Position numbers and translations under genes: made by a program | Shown here: positions 1 to 64,000 of the stretch, piece by piece | Numbering within the stretch: the first letter of the stretch is position 1 | Layout of the letters: each line of letters begins with the position of its first letter | From: a virus | Virus record (IMG/VR): IMGVR_UViG_3300040786_000047 | Length of the DNA: 64,000 bases | Direction: 5' to 3' (one strand) | Notes under the pieces: model-generated | Told to the model about the DNA's origin: nothing | The model's database searches: none | What the model saw: the letters and a program-made list of their open reading frames with translations, nothing else

Positions 1-170
1 TATCAAACTAATGGATTTTAGAGCCTGTGTATGAAACAATTAAGAAGAAAATTTTAACAGAACAATCGGAATGGTCTACCACTACTGTAATTAAAACAAT
101 AAATAGTATATGAAATAGGTAAAATCTTATTTTATATTTAATATATAACTTATAAAAAATTAACCTACTA

Positions 171-635
171 ATGATATACGAAACTAAATTAACTAAAGAA
201 AAATAAACGATATACTAGATGATATACTAGATAAAATATCTAAATATGGAATAAAGTCTATTACAATACACGAAAAGGGATTTCTAGATGCTTATTCTTC
301 AGGTGATAAACAGGATGTTGATAATAAGGTATCAGTAATAAGCAATGATATTGTTTTGAAGATTCTTATTTTAAATTTGAGTTAGCAGAGACTAAGAAAT
401 TTGAAGATGAATTGCACCATATAGGAACTTTATATGTACCTGGATTATCTCCAGATCCAAGAACAAGAATAGAAGGAGTATTATCTGGTAGAATAATTGT
501 CTATAAAAATGGAACATACACTATTGAGTTTGAAAAGGTAGATGAGTTTCAAAATATGGATGTTTATGACTCTGTGAAGGTTTGGAATATGAGTTAGATA
601 GCTTTATTGATTATGTCGTACAAGAACTAGAATAA
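171..635 (+). CDS. Hypothetical protein with N-terminal DUF6576-like helix pair (frameshifted)
   Basis: Rebuilt N-terminus MIYETKLTKEK..DILDDILDKISKYGIKSITIHEKGFLDAYS resembles the ILDKISxxGxxSLTxxEKxFL motif; joins ORF 412..597; TAATATATA at 139-147. Confidence 0.55.
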
Positions 636-679
636 AAGGGATTTAAAATTTAATATATAATAAAAAATAATTGTAAGTA

Positions 680-1073
680 ATGATTAAGAAATATAATAAA
701 TTTGTAGAAGATAGATTGGTAAAAGAGGATGTACAAGTTGCACCTGAAGAAATCAAACAAGATGATACTATTCCTGAGGTAGAAGAGATTCCAGAAGAAG
801 AAGAAGGTGGTAAGTATATTGGTGATCAAAATGGACAGATTAGCAAGTATGTTAGGTGTTGATAAAAGTGCTAAAGGAGCAATTGAATTTGAAGGTAAGG
901 AAATAAACTTTTATTCAGAAACTGAAAAATTTCATGTTGGTGGTAAGAAATTTAATACATCAGAAGAAGTTATTGAGTATTTAAAACCAACTAAACAAAG
1001 ACCAAAAGAAGAAAACTTAGATGCTGAGTTTGAATCAAAAAGTTACAAAAGCAGAGAATTAAAAGTTAAATAA
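680..1073 (+). CDS. Acidic putative internal head protein with CTS-like N-terminus (frameshift near 800)
   Basis: MIKKYNKFVEDRLVKE start; ORFs 680..862 and 807..1073 join; TAATATATA at 651-659. Confidence 0.6.
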
Positions 1074-1076
1074 AAC

Positions 1077-1105
1077 AAAACCCACTAAATTTTAGTGGGT
1101 TTTTT
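1077..1105. terminator. Bidirectional intrinsic terminator
   Basis: AAAACCCACTAAA-T-TTTAGTGGGTTTTTT hairpin between convergent genes. Confidence 0.85.
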
Positions 1106-1484
1106 ATCTTGATCATTTAAATCATCACCGTTATTATTATACTCATTAGGATCATTTCCATTCATACTATCAGGATGCTCATTAGGATCATTTAAGTCAT
1201 CATGGTCTCTTCTTTTGTATTTGATTAACCATATAACCTGCAACAACAAACTGAATCGACGCCCATATACCAAAATCAGCAGTACTCATAACATCATACT
1301 TTTTAATTAGAAAAAAATCATACCCCACTCCGCAATTGCAAAACCAATACCTGATTCCATTCTTTTTTAGAAAGAAGCTTTTCTTACTGGAGTATATAAG
1401 AACCATTTCACGAAGGAACCATTTAATATTAGTCCATCCTAGTAGATATTTTGTATTTTTTACATTTTTTAATGGAGTTTTCAT
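1085..1484 (-). CDS. Two-TM membrane protein with acidic tail, possible holin (frameshifted)
   Basis: Rebuilt hydrophobic segments GIGFAIAEWGMIFFLIKK and FGIWASIQFVVAGYMV followed by a D/N-rich tail with DPNE repeats. Confidence 0.45.
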
Positions 1485-1512
1485 ACCATATATATTAATA
1501 TAAAAAATGTAA

Positions 1513-2704
1513 TTATATTTTACCAAACTCATTAAATTTCTTATTATAGTCTACTTCATCTATTTTCTTCCTTCTACTAAATTTAGGTAACCATTTAATA
1601 TCTAGTATATCATGACTAAAAAAGTTTTGAAGTGATAGCTTTTTATAAACACCTGGTGTTAATTGGTCTAACTTGTTAATATCCTTTACTTTACTAATTC
1701 TGTGTAATAACCTGTATGGATCAGCCACACTTTTTTATTATCTACAATAGACTCAAACATTTTCTTCCATAGGAATACATGGTATCCTTGTTTTAATTTT
1801 TCTGACTTCTTGAATCCAGCCTCATCATTATCGAAGAAATATTGAATATCTAAGCCATTATTTTCGATTAACTTAAAGTCGGTATTAACACCTACAAGTC
1901 CTATTGAATTTGGAAAGAAAAGAGAGTCTAAATATCCTTCAAATACAGTAATTCTATTACCAAGGTCTACATTAAGTATATTAAAATAATATGAGAGTTT
2001 ATTATAAACAACAAGTTCGTTCATATCCATTTGTATTTCAACATCTTTACCAATATGTATCCATTCTAATAGATTTTCATAATTATAAATTTTAAACATT
2101 CTACGTCTACCTTCTCTTAGGTTACGAACTTGCATACCTAGAACCTTATCATCTTTACGATTAAGCATTATAATTATCCATTCACTCTCATCTTCATTTT
2201 TCCAATACTTTGCTTGATATATATTCTTATGTAGTTCAGGTGCTATTCCACGTCCTATTAAATATTTATAAATACCACCATTAGTTTGTATTGGTTTAAA
2301 ATCTGATATAGGTGTAATATCTGAACTAAATACTCTTCTAATTCACTCAAATCGATTAAGTTTTCCAATCTAGCATCTACAAAGTCTGTTCCATAATCAG
2401 TGTAAGTAACAACACTTTCAAGATGTTCTATCATCTCTAACTTTTATCAGGATCTACCTGCTCATTGAAGTCTCTACACATCCTATCAAACGTGGTCTTC
2501 TTATCACAATTAAAACAGATATAAATTAGTTTATTTAGATAAACATTACCTCTCTTAGAGTGTGCGTTTTTATGCGAATCTTGACAATATGGACAGGCAA
2601 TATTATACCTTTCGACAAAATCATTAATTTTTTCTCTTATGTGTATTAGAAAACTCTTTATTAAGAATCTTCTGTATTAAACCATGTATATATACTCTAT
2701 CCAT
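1513..2704 (-). CDS. DNA primase, T4 gp61-like (frameshifted)
   Basis: Zn finger CPYCQDSH..KRGN..YICFNC at the N-terminus; TOPRIM motifs VFEGYLDS and YFFDNDEAG in ORF 1686..2168. Confidence 0.9.
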
Positions 2705-2708
2705 TCCT

Positions 2709-2736
2709 ATTATAGTTTTTTAAATATATTAAGTTC
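2709..2736 (-). promoter_or_regulatory. Putative phage middle promoter for primase
   Basis: GAACT-N17-TATAAT just upstream of ATG 2704. Confidence 0.55.
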
Positions 2737-2752
2737 TTTTAAATATTTTTAC

Positions 2753-2760
2753 TATCTTTG
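2753..2760 (+). promoter_or_regulatory. Bacteroidota-type -7 promoter element
   Basis: TATCTTTG (TAnnTTTG) 11 nt before ATG 2772. Confidence 0.6.
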
Positions 2761-2771
2761 TTAGATGATAA

Positions 2772-3140
2772 ATGAAATAGATTGGAAAACAGGTATTAAA
2801 TGGTTAGATTACTCTAAAAAGATTTAATCAAGAGAAGAGATGACTTAGTAACGCTTAACTTAGAATGTCGTAAAAGCACCGGCTTGGTTAAATGAAACTA
2901 TATCATACCTTATAAAAATAGAGAGCTTAGTTTAGATGAAAAGTTAATAGAAAGTAGAAAAGATATAAAATTAATTGATATTCCTATCCAGTGGCAAGAT
3001 AGTTTTAGAACATTTATGTTTGGTCAATCTTATTACATTAATAATAACGGAGATAGAATGGTCTTTATAATGATTTCATTAAGTGGTATCGTATAAACAA
3101 AGTTTCGATTGATAGAGAAATTAAAATAACATATTAGATG
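2772..3140 (+). CDS. Hypothetical protein ending in R-E-I-K-I tail (frameshifted)
   Basis: Coding-like across frames; ends ..KVSIDREIKI(N)NILDE. Confidence 0.5.
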
Positions 3141-3408
3141 AAAGAATTAGATAGATACAAGACACTATACAATAAGTTTGATAGACCGAAAAGAATCGGA
3201 CTATCACTGAAATCCATGATATTTATATAAATGCTTCTATAAGATCAGAGAGAATGCGTAAGGAAGTTGTTGATAGTATTTATGAAATAGTAAATGAGAT
3301 TCCTAAAATAAACAAAGCACACATTACATATTTCTACATAGAAGAAACATTATACCAATACGAGATGTCATTTATAGAGAGTTAGATGCTTATGGAACAT
3401 CTACTGAC

Positions 3409-3606
3409 ATGGTTAATTTCAAAGAGGGTAGTTTAGAAGAGATTAGAGATAAAAAAATACATTTCTTACTTAATAACACACGAGCTATTGAGTTAGGACA
3501 AAGACATTATGTTTTAAGTAAAAAGTGTAAACATTATGAGTATGGAATAAAGAGAATTTTGTTAGAAATGATTCAAGAAGAATTGTCAAAAAATTCAAAG
3601 AAGTAA
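3409..3606 (+). CDS. Hypothetical protein
   Basis: Intact 65-aa ORF in a run of small + strand genes spanning 3137-3745. Confidence 0.5.
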   Translation: MVNFKEGSLEEIRDKKIHFLLNNTRAIELGQRHYVLSKKCKHYEYGIKRILLEMIQEELSKNSKK

Positions 3607-3744
3607 AATTTTTGATATTCCAAAAGTTATAGAAGTAAACTTAGGAAAAGTGACAAAAGATATATTTTCTCACTTTCACAAGAATCATATGGATACTATA
3701 GAAAATTTGATCTAATGGGAGAGTTAACTGATAATATTAACTAT

Positions 3745-3771
3745 AAAAAAATCCTCTTAAAGAGGATTTTT
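3745..3771. terminator. Bidirectional intrinsic terminator
   Basis: AAAAAAATCCTCT-TAA-AGAGGATTTTT between convergent genes. Confidence 0.85.
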
Positions 3772-3781
3772 ATTTAATTAT

Positions 3782-4926
3782 AAAACATTTCATTATTTTA
3801 CCACACTTGTGACATATATGGATCATCTCCACCTTCTTTTTTATATCCCAGGACCAACCACATTTACATTTTATAACATCACTGCCTTTTGCCAAAGACT
3901 TAACTTTTTGATTAAATACATTTCTATAATCGTCTTGTCTATCTTCTGCACCACCTGTTGAAAAGTTTCCTGGTGTAGTTCCTTGTGCTACATTAAAACT
4001 TGTAAATGGTATAAGTGAAGATTGTAAGCCAGGAGCTTGATTCTCTTTTACAAAGTCAACATAACTCTTAATCTTACTGCTTTCTATTACTTTTTAGAAT
4101 AACCTCTCTTTGATGTATCATACAATCTAAATATAGTATCTGGATATATTTCTTTAAGTTCTTTAAATACCTTCTCAACATGAAGAACATTTCTAATATC
4201 ATCATCACTCATCCCAAAACTTATACTTGCTCCGATTCTGTTCGCAAAACCTTTTACTTTAGTCATAAATTCTTTCAATGCAATCTCTTTACCAACTTCT
4301 GGTGAATCTGCCCCACCGATTTGTGTTTAGCAACAAAATCTTCATTACTCACACCATAATAATCACACTTATTTAAGTAACTCTTAACTTGTGAATTTTT
4401 TGAAAAGTTTGTAGTATCTAAATTTGCAGTATGATGTTTGTCGGTTGTACCAATTTCTCTAAAATAATAAGAGAACTTTGCTAAGTTTGAATACATTTTT
4501 CTTTTTTGCTCATCAGTTAGATAATTATCTATTATCCACTCAATACCCTTTCTTATAGCTTCTGGACCATGTCCTCTTGCCGTAATCAGTGCGAATAAAT
4601 ATCCATTTTCAAGAACATTTATAAATTTTTCCCAAGATGGTGCAAATTCACCCGCATTTACAGCATATTTTAAATCTTCTAAAACGCATCATCACCCCTA
4701 GGTCCAAAGTCTCGAAACTCTATAAATGCATTATCAGCCAACTCCCAGTTATCTTTATCATTTCTTATCTCTGCAAACATTTCAGATGATACACCTTCTA
4801 CTTTACCAGTTTTAATATTTAACATATTAATCTTAGTTGGCATATGTAATAAATTATCATCAATATCAAAACAAGAGTATTCGATATGAATTTTATTTTT
4901 TTTATCGTCTTCCATTACTAAACATA
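3782..4926 (-). CDS. HAD-superfamily hydrolase-like protein with C-terminal Zn-ribbon module (frameshifted)
   Basis: Motif I FDIDDNLLHMPT, motif II LITARGHGP, motif IV GMSDDD; C-terminal CxCGWSW..GGDDPYxCHKCG. Confidence 0.7.
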
Positions 4927-4978
4927 TTTATTTTATAAAAAGTCCTATTTTTCAAGGACTTTAATTTACTTTACCTTT

Positions 4979-5311
4979 CTAAAAGATTATTTTTTGATCT
5001 GTTAACAAATGACTGAAAGATTCTAATTTAGACTCTTCTTCATCATCTTGACCTTCGAAATCTTCATCATCTTCATCATCTTGACCTTGCATTTGACCTT
5101 CGAAGTCTTCTTCTTCATCTTGACCATCAAAATCTTTAAATCCTTTGATATCTTCATCATCTTGACCTTGCATTTGTCCTTGACCTTCTTCAGCAGCTTC
5201 AAGTGAAAATTCTTCCACAACTTCACCGTCTAATTCAGCTTTAACAGTTACAACACCATCAACTTCTTCGATTTCAATTTCATATCCAAGTACTTCAACT
5301 TTAGTTTTCAT
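4979..5311 (-). CDS. Highly acidic protein with duplicated GQMQGQDDED motif
   Basis: 110-aa ORF, very D/E-rich, internal repeat; TAATATATA upstream at about 5332-5340. Confidence 0.65.
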   Translation of the reverse strand: MKTKVEVLGYEIEIEEVDGVVTVKAELDGEVVEEFSLEAAEEGQGQMQGQDDEDIKGFKDFDGQDEEEDFEGQMQGQDDEDDEDFEGQDDEEESKLESFSHLLTDQKIIF

Positions 5312-5379
5312 ATTATTTTATTATTTTTTATTATATATTAAATAATAAAACTCTTTTATACTTTTTAATAAAAGGTTAA

Positions 5380-5903
5380 TTATGAAAAATAGTGTATGTT
5401 TTCTCTATTAAAATCTACAACTCTATTTAGACCATCTACTATATATGACTCTTGTATTTTCTCTTTACTTAATTCTAAATCCTCTAATAATAGAGAATGT
5501 TTAATAGATTGTGCAAATTTGAAGTTAGATTCTTCTATTTCTTGCCACGTTGCGCTAACGCAATACATATTCGCTTCCATGTAGTCTGATATAATCATAC
5601 CGGTTGCGAGTCCTTTATGCATACTTTTTTAAAAAAATTGGTCTGCATTACACCATATACCTATGTTTATCTTTTCTCTTAACAAGTAAACCAATCCACT
5701 ATCTACTATAAAATTGAAATCACCATCAGCAAGTCCTCTTTCGGTACCATGTCCCATTAGTACAATTATATCATGTTCGCTTATCAAAGTTTAAGTTTCG
5801 ATTTGCTTATATTTTTTTGTAACAATAGTCAATCTTTACCATCATATATTGTTGATAGAAAGTCAGTTGTTTCGTCTTCTGCATGTATTAATAAAGTTTT
5901 CAT
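5380..5903 (-). CDS. Putative clan CD (caspase/gingipain-fold) cysteine peptidase-like protein (frameshifted)
   Basis: Rebuilt HDIIVLMGHGTE and NIGIWCNAD: beta-strand-His-Gly then beta-strand-Cys; joins ORF 5380..5622. Confidence 0.5.
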
Positions 5904-5907
5904 AGAA

Positions 5908-5915
5908 CAAAGATA
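5908..5915 (-). promoter_or_regulatory. Bacteroidota-type -7 promoter element
   Basis: TATCTTTG 4 nt before ATG 5903. Confidence 0.65.
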
Positions 5916-5924
5916 AATAAAATT

Positions 5925-5952
5925 AAACATTAAACCATTAAAATAGTATAAA
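5925..5952 (+). promoter_or_regulatory. Putative phage middle promoter for clpP
   Basis: AAACA-N17-TATAAA. Confidence 0.55.
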
Positions 5953-5971
5953 TAAAAAATAATATAGTAAA

Positions 5972-6602
5972 ATGTCAGACATTGAAAAATTTTAAAATCA
6001 AAAAAATAAACAGTACTTATTTAAATTATTATAAGAATAGTTTAAATTACAATTACGGAGGTGACCAACAAGTTGATGTATTCACAAAATTGTTCGAAGA
6101 TAGAATATTGATGTTGACTGGAGATGTAGATGATTACATATGTGATTTAGTTAAAGCACAGTTACTTTACCTTGAATCTGAAAGTAAAGAAGATATAACA
6201 ATGTATATAAATTCTGGTGGTGGTTCAGTATATAGTGGACTAGGATTATTAGACGTTATGGACTTTGTTAAGCCTGATATAATAACCGTAAATACGGACT
6301 TGCAGCATCTATGGCAGCAGTTATTCTTTGTTCTGGTACAAATGGTAAAAGAAAGGCACTTAAAAGAAGTCGCACAATGATACATCAACCAATGAGTTAT
6401 GGTTCTGGATATTCACAGGCATCTGATATGGAATTAGACACAAAGGAAATATTATCTTTAAAGAAAGAACTGTACGAGATAATTTCAGAAAGTTCAAACA
6501 TATGATAAAGTTTATAAAGATAGTGATAGAGACTATTGGATGAGTGCGGCCGATGCTAAGAAATATGGAATCATAGACGAAATTATTGTAAAGAGGAAGT
6601 GA
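5972..6602 (+). CDS. clpP: ATP-dependent Clp protease proteolytic subunit (frameshifted)
   Basis: DVFTKLFEDRILML, LLYLE, MYINSGGGSV, TG(L)AASMAA (Ser), MIHQP (His), DRDYW (Asp). Confidence 0.95.
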
Positions 6603-6605
6603 TAG

Positions 6606-7035
6606 ATGTTCGAAATCTATCAAGAAGATAAGTTAAAAAAAGATAATTCAGGATATACCTTCAAAGTATTCTAATAATGGTATTAGAAGAACTGTATTTC
6701 CTGAAAAGAAATGCCTACCGATGAAATTATGCATTTTTCAATATGATTATAGATGATATAGGATATATCTTAGACGCACCGGTTACGCAAATAGAAGGTA
6801 AGACACTTCTAACAAGTAGAATTTGCTCATCCTCACTTAATGACTTAATAAAAATAATTTTAGTTAAATGTCAAAAGGATGATATGTCTATCGGATACTA
6901 TAATGTATCTATTGATGATAATAATTTATTGAATATATATGTATTTAGAATGTTTTATTATGATGATATTGGTAAGTAACAGAAGAAGTAGAGAAACTAA
7001 AATTAATGATATATTAAGTTGGTTATATACTTAGT
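6606..7035 (+). CDS. Hypothetical protein ending in RETKINDIL tail (frameshifted)
   Basis: Includes ORF 6743..6979; next frame reads AGA GAA ACT AAA ATT AAT GAT ATA TTA. Confidence 0.5.
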
Positions 7036-7058
7036 TTCATTAGTTAATATATAAACTT

Positions 7059-7460
7059 ATGAAACATTTAAAACTATTTGAGGAATAACATTCTCACCAA
7101 AAAGATATTCTATACAAAGACAAAGGAGATTCAACTATACTTTATAGTTTTGATTATGATGAGTATAGTTTTCTTGTAGAGTTCTACCAAGTGCTATCTA
7201 TTGAAAGATAATACCATTTCTATGGAAAAGGTTGATGATTATCTATCAGAATTGTGGAGAAGAGATTTTCAGTCGAAGAGGGTTTTGGCACTTTAAACAT
7301 TTCGGTAAGCTATAGATATTTATTCTTATGTTGCTAAAATAACAGAGGATTTTTTAAATGAATATAATCCTGATATATTAATGATGACACATACATCAAA
7401 GTCTAGGTTTAATATAAACTGGAAATTTATGGAAAATTTAAATATAAGTAAAGATTATCT
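7059..7460 (+). CDS. CTS-like N-terminus protein (frameshifted)
   Basis: Starts MKHLKLFEE; TAATATATA at 7045-7053. Confidence 0.55.
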
Positions 7461-7540
7461 TATAAAAGCAATAAACACATTCTCGTTATCATCAAGACTG
7501 TTCTTATAAAGAAGAATGTTTCTAATCTAATAGAGTATAA

Positions 7541-7570
7541 AATAAAACCCATCATTTGATGGGTTTTATT
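7541..7570. terminator. Bidirectional intrinsic terminator
   Basis: AATAAAACCCATCA-TT-TGATGGGTTTTATT perfect stem between convergent genes. Confidence 0.85.
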
Positions 7571-7826
7571 AATCTTCTGTTTAGGTTTTGCCTTTGGCTT
7601 TCTCTTACGTCTTGGTTTCTTTTTTCTCTTCAACGACTTCAGTTTCAGCAACAACTGGCTTAACAACTTTTGTTGGGTTTTATCTTAACAACTTTTTTCT
7701 CAGCAACTTCTGCTAATCTTTTCCCATTACTTTAACCGGTTCCTCAGTTATTTCTATTGGTGTTTCAATTTTAGTTTCCTCTAGCTTTGGAGCAGAGAGA
7801 CCTTTAAAAGAATGATTTTAATCCAT
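7565..7826 (-). CDS. Small Glu/Lys-rich protein (frameshifted)
   Basis: Low-complexity E/K/P/V coding ending ..KRKPKAKPKQK; TAATATATA upstream. Confidence 0.4.
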
Positions 7827-7976
7827 TTATTAGTTAATTATTTTTAATATATATTAAATTATCACACTTCCTTTTTAAATTTACAATAATAATATATTAT
7901 TTATTTATATATCATGATGTTGCATCTTTTATAATAATATATTTTGAATTTTATAGAGAAGTCACAAATCAACGAA

Positions 7977-8375
7977 CTACCATTTGATGGTATTGCCGTA
8001 TATGAAGCAGTACGCATTAAATATCCACTTCGCTCTAAATCTATTACTATTAACCTCTTTTTTAATTGCATCAAGTTTTGATGCATCTGCCCAAGCATAG
8101 TTAACATAGTCAATAAGTGTAAGTATATAATCTGATATTTCGCTATATACAAAATTATTATTATTATAACTTGTAGTCTTAAAGCTTCCGATACTAATAT
8201 ATACCTCAATAGTATTAGGTACTTCATCAAATGAAGCTTGATTTATTAAAAAGATAGTCTGGTTTACTATAACTTTAACTTCAAAGCCTTTATCTACGAG
8301 TTCAACTAATACTCCGTTAATATCCTCTTCTAATTTAGTTCTATTAAAACTTTCAAACAATTTAATATATTTCAT
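7977..8375 (-). CDS. CTS-family paralog A1
   Basis: MKYIKLFESFNRTKLEEDINGVLVELVDKGFEV..FVYSEISDYILTLIDYV. Confidence 0.75.
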   Translation of the reverse strand: MKYIKLFESFNRTKLEEDINGVLVELVDKGFEVKVIVNQTIFLINQASFDEVPNTIEVYISIGSFKTTSYNNNNFVYSEISDYILTLIDYVNYAWADASKLDAIKKEVNSNRFRAKWIFNAYCFIYGNTIKW

Positions 8376-8435
8376 ATTTTATTTATTTTTATAATAATAA
8401 AATTTAATAGCTTATCTCTAGTTTCTTCTATTAAA

Positions 8436-8743
8436 TTAACTTTGAATCAATATCACGATATCTACTATATCCTTTAAATTTATAATGTATTTCATATTTA
8501 ACAGTAACGTCTTTATTCCAAAATACTTTAAGTAGTCAATAGTAGTATCTATATAATCTTCAACTTCACTATACTTAAAACGATCATATATCATATTCTC
8601 TTGATGCAGTACAATAATAACACTTTCTTTTTCTATATTGACCTTAACGAAGAAATTATTATCTTTCAACTCAATTAATAATCCGTCAATATCTTCTTTA
8701 ATTTACTTTTATTAGAACTTTCAAACAACTTAATGTATCTCAT
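8436..8743 (-). CDS. CTS-family paralog A2 (frameshifted)
   Basis: MRYIKLFESSNKSK..EDIDGLLIELKDNNFFV..FKYSEVEDYIDTTIDYL. Confidence 0.75.
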
Positions 8744-8749
8744 AATCTA

Positions 8750-9096
8750 TTTTAATTTTAATTAAGTGTATTTGTGAATTAGCATATGGTTCATCATTTT
8801 TGTTAAATAATGTTCTTTTCTATAAATTTCATATATATATCCGTTTTAAATTCAATGCTTATATCATCACCAAGAGCATTATTTAAGTAATCTAACATCG
8901 TATCCACATAATCTTTTATTTCATCATATTTAAAATTAACTTTTTTTAATAGAAATAGAAATATAACTATTAGTAAAATCCTTCTTTATAGAAAAATTAT
9001 TATCTATAAGCTCAATTAACATTCCGTCAATATCAATTTCTATTTTATCTATGGGATATTTACTATCAAACCTTCAAAAAATTTAATGTATTTCAT
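8750..9096 (-). CDS. CTS-family paralog A3 (frameshifted)
   Basis: MKYIKFFEG..DIDGMLIELIDNNFSI..FKYDEIKDYVDTMLDYL. Confidence 0.75.
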
Positions 9097-9107
9097 AGTA
9101 TATATTA

Positions 9108-9135
9108 AAACAAAACATGGTATTTTATATATAAT
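9108..9135 (+). promoter_or_regulatory. Putative phage middle promoter for uvsW
   Basis: AAACA-N17-TATAAT, 6 nt before ATG 9142. Confidence 0.6.
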
Positions 9136-9141
9136 GATAAG

Positions 9142-10731
9142 ATGAAATTTAGATATGATAAAGAAACAGAAGAGCTTGTAGTAACTGATGCAGTAGAATA
9201 GAATATCACCAAATAGGATTGTGGTTAAACAGACATGTCAAGGTTGGAAGTATCAACCTGCTGTAAAATGGGTGTTTGGGATGGTAAGAAGTCTTACTTT
9301 AAAAATGGACATAAACATGGGTTTGTGGAAAGAAGCTCTTAGAAGTTGTAAAAAATTGATACACCTTTTATTATAGAGAATAAAGAAGACTTTCAATTAA
9401 TAGAGAAGTTACATTAGAAAAGTACAAAATTTTGTAAAAATTTTTTCAAAATCATAAAGTACAAAAGATAAAACTATGATACCTTTTGTTCCATATTCAC
9501 ACCAGATAGAATCAGCATACAAAATACTAAAGAATAGGTATTGTATGGCAGAAGTCGCTACATCTGGTGGTAAATCTTTGATAATATCAATTGTGATGTT
9601 TTACACATTAAAACACATTGATAAAGATGCTAAATTTCTTATCATAGTTCCTTCAATTACACTTGTTACTCAATTTTATGATAACATAATTGAATATAAT
9701 TTTGGACTAAACAAACTTATCGAAATGCGTGATAATAAAGTAGACTACACTTAACAAAGACACAGGTGAACCTAATTTACCTTGTGAAGTTAGAGTCGAA
9801 GAGATTATGAGTGATAGACCTAGAAAGTTCTCTGGTACTGAAAATCCAAATATCTATATCGGAACATATCAATCACTAGAAAAGTGGCCTAAAAAATTCT
9901 TTGAACAATTTCATACTATTGCAACAGATGAAGCACACGGTGCAAAAGCAAAGACTATTTTATCTATACTAGAAAATACATTTGGGTTTGCTTATTCAAG
10001 ATTCGGGTATCAGGTACCTTTCAACAGATGAAACCTGTGAGATATTAACAATACAATCAGTGCTAGGACCTAAAATAACAGAGGTTAGCGCAGATGAATT
10101 GAAAAGAAAGGTATTATAACACCAATGGAGATAAAAGCCGTTATAATGAACCATAACGATGAACAGTTTGATGAAAGGTTAAAGTTAATAAGAAAAGAGT
10201 GGAGATGGTAAGTCAGCATTTGATTTAGAAAAGGCTTATGCACATAGATCTGATAAAAGACTTGAGTTTATAAAAAAATATAAGTGTAGTAACAATACAC
10301 TATTACTCTTTCATACAATTGAGAATGGACAGAGAATATTTAATAAGTTAAAAGAAGAGATGCCTGAAAAGAGTTTTACTATATTGATGGTGAAGTTAGC
10401 GGTAAGAAAAGAGAGATAATTAAAAACAGATGGAGGTTACCGATGGTAAGGTAAGAGTATTAGTTGCTAGCTTTGGAACTTTGGCAGTAGGTGTTTCCAT
10501 GAACGCTATATTTAATATCATATTTACAGACTCATTTAAGTCTGAACAAATCGTTATACAAGCAATTGGTAGAGGACTTAGACTACACTCAGAAAAATCA
10601 AAGTAAATATATTTGACCTTGTTGATGTATTTAATAAAGAAATGAATAATATACTATTTAGGCATTTTAAAGAAAGAGACATTTACATAAAGAGGAAATA
10701 TCCTTATAAAATAATTAAAATAAATTTATAG
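9142..10731 (+). CDS. uvsW: UvsW-like SF2 DNA helicase (frameshifted)
   Basis: Walker A VATSGGKS, LIIVP, TYQSL, DEAHGA, SGT, VFGT-like SFGT and QAIGRGLR motifs. Confidence 0.9.
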
Positions 10732-10773
10732 AACACATAGTTTAATATATAATTAATAAAATTAAACTATATA

Positions 10774-13166
10774 ATGGCAACTGATACAAAAATAACCCTT
10801 ATTAAGAAAAGTGGACCTGGTGTGCTTATTGGTTTAGTTGAATTAACTTCTAAAATGGATATGTTGACTTTGGTGGGTTACAATTTGAACTACCAGGTGA
10901 ATATGTAATATCGGTTATATCAGAGTCCGATCTTGTCGAAAATACTGAAATATCTATAACAGTTCTTCCTAGCGATGACATAATCGGACAAGATAATAGT
11001 GAAGTTTCAGAGCCGAAATCCATAGAAGGCACAAGACCTATAATTGCACAAATAGAAAAACTACTACTAAATTAGATCCAATTGAATTTGAAGGTAATGA
11101 CCCTAGCCATGATAATGAAGCTGCTGGTGGACTTGGATTTACACCATTTTTCTGGTATAATGGATATCAAGTAAGCGATAGAGATATTTCTTCTTTAAAT
11201 CTTTACTACGATGGAATTATCCCAAAAGTATCTATTATGTTTTTAGATTCAATGGGGTTTATGAAAAAAGATGGATTTCCACTTGATGATGCAAAATTTG
11301 AAATATTTTTTAAACTCAGGTACAAAAAATTTAAAATCAATACATCTAAAGTTTAAGTTAGAAAATTTCCAAGAAAATAAGCGTAAAACTTATACAATAA
11401 TAGGAACTTTAGATATTAAAGACTTTTATAAAATATCATTTAAAAGTTATAGAGGAACATCATTTGAAGCTCTTAAAAAAATGTCAACTGAGTTAGAGTT
11501 AGGATTTAATTCTAATATAACTAACACTTTGATAGTATGAACTGGGTTAACAATGGTAAAGTATCAAAAGACTTCTTTTTGGATGTTATTAACCATTCTT
11601 ATATATCAGATAACTCTTATGTATTGGGTTATATAGACTTTTATTATTGTTTTAACTATGTTGATATTGAAAAGAATGGCTCAGAGACATATCACAAGAT
11701 GTTGGATTAAACTCAACTGGTATTAACTATTTGAATAGTGATAGTGATAAGGATAGAGTAGAAGTTTAATATTAACTGATGACCAGAGTGCAAATTCAAG
11801 TCCATTCTATTTTTCAAGTTATAAGTTAAATAATAATTCAACACAAATATCACTAGAAAGTGGACATTTTACTAAATCAAAAGTTTATGATAGTATATCA
11901 AAACAATTTTAATATTTGATGTAATTCACAAACATCGGATGGAGTTAAAACACATATACTTAAAGGTGCAGGTGATAGTAAGGACATAGTTGAAAATTAT
12001 CGAACAAAGTATTCAGGTAAGATGGATACCGAGAATGTTTATAAAAATTATTACTATTCGGAAACACAAAACAAAGTAAATCTAGAAAACCTAGTTAGAA
12101 TATCAGTGGATATTATATTACCTAATCCAAATTTCAACTTGTATAAATTTATGAAAATACAAATGATATTTGTTAATAAAATGAGTAGTCCTAGTAATGA
12201 TGAGATTGTACAATCTAGGTTAACCGGAGAATGGCTCATTACTGATATTGGATATAGTTGGAGTAGAGGTAAATTAGAACAGAATGTTAATTTAGTGCGA
12301 AAAGAAATTGGCAAACACCAACTGAAATAGAATCAGATAAAAATAATATATCAAGTGCAAGTCCAGAAGTCAATAGCGAAAATAACGATAATCCAATTAT
12401 AAATTCTGATGTTGTAGGATATACTCAAAGTGCGGTACTTATCGAAGAACAAGGAGTCTTTCAGTTTGGTGAGGAACAAGACACTATTGGTTAAATGATG
12501 AATATAGAACTTCCGACTTTATAGGTGATGCTGAGGATGTACTCACAATTGAGCAAATGAAGTTATTTGATCGGATGTAGTTAATAACCTAACAAGTGAA
12601 GAGATTGCTGAGATAAAAGTGTCTTATAGTAAGGAACACCTCTTAAGTCACCACCAAGAGATTTGCTATTAGCAATGAGAAGATATGGTATTACTAGCAA
12701 TTTGGAACGTGCTCATTTTTTAGCACAATGTGCTCATGAGTCTGGTGATTTTCAATGGACACAAGAACAAGGAGGAATTAAGTACCTGACTGGTCTGTAT
12801 GAAGGAAGAACCGATATTGGTAACACAAGTCCAGGTGATGGTTTTAAATATCATGGTAGGGCTATATACACGTAACCGGTAAGTTCAACTATGCCGCATA
12901 TAGTAAATACCTAGTCTCAAAGGAGAAGATAATGTATTATTAAATCAGGATTAGTCTCATCAAAATATGCAGCAGACTCTGCATGCTACTGGTGGAAGTT
13001 TATAAATAGATCAGTTTCTAAAAGTGCCAACGGAGGATCATCTTCTTCAGTAGTAAAAACTGTTACTCATGCTGTTAATGGTGGTGACCGTGGACTTGAT
13101 GATAGAGTATCAAGGTTTAATGGATACTATGCAGAGATTAAAAATGATGGTTCTAAATATGCATAG
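10774..13166 (+). CDS. Baseplate hub-like structural protein with C-terminal GH19 lysozyme-like domain (frameshifted)
   Basis: Long structural-type N-region next to the gp5-like gene; C-terminal RAHFLAQCAHESG, GDGFKYHGRG, TGKFNY, VNGG motifs. Confidence 0.7.
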
Positions 13167-13190
13167 AGATAATAATTTAATATATACGAA

Positions 13191-15027
13191 ATGGATATAA
13201 GAAATTTTACAAGTATAGATTTTGCTAGCAATAGAGCAGGTGATTTAAGAAAAACTTAAGTAATATAATTGCAAATGGTAAAGAATGGCCACAAAGGTTA
13301 GGTCAGTTAATCCTGGATTTCTATCACCTTTATTAATATCACCAAGTGCGTTTAGACCAAATGGTTCTACTAGTAGTAATACAAGTAAAAAAATAGGAAG
13401 TTACGAATATACCGATTGGACTGGACAAAAAATAACATTAGATGGTACTGTATTGTTAACAGAGGATAGATTTAATGAAAGTAAGGGAGATTTTCCAAGA
13501 ACTGACATAAGTAAAATCCTTATAGTACTAGAGATACTTATTTAATATTTAATGATAACTCAACAGACTATTTTACATGGCTTACAAGTAATTGATAATA
13601 TAAATAACGTAAGTTCGGACAACACTAACACAAGTGCTAGATTAGGAGGTTTAAGAATACCCTTTGAGAATAATGACCCTGTTATGTTTGGATTTGAAAT
13701 AGTAATAGATTCCGTTAGCTCACCTTTATTAAATGGATCCATTACTGACTTCCTAATAACTACAGTAACATAAGCGAAGTTGCATCTAAAATACCTGTTT
13801 ATGAAGACTTCAAGCAACAGTTTGTTAAATTTTTCAAGACTAATTCAACAGTTATTATTGATACTGATGTTGCAACAATTAGTAAGTCATCAACAAATTA
13901 CTCACATAGTGATAGTCCTAAGAATCTACATCAAAGTGGGAAAACATCTTATATGAACTACTATTTAAAGAAAGTTGCAGGTTTAAAAAATCTAAGCGAG
14001 TCTAATACTGGTGATACTAAAAAATACTTAGTAGATTATAGAAAAGATTTAATAACACTAGACTTTAATGAGGATGTAACATTAAGCATTGGTACTTTAG
14101 CGCATTTATATAAATTATTATATTGGTCTAAACCTAATGGAAAGAGTATTATCCCTGAGAACTTACTTAGATTTAATTGTGATATTATCTGAGTGTAGAA
14201 ATTTTAACCGAGCAAGAAAAGCAGCAGGAACCGGTGAGGTAGTTGAAGTTCTTAAAGATAACTTATCTAGATATATTTATAGTTTAAAGAGTGTCAACTA
14301 TTTTTCAATATGCCACATCCAGATGATGTTGATTTATCAAGTATTTCGACATATGAAAACTTTAGTGTATCATTCGATTATAAATATTCTACTGTTAACT
14401 TTGAAAAGTTCTTACCAAAGGGAAATTTCGGTCAATATGTTGGATATGATTCAGGTGCTATTTGGCGAATAGGAAATCCAGGTAATAGAAATGGTAGATC
14501 AAACGGTCCGAGACTTCAATTCCTAAATTTTTTACCGAATTTGATAATAGTCTTAGAGAGAATGGAGTCTTATCACCATTTATCACTGGATCATATAAAC
14601 CAGATGGTATTTCAGAAACTGCTGAAACACTATCATCTATTACTGATAAATATAGTTTAGATGAGAAGACAAGGAAAGAGTTGGAAGAAAGTGAAATAGG
14701 TTCTACACCAAAATCTCAACTAGATATAATGAAAGATAACTTTAAGTTAAATCTCAAAAAAAGTTATAAAATTAAAATCAGAAACAATTAAAAGTGTTGA
14801 GAAAGAGATTGTAACACTGGTAAACAATAGAATTAACCTACTATCAAGAACAATTAACAAAATTGGAATTGGATTTGTTGGTGGTAAAGGAATTAGTCCA
14901 CCACAGAATGTATATAAAAATTCTGATGGTAGTTTAGAAGTGCTGTTGCAATACCAAAGATAGGTTCTTCTATGATATAAGAAACGAACTAACTGATTTT
15001 GCAGGTGGTTCCCTTAGTAGCTTTTAA
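13191..15027 (+). CDS. Putative baseplate/tail-tube-associated structural protein (frameshifted)
   Basis: Continuous coding through ORFs 13285, 13552, 13953 and 14310; lies between hub and spike; TAATATATA upstream. Confidence 0.5.
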
Positions 15028-15056
15028 GTGGAGCTCTTTTTAAAAAATAAAATAAC

Positions 15057-16562
15057 ATGAAGGTAGAGGCTAATAAAACATATGTTGGAGTTGTAGAAGA
15101 TAATGATGATCCTAAGAAATTAGGTAGAGTCAGAGTTAGGGTTTTAGATGTATTTGATAACCTTGAAGTTACTGACATACCATTGCAACGCCTTGGAAAG
15201 ATTTAAATGGTAATCAATTTAATGTACCTGAGAATGGTAAAGTTGTTCTTGTAGTTTTTGATTCCGGTGACGAGTATAAACCAGAGTTTATTTCTGCTGA
15301 CCATTATAATGTAAATCTAGAAAGAAAATTAGAATCACTATCAAAGATTATATATCAATGAAGTCATTGATATTTGACCATAAAACACAAGTTTATGTCA
15401 ATGATAAAGAAGGATTAAAGATAGACCATAAATATAATAACGTTAATATTACTGAATCAGGTGTTAGTATTAACCTTAAAGACAATAATGCTCATGTTAA
15501 TATAGGTGATGCGACCGCTGGACAGCAAGCTATTTTAGGTAATAGCTGGATGGATTGGTTTGATGATTTCGCAAAAGTACTAATAACACACTTACCTTGT
15601 ACCAGGACTTGCTGTTACACCAACTCCTGAATTACTTCGAGTTATAATGAAATATACACAACTAAGGGATATAAAATTTTTATCACATCATGTAAATATT
15701 GTTGATAATAATAAAGTATCTACTGTGATAAACACAAAAGAGAAAATACTCCACAATTAGTGATGCTTGGAATTCAACAAATGTTGAAAACAAAATTACT
15801 ACAAACACAAATGATAACTTTAAACCTATTGAGCAAAACCAGAGTATGATGTTAGCCGTGTTGAACCTAGTACACTGGATCCTTTATTAAGTGGATTGAC
15901 ATCATCTATTTTAAACATAGCAACCTCATCAATTATACCACCACTAGAACCATTAACATCACCAGAATCTAATCCAAAGATAGATAAGATGATAAAATAT
16001 ATGAAATCTAAAGGTTATGTAGTATATGAAGGTATTGGAGTTTTAAATATACTATCTATGCAATCTATTAAAAAGATAGTGGTGAAATAAGTAATAAGTT
16101 TGATGATATTTTAAATCTATTCTTCAAAATGAGAATGGAAATTGGAACCTATTTGAATATAAAATAACAACTATGGCAGGATTTGTACCTGGTACAACTA
16201 ACCTACCACAAAATGTTGCATTACTATCATTAGGTCAGTATATAGACCAAGGTGAAATAGTAGTAAAGTCACGTTATAAATATTTAAAACTAAATAAGTC
16301 TACTGTACATAGAAATAATAACCTAAATAGATACAATTTCTATTCACCTAAAAGTCCTACAAGGTACGGAATGTCAATAAGCAGATCTACGGATTCTGGT
16401 TCAGCAGAGAACGTTTATAATTATTCAGAGGGTTCGCAAGTTTTAAATGGCTTCACAATATCAACAATTTATAGATTTTGTGATGCTCAAATAACATTAT
16501 CAAATAAGAATAGTTTTACATATACTTTGTGTAGACAAAGTGATTTTGATACTTTTGAATAA
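15057..16562 (+). CDS. gp5-like baseplate spike (OB-fold N-terminus) with C-terminal YkuD-like domain lacking catalytic His/Cys (frameshifted)
   Basis: YVGVVEDNDDPKKLGRVRVRVLDV..PENGKVVLVVF OB-fold signature; C-terminal NKFDD..TT..GQY..GMSISRS..NYSEGSQVL..FTYTL. Confidence 0.8.
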
Positions 16563-16563
16563 C

Positions 16564-18054
16564 TTATACAAGAGCTCCGACTGTAATTTTACTGCTGCAA
16601 TACCCTTTTCGTTCATTCTCCAAAGTGCTGCTGTATTCCAATCTACGTTTAATATATGTAATTGTCTTTGAGTGAAATCTCAACCCACTTATATCCTGTC
16701 CATACTTGAATATGTCCATATTTTTACCATTTAAATAACCTACTGCTAACATCACCTATTTGCCACTTCTGATGGAGTTAAAGTATCCTAATTCTGTAAC
16801 ACGAACCTTGTCATCAAAATAACCAGTTGCACTTAAAGATACACCACCTTTAAAGGAATATTTTTCCGCATTACCTCTTAACTGTCCAATTTTCTTTATA
16901 CCAGTAAGTGCATAAAGTACTGTTACCGTGCCCTGTGCACCAACCATGAAGTTCTTTACATAACCTGTCTAAGATTTTATAACTAACTCTTTGAATTTTT
17001 ACCTAACTCTCTAGCACAATCTCCTGCCAAATTTAAAAGATCATCAAGATTATAAACAGTTCGTATATTTGGGGATCACCTATTGTGCCTTCCACATCAT
17101 TATCTTCTTCATTATCAGAGACTTCTTTCTGTAAAATAAATTTGATTCAGGTAGTCCTTCAAAATTATTTTCCGTATATTCATCAGATATAGTAAACTCT
17201 TCTTCATCACTGAATTGAAAACCACTATTCACCTCTTTAACATCGCCTATATAAACTTTTATAGATGGTATATCTACCTTAGCTTTTATTATAACATCAG
17301 TGGGTAATATAATTTTCAATTTTATTTTAGGAGCCTCATTGGTTGCCGCTTTATCAGGAGTTGGTCCGTCAGGTACTATGGACATTAATGGACTTTTATA
17401 TGGTATTATCGAACAACTTTCATTATTAGGCTCACAAAGTGCTAATTCAGAATAATCTGGTATAACAGTAGTCCATTTTGTTATTACCGATTGTATAATA
17501 TCTATGTCTTTAACAATACCCGAAAATTCTTGGGTTTGTATAAACCATATTCAAATACACCATCCTTATTTATACTTATTACTTTTCATTATTATAAGAA
17601 TTTATTGTCGCTGTTTTAGTAATAAACCTTTTGTGTTCCACCCAGTTCATTTCCATCGCTATCGCTATACTCTTTACCACCTGCACAGTATTACCTTCAA
17701 GCCATGATATTGAAATCCAAGCACCATTATTTAAATAGGATCAAATCCATAACTTCGGTACTTAGGAACTTTTTCTTCCCAAGGATCTTGTATTATTTTA
17801 TAACCAGATGATTTTGAATCGCTCTTAGACTGTAGTAATATAAAATTATCAATGAATTGGTCATCCGTAAACTCTTTAAATATACCACTTTTTTATACCT
17901 TGTTGATAGCCATATAGGATTTGAATTATTAGTACCTATCAAAACTCTCATTAGAACCAAATGTTTTTTTGTCTTCATATAAAGTAACCTTTATATCTAA
18001 AGAACCAATATTATCATTTGTTTTTCTTAACCTTACTGACTTTATCTCTTTCAT
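16564..18054 (-). CDS. Structural protein with C-terminal CHAP/NlpC-P60-like amidase (frameshifted)
   Basis: Rebuilt GWCAQG (Cys) and KYGHIQVWTGYKWVxDF (His) motifs; acidic linker in ORF 17080..17385. Confidence 0.65.
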
Positions 18055-18066
18055 AATTTAATTTAA

Positions 18067-18571
18067 TTATAATCCACCAATAGAAAACCTACCATTGATT
18101 AATCTAACCGGCTCTCTTGGTGTAGAAAGAACAACTGGTGGTAGTGAGTAATCATTCTCAATATACTGCTGTCTCGAAACATCTACTTTACTAACTTTAT
18201 CTGGTGAGTTTTGAACCCTAGTTGTTTAGTTATATTAATACTAGATGTTGAATCTGTTGGCGTATATCTAAATTTATCCATATCTCCAATAGGAGGATAT
18301 CTTAATAACATACCTTCTTTGATACTCAATGGATTATCAATATTGTTTATATATAGTATAATATCAACATCATGTAAGTATACATGTAAAACACTACTCT
18401 CTATTCCATACATATTTTTAAAAAACCAAATCAACTCTCATCTCATCTTCTAATACTACTTTATATTCTCTTAGTGCTACCGAAGTGTTATAAAAAAAAT
18501 GTTGACGTAAACAAATCATATATTCCTTCGGTATCAAATCCTGTATCTCTTTGTAAAGATGTTATATCCAT
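18067..18571 (-). CDS. Baseplate wedge protein, gp53-like (frameshifted)
   Basis: EMRVDL(V)..YG..DIILYINNIDNPLSIKEGMLLRYP LysM-like wedge signature. Confidence 0.75.
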
Positions 18572-18589
18572 TATCTTATTTATATTTTT

Positions 18590-20469
18590 TTATGATCTTC
18601 AGTGAATAAATTGGTTGTTGGTTTATACATATAAACATCTGTTATAATTTGCTCTCCTGATTTACCTTCTTTAGTTGTTGTTAACCCACTTGCTTTTAAA
18701 GAACTTATACTAGAAAGTGGTAACGCTCTACCATCCCCAAAGTTATCTAAAATGTATTTGATGGTACTGATATAGCCAATTTTGGTTAATTAAATCTTGT
18801 GCTGACTGTTGAGATGAAAGAGAAGATTGTGCTGCGGTTTGTACAGTAGGTATTCCTTCTGGTGCTTTCTTATTCTCAGTACCTTCAAGCGGATTATCAA
18901 CAGCATTCTCATCTACATTCCTTGCATTTCCATCTTTTACTGATATTAATGTTCTAATACTTCCTGCATTAAACTTTGCTAAAATTTCTTGCAATCCCCA
19001 AGGTCTAGCATTAGTTAAAATAAATTCTGCCTTTATTGTTGTAGGTAAATCATTAAATGCTAATGCTGAACCTAAAGTTAACTTAACATCTTCTACTAAC
19101 ATATCACCTGCACAAAAAACAGGTCTCATTGATTTCCAATACTAACATGCCAAGGAGTTGATGGCGCACCACTTAACGATCTTGCTATACCTTCAAGCTC
19201 TATTTTATACTTTTCTAATTGAGTGCTTAATCCTCTAGTAATTAAATCAACTAAATTATCTCCTGCTGCTCTAATAGCTGCTAAGCTCATATTCTGTTTG
19301 TCTATGACTACTTTTTTACCTCCTGCTGCTACTGGACTACCTCGTTCTGAGCGTTGGTTGCTGCATTTAAAACAGTCTGCTAATCCAACCATTACATCTC
19401 TTGCCTCCGATATACCGTCACTTATCCACTGTATCATATCTCACAATCTGTCCTGGTGTGTTTATCCATGTTTTCAATTTTGTTTCAAATTTTTCAGATA
19501 GTCCATAAGTATCACTCCTTGATGTACCAAACCTTAGCACCATTGTAATTATATCTTGCCATGCAATTGTAGGATCAATTCCTGATATAAACTTTTGTTC
19601 CCATTCACACCATTTTAATAGAAACCTTACATTCAAGACCACTATCAGCATCACTATACCCAACTGTCTTTCTTCTCTTTGCCATTTTTATTAAATTAGG
19701 ATTACCTGATGGCAACTTCTCAGTACCATCTGCATCCAAAATATCCATTTTTTTAATACGTATCTTTGAATATTCTCGGTAAATCCTGGTAGCGGTATTA
19801 CATTAAGTGCCGCACCAACCTTACCTCCTACATTCTTACCCATGAAATCTTCACCTAGAGAGTTTAGAACCGATGTAAAATCTGCCTTTGCGTCTATCCA
19901 TTTTTCTCCAAAGCTTATATCTAGAAAATCTTCTGTCTGTGGCTTCCAACTAATCATAACCGCCATAGGTTTATTACCGTTAACCTTACCAAATATATTA
20001 TCATCATGTGGTTCTAAAAATCTTCTAGCTATTACTAATCTATTATTTGATAAACACCAACGTCTTTTAAATACGCAAAGTCTGATGGTCTAAGTGCAGC
20101 CTCGGTGTTTGCCAACTTTTCGATTATATTTAATAGACTGGTATCATATATCATTATTATGTAAATAATTTCTTGGTATACCCTTATAATCTTTGTCTAA
20201 TCCACTTCTATTAGCACCTATATTAGCATAGGGTGATATAACTGATTGTCCGGTAAATAATGAACGAGTACCTTGATTAACAGGCTCTGTTACATTAAGT
20301 CCATCGGTTGTGCTTAATTCTGTTATAGGATACTATCAAGACCTTGATTGTAATTGTTTACATTTATATTACGGCTATTATCTGCATTGAATGTAGACAT
20401 ACCCGTTGCTCGAACAGGTCTACTTGCGACTCCTATTAAACCAAGCGGTGATCCTCCTAAAATTGCCAT
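18590..20469 (-). CDS. Putative baseplate/tail structural protein (frameshifted)
   Basis: Continuous coding through ORFs 19691, 19418, 19126 and 18743; TAATATATA upstream; sits in the baseplate cluster. Confidence 0.55.
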
Positions 20470-20499
20470 ACAATAAATATTATTTTTAGTATATATTAA

Positions 20500-21002
20500 A
20501 TATCTATATCCTATTGGTATATTTTAGTAATCACGTATAATTTGAGATGAATTAAATTTGGATAGATTTGAGAATACATCATCTATAACGTCTGGACTTC
20601 TTCTAAATTCATTATAAAAGATTAAAACATTGAAGTCGTTTTCTCCCAGTATTTTTTTTGGTTTAGTAACTTTTCAATTGAAAACTCATTATCAAAGTCA
20701 GGTATATAGTATATATCTTTCTTTTATCAATTGCTTGTTGTATTTTATTAAATATTATTATTTTTAGATATGTTTTATCATTATTAAAGTCAACTCCTCG
20801 TCACTTATTATCTTACTTATATCTATAATATATTTGTTTTTATTGCATTAATTTTTAGATACTTATCAAATTTTTCCTTGTTTTTACATAAACACAAAAG
20901 ACATTTTATTATCGGTCATACACTTTGCTTACTTTTGATAACTTTTAACCATAAATGGTTGGCTTTATTATATATAATATGTATTGGCCCTTTTATTGAC
21001 AT
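20500..21002 (-). CDS. Hypothetical protein (frameshifted)
   Basis: Starts MSIKGQYILYNKANHLWLKVIK; coding-like across frames. Confidence 0.4.
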
Positions 21003-21044
21003 TTAACAATTTACATGTAATGAGAATAATAATTTATATAGTTT

Positions 21045-22394
21045 ATGGAAAAATATTCAGATAAATTTTAAACCAATCTGGTAAATTAAAAAACAGTATT
21101 ATAGGTATGGAATTTGAGTTCTATTTAAAGGAACTTTCTTTATAAAACACTAGAATTATTAAATCAAGAGTTATCACCTGTAAGGGTTCACGGCTTTTAG
21201 ACAATATCACTCAGGATTTGTTCCTGATGATAAAAACTTCAAAATTGAACCAGATTTATCCGGTGGATCCAATATGGTTGAGCTTGTAACAGGACCCTAG
21301 ATTATTATGATGCTAAATACTATCTTATAAAGATTATAAAGTTTATACAAACACATGGTTATACAAATGAAAAATGTTCAGTGCATTTTAATCTATCTTT
21401 TAATGGTGAAAAGAATTTAAATGATTTAAACATTTTAAAGCTAATATTAAACACCGATGAGAATGAGATATACAGATACTATCCGTCAAGAAAAGGTAAT
21501 GTTTACAAAAACTATTAAGAAGATAATTCCATATAAAGAATATGACTTTTAATATACCTATCAATGTAGTTAAGAATAATATAAGATTACCAAATGATAA
21601 GTATTATGGTATTAACTTTACACATATAAATAATAAAGAGAATCAGAGGTTAGAGTTTAGATATATTGGTGGTAAAGATTTTGAGAAGAATTTAGGACAA
21701 CTAATATACTTTATGGAAAGGTTCATTATAAACACATTCGATTCTATCGATGCTGATTTTAATTCAGAAGACGTTGATAAACTTGAAGAGTTCTTAGAAG
21801 AAAATATCTCATCATTTAAAAATTTAGCTAAGTATGACAATTTTATTGTTGACTTTCCTACAGTTCAGATACAAATCGACCAAAATAACAACTATGATAT
21901 TGTTTCTACATATTATGATAAGATATATCCTAAGTTATTTAATTTAGTTGATTCGACTGATGATATATCAGAGTGTATAGTTAATTATGTTGCAACAACA
22001 CAAACTATTGAGTTGGTAGATGCAAGACTTAAAACAAGTTCTACACTTAAAGGATATGATTTAATTAACTGTGATGTTGAGGGTGTATTTGATGACTGTT
22101 TCTTTGTTGGAACACAAATAAAAAACTCACAATTATTAAAGTCAAAGTTACAGAATTCCGAAGTAGAAAATTCTAAAATTTTAAACTGTAAAGTGTGGTA
22201 GTTGACGAACTGTTATTTTATGGATGGATATCTTAATGGTGATATGTTTGGTGGTGTTTTCGCCTGGTGAACTAGGACCATTTGCAAGTATGGACTCTGA
22301 GGTTAAAATAGTAACTGATAGTGAGAACTTCTGATACAACTTTTGATGAAGATGAAAAGGAGATGTTAAGGATGTAAGGATATGGTAAAAATAA
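21045..22394 (+). CDS. Putative amidoligase-family enzyme with C-terminal repeat/beta-helix-like region (frameshifted)
   Basis: IGMEFEF, IEPDLSG..VELVTGP, CSVHFNLS, KYYGINF, RLEFRYIGG motifs; C-terminal LINCDV..FDDCFF..IKNSQL..LQNSEV..ILNCKV periodicity. Confidence 0.75.
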
Positions 22395-22439
22395 CTTTAA
22401 TAGTTATAAAAAAAGAAAAAATAACTTAATATATAGTTT

Positions 22440-24050
22440 ATGAAAAATATACAAAATTTTAATAACTTTAATTTAATTAAAGAAGAAGCATCACCAAGAC
22501 TTCCTAAATCAGAAGATTGGTTGAAGAAAGGAAAAGATGGAAAAAAAAGTAGCTATTTATCTACATGATGATATGGATGGTATCTTTACTGCAATAGAGG
22601 TTAAGAATTTACTAAACGCAGGGTTTACTATTGAGAAATATGGTATACTTAATTACTCAGAAGGTTGGAAATATACTACACTTGATCCAAAGTTAATAAA
22701 CGTTGTAGTTGACTTTGCTAATATGCCAGGTGATGAAAGAGATGATTTAGTTGATTATTATTAGACCATCACGGGATATTTACACCAGAACAAAAGAAAG
22801 ATATAAATCATCACCTGTTCAAAAAATGAAAACAGGATCTGCTTATGAGGCGATATGTATCAATTTAGGAGTTCCGCAAGATTCACTAACAAAGGTTATT
22901 GATATGATAGACTCTGCAAAGTATCAGGATTATGGTATTTCGTGGGATAGATTACTAGACTTTAATATAGCATCTATGAAAAAGTCGAAAGACAAAAGAT
23001 TAGAATTTGGTGCTGCATTTAATCAATTTATAAAAGAAGTGATAGTAAAACTATAATATCTGTTGTTGATAACACTAACGATGCATCTATATATGCAATA
23101 TACAATGTAATGAAAAAAGTTTATCCAATGCACAACCTACGATGGGTGGTCCTAATAGAGGAATGCCAAAAGACTTTAATAAAGATTCTGAATGGAGACT
23201 TGGAGAAATGCAAAAAAAGAACTAGAGGTTTTAATAAAGTAAAGACAACATTTAATACACAAGCAGAGTTTATACAAAAATTCCAAAAGGTAATCTAATT
23301 AAAGTAGATGGTTATCAAAAAAATTGGTGACCTTATATTTGTCCCAACAGGAACTTGGGCAAATGCACTTAGAGCAAGAACAATTGTCGAAAGAGACTTA
23401 AAAGCAGGTCATCTTGATTCAGAGCCTAAGTTTATATTATTGCAATATGGAGGAACTTTACAAGTTTGTGGATATAAGAAAATGGAAGAGATGGAATTAC
23501 CAACATTAAAGAATGGTGAGGTCGTAAATGATTTGGGTAAGTATATGACTGAATTATTAGAAACTTTAAAAAACATTTAGGATATCACAATCCTGATACA
23601 TCTATTGGACAAGATGAAATTACAGTTCTGGTGGTCATGGTGGTATTGGATCTATTTCGAATGTTTTTGGTGAATGTAAAATAGCTCCTTATATTGGACA
23701 AAGATATATTGATATGTTTAAAAATAAAATAATTTCAGATTTATCAAATGGCGTTTTATTTAATTTAAACTTAAAATGGAGCGAACCTGCTGATTATAAT
23801 ACAAGTGAGCCTACTATGAACAACAAAGTTATTAATAAATCTGATGTTACGCAATTAGACAAACAAGGTAATATTGTTAGTAGCAATGAAAGTTCTGAGT
23901 ATGCTTTAATGGATAAAGAAACAGGTGTTAGTAGAAGTTAGTAAAGAAGAGTTTATGAAAGTAAATGCATCTAATCCACTTAAAAACAAAATAACTATTG
24001 ACGATGATAATAGAATAGTTTCAAGTTTTGAGAAGTTTAATCAAAAATAA
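22440..24050 (+). CDS. DHH-family phosphoesterase with CTS-like N-terminus (frameshifted)
   Basis: MKNIQNFNNFNLIKEE; motif I YLHDDMDG, motif II VVDF, motif III LDHH; TAATATATA at about 22427-22435. Confidence 0.8.
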
Positions 24051-24064
24051 AAATTGATACATAA

Positions 24065-24456
24065 TTAAATAAAAAAGTTAGGATATAATCCTAACTTTTT
24101 TTTCTTTAATATATCTTTATTACTTATTAAGTAATCTATTTTATTATCTCTTATCATATTTAGGTCGTATGTTAATAATATTTCAAATGGATCCATGTAT
24201 ATATCCACGTAACATTGATATCCGCATATCTCTCCGACTTTTCGCATCTCATTACTATCTCCGAGTATCATTAATGTATCAATAAATCTATTATCAGTTG
24301 ATATAATATTATATACATGAATTGGAATTATCATACTATTATAATCTCTATAATTATATATTTTATCAAATATTATTTTGCTTTTTCTCTATATTCATCT
24401 ATAAAGCCATGTCCGTAATTATCAGAATTTAATACCTTACTTAAATCTATATCCAT
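24065..24456 (-). CDS. Small protein resembling an internal segment of gp23 major capsid protein plus IRDNKID tail (one frameshift)
   Basis: NSMIIPIHVYNIIST..VGEICGYQCYVDIY..ILLTYD aligns by eye with T4 gp23 NFIIASRNVVNVLAS..AGVLGGKYRVYIDQY..FTVGYK. Confidence 0.5.
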
Positions 24457-24460
24457 ATTA

Positions 24461-24488
24461 GTTATATTAACAAACAAAATAGAAGTTT
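24461..24488 (-). promoter_or_regulatory. Putative phage middle promoter
   Basis: AAACT-N17-TATAAC, 4 nt before ATG 24456. Confidence 0.55.
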
Positions 24489-24544
24489 ATATGCATAAAT
24501 ATTTAAAATATATCTTAATATATACAATAAAATAAATTGAAAAT

Positions 24545-25200
24545 ATGGCATATATTAAGTTATAATGAATCATTTAGTAGTGAGGATAAATTAAATCTAT
24601 TGTTAAAAAATTCGGCAAATCAATAGACACTAAGGAATTATTAGACTATTAGAACCATATAAAGGTAAATTAAGAAAACTATCATGAAATACACAATTAA
24701 TGGTAAAATTGATGCAAGTTTAATTGAAAAGGATATTAGAAAACTTAATCTTCAACAAATGAAGTTTAAGTGAGAATGTTATTCTAAGGCTATTAGTAAG
24801 AGTTATTAATTTACCAATTAATTAGAATATTATTTCACTTTTAAAAATATGTGGGATGAGGGAAACTTTATAAAATTAGTACAAACATTTGTTGTTGCTA
24901 TTATTGTTTTATATTAAGTTTTTCTGTATATCAAATAGGAGAACATGTGATTAATGGAATTAGCGTAGGTATCGTCGATACCGAAGTTAAATTGACCTGC
25001 TCACTATGAAACAAAAACACATACTTATACTGATGGTAACGGTAAATTACGTACATATACAACACAAGAATATGTGCCAGATACTTGGGAAATGGATGTT
25101 AGAGCATCAAATGGAAGAATTGAAACTTGGGAGACTACTGATAAGGTTTCTGTGGTCGAATAAAGAGTCTATTGTTAAAACCGAAGAATGGCATTGATAG
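24545..25200 (+). CDS. Membrane protein with CTS-like N-terminus (frameshifted)
   Basis: MAYI..YNESF start; hydrophobic TFVVAIIVLY segment; C-terminal PAHYETKTHTYTDGNGKLRTYTTQEYVPDTW. Confidence 0.45.
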
Positions 25201-25277
25201 GTACTAAAGAATATGGAGAAGATGGGTGGTAATTTCTCAGGTGGTGGATCAGAGGAGATTATAAATAATAAATAATT

Positions 25278-25590
25278 ATGAAACATATAAAGATATTTGA
25301 AGAATTTGGAGAAAGTGGTAACTTTCACTAATAAAAGAAATAGAAACCAAGTAATAAAAGTTACTAAAACTCTGATGGTAGAATAACAGAAATTGATAAT
25401 CCAACAGAGTGAGATTCGCTTTTTCAGTAGGTCAACTTTTAATAGAAATGCTGAAATTTGGGCAAGTAATAACTTCTAATGGATGGTAAAGATATGAGTC
25501 AGAAAAAAAGGTAATGGGTATTAAAGTATCTGATATACCTCTTGGACATGAATTGAGAGCGTTATATCCTGGTAAGTTCAGAAAGTAAAA
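25278..25590 (+). CDS. CTS-like N-terminus protein (frameshifted)
   Basis: Starts MKHIKIFEEFGES. Confidence 0.55.
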
Positions 25591-25646
25591 ACAATTTTAT
25601 TTAAACTTTCTATATTTATGCTATATAAATAAAAATAGAAAAATAT

Positions 25647-26063
25647 ATGATAGAAAATGGTAATATAGTAAATGTCCACTATGTTGGAAAATTTACAGAT
25701 GGAAATGTATTTGATACTTCAGAAGGAAGAGAACCTCTTCAATTTGAATTAGGTGCTGGTCAATTAATTGCTGGATTTGAAGCTGCGGTTTTAGGTAAAG
25801 AAATTGGTGATAAAGTAACTGCAAATATAAATGCCGAAGATGCTTATGGTGCAGTTAAGGAAGAGCTTATTGTAAAAGTTCCACTTGATAAAATGCCTGG
25901 TAGTGTTGAAGTTGGACAAACTTTAGAAGCTGGTGGTGATGATGGACAAACTCTACAAGTAACGGTGGTTGAGATTAACGAGGATCATGTCTTAATTGAT
26001 GGTAATCATCCACTTGCAGGAAAAGAACTAGTATTTGACATTGAGATTGTTTCAGTTCAATAG
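25647..26063 (+). CDS. FKBP-type peptidyl-prolyl cis-trans isomerase (SlyD/FkpB-like)
   Basis: Intact ORF: VHYVGKFTDGNVFDTS, GAGQLIAGFE, AYG, DGNHPLAGKELVFDIEI. Confidence 0.95.
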   Translation: MIENGNIVNVHYVGKFTDGNVFDTSEGREPLQFELGAGQLIAGFEAAVLGKEIGDKVTANINAEDAYGAVKEELIVKVPLDKMPGSVEVGQTLEAGGDDGQTLQVTVVEINEDHVLIDGNHPLAGKELVFDIEIVSVQ

Positions 26064-26084
26064 TAAAAATATTAAATTTTTAAT

Positions 26085-26119
26085 AAATGGCTTATGCTTA
26101 ATTGTGTAAGCCATTTTTT
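26085..26119 (+). terminator. Intrinsic terminator
   Basis: AAATGGCTTAT..GTAAGCCATTTTTT after the FKBP gene. Confidence 0.8.
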
Positions 26120-26137
26120 ATTTATTATATATAGTTA

Positions 26138-27458
26138 ATGAAAATTAACGAAAATATAGCACTTGCTAAATCAATTCTAAGAAAGAATGGTATAGAAGTA
26201 GATTCTGATGAGTATAAAGATTATCTTAAAATAAGAGATATTGTAGGTAAAGAGTACGCATATATTGGAATTCTAACAAGATTAAGATTTGTTGATAATG
26301 TTGTTGATATAGAAGAATTAAAATCAATATATGATGTTTTAAAAACTCTAAACTCGATATAGGAAAACTTAATAGAATGTCATATGATCAAATATTAGAC
26401 ACATTTTATGAAGAAATAACAGTGTGAGTGAGAATAAAGATGATTATGAACTTATTCACAAGGACGAAACTTATTCATTCTTTAGGGTTCATACCACAAA
26501 GGATTCTGGAAATAGGATCTCCTGCTTGGTGTCTAAAACAAAGAGTAATGGGATAATTATCAAGCCAAATATCCAGAACAATGGGTGCACAGAAAATAGG
26601 TTCTTAAAAGAATAATAACTCCTAACAATTACCTAGGTGGTAAATATGTTAATAGTGGTAAAACATGGGTTAGGTTTGGTGTTAGTATAAAAAGAAATGA
26701 AGGCGATGTCTCTTGATAGCACATGATGATAATGATGGTGATTGTAAATTAACCACACTTTTTATGGTGTGCTATCAACTATACTCAATTTAAGTGCTGG
26801 TATTATTAAGTCATATTATAAATATGTACCATCATGTGAGTATATACAAGATAGCCTTTTAAGATAACTGGTGATAAGGCTTGGATAAGGCTAAATATTG
26901 CACCACCTAGTGATAAAAAAGATGTTAACTATTTAAAGGTATCAAAAACATACTCCTATCCACCAGTAGTAATAAGATTAAGAGATAGAGCCTTGCCTTG
27001 TGCACAGATTAATACTACCGATACTCAAAAGTTAGTACTTGCCTCAGTATCAATAAGCGATAAAACTACTGGTGTTAGTAGATTAATAAACGAGTATATT
27101 AAAATTCCTTCAAATATAGCATTTATTGACTTAGATTAAAATCTGAATTAATTTCCATGGAAGAAGTTAAATTATTCGAAGATTTTATCAATAAAGTGGG
27201 TAAATGGTTAGTTTTCATTGGAATGAAAATTATTATATAGTTATAGATTCTGAGCCAAAATCTTATAATCTACCTGTTATGGATTCCTTCGCAAATTTAT
27301 ATTGGAATGATAATTCAATTGATAAGTTAACTCCTTCATTTTATCTTATTGATAAACAAACACTAAAATGTGATGAGTTTAATGCACCTCCTGAACATGA
27401 TGAAATAATTAAGCAATTAGAAGGATTGAATATAAAAGAAAATCCAAAAGAAAGTTAA
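26138..27458 (+). CDS. Hypothetical protein with GSPAWC (PcfJ-like) motif (frameshifted)
   Basis: MKINEN start; rebuilt KIGSPAWCLKTKSNWDNYQ; ORFs 26138, 26424 and 27204 join. Confidence 0.5.
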
Positions 27459-27500
27459 AGGATTTTGGGACTTTTAGGTAAAAATAAATAATATATAATA

Positions 27501-28090
27501 AATGAAGTACTTAATAAGTTTTAATGAAAGTAAAGTAAATAAAAATCTTCAGAAAGTGATGTTAGAAATCTATTAGTTGAGTTATTAGATTTTGATTTGA
27601 TATTAAAATAACTTCTACAAATGGATTTTGTAGAACAAGAGGATTCCTTAATAAAGAAATTGATATGGCTGAGTTTCTAGATAATCTATTATCATTTATT
27701 ACAAAGATGGAATATAGTGGATATCAAAGAGTAAGAAATGAAGTATCAGTCAAACAAGATTATGAGGAAAAGGTGATGTCACGCTTTGAAATTGATTTTA
27801 AACTTAAAGACTTTACACCAAACACAAGAGACGTAAACAATTTTACTTCATTTGAAGGTTATATTAATAATATAGGATTTAAGTATATGGATAACTATTC
27901 GAAATTGATGTATATCAATTTAATAATATAGAGGTTGTGTGTTATGAAAAGGATATCAATTAAGAACTTTATAATGACTATGACTTGAAAAGATTTTAAA
28001 TAGTTACGAAGGAGATGAATTAAATACTTTAAGTAAAAATATTACATCCGAAGTAGATGGTTCACAAGGTAATGAACATCCTTATAATAA
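27501..28090 (+). CDS. CTS-family protein (frameshifted)
   Basis: MKYLISFNESKV..DVRNLLVELLDF; includes ORF 27665..27931. Confidence 0.6.
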
Positions 28091-28132
28091 AGAATCTACT
28101 GAGATTTTACTAAAAATAATAAAAATAATAAA

Positions 28133-28962
28133 ATGAAGTATATAAAAAAGTTTAATGAAGAATTAAAATCATCAACACTTCTTAGCGCATCTAAACAACT
28201 TAGTGATATGGGTAATAAGTCTAGTATTAATAGAGCCGAAAAATTAAAAGAATGGTCTGTAAATGCCTCTGAAAGAGGCATATTCAGAAAATCTTATTTC
28301 ATGGAAAGAGAATGTTAAAAGTATTCAAATATGGTTCTTTAGATTAAAAATGACTAGTAAATCGAATGGTCAGAGCCGGAAGGAAGCGGGGTACAAAGAG
28401 CCGCCGGTATATATGGAAGATTTCTACCTTGATTATCATTTGATAGATCTATGTTCTGATAACCTTTCAGAAGAAGCATATGCTGAAAATGATAACGACT
28501 TTGATGGTGATGTTTACGATAACTATACTGCTAAAATCTTTTAAGTGCAGAACTTATTCCAAAGAATAAAGAGTCCTTGGATAAATGTTTAAAAAATTTT
28601 CCAAAAAAAAGCTCAGGTAGCGATATCTTTGGGGTGGTTGGGTATCAGGACTTTGGATAATTATTGATATTAAAGTTATAAATGGTAATAGATTTGAGAT
28701 TTCTAATCTATCAGTTACGGAATATGATGAGTATGATACGGGTGGTGTTAGTTTAACAACAAATTCTGCACAAAACTTAAAACTTATTAGTTTCTCTTTT
28801 GAAGATAAAAGTTTAAACTATCCTTCCAACGAAGGGATTCTAGTCAATATGATACTTTATATAAGACAATACTAATAGAGGCTGGGATGTCTTCAGATTA
28901 TGGATTAACTTTAGATGATATTGCAGAATATATAAAATCTTTTCCTAAACATAAATTAATTA
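28133..28962 (+). CDS. CTS-like N-terminus protein (frameshifted)
   Basis: Starts MKYIKKFNEELKS; coding continues to ..LTLDDIAEYIKSFPKHKLIN. Confidence 0.6.
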
Positions 28963-28965
28963 ATT

Positions 28966-29000
28966 AAAAGAGAGAAGATAAACTTCTCTCTTTTTTTTTT
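28966..29000. terminator. Bidirectional intrinsic terminator
   Basis: AAAAGAGAGAAG-ATAAA-CTTCTCTCTTTTTT. Confidence 0.85.
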
Positions 29001-29599
29001 TAAATCAAATTTACTTTTGGTGCCTTATCAGCACCGGGATCTGATTTATAATATAACAATTCTTTAAATCCAAAATATCCAGATAAAATGCTATTAGGAA
29101 AACTTAGAATAAGAACATTATACGGATTCACTGATTCATTATATCTATCTCTAGATATTTTAATTCTATTCTCAGTACCCTCTAGTTCTGTCTGTAAGTT
29201 TAAGAAATTTTGATTTGCTTTTAATTCAGGATACCTCTCAACAGATACCAATAATCTTGACAAGGCAGAACTAACTCCTGTTTGTGACTTTTGAAATGCT
29301 GCTAATTGTTCTGGACTTACATTAGAAGGGTCTATTGTAACAGATGTTGCTTTTGCACGAGCCTCAATAACTGCTGTTAATGTAGACTTCTCAAAGTTTG
29401 CAGCACCTGATACCGTATTTACTAGATTACCAATCAAGTCATTCCTTCGCTGATAAGAAGATTCAACATTACCCCAAGATGTTTTAGAGTCTTCTTTTAA
29501 GGTTACAGCTCTGTTGTTAAATCCAACAACCCACCCATACATTGAGAATATAAATATTCCGATAAGACCAACTGGTATTAACCATTTTAATGAATTCAT
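29000..29599 (-). CDS. lemA: LemA family protein
   Basis: N-terminal TM, WGNVESSYQRRNDLIGNLV, LSRLLVSVERYPELKANQNF..LEGTENRI. Confidence 0.95.
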   Translation of the reverse strand: MNSLKWLIPVGLIGIFIFSMYGWVVGFNNRAVTLKEDSKTSWGNVESSYQRRNDLIGNLVNTVSGAANFEKSTLTAVIEARAKATSVTIDPSNVSPEQLAAFQKSQTGVSSALSRLLVSVERYPELKANQNFLNLQTELEGTENRIKISRDRYNESVNPYNVLILSFPNSILSGYFGFKELLYYKSDPGADKAPKVNLI

Positions 29600-29625
29600 T
29601 TTATATTTGTTTTAATTATTATTAA

Positions 29626-31287
29626 TTACCAATCATTTGACGCTCCACCACCTGAACTACTTCCTCCACCAAATCCACCAAACGAACTTCCGCTATCAGA
29701 ACTTGAAGAACTTGAATAAGAATCTCTCCTACGTCTATCATCTTCGTCGTCTTGTCTACTCTTCTTCTTCTGCGGATGCAATAGCAGCAACTCTTCTTTG
29801 TTCTGCTCTTTCTTCTTCTTCTTCTTTATACTTTCTACCACTTAATGTAGATTCTAAAGAGATAATGCTGACATAACTCCTGCAAAGATAAGAATTAAGG
29901 AAAGATAATCAGTTGAATTGTTTGACTTTATTTTGAATTTTGAAATTCGCTTTGTACTCTATCAACCTCACCAACTTTCATCCATTTTTTGTACTTATCA
30001 AGTTTGTTTAATCAGATGTAAATAATGATTCAGCATTATTTACTTTTGTTTTGTTGATTCAATTTCATTCAAATAGTCTATAATATCAGAGCCTTTACTT
30101 CTCATGTAATCAATACTATTTTAAATTTTTTTGCATCACTAATACCTTTATCAACATCAGTTAAGAAAAGTTTTTCAATTTCTGTCTTAGAAACTAATAA
30201 AGAATCAATGCTACTTGTTAAGTCTTTATAGTCTTTGTTATAGCCATATTGTTTAATTTTTTCTAAAGAAGAAAGTGCTATTTTATTTTGAGAATAAGAT
30301 TCATTAACTAATATATCAAGATTAGAGAGTTATTGATATCACTTCTATATTCTGAGTTTAAACTATCATATGCATCATTTTACTATCTAATGTATCTTTA
30401 ATTCTAAAAGAACTTCAATATATTGGTCATTAGACATATCACCTTTCGAAATAACTATTGAACTTATAAAACTAGTAACAGAACTAAAAGATGAAGTTAA
30501 TAATTGACTATTTTCAGTTATTGGTCTATTAACACTTGCTGATTTTAAATAATTTTCAATTTTAAGATGTTTTGTTTAACTTGCTCAACTCTTTCTGCCT
30601 CTTTTCTAACTCTTTCGAATTCTCTTTCAGATTCTAATCTAAGTCTTTCTTTTCTTTTGCGATTTTCTCACGCCTTTTTTTATCTAAGTAATATATAAAG
30701 AATAAAGTACTAAAGAATAAGGAAATTAGTGAAAATTAATTACTCCACTTTTGAATGTCGCAACAGATGATGCATACTCTTTATCTTCTTTATCTTGTTT
30801 TGTTTAAGCCATAGAACTTTATTTTCAAATGCTTGATTCCCTAACTTACTAGTTATATATTGAATACAATCTGATGTGCCTTTTGCATATTTACCTTCTT
30901 TAAATGAAACTTTAGATAAATCAAGTGCTATACGCATTTATGTCAGTGAAAAGGCTCCATGCCATTACCAACTTCTATTCTACTTTTCCTATCTTCATAG
31001 AAAACAATCAAGATACCATTATCTGCACCTTTTTTCCGATACCAAGTCTTTTGAATTCATCTGATGCAAATTGTTCAATATAGTTATCACCAAGTGATTC
31101 TATTGTAACGACTGCAATTTCTATTGATGTTAATTTCTCATAATCAGAGATTGTTTTATTAAGGTATACTTCTTCTTCAGGTGTATAGAAGTTACCTAAA
31201 TCAGTTACCCAATTTTTTTGGAGTGAATTCTTGTGAGTATGTAATAAAACTTACAAGCGATACGAGTATTAATAGTGTTTTTTTCAT
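29626..31287 (-). CDS. TPM-domain (YgcG-like) membrane protein with coiled coil and Gly/Ser-rich tail (frameshifted)
   Basis: Signal peptide MKKTLLILV; IEIAVVTIESLG, LGIGKKGADNGILIVFSMKDRKSRIEVG; C-terminal SSDSGSSFGGFGGGSSSGGGASNDW; co-transcribed with lemA. Confidence 0.85.
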
Positions 31288-31293
31288 AGAGTA

Positions 31294-31325
31294 CAAAGAT
31301 AACTAAAACATCTTATATATCCAAA
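31294..31325 (-). promoter_or_regulatory. Bacteroidota-type promoter, -33 and -7 elements
   Basis: TTTG-N20-TATCTTTG, 6 nt before ATG 31287. Confidence 0.75.
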
Positions 31326-31516
31326 TCTTCTAGTATATTATTTCTAGTTATTTCAACAGGTTCAAATCTACTTGAATCATACCAATATTCATCATTACCA
31401 AAATCATCTATTACTCTAAATCCAATAAGATCACGCTCTACTACTAAATATCTATTCCCTATTGTTAAGGATGTTTTAGAATAAATATCGCTACTATCAA
31501 TACAAGTTATTATCAT
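31313..31516 (-). CDS. Small SH3/KOW-like hypothetical protein with RNNILEDL tail
   Basis: Intact ORF MIITCID..LTIGNRYLV..FRVIDD.G..YDSSRFEPVEITRNNILEDLDI. Confidence 0.7.
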   Translation of the reverse strand: MIITCIDSSDIYSKTSLTIGNRYLVVERDLIGFRVIDDFGNDEYWYDSSRFEPVEITRNNILEDLDI

Positions 31517-31709
31517 CTGACGTTTGTTTTAATTATTTGTACAGTACTGTTTTCATAGGAATTGAATAGGTCTCTCCTGTTAAGGAAAGTCCTATCCACA
31601 CCAAGTTCACCATCACTATAATAGTGAAAAAGTTTTCCTAAGTTAACAAATGTTCAATTCTTCCGGAAATTTTCCATCGAACACATATCACTGTATTACT
31701 TCTATTAAA

Positions 31710-32466
31710 TTATCTCTTTATCTCTTCCCAGAGTTCACCTATTCCTAATAGTCTATGTTTAGTTCCGTAGATATTTGTAATATCACTTTTATGAAAGTGT
31801 CCATAATAATGGTGTGTTATATCATTATTTTCTTTAATTGCTTGAAATGCTAATGTAAGATGTCGTCTTTCATCCATCAAATCCATCTTTAATGTATCAT
31901 CTCCATTTTGAATAAAACCATTTACAAAAGGTCCTAATCCATTACTATTATCAGGGTAGCAATAATCAGGTGCCGTATGTGTCACAACAATATTAATATC
32001 TCTAAGTTTGTCTAATAACTTTAAGTCAAGATTAAACTTTTCATTAGGCCACCAACTTTCACCACCAATCAATAATTGTTCTCTACTTGATCGAAATCTT
32101 TCTCTCTGATGTTTAGTCATTCTTGATTTACGATCAACACTTATCGCACCACCAATAAAAGAATATTATTACCTTCTAAATTAAGAACAGTATAATCCTT
32201 TATTAATTTTATATTAGTAAGTAAAATGGATCATTTTCGAAATATTTTGAAAATCATGATTACCTCTTATAGCATATACAATAACATTGTTTTAACGAGT
32301 TTTTTGTGATAAAGTTCAAGTTCTCTGCTTTCTTTAATAAAGCTCTTAAACCTAGTCCAAAATCACCTACCTGTATGATATGAGTATCTTTTATACCAAA
32401 ACGATCGATGTATTGACCGATTAAGTTAAAGTTACCATGTAAATCACCTAAATACATTACTCTCAT
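31710..32466 (-). CDS. Calcineurin-like metallophosphoesterase (frameshifted)
   Basis: GDLHG, QVGDFG, RGNHD, VVTHTAP, YGHFH motifs. Confidence 0.92.
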
Positions 32467-32490
32467 TACTTTATTTTTTCTAATTATATA

Positions 32491-32498
32491 CAAAAATA
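32491..32498 (-). promoter_or_regulatory. Bacteroidota-type -7 element
   Basis: TATTTTTG upstream of the metallophosphoesterase operon. Confidence 0.5.
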
Positions 32499-32541
32499 CA
32501 AAATAGTTTCACTAAAAATAATATATACATTTAAAAATAAC

Positions 32542-32549
32542 TACATTTG
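32542..32549 (+). promoter_or_regulatory. Bacteroidota-type -7 element
   Basis: TACATTTG 4 nt before ATG 32554. Confidence 0.55.
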
Positions 32550-32553
32550 TAAA

Positions 32554-32940
32554 ATGAACGAGAGTATAAGTACGAAATATAAAGAGATTATTAAAAACGA
32601 AGTGATTTTGCAAATAGTTTCTGGACTGCTACTAAAAGAGAAGGTGAAGAAACTAAAATAGCATTTGGTATCTTACGAAAATGGTTAAGAGCGAAAATGT
32701 TACACTTGGTGAAAAGAGATTCTTAAAAGAACACTCAATGGATTTAGTTAGATTAATACCATTAGTTTTGATATCAGAATTCCTATACCTGTTCCTATTA
32801 CACCATTTTAATAATACTAGGTAAAAAATATGGATTTGATATTTTACCAAGAGATAATAGACACTTCTTAGATAGTAGAAGAATAATTATTTTAAATAAT
32901 AACAATTTTAATAATATTTCCAGTAAATCCCATCTTTTAT
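32554..32940 (+). CDS. LETM1-like domain protein (frameshifted)
   Basis: Rebuilt ETKIAFGILRKWLRGENVTLGEKRFLKEHSMDLVRLIPLVLISGIPIPVPITPFLIILGKKYGFDILP. Confidence 0.55.
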
Positions 32941-33530
32941 AATATCATCAGGTAAATTTGATTTCTATAATATTCGTGATCTTTTACAATGACATTGAGA
33001 CATATTCGATGTCATTTTTAAATAATTCAATAAAAGGTATACTTTCCATTTCTAATTTATCATTATTTAATATTTGTAAATTATTACTCTGTGATTCAGA
33101 GTTATTTAATTTATATATGTATACTATTTTTTACGTGTTCTTCTCTTGGGTTTTATTTAATATACCATTCTTTTTTATATTGTAAATCCATCATCAATAA
33201 GATATGCTAAATATGATTTAATATCTTCATTTGAAATAGACTCTTTAATAATTCTATATTTCAAAGAGGTTTGTCATTTACTGTTATATCACCTTTCTTA
33301 TTTTTACCAATCTTCTTAACAACAATCTTTTTATTTTTGAACCGTCCTCCTAAAATTGTATCACCTATTTTTATAGGAACATTAATATCTTCATATTGTT
33401 TTCTAAAATCTTCTTCTTTATCATATATCCAATCGAATAGTGATAAGTTACTACCATTACCATTGCTATAATCAATACCTCTATTCAACTCTTTATTATA
33501 CGAGTTCTTTGCTGATAACTTTATTCATTA
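32910..33530 (-). CDS. Modular protein: KOW-like IKIGDTILGGRFKNKK domain plus a CTS-family paralog module (frameshifted)
   Basis: ORF 33261..33488 continues into KYRIIKESISNEDIKSYLAYLIDDGF. Confidence 0.55.
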
Positions 33531-33587
33531 CATTATCAGGTAATACTTTTCTCAATTTAAGTTCGCTTATACTTTGTAAGTAGTTAT

Positions 33588-34040
33588 CTACATTTTTATT
33601 ATAAGATGGGTCCATTTATGATCGAATAATACTATAGTTGCGTACCTACTATCTCTAGTTAATGATATATAAAAAAATTCTAAATTATACATTTTGTTTA
33701 AAATATCATTGTTAAAGTACAACTCTTGTAGAAATTTATGATCATCTCTTTCACTTCTAAGACCTGTAATTATATATACATTAAAGTCAATATTAGTGCC
33801 GTCTCCGTAATGTGAATAGGGTATTTTATATAATTCTGGTTCAGGTAATACTAAATTAAACATTGATTTTAAATCATTCTCATCAAAACTATTTACATAC
33901 CTTTCATTTATCTCTTTTCCTTTTGAGTAATTTAACATCAAATGAAGTAATATATCCAATATCTTTATATTCTAACTCATCTAAGGTATATTCGTTGAAA
34001 CTCATTAATAAGAAATTATGTACGTATAATTTATAATCAT
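33588..34040 (-). CDS. Hypothetical protein (frameshifted)
   Basis: Includes ORF 33588..33959. Confidence 0.45.
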
Positions 34041-34291
34041 ATTTATCTATGAAATAATTTAACCAAGTCAATACATCATTCTTTATTTCATTCCAGTTAA
34101 AAGGTATTTTTATAAATTACTAAACTTGTTTCTAACACATCACCGTCATCATTATATTCAGAACCAGTTGCCTCAATTGAAAAATCAGAATCTATTAAAT
34201 AAGCAAGGTATAAACGTGCTTCTTCTTCTATATCCCAATTTACTTTTTCTTGATTTACTTCTGACTCATTAAACTTTTTCAAATATCTCAT
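34040..34291 (-). CDS. CTS-family paralog
   Basis: MRYLKKFNES..LYLAYLIDSDFSI..WNEIKNDVLTWL. Confidence 0.7.
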
Positions 34292-35229
34292 TATTCTTGA
34301 AATTCTATTTTGTAGTCTATTTAACCAGCCATCACCGTGTGTATCAAAAGTACTAGCTCTTTATATCTATTTTCACGATATTCTTTTATTGTATCAAATA
34401 TCTTCTTGGTCTAACGCATTCATCTTCTTAATAAATTTACTATCAAGAGGATTATCATTATCAGTTATATTTATTCCTTTATTTAACAAAACCTTTCTCA
34501 ATACTGACTTTATTCCTGAAATTCCTTGGTTAACACAGCCATCATATATAATATTTGCTACTGATTGATTAGAAAAACTTTTAAGATGTTGTGGTTTCCA
34601 AAATTTATTTTATATATTTTAATGCTGTGTCTTGTGATAAGTTAACCATATCACTTTAGTTGGAGTTCTTTTAAATGTGCCTTTAATATAGGTGCCGATA
34701 TTCCATATTTAGACCCTATAAATCTTTTCAATAATTTATCACCTACTTTAATATCAACCCAATTCCCAGTATCTTTCCTATCATCTGAATAACCACCCTC
34801 AGCAAGAGAAACTATTTTCTGAGACTCCTTAAAACTAGACTCTTTATTTAATTTAACAAACTCTTCTACCAATTCTTCTATAGGTTGTGATTTAACATCA
34901 TAAGAAGTATTATCCTGTGTAAGGTAAGATAAAGATGCAAATAATAAAAATATAGTGGCATAGTTTATCATTATGGTTCTCCTAGCCACATCAGGTAGTA
35001 ACTTTATTCTGCTCAAAATTTATAAAAATACTCTTTAACCTTTTCTTTTGATAATTTTGAAAGAAACTGCTTTAATCGACCTAGTGTGCTATTATCAGAT
35101 TTATTAAAATTCCATTCGAGTAACCGGCTTCTCATCATCATACTTTTCAAATACTTCGAAAATACTATTAGTTATTTTTTCAAACTCACTTTCTAATAGA
35201 AAATTTCTATATTTATTTAATTTTACCAT
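34291..35229 (-). CDS. GH108 lysozyme with PG-binding C-terminus, CTS-like N-terminus and a hydrophobic segment (frameshifted)
   Basis: MVKLNKYRNFLLES start; AEGGYSDDRKDTGN, SKYGIS, IYDGCVNQG, GDGWLNR motifs. Confidence 0.85.
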
Positions 35230-35256
35230 ATAGTATATATTATTAAAAAAAATGTA

Positions 35257-35264
35257 TATATTTG
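35257..35264 (+). promoter_or_regulatory. Bacteroidota-type -7 element
   Basis: TATATTTG(CA) upstream of ATG 35283. Confidence 0.7.
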
Positions 35265-35282
35265 CACATATCTAAAACTAAA

Positions 35283-35873
35283 ATGAGAAAAAATACTTAT
35301 ATTTATAATATCACTAATACACAAATATTATCTAATAATCGAGTTAAAATGATAATTATCACAATTGGTTTGCTTTTTTTATATCAGGTAATGTCGATAG
35401 CGAATCAATAATTAGTCAAAAGTAGCAGGTGAATTCAAATCAGGTAGTGAACATGTTTATTTTATAAATCAGAATCTTCTTATAAAACTATAGAATCTAA
35501 AGATGTAGTAAAATATCTAAAGATGGTAGTACTATAGAATATAATGAATATAATGCGCTTTATGTTTTAATTTCAGCAACATACTTTATTTCAGCACTTT
35601 GATATTACTTGGTTTTATTTTTAATGATGAGACATGGAATGGGATGCCTTGGAATGCTGGAAATAGCATTCACTACATTAATACGATGCGAAATACAAGA
35701 TGGTAAGTACTACTATACTTATATTTGATAGATTACTTTTTAAGTGATCATGTAATAAGTCGTAAAATCTCTCAGATTATTTCTCAACAAATAAATTTGA
35801 GCAAATAAATAACCTTCTAAATTTGAAACAAAATCAAAAGAGAGAATCACTTATAAATAGATTAGGACTTTAG
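35283..35873 (+). CDS. Membrane protein ending in KRESLINRLGL tail (frameshifted)
   Basis: Two hydrophobic segments; C-terminal CAA AAG AGA GAA TCA CTT ATA AAT AGA TTA GGA CTT TAG. Confidence 0.5.
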
Positions 35874-36548
35874 TTTCGTTCTAAGTTGAAAGTAATATTA
35901 ACTTGATTTCCTTCTCCAATAGGAACATTCTCTATATATATAATACCATAGTCATAATTTATTGTGTTGATAACTTTATTAAATGCATCTTCTGATATCT
36001 CTATAAGGCTTCTGTCGTATGGATATAGAGTATCTTCTGATATAGTATGAAATCCATTAGTCTTATCAAAATTTATTATAACTCCATAAAAAATTCATTA
36101 TCTATGCCTTTTTTTCTTATTTCATTATATTTATACAATTCAACTGAAAAAATATTATTCTCCAAAGATTCTTTTCATTTCGGTAATTATCATGTGCTAC
36201 GCTTCTAATACCATCTAAATAACGTATTTCACCTAACTCGAACCGCTCGTCGAATAATTCAACAAGACATCCTTTAATCATATCATCTTTATCTTGTGTT
36301 GATTCTTCTATCTTATTTGTTTTTACTGGTTTTAGGTCTCTTAAATCACTAACCTTTGACGGATCACCTTTCTTTCTCTTTTTTAGACTTTGTATCTAAT
36401 ACAACTCCTATATCACCACTTCCTTCTGTTCCAGTGTTACCTGCGATGCTCCCGCTTGTGATGAAACTACTGCACCCATTCCAGATGTATTAGATGCATT
36501 TGCTGTTGCGTCTTCGTAAAACTTTTAAAACTTTTTTAAGTGTACCAT
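35870..36548 (-). CDS. CTS-like N-terminus protein (frameshifted)
   Basis: MVHLKKF..FYEDATANASNTSGMGAVVSSQAG. Confidence 0.55.
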
Positions 36549-36652
36549 TTTATTTATTATTTATAATCTATATATATTAAAACTTAATTATTATAAACTA
36601 TTCATTGATAGAAAGTTAATAATTAATTTTTATATATAAAATAAAATTAATT

Positions 36653-37245
36653 ATGAAACTAGAAAAATTAAAAGGACATATACCGGATGTTGTTTTGATA
36701 CAAATTCTGGTGTAATCGCTAAGTTTAATGCAAATACTCCATTAAGACTTGCACATTTTTATCACAGTGTAGTCATGAATCAGGTGAGTTTAAGTTTATT
36801 AAAGAAAACCTTAACTATTCGGCTGATGGATTAAAGAAGACCTTTGGAAAGTATTTCCCAGGAACTTTAAATACACAGTATGCACGTAAACCTGAAAAAA
36901 TTGCAGCAAGAGTATATGCTGATAGAATGGGAAATGGATCAGAAGCTACAAACGATGGATTTAAGTTTAGAGGAAGAGGTTATATACAATTAACAGGTAA
37001 GTCAAACTATACTAACTTTAGTAAGTTTATAGGAGAAGATTGTGTTGCAAATCAGATTTAGTTGCAATTAAATATCCACTTGCATCTGCTGCATTTTCTT
37101 TGACTCAAACAAACTTTGGTCGATATGTGATAAAGGGTCTGATGTTGCTTCTATTACTGCGGTTACTAAGCGTGTGAATGGCGGGACTAACGGACTAGCT
37201 GATAGAATTAAACACTTTAATGAGTATTACAACTTACTTAAATAA
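36653..37245 (+). CDS. GH19 (chitinase-like) endolysin (frameshifted)
   Basis: RLAHF(L)SQCSHESG, ENLNYS, YADRMGNG, DGFKFRGRGYIQLTGKSNY, TKRVNGGTNGLADR. Confidence 0.95.
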
Positions 37246-37306
37246 AAAAAGTAATTTTTTACACTTTAATATATAATATATAATAAAAAAGAAATAATTA
37301 AAAACT

Positions 37307-37630
37307 ATGAAACATTTAAAAACATTTGAAAATTTCTCTGTTCTAGAAGGAAAATTTAAAAAATTCTTTACTGACATTCATCATCAGAGGAAAAGACCAA
37401 GCAAGAGTAAATTCTTTAGCGAATTAGAAGACTTTGAAAAGAAATCAAATAATGATTCTAACATTTCTTTTAATAGAGAATTTTAGAAGAAAAGCGAAAG
37501 AAAACAACTATAAAGGTGGTTTAGAGGCTAGAACAAGTGCTAAAGACGGTAAAGTATATATTATATACAAAAAGGTGTTACAGGTCTAGAAGACTTAGCA
37601 TCAAGTGCACATTGCAGGTGATGCTTACTA
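37307..37630 (+). CDS. CTS-like N-terminus small protein (frameshifted)
   Basis: MKHLKTFENFSVLEG; TAATATATA upstream. Confidence 0.6.
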
Positions 37631-37675
37631 GTAAAAGTATTTTTATGCTGGTATAAATTCTACATCAAATTCATC

Positions 37676-37703
37676 AAAAGCCACCAAATCCGGTGGTTTT
37701 TTT
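37676..37703. terminator. Bidirectional intrinsic terminator
   Basis: AAAAGCCACC-AAATCC-GGTGGTTTTTTT. Confidence 0.8.
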
Positions 37704-38087
37704 GATTCTAATATCATGTAATCAATATTATCTAAACAGTTAATACCATTTATTAATATTTTATCTAAGATATTATCAATTGTAGTATAATCTATTCGAA
37801 TCTTTCGAAAATATCATATTCTACATTAGGATAAACCATGCCGTTTATAATATTTTCAGTAATATCCTCTTTTATAACTTTAAAGTATTTTCAAAAATAT
37901 TTACTATATCAAATACTTTACTTTCTATCATTGTTAGAAAAAAATATCATCATTATCACTTACTTCTATTCTATTTAAATCATTTGGATGAATTGATACC
38001 TCAATTCATTAAAAACAGGATGTGTATAGTTTTATAACTATCAACATTGCAATCTATTATACTTAATAGATACATCTTCTGTGACAT
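37700..38087 (-). CDS. Hypothetical protein with C-terminal DUF6576-like motif (frameshifted)
   Basis: Ends ..TIDNILDKILINGI..LDNIDYMILES. Confidence 0.45.
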
Positions 38088-38136
38088 AATATATTTTTAT
38101 AGGTTATATTCTAACCAATGGGTTTGATTAGAAATG

Positions 38137-38144
38137 CAAATATA
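38137..38144 (-). promoter_or_regulatory. Bacteroidota-type -7 element
   Basis: TATATTTG(CA) upstream of the 37700-38087 gene. Confidence 0.65.
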
Positions 38145-38169
38145 CAAAATATTTTAGTTTATAAAAATA

Positions 38170-38478
38170 ATTGTGTTAAAGTTTAAACTATTTTGAATAG
38201 TTTGGTTTTCTATCACTTCCATCACTTCCCTCTTTCAGTTTTTCTTTTCTAGCAACGGATGCTTTCTTTTCTTTGATGACATCTTACCAGCCACTAGCCT
38301 TTCTACACTTTGGTACCCACCTTTATCTGCATCGGACCTTCCGCAAGGTGGATGTGAGCCATCTGCGTTAGTTTTGATATATCAACCCATTTTTCGAACC
38401 ATTTATCAAGACCACCTTTGTGTCACTATATGGTTTTTTCTTCTAGTAAGAATTCTTCAAAAGTAATATATGTTCCAT
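38170..38478 (-). CDS. Basic CTS-like protein with GGLxKWF..GxHPPCGRS..YPKCR domain (frameshifted)
   Basis: MEHI.TFEEFLLEE; GGLDKWF..VDISKTNADGSHPPCGRSDADKGGYPKCRKA. Confidence 0.7.
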
Positions 38479-38678
38479 TATTTCTTATCTTTTTTTCTTC
38501 TTCCATTTACCACCTTTACTTTATATCTTTGCGGTGCACCAACTGCATATGCAGAAGGCCAAACATCATACTTTGACTTAGCCCAGGTTTTACAGGTGTT
38601 CCATAACGCTACATCTTTAGGTACATTCTTCTCAAGTGTAAGAACTCCAAAATCTTCGAAAATTAGTAAATGATTCAT
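38478..38678 (-). CDS. Small basic CTS-like protein, DUF5872-like
   Basis: MNHLLIFEDF..KTWAKSKYDVWPSAYAVG..YK. Confidence 0.7.
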   Translation of the reverse strand: MNHLLIFEDFGVLTLEKNVPKDVALWNTCKTWAKSKYDVWPSAYAVGAPQRYKVKVVNGRRKKDKK

Positions 38679-38744
38679 AACTTATATTTTATTTTATAAA
38701 CTTTACTTATATATTATTTTAATTTATTCACTTTATGTAAAATT

Positions 38745-38772
38745 AAACTTTTAGTCAATTTTAATTTATATA
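38745..38772 (+). promoter_or_regulatory. Putative phage middle promoter for DNA polymerase
   Basis: AAACT-N17-TATATA. Confidence 0.55.
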
Positions 38773-38789
38773 TAAAAAACAATAAATTA

Positions 38790-40297
38790 ATGCTAGTAGA
38801 AACACAATATTTAACCAATACAAAGAAATTAGTAGTTAGTTATGTTGATAAGAGTGGTGACATAAAACTAAAATACTACGACTGGGACAATCAATGAAGT
38901 ATATTGCTTGTGATGATACCGATGTTCAAAAGCATCCAAATTTAAATCTTGGGATAATAAGTCAGTTAAACAAATTGAAGTAAATCATCCTGATAGATAT
39001 GCGATATATGAATTTCTTGACTCTTGCCACAGAAAGAAAAAGATGAGATATTTGAATTTAACCTACCTAAAATATTCTTTATAGATATTGAGACTGAAAT
39101 TGTAGATGGATTTCCAGAAGCATCAGATGTTAAAGATAAAGATGGTAACGTTATAAAGGAAGGAGCTTCAACACAAGTTCTTTCTATTTCTATTGTTTAT
39201 GATGATAAGATAATTCTTTAGGTTTAAAAGATATGCCTGATGATATGCAAGAACGAATTAGAAGTAATACTAATAAGTATTTCGAGAAGTTTGGCTCTGA
39301 TTATAAATTCAAGTATGTAAAGTATGACGACGAGTTTGATATGCTTTATGCTTTCTTCTATAAGATGATACCTAAAATGCCTATATTAACAGGATGGAAC
39401 TTTTGAACTATGACTGGGCCTTCTTAGTTAACAGATCAAGAAAGTTAACAAAATGGATTAACGGAAAAGAACGAATAATAGATCCTGCGGTATCCTCTTT
39501 AACTAAAAAGATAAACAAAATGTGGGGAACTGAATATGAAGTTCCTGCACACAGAATGATTTTGACTATATGCAATTATATGAGATATGTGATACTTCTA
39601 TTAAGGTAAAAGAATCATCATCATTAGACTTTGTTTCGAGTAAATTAGTTGGAGTTGATAAAATAAAATATACCGGATCCTTACAAAGTTATATGAAGAT
39701 GACTTTGAGACGTTTATGTACTATAATGCGGTCGATTCTGTTCTTGTTCAGAAGATTCATGAGTCAAGAAACTATATATCAATAATTTATGCAATTTCAT
39801 CACTTTCGCAAATAAGAATAGTCGATGTAGTATCACAGATGAATGGTGCTTAGCATCTTTGGCAATTACTGAGGGTGTTTTAAGAAATAGATTCCGTGAA
39901 ATGGATAACATTGTTCTTTTAGAGATGAGAAAGGTGATGCGGATTCCACAATTGCTGGTGGTTGGGTAAAAGATCCTATCGTAGGTATGAATAGGTGGGT
40001 TGCTGTATATGACTTTGCATCACTATACCAACAACACAGTTACAATTTTATTGCACCAGAAACGTTTATTGGCGTTGAAGATACTAAGAATAAAGGTTTC
40101 TGTACCAATGGGAGAGAGATTGATATATCAAAGCATGTTTATGTGTGAATGGAGTTGTCTTTGAGAAAGAATATCACCAACATTGAGAATGTTGGAAGAT
40201 GTTTATGCCGATAGAAAGAAAACAAAAGATAATGATGAATAAGAAAGACGAGTTAAAAGTTATGGATGAAATAAAAGAATTAGAATCTATATTATGA
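38790..40297 (+). CDS. Family B DNA polymerase, N-terminal subunit (exonuclease plus motif A; split gp43A-like) (frameshifted)
   Basis: ExoI FIDIETE, ExoII GWN(F)LNYD, ExoIII YNAVDS, GGWVKDP, motif A YDFASLYPT; stops after DRKKNKK with no motif B or YGDTDS. Confidence 0.88.
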
Positions 40298-40542
40298 TAG
40301 AGATAGACAGATTAGAGTGTATAATAACACAATATTCACCTTATTTTAAGGTAGATTTTTCGATAGATGAATTAACAATGTCCCTTAATAATATTTAAAC
40401 CATTGAATAGTGATTTAGTATATAGGTATAAATATAAATACTCTGTTACAAACGTTGATAAGATTGATGAGTTGCGAAAACAAATAGATGCTGATTTGAG
40501 TAGCATAATAAGATATAAATATAGATAAAATTATAAAATAAA

Positions 40543-42172
40543 ATGAGTTTAAAGAAAGACCTATTAAAATACAAACCTAGGAAAGAACAACAGGATGCAC
40601 TTGATTTTATTGATGGTGAGTATAAAAGAAATCCGATGAATAAGTTTTTCCTTTAAACTTACCTACCGGAGTTGGAAAAGTTATTTAGCATTAATGATTG
40701 CTGATTGGTATCGTAAAATGCAAATAGAATGGCTAGAGTTGATGTTATTACAAACTCTAAAATACTTCAAGATCAATATTCAAGTACATTTGAATCTATT
40801 AATGATTTAAAAGGTAAAGATAATTATGAGTGCGAGTCTTACTCTTGCTCATGCGCACAAGGATCTGAATTTAGTAGGTTGAATAAAACTATATGTGAAT
40901 CTTGTCCTTATACCAGTGCAAGAGAATCATTCATAAGTGGAGGTGTATCATTAACTAACTTTTATCTTTATATATTATATGCATTATATAATCCTAAACT
41001 ATTAGAAACAAGAGATGCTAGGGTTCTATTGTAGATGAGTGTCATGAATTTGATGATGTTATGAGTAACTTTATATCAATAAAGATAACTGAGGGTGTTA
41101 TTAAGAGTTCAAGTTCTCAAATGAGAAAGATATGATTAGTAGACTAAAAGCAGTAAGTGGTATAATCGATTATGTAGAGTTTCTAAGATATATGAATCAC
41201 GAAATTGCTACTACGATGGAGCAAATGGAAAAGGGTATGCATTCTGAACCAAGAGCCGCAAAAGTAGATAGTAGAGATTTGAAAATATCGAAAGTGTTAA
41301 ATGTTAAAAACAAAGATGTTAAGGTAATGTTACTTATAACAGAATTGAAACAGTATCAGTTAAAGATTGAGATATTTCTAAGTGAGTATAAGAGTAATCC
41401 TGATAACTGGGTATTAGAGAGACAATATAATGAAAAACTAAGACAGAAAGAACTATCATTAGAACCAATTTGGGCAGATGATTATTTAGATAAATATGTT
41501 TTTAGCAAATACGATATGGTCTTCTTAATGTCAGGTACAATATTAGATAAGAGTTTGTTTTGTCAGTTAAATGGATTGGATCCTGATAAAGCCGTTTATT
41601 ATGATGTAGAATCTCCTTTCCCATTGAAAACAGACCTATATTTTATATGCCAATTGGTAAAATGTCTTTTAAAATAAAGAAGATACTTTTCAAAAGTACA
41701 TTCCATATCTAAAAAGATACTAAGTGATAGTGATAAGGTATTATACACACCAATTCATTTGAACTTTCGAACTGGATACAAAGGTCAGTTAAAGATAAAA
41801 GACTTGCATTTCACGACTCTTCTAATAAAGATGAAGTATTAAAATGCATGTTGATTCAAAACATCCTACTGTATTAGTTAGTCCAAGTATGGATACCGGT
41901 GTTAGTTTAGATGATGACCTCGCAAGGTTTCAAGTAATTACAAAATACCATATCCATCACTCGCATCTCAGAAAAATAAAATGAGACAAAGTAATAATCC
42001 TGATTGGTATGCTTGGAAAACAGTTGGTGGTATTATACAAGCCGCTGGTAGAGGTATAAGAAGTAATAAAGATTATGCCGATACTATTATCATAGATGGT
42101 TCATTTGGTGATGTTATAAGACATAGTTCTAAGTTCTTACCTAAATGGTTTCAAGATTCTATTAAAGAGTAA
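40543..42172 (+). CDS. DinG/YoaA-like SF2 helicase with Cys cluster (frameshifted)
   Basis: PRKEQ Q-motif, LPTGVGKS, LKGKDNYEC..CSC..CESCPY, DECH, LMSGT, IIQAAGRGIRS..D..DTIIID. Confidence 0.9.
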
Positions 42173-42185
42173 ATATTAAGTAAAT

Positions 42186-42218
42186 AAAAAAAATCCCTCA
42201 AATTGAGGGATTTTTTTT
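42186..42218. terminator. Bidirectional intrinsic terminator
   Basis: AAAAAAAATCCCTCAA-A-TTGAGGGATTTTTTTT. Confidence 0.9.
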
Positions 42219-42224
42219 ATTACT

Positions 42225-42818
42225 AATATTTAATATGTTTCATATTACTTTTGTTTTTTTAAAATTGCAGCTTGTAAACCTGCTGGAAGTTTCTTTTGTT
42301 TAGCAGTTAAACCTTTTGCACCTTTAACTTCTTTCTCATCTTTCTTTTCGTCCTTATCATCTTCTTTAGGAGCCTTCTTACCCATCTTTTCAAGATACCT
42401 GCTTGAAGTGCTGCTGGAAGTTTCTTTTGAGCCGCAGTTAAACCTTTAACTTCTTTCTCATCTTTCTTATCTTCTAGTATCTTCAGCTTTGCTATCTTTC
42501 TTACCTTTTGACTTTTGCTTGTCTAAATAAGCTTTGAATCCAGGATTCATTTTTTTTTTTCAACGATTTCTTCATCACCCCATCTTTTTATGCGGTTCAT
42601 TTTATTCTCATCTTCTTCGTCTATTTCTTCTCCATCTTCATCATATTCGTCAACTTCATCCTCATCTTCAATTTCATTTGCAAAATCATCATCTTCGCCT
42701 AAAGAATTTTCGTACTCATCTTCATCCTCATCTTTATTATAAGGGTTAGTTGGTTCTCATCTTCTTCATCTTCAAATCTACCAAAGTCATAGCTCTCAAA
42801 ATTCTTTAAATACTTCAT
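42225..42818 (-). CDS. CTS-like protein with acidic N-half and basic C-half carrying a duplicated motif (frameshifted)
   Basis: MKYLKNFESY; D/E tract; KGLTAAQKKLPAALQAGILKK and KGLTAKQKKLPAGLQAAILKK repeats. Confidence 0.7.
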
Positions 42819-42903
42819 GTTAATAATCTTTTATTATATATTAAATTTTATTTATACTTTTTTTTTTTTTAATAAAAGTATATCAATATTTAATATATAA
42901 AAT

Positions 42904-43620
42904 ATGAAAATACAAAAATTTGAAGAGCACTCACTTTATGATTCTATGTCATTAGATTTCATAGAAGGATTTGACCGAATAATAAAAGAGTCAAATGAAG
43001 TAAACTATAATAAAATACAGAACAAAGTAATAACCGATTTAAAACTAAATACCGAACTAGTTCTTACGTTCGGTACAGGAATAGTACATTTTATCCTATT
43101 GTTTATCAACTAATGGAAAGATGAAGATAGATTCTATTGAACTAACATATGATAAAGTGGTTTTATTAACTATATGTGCAATAACTATTATTTATATAGA
43201 AGAAAAGAAGTTTACTAGTGCAATTGAAGAAGATATTTTACGTAAAGATTCTAAATCAATGTTAGAAGAATTGAAACTTATGGGTATTGTAATGGAATTG
43301 TTAAAAAACTAATAAGAATATTTAAATCAATAACTTCTATATTTAAATTAATAGGTAAGCATGTTGGTTCTATTGTCGGTGGATTTATGGATATGTTCGC
43401 ATATACTGCAATGTTAATACCTATAATGAATGGTATATTATATGTCATTGGAAAGTATGACTTAAATTTTGATAATTTTATAAAAAACTTTATAGGTTTA
43501 TCCATAGGAGTTGGTACTATAATTACAAAGCATGGCATTTCTATGATACTTAATAAATTAAAATCCAATAATAAAATAGGAGCTCAAAGGTTAAACAGAT
43601 AATTGATGAAATTGATACAT
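42904..43620 (+). CDS. Multi-pass membrane protein with CTS-like N-terminus (frameshifted)
   Basis: MKIQKFEEH; hydrophobic segments in ORFs 42904, 43121 and 43387. Confidence 0.55.
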
Positions 43621-43752
43621 CAGTTATACACAAAGTATCCGACTATAACAGCGGTGGTGAGATGATTACCGAACAATAAATAAACTACACTATAATTTTA
43701 AAACTTAAACTCATGTTTTTTTATATAAAGTAAATAAATAAATAAAATATAG

Positions 43753-45072
43753 ATGAGTCCACAGTTAGAAAAAGTGTTTTTAATTACGTATTAAACAATA
43801 AGAAATTTTTTGATGTAGTTAAGACATTCTTTTTAGAAACTCAGAGATACAATTTGTATATGGAGTTTTAAGAGAATATATGTTGGTCAATTCAAGTTCA
43901 CAACCACCATCTCCCAGACAAATTTTAGATATGGTGTCTCTTGAAGATAGAGAAGGTGTAATTACAAAGGAAATATTAAAATCAATTTTACAAGTAGACC
44001 TTAAAGAGTTTTGATGAAAAGAATTTTATCGAACCTAAGTTTAATGCTTGGGTACTATCAAACAGATTAAAAGCAGGAACAATTGACATTATAGATGAAA
44101 CTAGAAATCTTGATGCAATCTCTGATTTTGATAAAGCAGTTGAGGCAGCAAATAGGATTAAGGGTATAGTTGATGAAATGTCTTCAACTAATTTTGTACA
44201 AGATGATGATATGGGATCTGATTTTGATGATGCCGAGGACCACGTACAAGATAGTTCAAAATATAAAGTTAAGTGTGGTTTTGAAACAATTGACCATATG
44301 TTAAGTGGTGGTTGGGATATCTCTACATTAAATGTAATTATGGCACAAACTAATGGTGGTAAATCATTATGGATGCAAAACTTTGCAGTTAGGTCCGCAA
44401 ATATGGGACACAACGTTCTTTATATAACACTTGAGATGAGTGAGAGAAAAGTTATGAAAAGACTAGGCGCAATGCGTCTAAAGATACCTATAAATGACTA
44501 TGACAATCAGTCGAAGGATATAGATATGAAAAAAACAAAGATTCGTAACCTGAGTAAAGCAGAAGGTGGTGATATTTTTGAAAAGAAAGTTGGTAAAATC
44601 ATAACTAAGTTTTAGCAGGTACCGCAACTGTTAATGACTTCGATAACTATATCCAAAAGTTAAAAGAGAAAAGAGATATAAAAATAGATTTAATAATTGT
44701 TGATTACATAACTCTTGTTGCTACCAATAAAGGAGCAATGGCTGATAACCTTATACAAAGGGTAAAAGTCTTTCAGAAGCACTTAGAGCCATGGGTGCTA
44801 AATATAAATGTCCTGTTATAACTGGTGTTCAAGTTGCAAAGATGCTTGGAATGCATCTGATATAACCTTAGAGAGTGTTCCAGAATCTAAAGCTATTGCT
44901 GAGACAAGTGATACTTTCTTCTGTATAATAAGAACAGAAGAGATGAAACGACAAAACCTATTTAGGTTCAAACTTTTAAAACAAAGAGATGGTGACTTCA
45001 AGGTCACAGATCAGAATTAACTTGAATCCTATATATTTGACATTAGAAGAAGACCAATTTATTGATGGATAA
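43753..45072 (+). CDS. Replicative helicase, T4 gp41/DnaB-like (frameshifted)
   Basis: GFETIDHMLSGG, Walker A AQTNGGKS, YITLEMSE, IIVDYI, ESKAIAETSD, LKQRDG. Confidence 0.92.
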
Positions 45073-45131
45073 GTACTATTAAAGATAAACAAAATATCAT
45101 TTTGTTATATAAAAAAGAAAAGAAAATCCCA

Positions 45132-45790
45132 ATGGAAATAAAAGAAATAGATGATGATGACAAATTTGATGAGAATGAAATGATGAAAATAGACTATGGT
45201 GATGATGATATGATGATGATGACTGATGATGACTCAGATGACTCTGATGACTCACGATGACTCAGATAAGAACTCTGAAAACAAATCAGATGATGTAGAA
45301 AATATTATACTATCTAAACATAAAGTAGAAGGTAAACACTCTTTGAAGTATGATTCTATATTTAAAGGTAAGAAAGATGAAATCATAGAAGATGATGATT
45401 GTTCTGATTGCTTTTCTGATATTATAAAGATTCAATAGAAGTTGATAAGTCATCAAACTACCACTTTGAGTCAATTGACAATGAAATGTATGTCAGAAAT
45501 AAATTAGTCAAAGAAAGAGTGTATGTCATATTAGGCGAACATACTAGCATAAGCTTCTTAAATAATCGAAGAAAGCCTTCAAGAGTAGACTTCAATAATT
45601 ATTATGCCTTATTAAAATTACATCTTAAAGAGGAAAGTTTTACAAATACTGAACTCTTTAATGAGTTATCTGTATATTTTCAGATAACCTATTTAATATG
45701 TTCAAACTATTGGATAACAAATGGCGTAATTTGATTATCGATGAATTACAAGACCATATTGGTAAGAACTTTAATTCCAAAGATATCACG
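45132..45790 (+). CDS. Hypothetical protein with Asp-rich N-terminus (frameshifted)
   Basis: GATGAC(TCA) repeats encode a DDS tract; joins ORFs 45226 and 45486. Confidence 0.55.
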
Positions 45791-45995
45791 AATAGAAATA
45801 TTCATGAAGGAACGGAAGTTGAATTTTTATGATGGATGATTTAATAGAAGAAGAAAAATAATAACAGGTGTCGTTTTAGAAGTTGACTATACCAATAGTA
45901 CTTTTAAAGTAGATTCATATGAAAATATCTATGAGTTAAGAATAACCGATATAACAAAGATTTTAAATAATACAAAATTTAAATATAATTTGAAT

Positions 45996-46023
45996 AAACT
46001 TAATAATATAGATTTTCTATAAA
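45996..46023 (+). promoter_or_regulatory. Putative phage middle promoter for nrdA
   Basis: AAACT-N17-TATAAA. Confidence 0.6.
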
Positions 46024-46047
46024 TCTAATAAAAAAAAACTAAAATTA

Positions 46048-48292
46048 ATGAATGTTAAAAGAGAAATGGTGATTCAGAAAACTATGTGTTGATAAAATAA
46101 ACAGTGTAGTTATCTGCATGTGAGGGAATGGACGCAAATCCATCAGATATAATAATGAATGCAAATATTCAAATATTTGATGGTATTAAGACAACAAAAA
46201 TACATGAGATATTAATAAATTCTTCAATTGATTTGATTTCACCAATAATCCAGATTATCAGTATGTTGCTAGTAGACTATGTAGCTACTATAATAGAAAA
46301 CAAATCTTTGGAGTATTCAAAGACGAAGATATGCCAACCGTTAAACTGTAGTTGAGCAAAATATTAAAAATGGATTATATGATGAAGAAATATTAAATAA
46401 GTTTGATGATGAAACTTGGACTAAAATAAATGATATTGTTGATCATTCAAATGATTCAAAACTTACTATTGCATCTTATCAAAAAATGCTTGCGACCTAT
46501 TTAGTTAAAAATAGACATAATGGATATGTTTATGAAACTCCACAATATTCATTTATTGTAATTGCTGCGACATTATTTAGTACATTGAAAGAGATAAAGG
46601 AATTCTATAAAGAATTAACTTCTAAATCGCTTAATATACCAACTCCTATCATGGCAGGTGTAAGAACAGGAACTCGTCAATTTGCTTCTTGTTGTCTTAT
46701 TGATGTTGGAGATGACTTAGACTCTATCTACCCGCAAACCATGCAATTGGTAGATTTGTATCAAGAAGAGCAGGAATTGGATTGAATATGGGTAGAATTC
46801 GTTCTCATGGGTCTTCTATAAGAAAAGGTGAAGCAACTCACACAGGAATTATTCCATTTTTGAAATTGGCAGAAGCAGCGACAAAAGTTGTTCACAAGGT
46901 GGATTAAGAGATGGTAGTACAACAGTACACTTTCAGATTTGGAACCGAGAGATTGAAGAGATACTAGTACTTAAAAATAATAAAGGAACTGATGATAATA
47001 GAGTAAGAAGATTAGACTATTCAATTCAAATAACTAAATTATTCTGGGAGAGAATGGTAAAAGGTGAAAAATATCCTTGTTCTCTACATCAGATGTACCT
47101 GGTTTATATGAAGCATTTGGTCTTCCTGAGTTTAATGATTTATATCTAAAATATGAAAACAATAAGAATATAAGTAGAAAAGTTGTTAATGGTAAAGATA
47201 TACTTCTATCACTTTCTGTTGAGAGAATGAACACTGGTAGAATATATATTCAAAATTTGGATAACGCTAATGCACAATCTCCGTTTAAAGATAAGATTTC
47301 TATGAGTAATCTATGTCAAGAGATTAACTTACCAACAACTGAATTTTCTGATATAAATAGCGAAGAAGGAGAAATTGCTTTATTATGTTGGGTGGTATTA
47401 ACTTAGGAATTCTAGCAGGAGTAGATACTTTTAAAAGAATGGAAAACCATTACTTTATATGGTAAAGGCATTAGATAAAGTAATTGACTTACAAGATTAT
47501 CCTGTTAAGTCATCTGAAAACAAATTAAAGAAGATCAATCGGTGTTGGTGTTACTAACTTTGCATACTTTCTTGCTAAGAACAATTTGAAATATGGTACT
47601 GATGAAACTTTACTAGTAGTTGATGAGTTATTTGAACATATTCAATTTTATCTAATGAAAGCTTCTATGGAGTTAGCAAAGAGTTTGGACCTTGTGAGTA
47701 TTTCAATAGAACTAAATACTCTGATGGATTACTTCCAATGGATATGTATAACAAAAGAGTTGATGAGTTAGTTAAAAGAGATTTAACTTGTGATTGGGAA
47801 TGGTTAAGAGGTGAGATTGCAAAATATGGTATGAGAAATTTGTATTATCTGCTATTATGCCAAGTGAATCATCGTCTGTTGTTACAAATGCAACAAATGG
47901 TATTGAGCCTCCTCGTTCACTAATTACTACTAAATTAAATAAAACCGGTGGTATTAAAATGGTAGTTCCTTCTGTTAAATCATTGGGTAATAAATATACA
48001 TTAGCATGGGATATTAAAGACAATAGTGGTATTAATAAAATGGTAAGTGTTATTCAAAAAATGGGTAGACCAAGGAATTTCAGTTAACCATTATTATAAT
48101 CCTAACTTATATGAAGGGAATAAAGTACCTGCAAAAGTTGTAATCAAGGATATGATAGATTTCTATAAGTATGGAGGAAAGCAACTATATTATGCAAATA
48201 CTTTAGATACTATTGAAGCAGACGATACTTCAAAAGAAGAAGATGAAGCAGGATGTGGACCAGGTGGACTTGTACATATAATAAAAAGTTAA
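46048..48292 (+). CDS. nrdA: Ribonucleotide reductase class Ia alpha subunit with ATP cone (frameshifted)
   Basis: N-terminal VK..NGD ATP cone, PTPIMAGVRT, QFASCCLID, SNLCQEINLPT, MPSESSS, GGKQLYY, C-terminal Cys pair. Confidence 0.95.
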
Positions 48293-48300
48293 AAAAAAAG

Positions 48301-48341
48301 ATAAAGAACTATTAAACTAATAGTTCTTTATTTTATATATA
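48301..48341 (+). promoter_or_regulatory. 14-bp perfect inverted repeat overlapping the nrdB AAACT-N17-TATATA promoter
   Basis: ATAAAGAACTATTA-AAC-TAATAGTTCTTTAT; AAACT at 48314-48318, TATATA at 48336-48341. Confidence 0.6.
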
Positions 48342-48359
48342 TAATAAAATAATAAAAAA

Positions 48360-49440
48360 ATGGACGATAAAGTTAGAAAATTATTAATACAAATAGTGTT
48401 GACCCTGACAGTTCCACTATTTTCGGAAAGGAATCACTTGGGTTCCAAAGATATGACAATCCAAAATACAAACAAATTGAAGACTTCTATGAAAAGCAAA
48501 TGTTGTTGTTCTGGAGACCTAATGAGATAGATGTTACTAAGGATAGAGGTGATTTTAAATCATTATCAGATCAAGAGAAATTTATATTTACTAAAAATTT
48601 AGATATCAAATTTTACTTGATAGTATTCAATCAAGAGGTATTTTACATTTGTTGCATGATTGTACAAATTTAGAAATTGAATCTTTTGTGAGACTTGGGC
48701 ATTTTTTGAACAGATACACTCTCGTTCATACACATATTATCAAAAATATATATCCAAATCCATCAGAAATTTTTGATGAAATTTCAAGAGATGAGGAAAT
48801 TATTAAAGAGCATCAAGTGTAACACATTATTATGATGATTTAATTAACAACATACCTGATGATAGTTTACATAATAAGAAAAAGAAACTATACTTAACAT
48901 TAGTATCTATACAGATATTAGAATTTGTTAGATTCTATGTATCTTTCGCTTGTTCTTACTATTTTGCAGAGCAGAATAAAATGATTGGAAACGCATCTAT
49001 TATTAAATTAATAAATAGAGATGAAAACTTACATGGTGGTTTCACAAGATTTCTTCTTAAAACATTAGAAGAAAATCCAGATGAAGGATTTTCTGAAATT
49101 GCAAAAAAGAATGTGAAGAAACTGTTTATAAAATGTGGGAAGATGCTGCAAACGAAGAGATTGAATGGGCTAAGTACTTATTTAAAGATGGTGATTTAAT
49201 CGGATTAAATGCTGATATACTATCAAACTATATGAAATATTTAGTTAATTTAAGAATGAAGAACATGGGAATGAAACAAATTTTTTGAGAGAACAAAAAA
49301 TCCAATCACTTGATAAATAAATATGTTGATTCCGCACAAACTCAGACTGCGGCACAAGAAACAGAAATAACTTCATACCTCACAAATTCATTAGATTCTA
49401 ATGTTGGGGACCTTGGAGACTTACTAAATGACTTTTATAA
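48360..49440 (+). CDS. nrdB: Ribonucleotide reductase class Ia beta subunit (frameshifted)
   Basis: FWRPNEID, LLDSIQSRG, EQIHSRSYT, LEFVRFYVSFAC, INRDENLH motifs. Confidence 0.93.
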
Positions 49441-49469
49441 AAAACCCATCTTATTAAGATGGGTTTTTA
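49438..49469. terminator. Bidirectional intrinsic terminator
   Basis: AAAAAACCCATCTT-AT-TAAGATGGGTTTTT. Confidence 0.85.
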
Positions 49470-49509
49470 TTTTAATACCTCTATATTTATACTTATTATT
49501 ATTATTTAC

Positions 49510-49925
49510 TTCGAAATCATCTCTTAGTATAGTTTTCAATTCAAATCCTTGTTTAATTGAACGATTCTTATCTATTGTAAAATATAATCCGGTGAAGTTA
49601 TTATTTGGATCTTTTGTGTTACGAAACTTGGTTGTTTATTTAGTGTCCATTTTTTTAGCAACTCTTCTATAAATGGAATTAAGTCATACTTAACATCTTC
49701 CCACCTAAATTCAGTGTAATCACTTTCTTCCCAATGTGGAATTAATCCGAACATATTTTCAACCTCTTTATGTCCATTTTTCTTAGATATAACTATTTTA
49801 TAACCAGAAAAACGAGCATCAGTAATATCAACACCAAATCCATAATCTTTCAAATATGCTAGGTAAATATCACCTAATATCATAATATCATTCTTACTTT
49901 CATTAAATTTACGTAAGTGCCTCAT
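49510..49925 (-). CDS. CTS-family paralog
   Basis: MRHLRKFNES..YLAYLKDYGFGV..WEDVKYDLIPFIEELLK. Confidence 0.75.
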
Positions 49926-50189
49926 TGTCTATTTTTTATTAATTTTATTTTTAAATTTCCAGTTCCTTTTATAACTCTGTGATAAACACCCATTGGTATA
50001 AAAATTTTACCTTTAATTGGCTTTGGCAACTCATCATCTATTTGAATTTTCCAATCTGTTTCACCTATCGACTCAATTACTCTATCTTCTCTATCACGAT
50101 GCCATAAATAGTCTCCAGAATCAGTATCCTGTTCAAAATCACGTATAAATATACTATCTGATATAATCTCTTCTGAATGGTAATTTCAT
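49922..50189 (-). CDS. Small cupin-like protein
   Basis: LWHRDREDRVI..WKIQIDDELP..FIPMGVYHRVIKGTG: two His-containing cupin-type motifs. Confidence 0.65.
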
Positions 50190-50211
50190 ATTTTATTATA
50201 ATTATTTTACC

Positions 50212-50768
50212 AATAACCAGGTATGTCTTACCTCCAATAAATGTCCAAATTTGTTAATTCTACACGCCCAATGGCAGTAGTTTTATCTTTTTTAGTATCA
50301 CACTTATGTCTAGCTGCAAATGACTTTCTGGCCTTAGGATCACTTACTTTGCTGTTAATCCACCGTGAACATCACCAAATGAAATCTTCTTGACTTTACC
50401 ATTTTTGGATTTTAACATAAACATAATATTTCTTCCGCCTCTCATAGGCTTGTTTAGTTTTACTTCTCCTTGATAATCTGCTTCATTTAACTCTTCGATA
50501 ATTTCCATTGGTAAATCCAAGGTACTGAAACTCCATTATATTCTATGAATCTTCCTATATCACTTGATTCAAATAACTCGGTATCTAGTTCTGATAGTTC
50601 GATTTGTTTATTATCAAATAATATCCTGGCTTCTTTAATCAAATTAAAGTATTGATTAGAACCTGGTCTAAATATATTCTCAACAACAGGTTTATTATTG
50701 TCTATGTGATATTGTAAGTTTTCTGATATTTTACCAGTAAAGTTTTCAAATAATTTTAAGTATTTCAT
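50212..50768 (-). CDS. CTS-like protein with C-terminal DUF6321-like basic domain (frameshifted)
   Basis: MKYLKLFENF; C-terminal KYYVYVKNP..KVKKISFGD..DPKARKSFAARHKC..WAC. Confidence 0.75.
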
Positions 50769-51190
50769 ATTTTATCTATCCATTCTTTTAGTTCTATAAC
50801 GACTCCTGTCATAGTTCCTTCTACTGTATCATTTATTATCTCATCTAAACTAATAAACTTATTATTACCAGCTCTCAACTCATAGGGTGCTTCTGAATAG
50901 TTAACGATATTCCTGTTCTTGAACCCCAAATATTCAACTTTCTAATTTTTAATAATTCTTCTATAAATGGTATAAAATCATATTTAATATCATTCCAACT
51001 AAATATTGAATGTTCTCTATTTTGAATTCTAATTTCCTCACCAATTGCGTCAATATTTATCGAAAATCTTGCATCAATTAGATATTGTAAATACTCATTA
51101 ACAATTTTTTCTAATTGATAATATCGTTGAGTTGGACTTAATGACTCATTAATCTTTTTTCCAATTTTTATTAAAGTTTATATTTATCAT
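50765..51190 (-). CDS. CTS-family paralog (frameshifted)
   Basis: ..KKINES..EYLQYLIDARFSI..WNDIKYDFIPFIEELLK, close to the 49925 paralog. Confidence 0.7.
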
Positions 51191-51199
51191 ATTAAATAT

Positions 51200-51570
51200 T
51201 ATATTATCATTTTCTTCAAATAATTTCATAAAATAGAATTCTTTCTTTAGAAAAGGTAATTGTTTTGGATATTTCACCTATTTTGGTTGCGTACTGAGTA
51301 ACTTCTATAAACTCTATATTATACGTTAATAACATATAATCTAAATATTGTAACACATCATACTTACATTCTAACCAATCTGTAAGTTGGTTACCTTTTT
51401 TTCTTATTGTTGTTACAATGTATCTAAGATTGTTTCTAGTAGAGACTTCATAGTTATCATCTATAATATATGATAATAATTCTTCTGAGTCTTTTTTATT
51501 TTCAGAAAAGAATAGGTCCACCTTGATTACCTTCTGTCAATAATTCTCTAAAGCTATCTAAATATTTCAT
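51200..51570 (-). CDS. CTS-family paralog (frameshifted)
   Basis: MKYLDSFRELLTEG..LLSYIIDDNYEV..WLECKYDVLQYLDY. Confidence 0.7.
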
Positions 51571-51589
51571 TATCTATATATAATTTATA

Positions 51590-52340
51590 ATTTCCAAATT
51601 TTTCCAAGTTAATCCTAGAACTCATTTCTACAACCTTACCATCCTTTTAAGTGAGTATCTTTGTATAGGTGAGAAAATTTCTACTATTTTTTAACTTTTT
51701 TAACTCATCCTCGTCCATGTCAAAATTGAATATTTGTACCAAGTTTTCAACTTCATCAAAATGTAATAAATTTTTATGACCTACAAAATATGTAAAGTCA
51801 TACTTATAGCCTACATAATGATTAGTATTAGGCATAGTAGACTTTATCATAAGAAATTTTGTCAATGAGTCTTCAATTCTATTGTTGGTAAAGTAAACTT
51901 ATATCCATTTATTAGAAAACTTCTATCTTTCTTATCATAATGTTTCATTAAATAATCACTAATTTCAAAATAATTGAAATATTTTTCTCAAATTCTATTT
52001 GAACTTTATTATTATCATTAGTAAAATAATTTAAACATATCGGTGTTCCTTTAGTAAACTTAACTATCTCTAAAAAAATATTATATCTATACTTTTAATG
52101 TCATCATAAGTATAGTTGATACTAAGTTTTATGTTATTTTTAACTATTTCTTTAATTTGGTATATTACTTGACCTATATCTTCTTTATTAAAATTATTCT
52201 CGTAACTAACTACCTCATCTTTCCTGCTCTATTAATGTATATTTCAAAATCTTCTTTATAAAAAGACCTAGTGATGGTAACTTTTTTATATTAATTTTTA
52301 GTTTTGATATAAAGAAGTTCTTTATGATATTTATCATTTT
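51590..52340 (-). CDS. Hypothetical protein(s) (frameshifted)
   Basis: Includes ORF 51647..51865; coding-like across frames. Confidence 0.35.
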
Positions 52341-52406
52341 TATAACTTATTTTTTTATTATATATTAATTTACATAGGGTACTACATGTTGTCATATATA
52401 TAGTAA

Positions 52407-53117
52407 ATGATTATAAATGGCGATTGCTTATATGAATTGACTAAAATAGAGAGTAACTCAATTGATCTAATTTTAACTGATCCACCTATTTGATATCACG
52501 CGAGTCAGGGTTCAGAAATACTTCTGATAATGCAAATGATGAAATTAAATTAAAATACGGTAAAATATCGATAGATTTCGGAGATTGGGATAAAGTAGAA
52601 ATAGATTGAATTTATTATTCAAAGAATACTATAGAGTACTTAAAAGGGAGGTACTGTAATATTTTTCTTTGATATATGGAAGTCAAATATAATAAAAGAA
52701 GTTGCTGAGTTGAATAAATTTAAACAACCTAGAATTGGACAGTGGGTAAAAAAAACCCAGTTCCTATAAACTCTAAGAATAATTACTTATCAAACTCAAT
52801 TGAATACTTTTCACTTTCGTCAAAGGAGGTAAACCAACATTCAATTCAATCTATGATAATGGTATCTATAAATATCCTTTGTGTCATGGTAAACAAAGAT
52901 TTGACCACCCAACTCAAAAAGCCACTAGAATTAATAAAAGATTTAGTTAGAAAACACTCTAACGAAGGAGATTTGGTTCTAGATACCTTTGCAGGAACAG
53001 GAACAACTGCGCATGCAGCATTTTATTAAATAGAAAATTCATCGTAATTGAGAAAGAGTTAAAATATTTTGAAATAATAAAAAAAAGAATAGAAGACATT
53101 AAAACAAATTTAACTTA
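52407..53117 (+). CDS. Orphan DNA methyltransferase, N6-A/N4-C beta class (frameshifted)
   Basis: NGDCL, SIDLILTDPPY, HPTQKP, LVLDTFAGTGTT. Confidence 0.93.
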
Positions 53118-53129
53118 ACGTTATATAAT
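53102..53129 (+). promoter_or_regulatory. Putative phage middle promoter
   Basis: AAACA-N17-TATAAT upstream of ATG 53150. Confidence 0.55.
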
Positions 53130-53149
53130 TTAAAAATAAAATAATATTA

Positions 53150-53543
53150 TGATTATAAAAATTCAGATCTTAGTAATGAAAGCATCGCAGCACTTAATGT
53201 ATTAATTGAACAAGACATTAACGCATCTTCTGCATTTAGACTAATGAGAGTTATAAAAGAATTATCATCAATTGTAGATGATAAGTTAAAGATGGAAAAG
53301 AAAATTTATGATAAGTGGGTCGAGAAAGATGAGAATGGTTCTCCTGTTATTCCGTTGGACTCGATGGATTGCCAATTGAAGGTAGTGTTAGCATAACTGA
53401 TGTTGCTTCATTCACAAAAGAAATGGAAGAACTTATGAACTTTGAAAACGAGGTAAACTTTGATAAAATGAACTTTGATGATTTAGGATTATTAACTGCA
53501 AAAGTTAAAGACATAATGACGTTAGACTTCTTATTTATATAAA
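53150..53543 (+). CDS. DUF1617-like phage protein (frameshifted)
   Basis: AALNVLIEQDINASSAFRLMRVIKEL..KIYDKWVEKDENG helical pattern. Confidence 0.5.
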
Positions 53544-53650
53544 CTATGTTATTCAATATAGGTGATACCGTACTTTGTAAAACTTGGAGCGGTAGATTCG
53601 ATAATACTCAAAATATAATAGATATTAAATTAAAATTAATATTAGAATTG

Positions 53651-53680
53651 AAAAAGTGTATATTTTTATACACTTTTTTT
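53651..53680 (+). terminator. Intrinsic terminator directly followed by a late-type TATATA site
   Basis: AAAAAGTGTATA-TTTT-TATACACTTTTTTT. Confidence 0.8.
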
Positions 53681-53713
53681 ATATATAGTTAAAATTAAAT
53701 ATTAAATACTATA

Positions 53714-54300
53714 ATGAAATATATAAAAAAGGTTCAATGAAGCTATTGTAGATTATAACAATCCTGAAATAGATTCTCTAATGAAAGATATTGAAGATTC
53801 AAATAAAAAACATTCACTATAACAGAATTATCTGAAATGTCAGAACCTTATAATATAGAAATTGTAAACTATGACACTTTTTATAATGAATTACCACAAA
53901 GAGATAAGAAAACTGCCTCCTAGACAAGCACCTTTTTCGCACTAGTTAATCCAGTTACTAAAAGCCAAGAATTGTTTTAATACCAATACTGTATATAAGT
54001 CCTTTTTTAAAGAAGTTCCTATTGGTGATATACTTAAACATGAGCAAATTCACATTGGTCAGTATAGTAGAAGACCAATGGAGACTCACTACCTGAACCT
54101 AAAGATCAAAAGTCTTATTTCTCCAATAAAGATGAAGTTATGGCATTTGCTTTTCAATAGCAAAAGAGGTATTGCTAGATATCCAAATATAAAACCCAAA
54201 CGAAGGTATTATAAAACTAACAAATAATGTTTTTAGATTATATGCACAAGTTAAGATGAGTGTTGATGCAAGAACATTAAAAGATATAATATATATATTT
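53714..54300 (+). CDS. Zincin-like metallopeptidase with CTS-like N-terminus (frameshifted)
   Basis: MKYIK(R)FNEA; ILKHEQIHIGQY (HExxH) and YFSNKDEVMAFAFSIA (third-ligand Glu). Confidence 0.75.
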
Positions 54301-54407
54301 ATATTTAGAAGATATATTAAAAAAGATAAAATTCACAAATCTATGAATCATAAAACTATTAAGTGATATTAGATTTTTTTATATATACATAAAAAAGTTT
54401 TATTTAG

Positions 54408-55925
54408 ATGTCAGCAACCTTTAGTATTAATGTAGGAACTATAACAGAGTCGACTAGAAAGGCTGATATATTCAGTGTTCTGAATGATATACCTGATAAT
54501 ACACAAAATTAATATCACCCAGAGATGTTAGAGATGCAGTTATGTCAACTTGGGCTAACTCTCCTTTTAAATTAACAACTCCAAATTCATTAACATTTTC
54601 CGCAACATTTTCTTATATTGGACTGGACTCTAGTAATCCAGCAAATAGAGATATAAAATTAAAAATACTTTTAGGTAAGAGAAGTTATGGTAACTTAGAT
54701 GTATTAAGCACGAGTCTTTTGAACGCATCAGATGCTGATATATTCATTTATAATACTAAACAAACAGAAAGTGATTCGACTAAAGTTGCAATTTTAGCAG
54801 GAACTGAATCATCCTTATATGTTAATGCTCCATATATACAATCAAAAGTAAATAGCACTAAATGGAATAGATTTACTTCTAGTAAACCCGGCCAGTAATG
54901 GTGCGATAAATTTAAAATCGAAACAGGAAGAGTTGCAATAAACGGTATAATATTTCCAAATGTATCAGAAAGCGCAACTGCATTTGCAACACAATCAGGT
55001 TCGCTAAATGGTAAAGTTTTGAGATATAGAGGAACATATCCTACTGGATATCTTGAATGGGTAAAACCAGATACAACTATTAACATAATAGGATCTCCTG
55101 GTTATCCAACAAATATTTACGGATCAACTGTTAGTGTTAACGGATATTCACTTGAATTTATCGATGATAATTATGTACCTAAAACCATAGGTGGTATTGT
55201 AGCAGGTTCTACATTTTCTAAGAATTCTTTTATGGGTACTACACAATCACAAAATTGGCCTCTTACAGAGGTTTTAAGGAAATTTTATATCCTTATATAG
55301 AACCAGTTTTATCACTTAGCATTGACAATATATATGCTGAGGTTAATAAAACATCATCAACTATATTAACATGGTCTGTATCAACTTATGAAAGAAACCC
55401 TTTGTTATCAACAACATATAATATAACATCAACAAGTATATCAATACGTTTAGTGGAATACCAGGAACTACTGTAGGTACTTCTTTTAGTTCACCTACAT
55501 TTAGTGCAGGAACTTCATCTAACTATTGGTACTTAAATGTAGTTAGCGGTGATGGACTTACGTTTAGCGCAACTGCATCATTATCATTTATAAATCCGAT
55601 ATTCTACGGATTTACAAGTAGCACAAGTATAACCGGATCTAACTTATCTGGTATGTCTAAACTAATAAGACCAATTGGAGTCAGTCTTATATAGTTAACT
55701 ATAGTGGAACAGGCTATTTATACTTTGTTTATCTTGGTACGGCTAGTTTAAAACAAGTTTTAGATCCTAATCTTTATGAGATACATTCTGCATCATATTC
55801 ACAGTTTTCTAGTTTTACATCATCCGTAACAACACTTAGTTCACCATATACCGGAGCATTTACTGTTTATAGAACAAATAACATTTGTGGACATCCAGGT
55901 GGAGACTTTAAATTTAACTTTTAAT
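54408..55925 (+). CDS. Virion structural protein (tail/fibre-associated), paralog B1 (frameshifted)
   Basis: MSATFSINVGT..DNTQKLISPRDVRDAVMSTWANSPFK; S/T/G-rich beta-type composition. Confidence 0.6.
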
Positions 55926-55926
55926 A

Positions 55927-57410
55927 ATGACAGCATCATTTAGTATAAATATAGGACTACCAACTGAATCTAAAACTATCCAGTTGAGGAAAATTTAAAT
56001 TATTTATTATCACAGTTATGATAATGAAGATAAGTTTATAACACCTATAAGTTTACGAGATACCTTTTTATCACTGTGGACAAGTGTACCATTTAAAGAG
56101 ACCATATTGAATAGTACTTATAGATATATAGGACTAGACTCTTCGAGGTCATTATATCCTAGTGGAGCCCCACTAACAAAGAAGATTCTTATGGGCAAGA
56201 GGTCGTTTTATCAAATGATATTATGAGCGAATCTCTTTTAAGTTCAGATTTTGACATTTTATTTTACAATACAAAGATAGATACTATATCAAACACTGCT
56301 ACAAAAATAGCATTTTTAGCAGGTAACGACTTCTCACTTTTCCAAGAGCTCCTTATATACAAAGTGAAAAGGTTTCTGGAATAACACAATCATCACTATC
56401 ATTAGATTTTATTAGTATGTCTGGTGATGTAAACCTTAATAGCGGACTTACAGGTAGTTTTTTAATATCCGGTTCTAATAGTAATGGAAGTATTTATTTC
56501 CCTACAATAGATGAAATGTCTTATCCAAATCCAAGCATTGATAACAAGATATTAACTTGGAAAGGACCCACTGCATATGGTAAATTAGTATGGGATGAAT
56601 TAAGGTTACCAACTACTGACTATATTGGAACTACTGGTTCTGAATTAAACATATACGGAAATCGGTAAATGTAAATGAATATTCACTTGAACTAAGTGAT
56701 ACTAGGTATGTTCCTAGTATTATTGGTGATATAGGACTTGGTTCAACTTTTGATAACGTTTCAATTTCAGAAGTTTTGAGAAAATGATATATGAGTATTT
56801 ACCACCTTTCTACATTATTAATAGATTATAAATATGCAGAGGTTGGTACATATCCAACACCAGTTCTATCTTATACAATTACTAAGAGAACATTAAGCAC
56901 AGAAACAACGGCATTGTCTAATATGATACCAAGCTCATATCCTTCAATTGTAAGTAATAATCAAATTATTATTAGTGGAACATCAAGTGGTGTTGTAGTT
57001 TCACCAATAAGTGCAACTCATACATATTTTAGTATAACAGTTTCTGATGGCACACAAACAAGTTCTTTAACACAATCTATTTTAGGTATATATCCTTATT
57101 TCTATGGATTTTCAGAACAACTTATAATAAATGTAAATGCTATGGTTGGGTTAACTAAGAAGGTAGAATACAAAGGAGATAAAATAATAGATATTTCAGG
57201 AAGTGGTAATTTTACTTTATCTATGATAATAGTTATGGTTTAATGTCAAGTCCTCCTGTAATAAATGGAGTAAGTGCGGTATATAGTAATAGGGTTTTGT
57301 CATCGCCTACTGGACTTTGGTCAGTGAAAGAGTTTATAGTTTATCAATGGAATGGAGTCACTCAAATAGGACCTCCTTCACAGAATTATGATTTTAGATA
57401 TTAAAAAAAA
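55927..57410 (+). CDS. Virion structural protein, paralog B2 (frameshifted)
   Basis: MTASFSINIGL..DNEDKFITPISLRDTFLSLWTSVPFK; shares DSSN/DSS..KI..GK and IAFLAG blocks with B1. Confidence 0.6.
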
Positions 57411-57421
57411 ATATATACATT

Positions 57422-58870
57422 ATGTCAATACAAATAATAGATGGGTACCAACTTAATAATAGCAATGCTGCAATAGATAATAGATTTGTTGTAGGTCCTG
57501 GTTACACATATACACAGAAAACTTTAATAACATATAAATATCCTGGACTTAGAGTTTGGGACATGACTATCGGTAGTGGAACCCCATTTACTTGGGATGG
57601 TGTGAGTTGGGTAGCAGATGCACTAGCAGGTAGTGGTATAAATGCTACAAGTGCTCAGATAAACTATCTACCCAGGTTTAATGATACTTCTGGTAATTTA
57701 GTTAATAGTGATATATTTAATGGTAGTAGCAATGTCGGTATTGGACTAACTGGTTCTAATCTTAACCTGGTTGTTAATCTGGGAAAAAGGACTACAAGTT
57801 GCTGGTAATATAGGTACAAATGGTTTCTTTTATGGAAGAGGTAGTAATATAACAGATTTAAATGCGAGCAATATAACTTTAGGTAGTTTATCACTTAATA
57901 GAATTTCAAGTAATAATACATTTACTGATACCACGCCATTTATACTTCAGTCAGGACCAGGTAATGTAGTGACTTGGGTAAAGTCTACATCTGTTAATGC
58001 AAGTAACGCAACAAATGCCGAAAATTTAAATATAATAGAACAATCAACTTCGTCAAATACACACTATCTAGCATTTTCGATTGGTACTGGATATAAACCG
58101 GTAAATATTTCTACAACTGGATTAAGATATAAGCCTAATAATGGACAAATACAAGCATTAGACGGAACTAGTGCAATACCTACATATTCATTTATAAATA
58201 GCAATACAATGGGTATGTACTTTGAAAATGGATTACTTAGTTTTACTAATAATTCTACAAGAAGAATGTCTGTAAGTACTAATGGTGTAGTTTTATATAA
58301 TACAAATGGTCCTCAAATACAATTTAATAGTAGTGCTGGTGATAGAGTATTATGGTCTAAAAATTCTGATTTATATTTTAGATATGATGGTACTATACCA
58401 GGAAGTAATATACTTGCTGTTGATTACAAAATGTTACATACCGGTAACCTATCCATAGGGCTAATAGCGGTCTTACTTCAACTGGTAGTATTTTAACTGA
58501 AAATTTAATTATAAAACACGCAACGTCTGTGGTTGGTAATACTTCAATACGGGAAATGATGTTTTACAAAATTTACAATTTGATGCATATGGACATATAA
58601 CTGGTTTTCTACACAAGTAATAGATCCTCAGGCTTGGAACAACAACTAACTACAAATGGATATCAAAAGATGAGTAATGGTTTAATATTCCAGTGGGCAT
58701 ATTTAACATCAGGTACTAATACATATAACTTTCCTATAGCATTTACATCACAATGTTTCAGTATTCATATTACAACAAAAAGAATTATGATGACATGGAG
58801 CATTAGGAATCATGCAAAACTTTCATCAACCACAGCATATGCTGTTATAGATTCAAGTAAGGATGATGTT
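57422..58870 (+). CDS. Tail fibre / receptor-binding protein (frameshifted)
   Basis: N/G/S-rich; C-terminal NGYQKMSNGLIFQW..FPIAF..CFSI fibre-tip motif. Confidence 0.75.
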
Positions 58871-58879
58871 TGTATATAT

Positions 58880-58912
58880 AAAAAAAAAGACTCAAATTTG
58901 AGTCTTTTTTTT
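58880..58912. terminator. Bidirectional intrinsic terminator
   Basis: AAAAAAAAAGACTCAA-A-TTTGAGTCTTTTTTTT. Confidence 0.85.
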
Positions 58913-58914
58913 AT

Positions 58915-59592
58915 TCTTCTACTTTTCAAACCACCAGTTAAAGTAGATATAATTATCACCTACTAGGTTGTATACCTCATTATCATATCGTATAATTATC
59001 CTATTTTCATGTGAACGAATCAATTCAACCTCAATACCTTTACTCATTTTAACTGTTTGCCGGTCTCAACAGAATAGCAATTAACATCATCATTTTGTAA
59101 TCTATATGTTCCTGGTTTAGGTTTTAGCCAAGTCTTTATTGTCTTAATAACTAATCCTTTAGTCTTTATAATCCACTCTTTAGGTTGGTATAAGTCAAAA
59201 TCTTTAAATAATTCTGATGTGAATTCAGTGTTTAATCCAGTTATATCTTCTATTATACCCCAATACTCTTCTTCTCCAATAGTTAGTTTTAAATATATAT
59301 CATAATCAACATTAGACTTAACGATTCTTTTGTATTGTTATATCTTTAATATCTTGATCTTCTAATGCTAATTTACTTCTAAGACTCTTATATGCAGTTG
59401 TTCCTTTTAAACCGTGCATAATATCATTTATCCTTGACATTGACTGTCTTATTGCATCTTGGTGTTTATCGAATGCATTTATTGAAAGTGATGGGTTATC
59501 TACACCTCCTATTGGATTAACGGCAGTGTCTGGATTCATTCGCATTGAGTTAAACTCGGTGAATTCTAGAATTAGTTTATTTCTCTTTTCAT
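58915..59592 (-). CDS. Hypothetical protein (frameshifted)
   Basis: MKRENKLILEFTEFNSMRMNPD..; includes ORF 59318..59545. Confidence 0.6.
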
Positions 59593-59594
59593 AA

Positions 59595-59610
59595 TTAATA
59601 TATATATTAA
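59595..59610. promoter_or_regulatory. Palindromic bidirectional late-type promoter
   Basis: Perfect palindrome TTAATATATATATTAA between divergent starts 59592(-) and 59626(+). Confidence 0.6.
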
Positions 59611-59625
59611 AAATAATAACATAAA

Positions 59626-59939
59626 ATGAAAATTAAACGTTTTTATGAAAGTGAAGAACAAAAGAATATCTCATCTGAAAGGGTTGAAGAAATACTAAAA
59701 GTTTAAAAGACTTTTCAGTTAAAATTGGAGATGAGAACAAAACAATAGATTCTTTGTTGACTGAATTGAGTTCTTATAAAAATTTATCATCTAAGTAATG
59801 ACCAGATTGATGACTCGATAGCAGCATTACAAATTGTTTCTAAAATGTAGATGACACCATTGATAAATTAGATACTGTTATAAATAATTTAGATGATTAT
59901 AATATTTCAGGTAGAAGTTACCTATATACTGAGAATAAA
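59626..59939 (+). CDS. CTS-like coiled-coil protein (frameshifted)
   Basis: MKIKRFYESEE; heptad-like DQIDDSIAALQ..IDKLDTVINNLDDY. Confidence 0.6.
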
Positions 59940-59971
59940 TAAACTAATTAAAAATATTATTATAATATATT

Positions 59972-60160
59972 ATGAAAGATAAAAAATTGACATCAGTGAA
60001 GGATATGTTTTCGCTCCGTATATATTGGCAAGTACCTACCCTTTAGATATTCCAAATTTTTCAAGTAAAGTTTCAATTTCTCACCGGTATGTTACTACTA
60101 GTATTATACCTATAAATGAAATACGAAAGTCTAAATAGAAAATAATAAAACTCACTGATT
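59972..60160 (+). CDS. Mini-protein resembling the gp23 C-terminal GxxxAPY..NF..RY segment plus IRKSKI tail (frameshifted)
   Basis: SEGYVFAPYILASTYPLDIPNFSSKVSISHRY vs T4 gp23 DAGIYYAPYVAL..DPKNFQPVMGFKTRY. Confidence 0.5.
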
Positions 60161-60173
60161 AGTGAGTTTTATT
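60144..60173. terminator. Bidirectional intrinsic terminator
   Basis: AATAAAACTCACT-GATT-AGTGAGTTTTATT. Confidence 0.85.
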
Positions 60174-60199
60174 ATTTAATTAATTTTATTTTGTGAACT

Positions 60200-60689
60200 T
60201 TAACTATAAAGTGTTTTGTAAATAAGAACGACTATATCATCAACAATACTATGTAAATGCGTATCTTCTTCGGATATACTCTTTCTAGCATGTTTTACAT
60301 ATTCTGCAAGTTCTTCAAAGTATGCCAACTTTTCTTTTGTTTTAGTACCGTTTGTATCAATTGTCTCATAACCATCAACAATACCATATTGTCCTTGATA
60401 TGTTTCTATAACAGTGTCTATAAGGTCTAATATACCATCATAGTACTCACCAAGTGCAAGGTGTGCTGCATGTGAACCTTCATCACCTCTTACTTGTAAA
60501 TGATAAACGTGTGCCATTTCTCTTGATTCAAACAATTTAGAGAAAAATGTAACTACGCTTCCTTCAGTTTGCCTCAGTTGGTACCTCATCTACAACAGGA
60601 CTAATTTGTGCCGCGGTTTCAACATTTGCGATATTAGTCAATATCTCATCTTGTTCGTATACTTTTCTTATGTGTGAAAACTTTTTCAT
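60200..60689 (-). CDS. DUF5856 / Dps-like four-helix protein with CTS-like N-terminus (one frameshift)
   Basis: MKKFSHIRKVYEQ; AHVYHLQVRG..AHLALGEYYDGILDLIDTVIETYQG. Confidence 0.75.
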
Positions 60690-60815
60690 ATAAAATCTTT
60701 TTTTTATTTTGATATATCAATTTTAATATATATATAAAATTAAAGAACTGTAATAATTGATAATTAAGGTTCTTTAATTTTATATATAAGAAATAAATAA
60801 ATAAATAATTATATT

Positions 60816-61075
60816 ATGAAATACATTAAAAAGTATGATAGGTTTGTTGAAGGCACGGAAACGGCACCAGCACCTACAAGAACAACACCATCTCCAACAA
60901 CTAAACCAGGTACAAGACCATCAAGACCATCAGTTGTTCCTAGTAAAGACCTAGTGAAGAAGATGCTCCATTAGCAGAACTAAAGCATGAAGGACCCGAA
61001 TCTTCGATTAAAGACATCTCTGATAGAGTATTCAATGTTTTAGGTGAGGATGAAGCTAAAAAATTAATTAAATAA
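60816..61075 (+). CDS. CTS-like Pro/Thr-rich small protein (frameshifted)
   Basis: MKYIKKYDRFVEGTETAPAPTRTTPSPTTKPGTRPSRP. Confidence 0.65.
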
Positions 61076-61076
61076 C

Positions 61077-62625
61077 ATGAAGAGTTTTTCAGATTTTATA
61101 AAGAAGAAATAGATTTAAGAGGAAATAAAGGTATTCCAGATAATTTAATGGGTGATTCTGATAGACAAGCATCCGCTAATCTAGGCATATCCATAGATAA
61201 TCCGGCTCAAATGCGTACGTATGACCACAAATAATGAACCTCATAGGACAATCTAAACAAATTGTTGGTAGAGGTCTAAATAGAGATGAGCTAGAAGAAA
61301 GACTTGTTAAACTTGAAACATTGGCAAAAAACATTGTACTTAGTGAGTATGGTGAATTATTATCAGCCACTGATAAACCAGTTAACTTGATTATAAACTA
61401 CTTAGAGATAGACGAAACGTTTCTTCGGAGATTCCTGAGATGGATGACGTACCAAAAGCCAATCAAACAAGAGGTTATAAGAGATGCTGATATAAGAAAT
61501 GCAGTAGATAAAAGAAGATATTAAACGTCTTAAATCAAGGTGAAGCAAAAGCAACTAAAAATATTATACAGTATTCTGAATTAATTGAACCAGGTCTAAG
61601 AGATATTCGGTGAACAATGGAGAACTATATTAGATATTTGGTTACAAACTACCGAGTTGCTAATAAACTTGACTGGATAATGCCAATTGATATGAAGTCT
61701 GATATGATGAAAATATGCCAGAAGGTATGGCAGGTGCTTGTCAAGTTACTTGGGAAAAGGATGAAGAAGAAGATGAAGAAAAAACAAACACAACCTAAAG
61801 ATGAGGATGAGGATGAAGAATATGATGAAGAAGTTGACTTTGAAGGTGATCAAGATGACTATGATAGTATAACTATAAAGGCAGTCGGTATAGACTCTTC
61901 CTATGTTACACGAAGCAATTAAAGGTATATGGCTTTATTAAAGTCAGGTGCAATAAAAGAAGATGAAGAGATGGCACAGTTAATTGCACAAAACACATCT
62001 TCATTTGAAGATGAGTCACAAGACTTTAGATATGGTGTTGCTATGCAAGCTATGTTCAGAGATTTCATATTAGCGTAAAGACAATAGTAAATATTCAAAT
62101 ATGAATGCTCGAATATATGCAAAGATGGCATTGGATAAAGATAGAGGTGGTGATTTTAGTGATAGTGAATTTCTAGAACTTTAAAAAATCTTTATTCTCA
62201 ACATTTGATTTAGTAAGAGAGCGTTTAGAATTCAAACTTAATCAAGATAAGTTTGAATCATCTGATGCTAAGAACAAAATAGAAAGACTTATTGCTGGTA
62301 TAATTCAAGCAGAGATGAACTATGAGAAAGAAATGGAAGAATGGGAATCAAATGAAAAAGGTGAACTAGAATATGGTACTAGTGGAAATTATGAAGATGA
62401 AGATGACTCTTCTTTTGATGATTATTTAAAGATTCAGGTATCAGTAAGTCAACTGATAACGAAGAAGTAGATAAAGATGTATTGATATGTCTGATGCTGA
62501 GTTGGACGATATATAAAACTGCAAAAGAAAGAGATTCAAGAAGTGGTTGATGATTTACTTGATAAAGGAGAATTCTCAAAAATTCCTAGATTTTCTAAAT
62601 ACCTTAAAAGAGGGTTGAGATATAT
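61077..62625 (+). CDS. Large CTS-like protein with acidic tracts (frameshifted)
   Basis: MKSFSDF.KEE; joins ORFs 61234 and 61617; conserved-looking ..LLHEAIKG.. and E.QDFRYG blocks. Confidence 0.6.
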
Positions 62626-62686
62626 CTAAGAGAAATTTCAAATATAAATGAAAGTAAAAATAGAAGAAAATAAAAAAAGAAGAAAA

Positions 62687-64000
62687 ATGAAATTATTTAA
62701 ATACAATCAGTTTATAGGAGAAAACTCTATTAATGAAAACTTGGATAAAGCCAAAAGTTTCTAAAAGATAAATATCTTTTGACTACATCTGTTAAAGAAC
62801 TAGGACTTCTAACAGGAGAGCTATGCTCAAATAAAACATGGAGAAAGAAAAGTTTACAATGACTTCTCAGATGATGAAAAGAACTTATTAAAAAGAAGAT
62901 AAGAGAAACTAAACTCAGTCCAGAAATTGTTAAGAATATAGAAAGAGACCCTGAATTAAAAATAGTCAGAGAATTAAATGCGAATATCATTACATCAAAC
63001 GGTACGAATAAGGTATATCAATTAGATAGAGATAATATCGGTTGGTTATCAAACTTTGTATACTTTTACTTCTATGAAAATGTGCCAGCAGATGAACTTT
63101 CACAAATTTATAAAAGTTATTACAAAATAAGGATATATTGACAAATCTTGAAATTAACATAGATGGTAATCTTGTTAAGAAACAATTTGACTTAAATTTT
63201 ATAAACTTAGATATAACTAATAATAGTGAGAATTTGATTGATGGTTTAGATAGATTAGAGCAAAATAGAAAAATTAAAAAATTAGTTGATAGTTTGACTC
63301 CTTTTAAAAGCAGGATATTTAAGAGCCTCAGAGAATAATAAATAAAAAATATCAGAGATTGCAGCCGGTTTTAACCAGTTGGGTGTGAAAGATGGTGTAG
63401 TAGATGAAGAAGCTAAGAATAAATATTGGAGTGGTTTCTTTGGGACTATGATAATGAGAGATGGTAAGATGGTTTATTCGCACTTGCAAGATATACAACT
63501 ATAGATGAGTTTATTAAGGCACAAAAACTATTTAAAATCTACTGATAATGACCAAATAATAGCATTCTGATAAGATAAATTTAGCAAACGACATTTGGTA
63601 ATGGTGGTGCAGATATTGTATTTGACCAAGATGGTATACTAGTTATAGAAGTAAATCTTTTCCATCAAATCAATTGCTAAACGGACACACCTCACATTGT
63701 ATTAAGGATAGTATGTATCAATGGGAAAGTTATGTATCAAGTCATAATAATAAACAATACTATTTATAACTTTAATATACCACAATATGATAATAGTTCA
63801 ACTATTGGTGTTACTATTGAACCTGGACAGAGGGTAAGAGCTGCACATAATAGAGCAGATCATGATATCACCGGAGAAATATAAAGATTGTTAAAAGAAT
63901 GGGAAAAGAGTATAAATTACTGATGATATTTGGTCTTTTCTAAGCCTATGAGTCAGGAAGATTGCACTTAGAGAAAGATCAAAATAGCAAACAGAGATTG
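62687..64000 (+). CDS. Large CTS-like protein with PcfJ-like (SHCI) region, truncated by window end (frameshifted)
   Basis: MKLFKYNQFIGENSINEN; GHTSHCIKDS..WESYV..QYYIYNF..IGVTI. Confidence 0.6.

Follow-up and report, generated by a model that had tools for sequence, protein, structure and literature searches.

A shared N-terminal peptide on many unrelated megaphage genes is a candidate capsid-targeting tag

About two dozen small, otherwise unrelated genes in a 64,000-nt stretch of viral DNA (IMG/VR record IMGVR_UViG_3300040786_000047; the window) begin with a common nine-residue peptide. Its main form is M-K-[YH]-[IL]-K-x-[FY]-[NE]-E and a second form (class 2) reads M-x-K-K-Y-x-x-F-I-x-E. 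At slightly better than even confidence, we favor the reading that this tag is a scaffold-mimicking capsid-targeting propeptide of an uncultured megaphage clade with T4-type heads. The tag was not described in the literature searched.

The window contains no long ORF under any genetic code. Compared with intact homologues, its genes are broken between frames every 100-400 bp, so we treat it as a noisy assembly in which the ORF lengths behind the tags are untrustworthy; many tagged ORFs appear truncated because of these frameshifts. True gene extents were taken from the intact relatives LR745206, LR756502 and one Logan contig, and an intact near-relative covers 34.8-64 kb of the window. The window comes from an uncultured "megaphage" of ~600 kb and contains many errors.

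The six-frame translation of the window holds 8 matches to M[KR][YH][IL][KR].F[NE][ES], against 0.0 in 20 dinucleotide shuffles, and a looser expression gave 13 matches against 0.2. Permuted control patterns gave 0-1 matches. Each match to the expressions is the first Met right behind an in-frame stop. The preliminary description of this DNA had reported about 27 unrelated genes with a common N-terminal peptide and had proposed a profile scan. An HMM trained solely on N-termini of the relative LR745206, and thus independent of the window, found 21 Met-peptides of at least 8 bits against 2.2 in shuffles, which puts the motif far above chance; 21 of the 26 claimed sites reach at least 6 bits. 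Conservation extends to positions 7-10 (F, N/E, E, F/S). The tagged sites are the following.

680..709 (+): MIKKYNKFVED, class 2 (Y-x-x-F-V-x-D/E), 11.7 bits; TAATATATA 20 nt upstream; LR745206 orthologue begins MIKKYNQFVNDRINE
7059..7085 (+): MKHLKLFEE, 17.9 bits; TAATATATA 5 nt upstream; a frameshift ends the ORF after 9 codons
8346..8375 (-): MKYIKLFESF, member of the 'ELxDxGF' small-protein family, 21.5 bits; tag kept in LR756502 and LR745206 homologues
8714..8743 (-): MRYIKLFESS, gene 2 of a tandem triplet, 17.2 bits
9067..9096 (-): MKYIKFFEGL, gene 3 of the triplet, 10.1 bits; TAATATATA 2 nt upstream
22440..22469 (+): MKNIQNFNNF before a DHH-type phosphoesterase, 12.0 bits; LR745206 homologue of 663 aa begins MISKYNQFINEE and its DHH domain starts at residue 30
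25278..25307 (+): MKHIKIFEEF, 20.1 bits; ORF ends after 17 codons
27502..27531 (+): MKYLISFNES, 15.5 bits; TAATATATA 4 nt upstream
28133..28162 (+): MKYIKKFNEE, 19.8 bits
34262..34291 (-): MRYLKKFNES, 20.1 bits
35200..35229 (-): MVKLNKYRNFLLES before a GH108 muramidase, 10.6 bits; LR745206 orthologue begins MDKLSNYNIFLLEKRF, with GH108 at residues 147-240
36519..36548 (-): MVHLKKF..., frameshift-truncated; orthologues 18.5 and 21.3 bits
37307..37336 (+): MKHLKTFENF, 19.8 bits; kept in intact relatives of 112-118 aa
38649..38678 (-): MNHLLIFEDF, weaker, 7.0 bits; TAATATATA upstream
42789..42818 (-): MKYLKNFESY, very acidic protein, 17.4 bits; orthologues tagged; 197 aa in intact relative
42904..42933 (+): MKIQKFEEHS, marginal, 5.3 bits (relative 6.3); TAATATATA 4 nt upstream; 260 aa in intact relative
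49896..49925 (-): MRHLRKFNES, 19.2 bits; true protein of 151 aa; M[KR][YH]LR[KR]FNE kept in 5 of 5 metagenomic homologues at 35-99% identity
50739..50768 (-): MKYLKLFENF, 21.0 bits; 191 aa in intact relative
51541..51570 (-): MKYLDSFREL, 12.0 bits (relative only 0.3); orthologues MKILNWKLFLEE, low-scoring
53714..53737 (+): MKYIKK..., frameshift-truncated; intact relative MKYLKRFNEA, 18.2 bits, 227 aa
59626..59655 (+): MKIKRFYESE, 10.0 bits; orthologues MKIKRLYEND and MKIKRFYESD
60660..60689 (-): MKKFSHIRKVYE, doubtful, before a DUF5856 (Dps-like) domain, 1.8 bits (orthologues 3-4)
60816..60845 (+): MKYIKKYDRF, Pro/Thr-rich 88-aa protein, 16.0 bits
61077..61106 (+): MKSFSDFIKK, near T4 IPI MKTFKEF, 6.8 bits (relative 10.3); 548 aa in intact relative
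62687..62716 (+): MKLFKYNQFI(GENSINE), class 2, 7.6 bits; orthologues found; 669 aa in intact relative

At two of the claimed sites, 36548 (-) and 53714 (+), frameshifts leave 7-8 residues, but the tag is plain in the intact orthologues (18-21 bits) and the sites stand. The site at 42904 (+) is marginal and that at 60689 (-) weak. A claimed tag at 38478 (-) is unsupported, at 1.1 bits, and the start placed at 27501 lies at 27502.

In the relatives the tag is more widespread than had been guessed. It occurs at 135 of 947 gene starts in LR745206 and at 169 of 973 in LR756502, which amounts to 14-17% of all genes. Among 2892 Met peptides inside LR745206 genes there are just 6 matches, essentially mis-called starts. 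Control phages have few tagged starts: 2 of 311 in Tenacibaculum phage PTm1 (29.7% GC, Bacteroidota host), 1 of 195 in pelagiphage HTVC008M and 3 of 265 in T4, the phage whose few internal proteins (IPs) had been named as the smaller precedent. The tag is not an effect of composition or host.

The tag is modular, as had been proposed: it is strictly N-terminal, and the bodies behind it are mostly unrelated. Without their first 14 residues, 75 tagged proteins are sorted by BLAST into 69 groups, and few have a Pfam or PHROG family. Known domains begin behind the tag (NUDIX at residues 25 and 36, NFACT-R at 23, DHH at 30, GH108 at 147), and further tagged families include Acb1/2H, nucleotide cyclase, RNase T, methyltransferase and M15 peptidase. 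Membrane proteins and 'DNA-binding peptides' had also been listed as cargo; membrane segments are in fact depleted in tagged proteins (3.7% vs 10%), and nothing in the analysis shows any DNA-binding peptides. Tagged genes are more variable than untagged ones, with 35% vs 48% shared between genomes (p 0.007), and comparable variability between genomes has been reported for T4 internal-protein loci. Between orthologue pairs, conservation is 49% in the tag and 51% in the body, so the tag is no better kept.

Some common descent is visible behind the tags. A real sub-family exists ('ELxDxGF' proteins; tandem triplet at 7977-9096) and tagged genes cluster, with 48 adjacent pairs vs 19 expected, as might be found if tagged genes all went back to a single ancestral gene, or were shuffled within a conserved DNA cassette, and had inherited a functionless start. 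We give this explanation almost no credence, given the 69 BLAST groups and the unrelated Pfam folds behind the tag. In-register stretches of identical DNA between tagged starts are short, with a median length of 7 nt and a 95th percentile of 12 nt, and the DNA upstream shows background identity. A functionless leader would not keep its residues while the bodies diverge past recognition. Selection targets the tag peptide, not the DNA: synonymous codon use within the tag equals genome-wide use, and the DNA upstream of tagged genes is no more similar than that upstream of untagged genes.

The tag is also associated with a promoter motif. Many tagged genes had been said to follow TAATATATA, and an exact copy lies no more than 60 nt upstream of 12 of the 26 claimed tags, with a one-base variant before 4 more. 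In LR745206, [TA][TA]ATATATA is found upstream of 52% of tagged vs 16% of untagged genes (OR 5.7, p 5e-18), and the association is repeated in LR756502 (OR 7.1, p 6e-27). The TAATATATA motif also precedes the portal, the protease and large structural-looking genes. An AAAC[TA]-N17-TATA class stands before 1 of 135 tagged vs 72 of 769 untagged genes, and a host-like TTTG..TAnnTTTG class before 0 of 135 vs 24 of 769. Thus, the tag is tied to the late-type promoter class of head genes and kept out of the early-like and replication-type classes. In agreement with its statement that replication and baseplate genes lack the tag, DNA polymerase B, two helicases, RNR subunits and three tail-fibre/baseplate genes are untagged in the near-relative of 34.8-64 kb.

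With often just 4-6 nt left between the end of TAATATATA and the ATG, many late mRNAs may lack a leader. The tag codons are A/T-rich, and a Met-Lys start, as in the tag, is common in efficiently translated genes. These features would fit a shared start that targets nothing and helps late mRNAs with little or no leader to be translated in a host lacking Shine-Dalgarno initiation. We consider this very improbable, since structural-looking genes with the TAATATATA promoter at equal spacing have no tag, tags are found with a spacing of 4-9 nt as well as with one of 20-34 nt, and PTm1, with equal GC content and host phylum, is without the tag. Moreover, codon choice within the tag is unbiased, and the conservation at positions 7-10 reaches beyond any known ramp effect.

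The head module is absent from the window itself (64,000 nt), and the link between tag and head module is drawn from relatives at ~71% nucleotide identity. As judged by sequence matches, the head module of the clade is of the T4 type and comprises a portal together with a protease of the gp21 type and a capsid protein of the gp23 type. The relatives encode a portal (phrog_213), a capsid protein that passes the Pfam cut-off for Gp23, and a head maturation protease (phrog_207, E 2.6e-30) that matches annotated cyanophage gp21 homologues (tblastn) and has a Pfam S77 match below the cut-off. In LR745206, LR756502 and 79 of 80 IMG/VR relatives the protease carries 10-13 tandem 'YSEY[ILV]AENLDKNI' repeats, and tags and protease are found together on individual IMG/VR contigs.

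These repeats have the pattern Y-x-x-[YF]-[ILV]-x-E, as does one tag class. In LR745206, [YF]xx[YF][ILV]xE is found at 22 N-termini vs 3.6 expected, and of 57 internal matches across the complete proteome the protease accounts for 11; in T4 the expression matches the IPII tag, the IPIII tag and the gp23 E65 cleavage junction. The gene at 36519..36548 (-) encodes a mini-protein in which a capsid protein N-arm segment (SGMGAV..QP..) directly follows the tag, and its alignment with the capsid protein (BLASTP E 4e-11) spans the tag (propeptide/N-arm junction). The likeness of the tag to propeptide and repeats is based on the short expression and this one BLAST alignment, and the tag profile misses the capsid propeptide and the scaffold repeats. 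The same megaphage-trained profile ranks IPI 2nd, IPIII 6th and IPII 9th among 265 T4 N-termini, which bears out the resemblance to the capsid targeting sequence (CTS) of T4 noted earlier.

In the proposed mechanism, tagged proteins would be made late, alongside head proteins. The short amphipathic tag would mimic the protease's 'YSEY[ILV]AE' repeats as well as the end of the propeptide on the capsid protein itself, and by this mimicry the tagged protein would co-assemble into the prohead core. We infer that core binding would be followed by cleavage, in which the gp21-type protease cuts behind the tag Glu, then by retention of the mature protein in the virion head and probably by its injection, along with the DNA, into the next host cell. 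Three residues ahead of the Glu the main tag class carries F/Y instead of L/I, so gp21-like cleavage remains an assumption. Given the resemblance to the T4 head-loading tag, these megaphages may pack >100 different proteins.

Several observations count against packaging. With 14-17% of genes the cargo list would be very large, and it includes enzymes equally able to act in the cytoplasm. A CTS-like start is also present on T4 gp61.1, a hypothetical protein that is encoded beside the primase gene and for which no packaging is known. The median pI of tagged proteins is an acidic 5.0, with 5% of them above 9, whereas T4 internal proteins are basic. An acidic set with NUDIX, methyltransferase, cyclase and RNase T enzymes among its members is typical of proteins at work in the cytoplasm, and a modular, N-terminal, peptide-selected tag suits any address label. 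The tag might therefore address a partner other than the prohead (a phage chaperone, ClpP-type timed degradation, or a replication/assembly compartment) and mark accessory proteins of the late phase that do their work inside the infected cell without ever being packaged; a ClpP fragment is encoded in the window at 5982-6380. We regard this as rather unlikely. No candidate reader was found, and the T4 CTS likeness, the concentration of the 7-residue pattern in the protease scaffold repeats and the tagged mini-protein that copies the capsid propeptide/N-arm junction would all be left unexplained.

Acidity is shared with the visibly acidic sequence of T4 gp67, and gp21 chops gp22, gp67 and gp68 of the T4 core into small pieces (PMC5694885). 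The scaffold repeats that the tag resembles are rich in [ILV]-A-E sites, and a capsid for >600 kb requires a very large core. It is conceivable from this that tagged proteins enter the prohead core as scaffold or filler only, to be degraded by the protease and expelled before DNA packaging, with nothing injected. However, folded enzymes (NUDIX, DHH, Acb1-like, GH108) would be odd as disposable filler, and the high turnover between genomes suits arms-race cargo more than an assembly part. We consider this distinctly unlikely.

The capsid-targeting propeptide that we prefer can be set beside known systems. In the phiKZ-like giant phages SPN3US, phiKZ and 201phi2-1, a gp21-related protease trims many head proteins after Glu. 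Phages of this group package and eject several tens of distinct proteins, and a targeting role of the ejection/inner-body propeptides was inferred by the authors (PMC5694885). Unlike the megaphage tag, these propeptides are mostly 80-160 residues long and have no single common motif, and the cleavage motif is [SAG]-x-E. The megaphage relatives have no member of the phiKZ_IP family (PF12699).

In T4, the CTS of IPI, IPII and IPIII is removed by the gp21 prohead protease and is, as in the megaphages, a short leader on unrelated, fast-evolving proteins. The two leaders have the pattern M-K-x-aromatic/aliphatic-x-x-F-x-x-E in common (T4 MKTYQEFIAE, MKTFKEF), and both phage groups have head genes of the gp21, gp23 and portal types. 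In T4 the tag looks like the gp23 cleavage junction, and in the megaphages it looks like the end of their own capsid propeptide. In contrast, T4 has three tagged genes or a handful, and the megaphage relatives 135-169 per genome. IPI, IPII and IPIII have a pI of 9.0-9.7, far from the acidic median of the megaphage cargo. The T4 tag ends in I-A-E and the main megaphage class in F/Y-[NE]-E; the T4 protease works with a separate gp22, whereas the megaphage protease is fused to its repeat scaffold. Megaphage tags, unlike those of T4, are also found on enzymes of several hundred residues.

Encapsulin cargo-loading peptides and bacterial microcompartment encapsulation peptides differ from the megaphage tag in sequence motif, and the encapsulin ones are mostly C-terminal. 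In neither system is the peptide known to be clipped off by a protease, nor is the shell known to enclose DNA or to deliver its cargo to a further cell. Their peptides are nevertheless short, modular and amphipathic and send unrelated enzymes into a protein shell, which in encapsulins has the HK97 fold.

Compared with its intact relatives, the window is a frameshift-rich assembly of a megaphage in the group of LR745206 and LR756502. These uncultured phages of 635 and 642 kb are its closest DNA matches (~71% identity) and are, according to a preprint, freshwater and subsurface megaphages. The GC content of the window is 28.9%, and its longest ORF has at most 248 codons under the standard code or any single stop-codon reassignment. 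An alternative genetic code was rejected: long ORFs are absent under every reassignment, and the short ORFs are frameshifts relative to intact relatives. The ORFs of LR745206 and LR756502 are ordinary and long, and their proteins align to the window piecewise, with frame jumps every 100-400 bp. The genes of the 58-kb Logan contig ERR11749013_1794, which is 78-96% identical to window 34.8-64 kb, are also intact. Helicase, RNR, DnaB and tail-fibre genes are split over frames relative to intact homologues (e.g., 40543-42166, 46486-48800 and 54342-58611), and a ClpP-family protease fragment at 5982-6380 (+) is frameshifted as well (Pfam E 7e-21). The window is probably an unpolished long-read assembly. 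Because it is frameshift-rich, many of its tagged ORFs end after 7-26 codons, and claims about ORF length or "mini-genes" there therefore require an intact relative. In the related sequence L079 (11268-17651, equivalent to window ~46.1-49.3 kb), a 325-aa ORF separates the two pieces (472 aa and 349 aa) in which the RNR large subunit is encoded, the gene of a 577-aa DUF7487 protein precedes that of the RNR small subunit, and a GIY-YIG gene is close by. This layout suggests mobile-element or intein-type interruptions.

The shared N-terminal peptide (the tag) reported in the preliminary description is real. Its main class reads M-K-[YH]-[IL]-K-x-[FY]-[NE]-E and its second class M-x-K-K-Y-x-x-F-I-x-E. 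A profile trained solely on the N-termini of LR745206, retrieved as a whole genome, finds 21 Met-peptides in the window at ≥8 bits, compared to 2.2 in shuffles. The strict motif has 8 matches and a looser form 13 (0.0 and 0.2 in shuffles, respectively), permuted patterns give 0-1, and every instance is the first Met immediately following an in-frame stop. An artefact of composition is ruled out by the shuffles, the permuted patterns and AT-rich control phages. Most of the 26 tagged starts originally listed hold up, with 21 scoring ≥6 bits; 42904+ is borderline, 60689- scores weakly and 38478- is not supported. Two others, 36548- and 53714+, are shortened by a frameshift in the window and have clearly tagged orthologues. 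In the intact near-relative of window 34.8-64 kb, 13 of 45 genes reach ≥6 bits, 10 of them ≥8 bits. The DNA polymerase, helicase, RNR and tail-fibre/baseplate genes of this relative are untagged, in agreement with the original observation that the tag is missing from replication and baseplate genes.

A profile scan of the whole genome, run on the relative LR745206, bears out the wide use of the tag, which starts 135 of 947 genes (14%) and is found on 6 of 2892 internal Met peptides (0.2%). In LR756502, 169 of 973 genes (17%) start with it. The core motif as a DNA pattern has 33 and 22 matches in LR745206 and LR756502, respectively, 0 for a reversed control, and 0 in PTm1, HTVC008M, one T4-like Shigella phage and one cyanophage. 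More than 120 motif-bearing stretches were retrieved from IMG/VR, many on contigs of 200-640 kb, and 19% of the genes neighbouring these stretches are likewise tagged. A conserved leader of 10-20 residues at the extreme N-terminus of unrelated proteins is a property shared with T4-type capsid targeting sequence (CTS) systems.

A shared start could in principle derive from common descent or DNA cassettes, or could reflect translation optimisation, readings to which we give little weight. The 75 tagged proteins fall into 69 BLAST groups and are mostly unrelated behind the tag, so that a single paralogue family was rejected for the set as a whole, within which one sub-family does exist. Pfam or PHROG families are nearly absent, and the known domains begin downstream of the tag. 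Between LR745206 and LR756502, 35% of tagged genes are shared versus 48% of untagged genes of similar size, and where a tagged gene has a homologue in the other genome the tag is kept in 36 of 47 cases. Synonymous codons within the tag follow genome-wide usage, and the DNA upstream of tagged genes is no more similar than that upstream of untagged genes. From these two results it follows that selection acts on the peptide rather than on the DNA, and a DNA-level cassette or RNA element is ruled out.

Tagged proteins have a median length of 162 aa, a median pI of 5.0 (76% below pI 6) and few membrane segments. They are not the small basic cargo of T4, whose internal proteins IPI-III have pI 9.0-9.7. 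AlphaFold2 modeling of P0001, a 151-aa protein 99% identical to that at window 49925-, gave a mean pLDDT of 69 from 5 sequences. In this model the tag forms the beginning of an N-terminal helix (residues 2-21), with low confidence over the first ten residues. The tagged set of LR745206 (alignment A2) includes an Acb1/2H-phosphoesterase-like protein, two NUDIX hydrolases, a DHH phosphoesterase, a nucleotide cyclase domain and an RNase T-like exonuclease. It is plausible that these enzymes degrade or make nucleotide signals in defence or counter-defence.

The putative late-type promoter motif TAATATATA had been noted ahead of many of the tags; an exact copy is present ≤60 nt before 12 of the 26 window tags and a variant before 4 more. 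Motifs of this type precede 52% of tagged and 16% of untagged genes (p 5e-18), a link reproduced in LR756502, and are also found before portal, protease and large structural-looking genes. Two other promoter-like classes, AAAC[TA]-N17-TATA and the host-like TTTG..TAnnTTTG, are nearly absent before tagged genes (1/135 and 0/135). Where a tagged gene has no TAATATATA-type motif, it is directly behind a same-strand gene in 61 of 65 cases. Judged by promoter motif alone, the tagged proteins would be made together with head proteins; the tag could also be a different late address label. Across LR745206, TAATATATA ends either 4-6 nt or ~19-26 nt ahead of the start codon (window examples are 7045-7058, 22427-22439 and 42891-42903). 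Given the short spacing, many late mRNAs would be leaderless.

The relatives have a T4-type head module, consisting of a portal (phrog_213), a 707-aa head maturation protease (phrog_207) and a Gp23-family capsid protein. The protease matches Pfam S77 below the cut-off and has tblastn matches to annotated homologues of gp21, the T4 prohead protease. A gp21-type (S77) protease, a gp23-type capsid protein and a portal occur together in LR745206, LR756502 and 80 IMG/VR loci. Two genes bear on a link between the tag and the head:

LR745206 198546-200669 (L004/L042), LR756502 (L003) and L200-L278: protease-scaffold fusion
Window 36300-36548 (-), L079:454-957 (-) and LR745206 93266-93520: tagged mini-protein with a capsid N-arm segment

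The protease-scaffold protein has a gp21-like N-terminal domain and a conserved C-terminal part, between which lie 10-13 tandem 14-residue repeats (YSEY[ILV]AENLDKNI) and then a Glu-rich, acidic stretch. The arrangement is kept in LR756502 and in 79 of 80 IMG/VR relatives, and IMG/VR contains at least 196 relatives of the protein. The phage collection yielded no cultured phage with the full fusion. The pattern [YF]xx[YF][ILV]xE occurs at 22 N-termini of LR745206 (3.6 expected), and 11 of its 57 internal occurrences in that proteome are within the protease-scaffold protein alone. The tag profile detected neither the capsid propeptide nor the scaffold repeats. A phmmer search of PDB sequences with the megaphage capsid protein gave no match, and the capsid N-termini of megaphage and T4 aligned too loosely in MAFFT for a cleavage site to be placed. 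Complex prediction for the full protease-scaffold and a 68-aa tagged protein encoded on its IMG/VR contig, made with no controls, scored 0.00 and is uninformative either way.

The alignment of the tagged mini-protein (36548-; 84-168 aa in relatives) with the capsid protein spans the propeptide/N-arm junction and includes the tag (E 4e-11). A basic stretch follows its copy of the capsid N-arm segment (SGMGAV..QP..L.G.TG..GSGD.G). The mini-protein might be associated with the capsid or act as a decoy of the capsid protein.

On this sequence evidence we lean, by a small margin over even odds, towards the tag being a capsid-targeting propeptide, with putative packaging, cleavage and injection of the proteins that have it. 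The tag would mimic the scaffold repeats and the end of the capsid propeptide, would bring late accessory proteins into the core of the prohead, and would be cut after Glu by the gp21-type protease. Alternatively, the tagged proteins may be core filler. The fused protease-scaffold with tag-matching repeats offers a concrete, testable model of how the tag is read. Should the tag prove to be a capsid address, sequence alone would suffice to list the proteins that the largest known phages inject. The list would cover 14-17% of their genes, most without a known family, and much of the megaphage "dark matter" would be assigned to a function class. Candidate anti-defence effectors acting ahead of any phage gene expression would be on the list, and the tag itself would serve as a short, portable peptide with which foreign cargo could be loaded into very large capsids. 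A bolder proposal, which we consider less likely than not, is that the whole uncultured-megaphage clade loads well over 100 diverse, fast-evolving proteins per capsid via one scaffold-mimicking N-terminal tag and delivers them with the DNA. The cargo would then include NUDIX, DHH and Acb1-like enzymes with the potential to destroy host immune signals, a pre-made protein arsenal ~50 times more diverse than the three internal proteins of T4 and readable directly from sequence.

Such a tag was not found described in the literature on CTS, internal or ejection proteins and megaphages, and the preprint on marine megaphages says nothing of N-terminal motifs. Literature searches also turned up no clade-wide expansion to >100 tagged genes together with a protease fused to tag-like repeats. 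Neither LR745206 nor LR756502 has a match at E ≤ 0.01 to the phiKZ_IP family (PF12699) of phiKZ-type internal head proteins. In the Pelagibacter phage HTVC008M, three adjacent genes (113582-116400; L061) begin MKSFKDFQN, MRTYRAFKK and MKTFTDFST, in what looks like an internal-protein-type locus of a T4-like pelagiphage.

The T4 CTS is established (PMC5694885). In T4, [YF]xx[YF][ILV]xE marks the tags of IPII and IPIII as well as the gp23 junction at E65, where the 65-residue propeptide of gp23 ends (PMC5694885). Among 265 T4 N-termini, the megaphage-trained profile ranks IPI 2nd, IPIII 6th and IPII 9th (CTS forms MKTYQEFIAE and MKTFKEF), with modest scores of 4.6-8.9 bits. The top T4 match is gp61.1, a 54-aa hypothetical protein (gene 61.1, NC_000866 18966-19130; L076) that begins MKTFKEFIKED and fits the CTS pattern. 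To our knowledge, gp61.1 is not known as a packaged protein despite this start. The second megaphage tag class fits the (L/I)-x-E leader end of the T4 CTS, whereas the main class has F/Y at that position (P3). Counting against a plain copy of the T4 system are this different P3, the CTS-like start of gp61.1, and the number and charge of the proteins concerned: T4 has three internal proteins, which are basic, whereas the megaphages have far more tagged genes, with acidic products.

Follow-up and report, generated by a model that had tools for sequence, protein, structure and literature searches.

Introduction

Stand-alone axial (A) domains of the HK97 fold have so far been known only from the Family 4 'A-domain encapsulins' (PF08967/DUF1884; PF0899, PDB 2PK8), small and uncharacterised proteins of archaea and bacteria (PMC8346489, Andreas & Giessen 2021; PMC11664910, Giessen-lab review 2024). 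The genes for these proteins are cellular, occur in hyperthermophilic archaea and in two genera of the Bacteroidota, and are arranged in two-gene operons downstream of enzymes (PMC8346489); the sole solved structure is that of a dimer (PMC8346489, PMC11664910). The vertex protein gp24 of phage T4, a paralogue of the major capsid protein (MCP), possesses the full-length HK97 fold and takes positions in the capsid lattice. In the literature that we searched, we found neither a phage-encoded stand-alone A-domain nor a capsid-fragment decoy.

Here, we describe a mini-gene present in a 64,000-nucleotide stretch of viral DNA (IMG/VR record IMGVR_UViG_3300040786_000047; this whole stretch is referred to as the window). 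With a probability that we put at about 0.85, it encodes an intact 126-aa protein that consists only of the A-domain of the HK97 fold and that stems from the gp23-type MCP of its own phage lineage, megaphages of the Mahaphage type; the present one originates from samples of sea ice or seawater. The predicted hosts of 'Mahaphage' genomes are Bacteroidetes (Al-Shayeb et al., 2020; PMC7162821).

The mini-protein resembles the Family 4 encapsulins in being composed of an A-domain only and in belonging to the same size class of ~100 aa. Unlike these proteins, it is encoded by a phage, stems from a Gp23-type MCP, and carries an additional RDxKIDxIL helix; the Family 4 proteins are not close to Gp23. 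The PF08967 profile matched none of 58 members of the mini-protein family at E ≤1, and in place of a two-gene operon with an enzyme in a cellular genome there is a lone phage gene between genes on the opposite strand. With the gp23-type MCPs (PF07068; T4 gp23 and the 560-aa MCP of the megaphage LR745206), the mini-protein shares a fold element and the VG.I....YVD.YM motif, but it has only a quarter of their length, is encoded at a separate locus behind a different upstream motif, evolves much faster, and scores below the Pfam threshold. From T4 gp24 with its complete fold, it differs in possessing the A-domain only.

Results

The Mini-Gene Is Intact in Nature

As written, an ATG codon at position 24456 on the minus strand of the window opens a small ORF (MDIDLSKVLNS...) that halts after 27 codons, and a second frame of the mini-gene runs from 24388 to 24065 on the same strand. 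For the reconstruction of the gene (Table 1), the window copy was aligned with two contigs, L014 (97% identical, with its genes intact) and L015. Public short-read-derived contigs of three runs, one of them an ice metagenome (depth ~50), contain both bases that the window lacks. At the first frame break, a base is inserted behind plus-strand position 24381 in run X1 (a public contig with a depth of ~50), and at the second break a base is inserted behind plus-strand position 24104 in runs X1, X5, and X2. Because the public contigs and L014 carry both of the missing bases, the gene is intact in nature, and its two frame breaks are (long-read) assembly errors. The true protein ends with ..ILKEKKVRIIS, followed by a stop codon at 24080-24078 on the minus strand. 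Intact relatives recovered by protein search are 124-128 aa long, and one of them (P0001) is 97% identical to the window copy.

An initial annotation of this locus, made from the letters of the sequence, had assumed a single frameshift, a corrected length of 130 aa, and an added C-terminal tail whose last residues, LGLYPNFFI, precede a stop at 24065. A frame break is indeed present, but there are two of them (A5 in place of A6, and A3 in place of A4); the LGLYPNFFI ending together with its stop is an artefact of the second break; and restoration of both A's yields 126 aa. Of the added tail, only the RDNKIDYLI helix and a last strand are real.

Between positions 23119 and 26172, the window departs from L014 by 38 deletions, 4 insertions, and 42 substitutions per 3.1 kb shared, and the window as a whole (28% GC) contains almost no ORF longer than 250 aa. 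Since it is full of indels relative to an intact, 97% identical contig, the window is a poorly polished assembly, and by implication most of the 'frameshifts' and short ORFs throughout it are artefacts; this bears on every other finding made on the window. Many of the indels relative to L014 fall into homopolymer runs. The gene for a DHH-like protein at 22440-24050 is broken in the window and forms a single ORF of 541-543 aa in relatives. The stretch from 23100 to 26100 occurs in ice and seawater metagenomes (public runs), and one ice-metagenome run, possibly the source sample, contains half of the sampled words of this stretch; among RNA runs, none was found to contain the region.

Other explanations for the disrupted frame were rejected. 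An alternative genetic code does not account for it, as reading TGA, TAG, or TAA as sense leaves the window frames closed; programmed frameshifting and pseudogene decay were discarded on the basis of the L014 alignment, the indel load of the window, and the public contigs that contain both bases.

Table 1. Positions of the mini-gene, its parts and associated elements (window coordinates unless a contig is named)
Feature	Position	Strand	Description
Mini capsid A-domain coding sequence	24078..24456	-	126 aa with two missing A's restored; three frames as written; aligned to the intact 97%-identical copy in L014
Frame break 1	24382..24386	-	A5 in the window, A6 in relatives and public short-read contigs
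Frame break 2	24105..24107	-	A3 in the window, A4 in relatives; creates the spurious ending LGLYPNFFI
Capsid-like core, residues ~38-101	24155..24346	-	NY..IIP..VYNII .. KVGEICGYxCYVDxYMD..ILL.YD; strand, helix alpha-6 and A-domain beta-sheet; from sequence, profile and structure
RDNKIDYLI helix	24125..24151	-	R103, K106 and L111 at least 90% conserved in 58 members; helix 99-112 in the model
Conserved upstream motif	24461..24491	-	TATAAACTT-N14-TATAAC; ends 4 nt before the ATG; candidate phage-specific, non-late promoter
Bidirectional intrinsic terminator	24071..24101	.	8-bp GC-containing stem (GTTAGGAT/ATCCTAAC) between an A-run and a T-run; perfect hairpin
ATATATAG(T) motif	22429-22437; L004 ~1205-1220		A few bases before the DHH-like start; ~25 nt before the LR745206 capsid gene
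ATATATAG(T) motif in L002	Upstream of 4756-5409, 5956-6807, 9042-9956, 10394-12025, 12482-13855		
ORFs with the tail motif	L009:409-1815; L003:5193-5888; L017:3153-3878; L005:1429-1786		Some ORFs consecutive
Second mini-gene	~59972-60160	+	Frame-broken: MKDKK / KIDISEGYVFAPYILAS..SISHRYVTT..IRKSK
Second mini-gene, LR745206 copy	L005:1429-1653	-	Intact, 74 aa, ends IRKRKIENIF

The Mini-Protein Family Is Related to the A-Domain Segment of gp23-Type MCPs

An exhaustive HMMER search at E ≤1e-3 retrieved 57 cluster representatives (clustering at 50% identity), nearly all of which are ~100-147 aa long. This family carries neither a Pfam nor a PHROG name. The window's own fragments gave no match in Pfam or PHROGs, a scan of IMG/VR with alignment A1 found no relative, and the family HMM detected no paralogue elsewhere in the window. 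In alignment A2, which comprises 58 family sequences, N50 and G75 are invariant, and F58, D85, R103, K106, and L111 are each conserved in at least 90% of the sequences.

When each of the 58 members was scanned against Pfam, Gp23 (PF07068) was matched by 13 of them, all below threshold and with a best E value of 4e-5, and no other Pfam family recurred. The curated PF07068 cut-off of 24.4 bits was reached by no member (example scores are 12-14 bits), and the window ORF and P0001 showed no Pfam match whatever. These Gp23 matches are co-linear, with member residues ~9-111 lying on profile positions ~212-309; coverage is confined to this part of the 376-position profile, which as a whole spans the N-arm, the E-loop, and the P- and A-domains. 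Co-linear homology to the A-domain segment of PF07068 was found by hhalign, by BLASTP, and by a profile scan of a genome as well. In the hhalign comparison of A2 with T4 gp23, family columns 45-108 correspond to gp23 371-442 (E 0.0041), which bears out the likeness to an internal slice of gp23 that the initial annotation had noticed by eye and places it at the same site. Against an alignment of megaphage MCPs, A2 gave an E value of 2.9e-4 and a probability of 40%, the matching segment being megaphage MCP 433-490.

Profiles or structure are needed for the capsid match to emerge, since a single-sequence BLASTP of one member against T4 gp23 resulted in a non-significant E value of 26. An hhalign run of 8 close sequences against gp23 gave a probability of 0.2%. 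The comparison with T4 gp24 by hhalign was not significant (E 0.5), and sequence-profile searches of the PDB returned no capsid protein, only a chance match to USP8 (E 0.6).

The megaphage LR745206 encodes a bona fide Gp23-type MCP of 560 aa (E 7e-26), and its relatives throughout the clade share at least 74% identity. In BLASTP, the LR745206 mini-protein matched the MCP of its own phage with an E value of 0.002 and 13 of 20 residues identical (VGSILGIDCYVDLYMK-DDN versus VGSIGDISIYVDPYMKYNDN). When the 634-kb genome was translated in six frames and scanned with the family profile, six matches emerged, the MCP itself among them. The mini-protein is ~20% identical to its own MCP. Within the same genome pair, the mini-protein orthologues are 37% identical, versus 76% for the MCPs; judged by these identities, the mini-protein evolves much faster than the MCP.

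LR745206 also possesses a truncated MCP paralogue of 243 aa (L010:1225-1956, corresponding to LR745206 207176-207907), located 5 kb downstream of the capsid gene. It aligns with the MCP in BLASTP with an E value of 2e-17 and 27% identity over MCP 344-530, and it ends with RDIKIDTLL. Since this paralogue combines unambiguous similarity to the MCP with the same tail motif, it bridges the mini-protein and the MCP.

Predicted Fold and Anatomy of the Mini-Protein

A first AlphaFold run with 8 sequences attained a pLDDT of 61 and was too weak for use. The AlphaFold2 model built from the 58-sequence alignment has a pLDDT of 81.7 and a pTM of 0.72, and its elements follow the order strand, long helix, strand, helix, four strands, helix, and strand. 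The model displays the features of an HK97 axial domain: two helices rest on a central beta-sheet, and the whole is superposable on the A-domains of capsid proteins. A Foldseek search of the PDB, which had been proposed as a check in the initial annotation, returned phage capsid proteins only, with chains of T4 gp23 on top (E 4e-3 to 1e-2, probability 1.0), and the model superposes on T4 gp23 330-520. In an exhaustive comparison independent of Foldseek, the best 50 of 48,161 PDB representatives were all HK97-fold proteins, comprising capsids, encapsulins, and the 94-aa PF0899. The nearest ESM-Atlas models were Gp23 clusters (TM 0.69-0.72, rmsd 2.5-2.8 Å over 109-112 residues), and language-model features, taken as a lead only, point toward capsid families too.

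The mini-protein starts where the A-domain of the MCP starts (MTIDL.. versus ..TGMDI..). Kept from the MCP are helix alpha-5, the strand with helix alpha-6, and the beta-sheet (VG.I....YVD.YM...I.L), while the N-arm, the E-loop, the insertion domain, and the P-domain are missing, as is the long loop that connects helix alpha-5 with the next strand in the MCP (~376-432 of the megaphage MCP). At the point where the MCP exits to its P-domain (GIIFVPY...RSRYAV), the mini-protein possesses the R-D-x-K-I-D-x-I-L helix, which has no MCP counterpart and is conserved better than any other non-capsid element of the family. The sheet is closed by a last strand, KKVKIIS in the mini-protein versus QFMTI.V in the MCP.

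Derivation from the capsid protein follows from the Pfam Gp23 matches, the hhalign comparisons, the BLASTP match to the phage's own MCP, the genome scan, the 243-aa paralogue, and the fold. The mini-protein is a stand-alone piece of the MCP whose length is conserved, and the structural half of the interpretation given in the initial annotation holds.

Conservation and Gene Neighborhood

Whether homologues keep the length of the mini-gene had been raised in the initial annotation, as had the possibility of a recently decayed MCP copy that is free of purifying selection. The relatives proved to be intact at 124-130 aa, in a family of ~100-147 aa, and the dN/dS values among four orthologues range from 0.26 to 0.64. 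Since these values are below 1, they indicate that the mini-gene is under purifying selection and is not a decaying capsid copy. There is next to no likelihood that the locus is non-functional, be it as a decaying copy of the capsid gene, as a chance resemblance, or as a gene with programmed frameshifts. Such an origin would be in line with the twofold disruption of the window copy and with the E value of 26 in the single-sequence BLASTP against T4 gp23, but ORFs of 124-130 aa are intact in all well-assembled relatives, public reads repair both breaks in a window riddled with deletion errors, dN/dS is below 1, and profile and structure evidence speaks for homology.

Orthologues of the mini-gene are present in both LR745206 (634 kb) and LR756502 (642 kb). 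Opposite-strand genes flank it on both sides in L002, L014, L015, L016, L018, and L019; L018 and L019 are very short contigs that show only this lone-gene layout. A DHH-like phosphoesterase gene (541-663 aa) is located downstream in convergent orientation, and a gene for an FKBP isomerase is found nearby. An FKBP and/or DHH-like neighbour is identifiable in L002, L014, L015, L016, and LR745206, and the synteny of the DHH-like gene with the mini-gene spans the window to LR745206 at 38% identity. In LR745206, the mini-gene is positioned ~100 kb from the capsid gene, among non-structural genes. Within this region, only the FKBP-type peptidyl-prolyl isomerase gene of the window (25647-26063, plus strand; Pfam E 9e-19) resembles the 634-kb and 642-kb megaphages at the level of DNA, and it remains close to the mini-gene in those of the examined relatives whose contigs extend far enough (L002, L014, L015).

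This neighborhood bears on a possible function as an enzyme adaptor or chaperone, a role that has been proposed for the Family 4 encapsulins, in which a small A-domain oligomer would bind and stabilise a partner enzyme, the convergent DHH-like phosphoesterase or the FKBP being candidates. The architecture (A-domain only, ~100-130 aa) is as in the Family 4 encapsulins, one member of which forms a stable complex with GAPDH (PMC8346489), and the DHH-like synteny, which extends as far as LR745206 (38% identity), would be in keeping with such a partnership. However, this synteny is weak evidence, because conservation of gene order is widespread in these phages; PF08967 matches none of the 58 members; and the mini-gene forms no operon with any enzyme, as it converges with the DHH-like gene on one side and diverges from its neighbour on the other. 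We consider an adaptor function unlikely.

Upstream Motif, Terminator, and Timing of Expression

The AAACT-N17-TATAAC motif that had been described in the initial annotation can be confirmed at 24461-24488, and orthologous loci have kept it. In seven of these, TATAAACTT is followed ~14-17 nt further on by TA(T/A)AA near the ATG, while the flanking sequences diverge; in LR745206, the motif precedes a two-gene unit with the mini-gene in last position. TAAACTT occurs 54 times in the window, versus 36 ± 6 expected, one copy being located at 25602-25608, ~45 nt before the FKBP start. The pattern AAAC[TA]-N15-18-TA[TA]AA recurs at most ~25 nt from an ATG at several other positions of the window, and in L002 the FKBP gene and a metallophosphatase gene are likewise preceded by an AAACT element. 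The capsid gene and both neighbours of the mini-gene have ATATATAG(T) beside their starts instead.

The ATATATAG(T) element is a candidate late-type promoter distinct from TAAACTT..TATAA; counted over the window alone, 7 copies versus 3.8 expected do not amount to a significant enrichment. As far as can be read from the motifs, the mini-gene fits a temporal class other than that of the capsid gene. This lends indirect support to the timing argument made in the initial annotation, according to which the protein would be produced before capsid assembly.

The terminator of the mini-gene (Table 1) overlaps its last codons and is common to the convergent DHH-like gene. The search for such elements found two, versus 0.1 expected, and the hairpin is conserved in L014 and L015.

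The mini-protein might be a component of the virion, a minor capsid, vertex, or capsomer-centre protein that sits beside the A-domains of the MCP in the giant head. All other characterised HK97-fold proteins are structural, T4 places its MCP paralogue gp24 at the vertices, and megaphages have further MCP-derived genes, such as the one that encodes the 243-aa paralogue at a distance of 5 kb from the capsid gene. Nevertheless, we judge a structural role to be improbable: the mini-protein has none of the elements that anchor subunits in the lattice (P-domain, E-loop, and N-arm), its gene is far from the structural module, the upstream motif is unlike that of the capsid gene, and the protein evolves fast.

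As a capsid-fold fragment with a promoter motif unlike that of the capsid gene, the mini-protein could also act in immune evasion. In the role of a decoy or sensor antagonist, as envisaged in the initial annotation, the free A-domain would be made before the MCP, bind capsid-fold sensors, and block or mis-trigger them. With ~20% identity to its own MCP, the mini-protein would not mimic the targets of residue-specific sensors of the CapRel/Lit type; the Lit target peptide is located within gp23 93-122, outside the domain that is represented in the mini-protein. Low identity to the MCP and fast divergence argue against mimicry at the level of residues, not against mimicry at the level of the fold. 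Capsid proteins are sensed at fold level by Avs7 and Dsr1 (bioRxiv 10.64898/2026.01.04.697583), a documented form of recognition that favours a decoy, and the fast evolution of the mini-protein (37% versus 76% identity for the MCP; dN/dS up to 0.64) is as in arms-race proteins. Yet the gene has no defence-related context, one would expect a sensor to be triggered by a faithful mimic and not blocked, and no published capsid-fragment decoy was found in the literature searched. We consider a decoy function unlikely.

A Shared Tail Motif and Further Capsid-Related Pieces

In LR745206 and LR756502, several small, unrelated ORFs carry the motif R-[DE]-x-K-[IL]-[DN]-x-[IL]-[IL] at a distance of 1-7 residues from their C-terminus (Table 1). 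In both of these complete megaphages, an ORF of 231-242 aa with this motif is located directly upstream of the mini-gene. As a shared tag, the tail motif could serve in docking, targeting, or degradation.

The window contains a second mini-gene (Table 1), whose 74-aa orthologue matches Pfam Gp23 positions 308-356 (E 2.7e-4). This segment directly follows the capsid segment covered by the A-domain mini-gene. In the window as in LR745206, the second mini-gene adjoins the same ferritin/Dps-like gene. It lies outside the A-domain family, since the family HMM finds no paralogue in the window.

Conceivably, the megaphages keep a kit of pieces of their own MCP, made up of the A-domain mini-protein, the product of the second mini-gene, and the 243-aa half-capsid paralogue. 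Each piece would be fused to the same short helix as a common docking tag, and the two mini-proteins would pair via this helix into a soluble mimic of the MCP that is made before the real MCP. Such a mimic would either mislead capsid-sensing immunity as a decoy at the level of the fold, or nucleate or govern the assembly of giant heads. As a joint reading of all these pieces, we hold this scenario to be very unlikely.

Discussion

How the mini-protein functions can be framed only tentatively. The likeliest of the roles considered, though itself somewhat doubtful, is the modulation of giant-head assembly through binding to the MCP or to capsomers. The protein would be expressed from its own, presumably non-late promoter. 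Its lateral A-domain surfaces may then bind MCP subunits or capsomer intermediates, or may self-associate, and the assembly of the very large head would be modulated in consequence; for instance, the MCP could be held in an assembly-incompetent state, or the centres of capsomers could be capped. The conserved helix might serve as a docking element that is common to other small phage proteins. Co-folding of the C-terminal half of the MCP with the mini-protein ended with 'no answer' at a score of 0.00, which speaks neither for nor against this role. The position of the mini-gene in LR745206, ~100 kb from the capsid gene and among non-structural genes, weighs against it, and the far faster evolution of the mini-protein relative to the MCP fits a role in host interaction, or as an accessory protein, no less well.

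Next to the Family 4 encapsulins, the mini-protein family represents a separate, phage-borne lineage of stand-alone A-domains that was cut from a T4-type MCP and is conserved in the phages with the largest genomes. It provides a clonable protein of 126 aa with which one may ask what a free A-domain is able to do, how giant heads are assembled, and whether phages deploy pieces of their own MCP against fold-sensing immunity.

Follow-up and report, generated by a model that had tools for sequence, protein, structure and literature searches.

A conserved small gene of huge phages derived from a C-terminal segment of the major capsid protein

Results

Gene content and sequence state of the locus

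The DNA analysed here is a viral stretch of 64,000 nucleotides (IMGVR_UViG_3300040786_000047), which is referred to at its full length as the window. The locus of interest carries, on the plus strand, a 106-aa gene, a promoter-like box and a mini-gene with similarity to the phage major capsid protein (MCP), followed by a hairpin and a convergent DUF5856 gene (Table 1). The interval 59972-60162 is a genuine small protein gene that is conserved across the lineage, which becomes apparent once the letters of the window are corrected. An earlier note on this DNA had quoted a peptide (IDISEGYVFAPY...NEIRKSK), and this peptide is present letter for letter on the plus strand, extending from 59986 to a TAG at 60136-38 in the -1 frame relative to the ATG at 59972. 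As deposited, the frame of that ATG (ATG AAA GAT AAA AAA TTG...) is closed after 24 codons, and the -1 frame of the quoted peptide has no ATG and an early stop. Similar fragmentation extends over the window (29% GC), where ORFs reach at most 248 aa over the 64 kb and represent pieces of larger proteins in a PHROGs search; for example, a 145-aa ORF corresponds to positions 308-435 of a 621-position DnaB-like helicase model. Alternative genetic codes were considered and rejected, as no stop-codon reassignment opens the window frames. The ORFs are fragmented because single-base deletions in homopolymers (A/T) are present as sequencing errors.

To correct the sequence, we turned to X1, the public run that contains the largest share of the sequence words (61%); it is an ice metagenome and probably represents the source sample. 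One of its short-read contigs, at depth 66, spans 59594-60412. Over these 819 bp the contig and the window differ by 0 substitutions and by 12 inserted letters, all of them in homopolymers. Within the mini-gene the contig restores four A's (+A after 59980, which converts A6 to A7, +A after 60132, and +AA after 60138), and the ATG at 59972 then opens an intact 64-codon ORF (MKDKKIDISEGYVFAPYILASTYPLDIPNFSSKVSISHRYVTTSIIPINEIRKSKIEKIIKLTD) that ends in ...NEIRKSKIEKIIKLTD with a TAG at 60160-62. The earlier note had left room for corrected reads to show no ORF at this position; they give an intact one, and its 64-aa product matches a called gene of a JGI metagenome, P0001, at 100% identity and coverage. 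An assembly artefact is rejected, since the identical protein occurs in these independent data. The database entries P0002, P0004 and P0006-P0008 represent this gene as well, with frameshift errors of the type seen in the window. A programmed -1 frameshift at the A-run was likewise rejected: ribosomal slippage is not needed, because the short-read contigs show A7 rather than A6, and they restore the C-terminal tail of the protein. The broken ORFs of the window are therefore sequencing artefacts and not biology, and this provides a practical warning: as homopolymer deletions occur throughout the window, any frameshift or mini-gene call there needs prior correction.

Table 1. Features of the mini-gene locus in the window and MCP-derived genes of the relative LR745206.
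Sequence	Feature	Position	Strand	Remarks
Window	Upstream neighbour gene, 106 aa (MKIKRFYESEEQ...YLYTENK)	59626-59941	+	Intact after correction
Window	Upstream box AAACT-N15-TATAAT	59941-59966	+	N16 after +A at 59949; ends 5 nt before ATG
Window	Mini-gene, 64 codons + stop	59972-60162	+	Missing A's in runs 59981-86, 60133-35 and 60139-42
Window	MCP-derived part, residues 3-49	59978-60117	+	~MCP residues 493-550 (..PGIIFVPYLMAQSIS..TFAPRMLLRSRY..FMTIN)
Window	C-terminal tail IRKSKIEKII	60121-60147	+	Lineage-wide motif; broken in window by missing A's
Window	Bidirectional intrinsic-terminator hairpin	60140-60177	.	Shared with convergent DUF5856 gene
Window	Convergent DUF5856 (Dps-like) gene	60200-60589	-	
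LR745206	MCP-derived gene	291371-291877		MCP 7-51 and 86-118; E 1e-17 to 9e-22
LR745206	MCP-derived gene	554787-555317		MCP 50-98
LR745206	MCP-derived gene	93236-93517		MCP 44-85; T4-CTS-like MRYLKPYKKFIE leader
LR745206	MCP-derived gene	440158-440358		Spine-helix region 339-371; tail; weak (Pfam E 1.7e-3, MCP profile E 0.48)
LR745206	MCP-derived gene	207176-207904 (L020:7176-7904)		MCP 343-531; 243-aa truncated paralog
LR745206	MCP-derived gene	104947-105336		MCP 411-485; tail; family of the window's 24-kb gene
LR745206	MCP-derived gene	255013-255249		MCP 493-539; tail; ortholog of the window mini-gene

Conservation across the phage lineage

The host lineage of the mini-gene is a huge phage of a Lak-related clade with a gp23-type capsid, from ice and seawater. 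The nearest DNA relatives are the uncultured phages LR745206 (634,780 bp) and LR756502 (642,428 bp), at approximately 70% identity; a search of the phage collection returned these two and no near DNA match. The MCP of the lineage (LR745206/LR756502) shares 29% identity with the MCP of Prevotella phage Lak-C1 and approximately 25% with cyanophage gp23. The candidate host is probably a polar marine Bacteroidota. This clade is abundant, with more than 2,100 MCP relatives in metagenome proteins and 228 in IMG/VR contigs, and close relatives of the stretch are found in ice, seawater and sediment metagenomes.

Orthologs of the mini-gene are present in six diverged lineages, on phage contigs of 0.1-0.64 Mb, and occupy the same syntenic spot with a 105/106-aa gene upstream and the convergent DUF5856 gene downstream. 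The encoded proteins comprise 75 aa in LR745206, 61 aa in LR756502, 66 aa in two clean contigs (L042 and L043), 59 aa in a 105-kb contig (P0009), and 67 aa in IMG/VR contigs of 313 kb and 483 kb. Frames of 59-75 codons are thus open across lineages in which amino acid identity to the window protein declines to 33-37% and dS is saturated, and every ortholog copy retains the start codon, the open frame, the tail and the terminator. Estimates of dN/dS for the mini-gene in three independent pairs were 0.40, 0.38 and 0.36, compared with 0.03-0.1 for the neighbouring 106-aa gene, which is syntenic in all lineages and has 97% and 66% amino acid identity to two relatives. The mini-gene is thus under purifying, though relaxed, selection, with the dN/dS of the MCP-like part approximately 5-10x that of the neighbour. 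Pooled over the three pairs, synonymous changes lie approximately 4 SD above the neutral expectation. One variant (P0005) has lost the S-H-R-Y stretch, whereas the tail is invariant.

HMMER searches over 1.84 billion representatives returned P0008, a frameshifted variant of the gene, and P0009, a further ortholog, and found no other families. A search of the ESM Atlas gave no usable match, and Pfam and PHROGs gave none for the window peptide. The locus also varies in its gene content. A tandem 50-aa sister gene (L001 6296-6448; LR745206 255218-255367) lies directly upstream of the LR745206 ortholog, encodes MFVAPDPN..GRDVWMPNFWFRPLIRKEKIEKIF.., a shortened version of the first MCP-like strand followed by the tail, and has a promoter-like box; this gene is absent from the window. 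In two other lineages, a pair encoding PrkA (AAA+ Ser kinase/protease-like) and DUF444 (YeaH-like) is located between the 105-aa gene and the mini-gene (L002 6087-9404 and L044 1590-5001), and in these the mini-gene follows DUF444 directly, with no intergenic space and without a box of its own.

Origin from the major capsid protein

The Pfam family Gp23 (PF07068) matches the LR745206 ortholog at model positions 308-356 of 376 (E 2.2e-4), with a score of 21.2 bits that is below the gathering cut-off of 24.4. A phmmer search of the same ortholog against the large ORFs of its own genome identified the MCP, at residues 501-545 of the 567-aa open frame that contains it (E 2.2e-5). Profile comparison with hhalign became stronger as sequences were added: five orthologs against two MCPs gave a probability of 95.2% (E 2.7e-8, score 54.1), five against 25 MCPs gave 96.2% (E 2.2e-9, score 60.8), and seven against 72 MCPs gave 97.1% (E 6.1e-11, score 70.0), the latter aligning mini-gene product residues 2-45 with MCP 493-536. 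By comparison, the maximum score from 100 column shuffles of the five-ortholog profile against the 25 MCPs was 23.2, and chance similarity to the MCP is rejected as the family profile is far above all shuffles. The window protein (P0001) alone is only marginally similar to the 72 MCPs (probability 4.1%, E 0.01, score 22.0; maximum of 60 shuffles, 20.9; phmmer E=3). The MCP match is therefore provable only through the family, and the match to the gp23 C-terminal signature that the earlier note had made by eye is upheld for the orthologs (scores of 61-70 versus at most 23.2) but is marginal for the window copy on its own (22.0 versus 20.9).

The mini-gene descends from the 3' end of an MCP gene copy (residues ~493-550, ~58 codons) to which a tail was fused. 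The small proteins are co-linear with MCP 493-550 (LGRKNNPDQ-PGIIFVPYLMAQSIS-..-TFAPRMLLRSRY-..-FMTIN), and the co-linear homology to bona fide MCPs covers this segment of ~45-58 residues only. The LR745206 copy is full length and almost gapless over MCP 493-550, the LR756502 copy retains PGVIFVPY...TFSPNKTLRSRY, and the lineage of the window has an internal deletion. This segment is among the most invariant stretches of the MCP in 72 sequences (PGIIFVPY, TFAP, LRSRY, FMTIN), and the residues kept in all of the small proteins (G, P-Y, N) or in most of them (F-S/T-P, S-R-Y) are ones that are invariant in the 72 MCPs. In place of the last nine MCP residues (VTDAAGLLN), the small proteins carry the tail [IL]-R-x-x-K-I-x-x-I-[LFI]. 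At 64 residues versus 559 for the MCP, the window protein does not contain a complete HK97 fold (N-arm, E-loop, P and A domains). Sequence searches of the PDB with the mini-gene and MCP profiles gave no match. AlphaFold2 models of the MCP from 25 and 72 in-clade sequences had mean pLDDT values of 42 and 52, with values below 50 over residues 496-544, and are unusable because the alignments are too shallow (70-87% identity); co-folding of the mini-protein with the MCP gave a score of 0.00 and a partner pLDDT of 36, values that speak neither for nor against binding.

Other genes derived from head proteins

The earlier note had proposed a scan for further MCP-derived fragments, and such fragments were found both in the window and in LR745206 (Table 1). 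Among the 180 ORFs of at least 300 aa in LR745206, the MCP is the only one with five or more small-ORF look-alikes (E<1e-3); the others have at most two. The 243-aa truncated paralog is encoded approximately 5 kb downstream of the true MCP gene and ends in the tail RDIKIDTLL. The N-terminal-fragment gene at 93236-93517 has a counterpart at 36367-36548 on the minus strand of the window, with a leader MVHLKKF.. followed by ..NASNTSGMGAVVSSQ..GSGDIG; this protein matches MCP ~44-90, the N-arm region, with an hmmsearch E of 1.8e-4 for the MCP profile, and it has no RxxKI tail. A search of Lak-C1 with its own MCP at BLAST sensitivity, which is insensitive, found no fragments. A 143-aa ORF (LR745206 598960-599388) contains SRIDGYPIF, identical to MCP 207-215, and has a tail-like end, RDVKLMNIL, although its similarity is not significant (E ~0.1).

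A gene at 24 kb in the window had been described in the earlier note as mimicking the MCP segment that directly precedes the one in the mini-gene, and this holds for its family. The 104947 family aligns with MCP 411-485 (hhalign score 35.7, E 1.7e-4; maximum of 60 shuffles, 22.1), as compared with 493-550 for the mini-gene. This alignment comprises residues 25-92 of the family and extends by eye to MCP ~494; as the mini-gene starts at 493, the description of the two as adjacent, non-overlapping pieces stands.

Directly upstream of the MCP gene, LR745206 198486-200666 (L004 3-1163) encodes a 727-aa protein with NI(A/S)YSEY(I/L)AENLDK repeats that contain many I/L-x-E sites, similar to T4 prohead-protease sites. 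This repeat protein is probably the scaffold. A few of its repeats are copied in a distant, tail-bearing mini-gene (LR745206 460438-460698, E 1e-37). A mutational bias that favours highly expressed genes, and not selection, could explain why MCP and scaffold fragments are over-represented.

A C-terminal tail shared by unrelated small proteins

The tail is short, basic and amphipathic. In a six-frame scan of LR745206 for the pattern [IL]-R-[DKNE]-x-[KR]-I-x-x-[IL]-[LFI] located 0-8 residues before the stop, 63 tail-bearing ORFs were identified, mostly of 45-250 aa. Matches to a loose pattern were within 8 residues of the ORF end in 138 of 281 cases, and those to a strict pattern in approximately 35 of 41. 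The corrected window gene ends in EIRKSKIEKII-KLTD and thus carries the tail, which is invariant among the mini-gene orthologs and is their most conserved part. As the earlier note had stated, both the mini-gene and the 24-kb gene bear this tail; instances in the window include 6933-7031 (+) and 24068-24388 (-), and in LR745206 many carriers are clustered on one strand in the first 46 kb. The earlier note had also taken the IRxxKI ending as the mark of a family of capsid mimics. This part of the proposal does not stand: the tail occurs in approximately 60 small proteins whose N-terminal parts are unrelated ORFans, and it therefore does not define such a family.

Codon usage for R, K, I and L at the motif matches genome-wide use (for example, AGA 73% versus 78% and AAA 74% versus 74%), and the tail is therefore selected as a peptide and not as a DNA signal. 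A role as a promoter of the downstream gene or another DNA-level signal was rejected on this basis, and a terminator follows the mini-gene. When 59 tail-bearing proteins were scanned with Pfam and PHROGs, Gp23 was the only Pfam family (two members) and one PHROG match was to 'major head protein'; no domain hinted at a partner of the tail. None of the large LR745206 proteins, including the polymerase, ends with the tail, and the absence of this ending from all large replication proteins speaks against a clamp-binding motif.

Expression signals

The promoter-like box that the earlier note had placed ahead of the gene (AAACT..TATAAT) is present and typical of the lineage. The class AAAC[TA]-N16-17-TATAA[TA] occurs 65 times in LR745206, of which 37 are at most 40 nt upstream of an ORF start; a swapped control gave 1 of 45, and the background is approximately 6%. 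The same box lies before the L042 orthologs and the L001 ORF A, and it recurs before orthologs that have intergenic space. It also precedes the tandem mini-gene, the MCP N-terminal-fragment gene at 291407, PrkA, and several large replication-type ORFs. The region upstream of the MCP gene is without this box and ends in a TATAAAAAAAAATA-like stretch. A sigma-70 promoter scan gave no signal above shuffles, and among the sequencing runs that contain the stretch none was of RNA. Judged from sequence, the mini-gene would be transcribed from the AAAC[TA]-N16-17-TATAA box, with its promoter function and timing being predicted.

A terminator had likewise been called after the mini-gene, and the hairpin found there has a predicted energy of -18.2 kcal/mol (z -8.9). 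The last four codons of the mini-gene (KLTD) and its stop codon are located in the 5' arm and loop of this hairpin. All five lineages tested have a hairpin with different stems (CTCACT, CCCAACT, CCCTCA and CCCCTC among them), and the retention of the structure with different stem sequences represents compensatory conservation of the terminator.

Discussion

Relation to known capsid proteins and capsid sensing

We consider it highly probable that the mini-gene is real and derived from the MCP gene. Its product is homologous to a C-terminal stretch (model 308-356 of 376) of the family that includes T4 gp23 and gp24 (PF07068, HK97 fold). Duplication of an entire capsid protein gene is well known from cases such as T4 gp24, and the mini-gene resembles gp24 in being a duplicate of the MCP gene that is kept elsewhere in the genome. 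It differs from gp23 and gp24 in that approximately 10% of the fold is kept, so that the small protein cannot form an HK97 domain, in that an unrelated tail replaces the last nine residues, and in that it lies outside the head module with a different upstream box. Conserved and apparently selected genes made from short segments of a capsid protein are not familiar to us.

The Gol peptide of T4 gp23 is the trigger of the Lit protease, and the MCP is also sensed by CapRel. The systems Gol/Lit, CmdTAC, CapRel, Avs7 and Dsr1 represent precedents for a host that reads a short MCP segment or new MCP in trans. In each of these, however, the MCP itself is the trigger, and Gol is a different region of the MCP from the one considered here; we know of no separately encoded MCP fragment for any of them. 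MCPs are established triggers of CmdTAC (PMC11618068) and of Avs7 and Dsr1 (PMC13581612).

The favoured explanation, which we hold tentatively and at somewhat less than even weight, is that the peptide is a trans-acting mimic of an MCP segment, with the mechanism as the least certain step. Transcription would proceed from a box type that also precedes replication-type genes, unlike the MCP gene, and because the upstream region of the latter is different, we infer that the peptide would be present before the bulk of the capsid protein. The peptide would act in trans and mimic the C-terminal strands of the MCP, thereby occupying a factor that recognizes this segment in newly made or unassembled MCP. 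Such a factor would be a host MCP-sensing or MCP-binding protein in preference to the capsid lattice, as the box is not of a late type, the neighbours are non-structural and the gene evolves fast, and the tail would couple the peptide to a common partner of the tail family. Whether the MCP likeness is functionally relevant is, in our judgment, evenly balanced; the argument in favour is that the surviving residues are MCP-invariant, that the MCP is uniquely over-sampled and that no Pfam family other than Gp23 was matched by the 59 tail-bearing proteins. It is doubtful that the peptide is specifically a decoy for a host factor, and a peptide that resembles a sensed epitope should set off the sensor instead of silencing it. 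The fast-drifting MCP-like part and the invariant tail fit a tail-driven function just as well.

Alternative explanations

Under such a tail-driven function, which is a genuine though lesser possibility, the tail would serve to dock or target its carriers to a hub they have in common, for instance a protease or a chaperone, the inside of the capsid or some other machine of the phage, and the MCP part would be coding material recycled from a broken MCP duplicate, without a part in mimicry. SspB-type ClpX-binding tails have a variable N-terminal part and a short conserved C-terminal docking motif, and the ~60 tail-bearing proteins have the same architecture, with diverse N-terminal parts and one basic-hydrophobic C-terminal motif; the motif sequence is different, and the likeness is by architecture alone. 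Favourable to this explanation are the conservation of the tail above every other part of the orthologs, its position 0-8 residues from the stop in approximately 60 proteins with unrelated ORFan N-terminal parts, the genome-wide codon usage at the motif that indicates peptide-level selection, and the rapid divergence of the MCP-like part, deletions included. It does not readily account for the over-sampling of the MCP, unique among 180 large proteins, or for the identity of the residues that survive, as stuffer should lose the MCP-invariant ones at saturated dS. Moreover, no large phage enzyme, polymerase included, ends with the tail, and therefore no known hub is implied.

We regard as unlikely a role in head assembly, in which the protein would bind the MCP or scaffold during prohead assembly, or be a minor capsid component, and would cap an edge strand, set size or occupy special lattice positions, comparable to T4 gp67 and gp68. 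These T4 core proteins are small, head-associated and from a gp23-type phage, and T4 offers a precedent for small core proteins, CTS-tagged internal proteins and L/I-x-E processing (PMC9026906). The only proteins sampled into mini-genes are head proteins, namely the MCP at least five times and the repeat protein upstream of it once (E 1e-37), and the sister genes for MCP N-terminal fragments (window 36548 (-) and LR745206 93236) carry a T4-CTS-like MKxIKxF leader. The mini-gene itself has none of the features of T4-like prohead core or internal proteins (CTS, L/I-x-E sites, head-module location): its N-terminus, MKDKKIDISEG, is not CTS-like, the sequence is not rich in L/I-x-E, and a C-terminal tag is present instead. 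In the relative, approximately 54 kb separate it from the head module and its neighbours are non-structural genes; its promoter-like box is common to replication-type genes and not to the MCP, and it evolves rapidly, whereas the corresponding MCP segment, which it would need to match, hardly varies.

The two remaining alternatives are effectively excluded. Decaying pseudogene debris of an MCP duplicate, open by luck, could explain a dN/dS above that of neighbouring genes and the internal deletions of some variants, but is very improbable: six lineages retain the open frame, start codon, tail and terminator, an open frame of 64 codons at 29% GC has a chance of approximately 0.5% by a rough base-composition estimate, and the synonymous excess reaches ~4 SD over neutral in the three pooled pairs. 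An origin in chance similarity, in an artefact of assembly or in programmed -1 frameshifting on the A-run is scarcely credible. The window copy alone is marginal against the MCP and the deposited sequence is readable only with changes of frame, but the family profile exceeds all shuffles by far, the short-read contigs have A7 rather than A6 and restore the tail, and an identical protein is present in independent data.

Significance

Returning to the capsid-mimic explanation, a broader and decidedly speculative reading treats the dispersed mini-genes that tile the MCP (the N-arm, the spine helix and two adjacent C-terminal pieces), together with the scaffold fragment, as one self-mimicry system. 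Most members would share a single C-terminal tag and be expressed ahead of the capsid, and the system may pre-empt host factors that read MCP epitopes or regulate how an exceptionally large capsid is assembled; the tag they have in common would then be a previously undescribed addressing signal on approximately 60 phage proteins. The tiling of the MCP in combination with a shared tag is an unusual and conserved pattern. If the small proteins are indeed mimics, they would give a phage a new means of handling immunity that senses the MCP or of controlling how a very large capsid is built. If the reading of the tail is correct, its motif would be a new kind of address label, and knowledge of the partner could give a function to a large share of the dark-matter genes of this clade.
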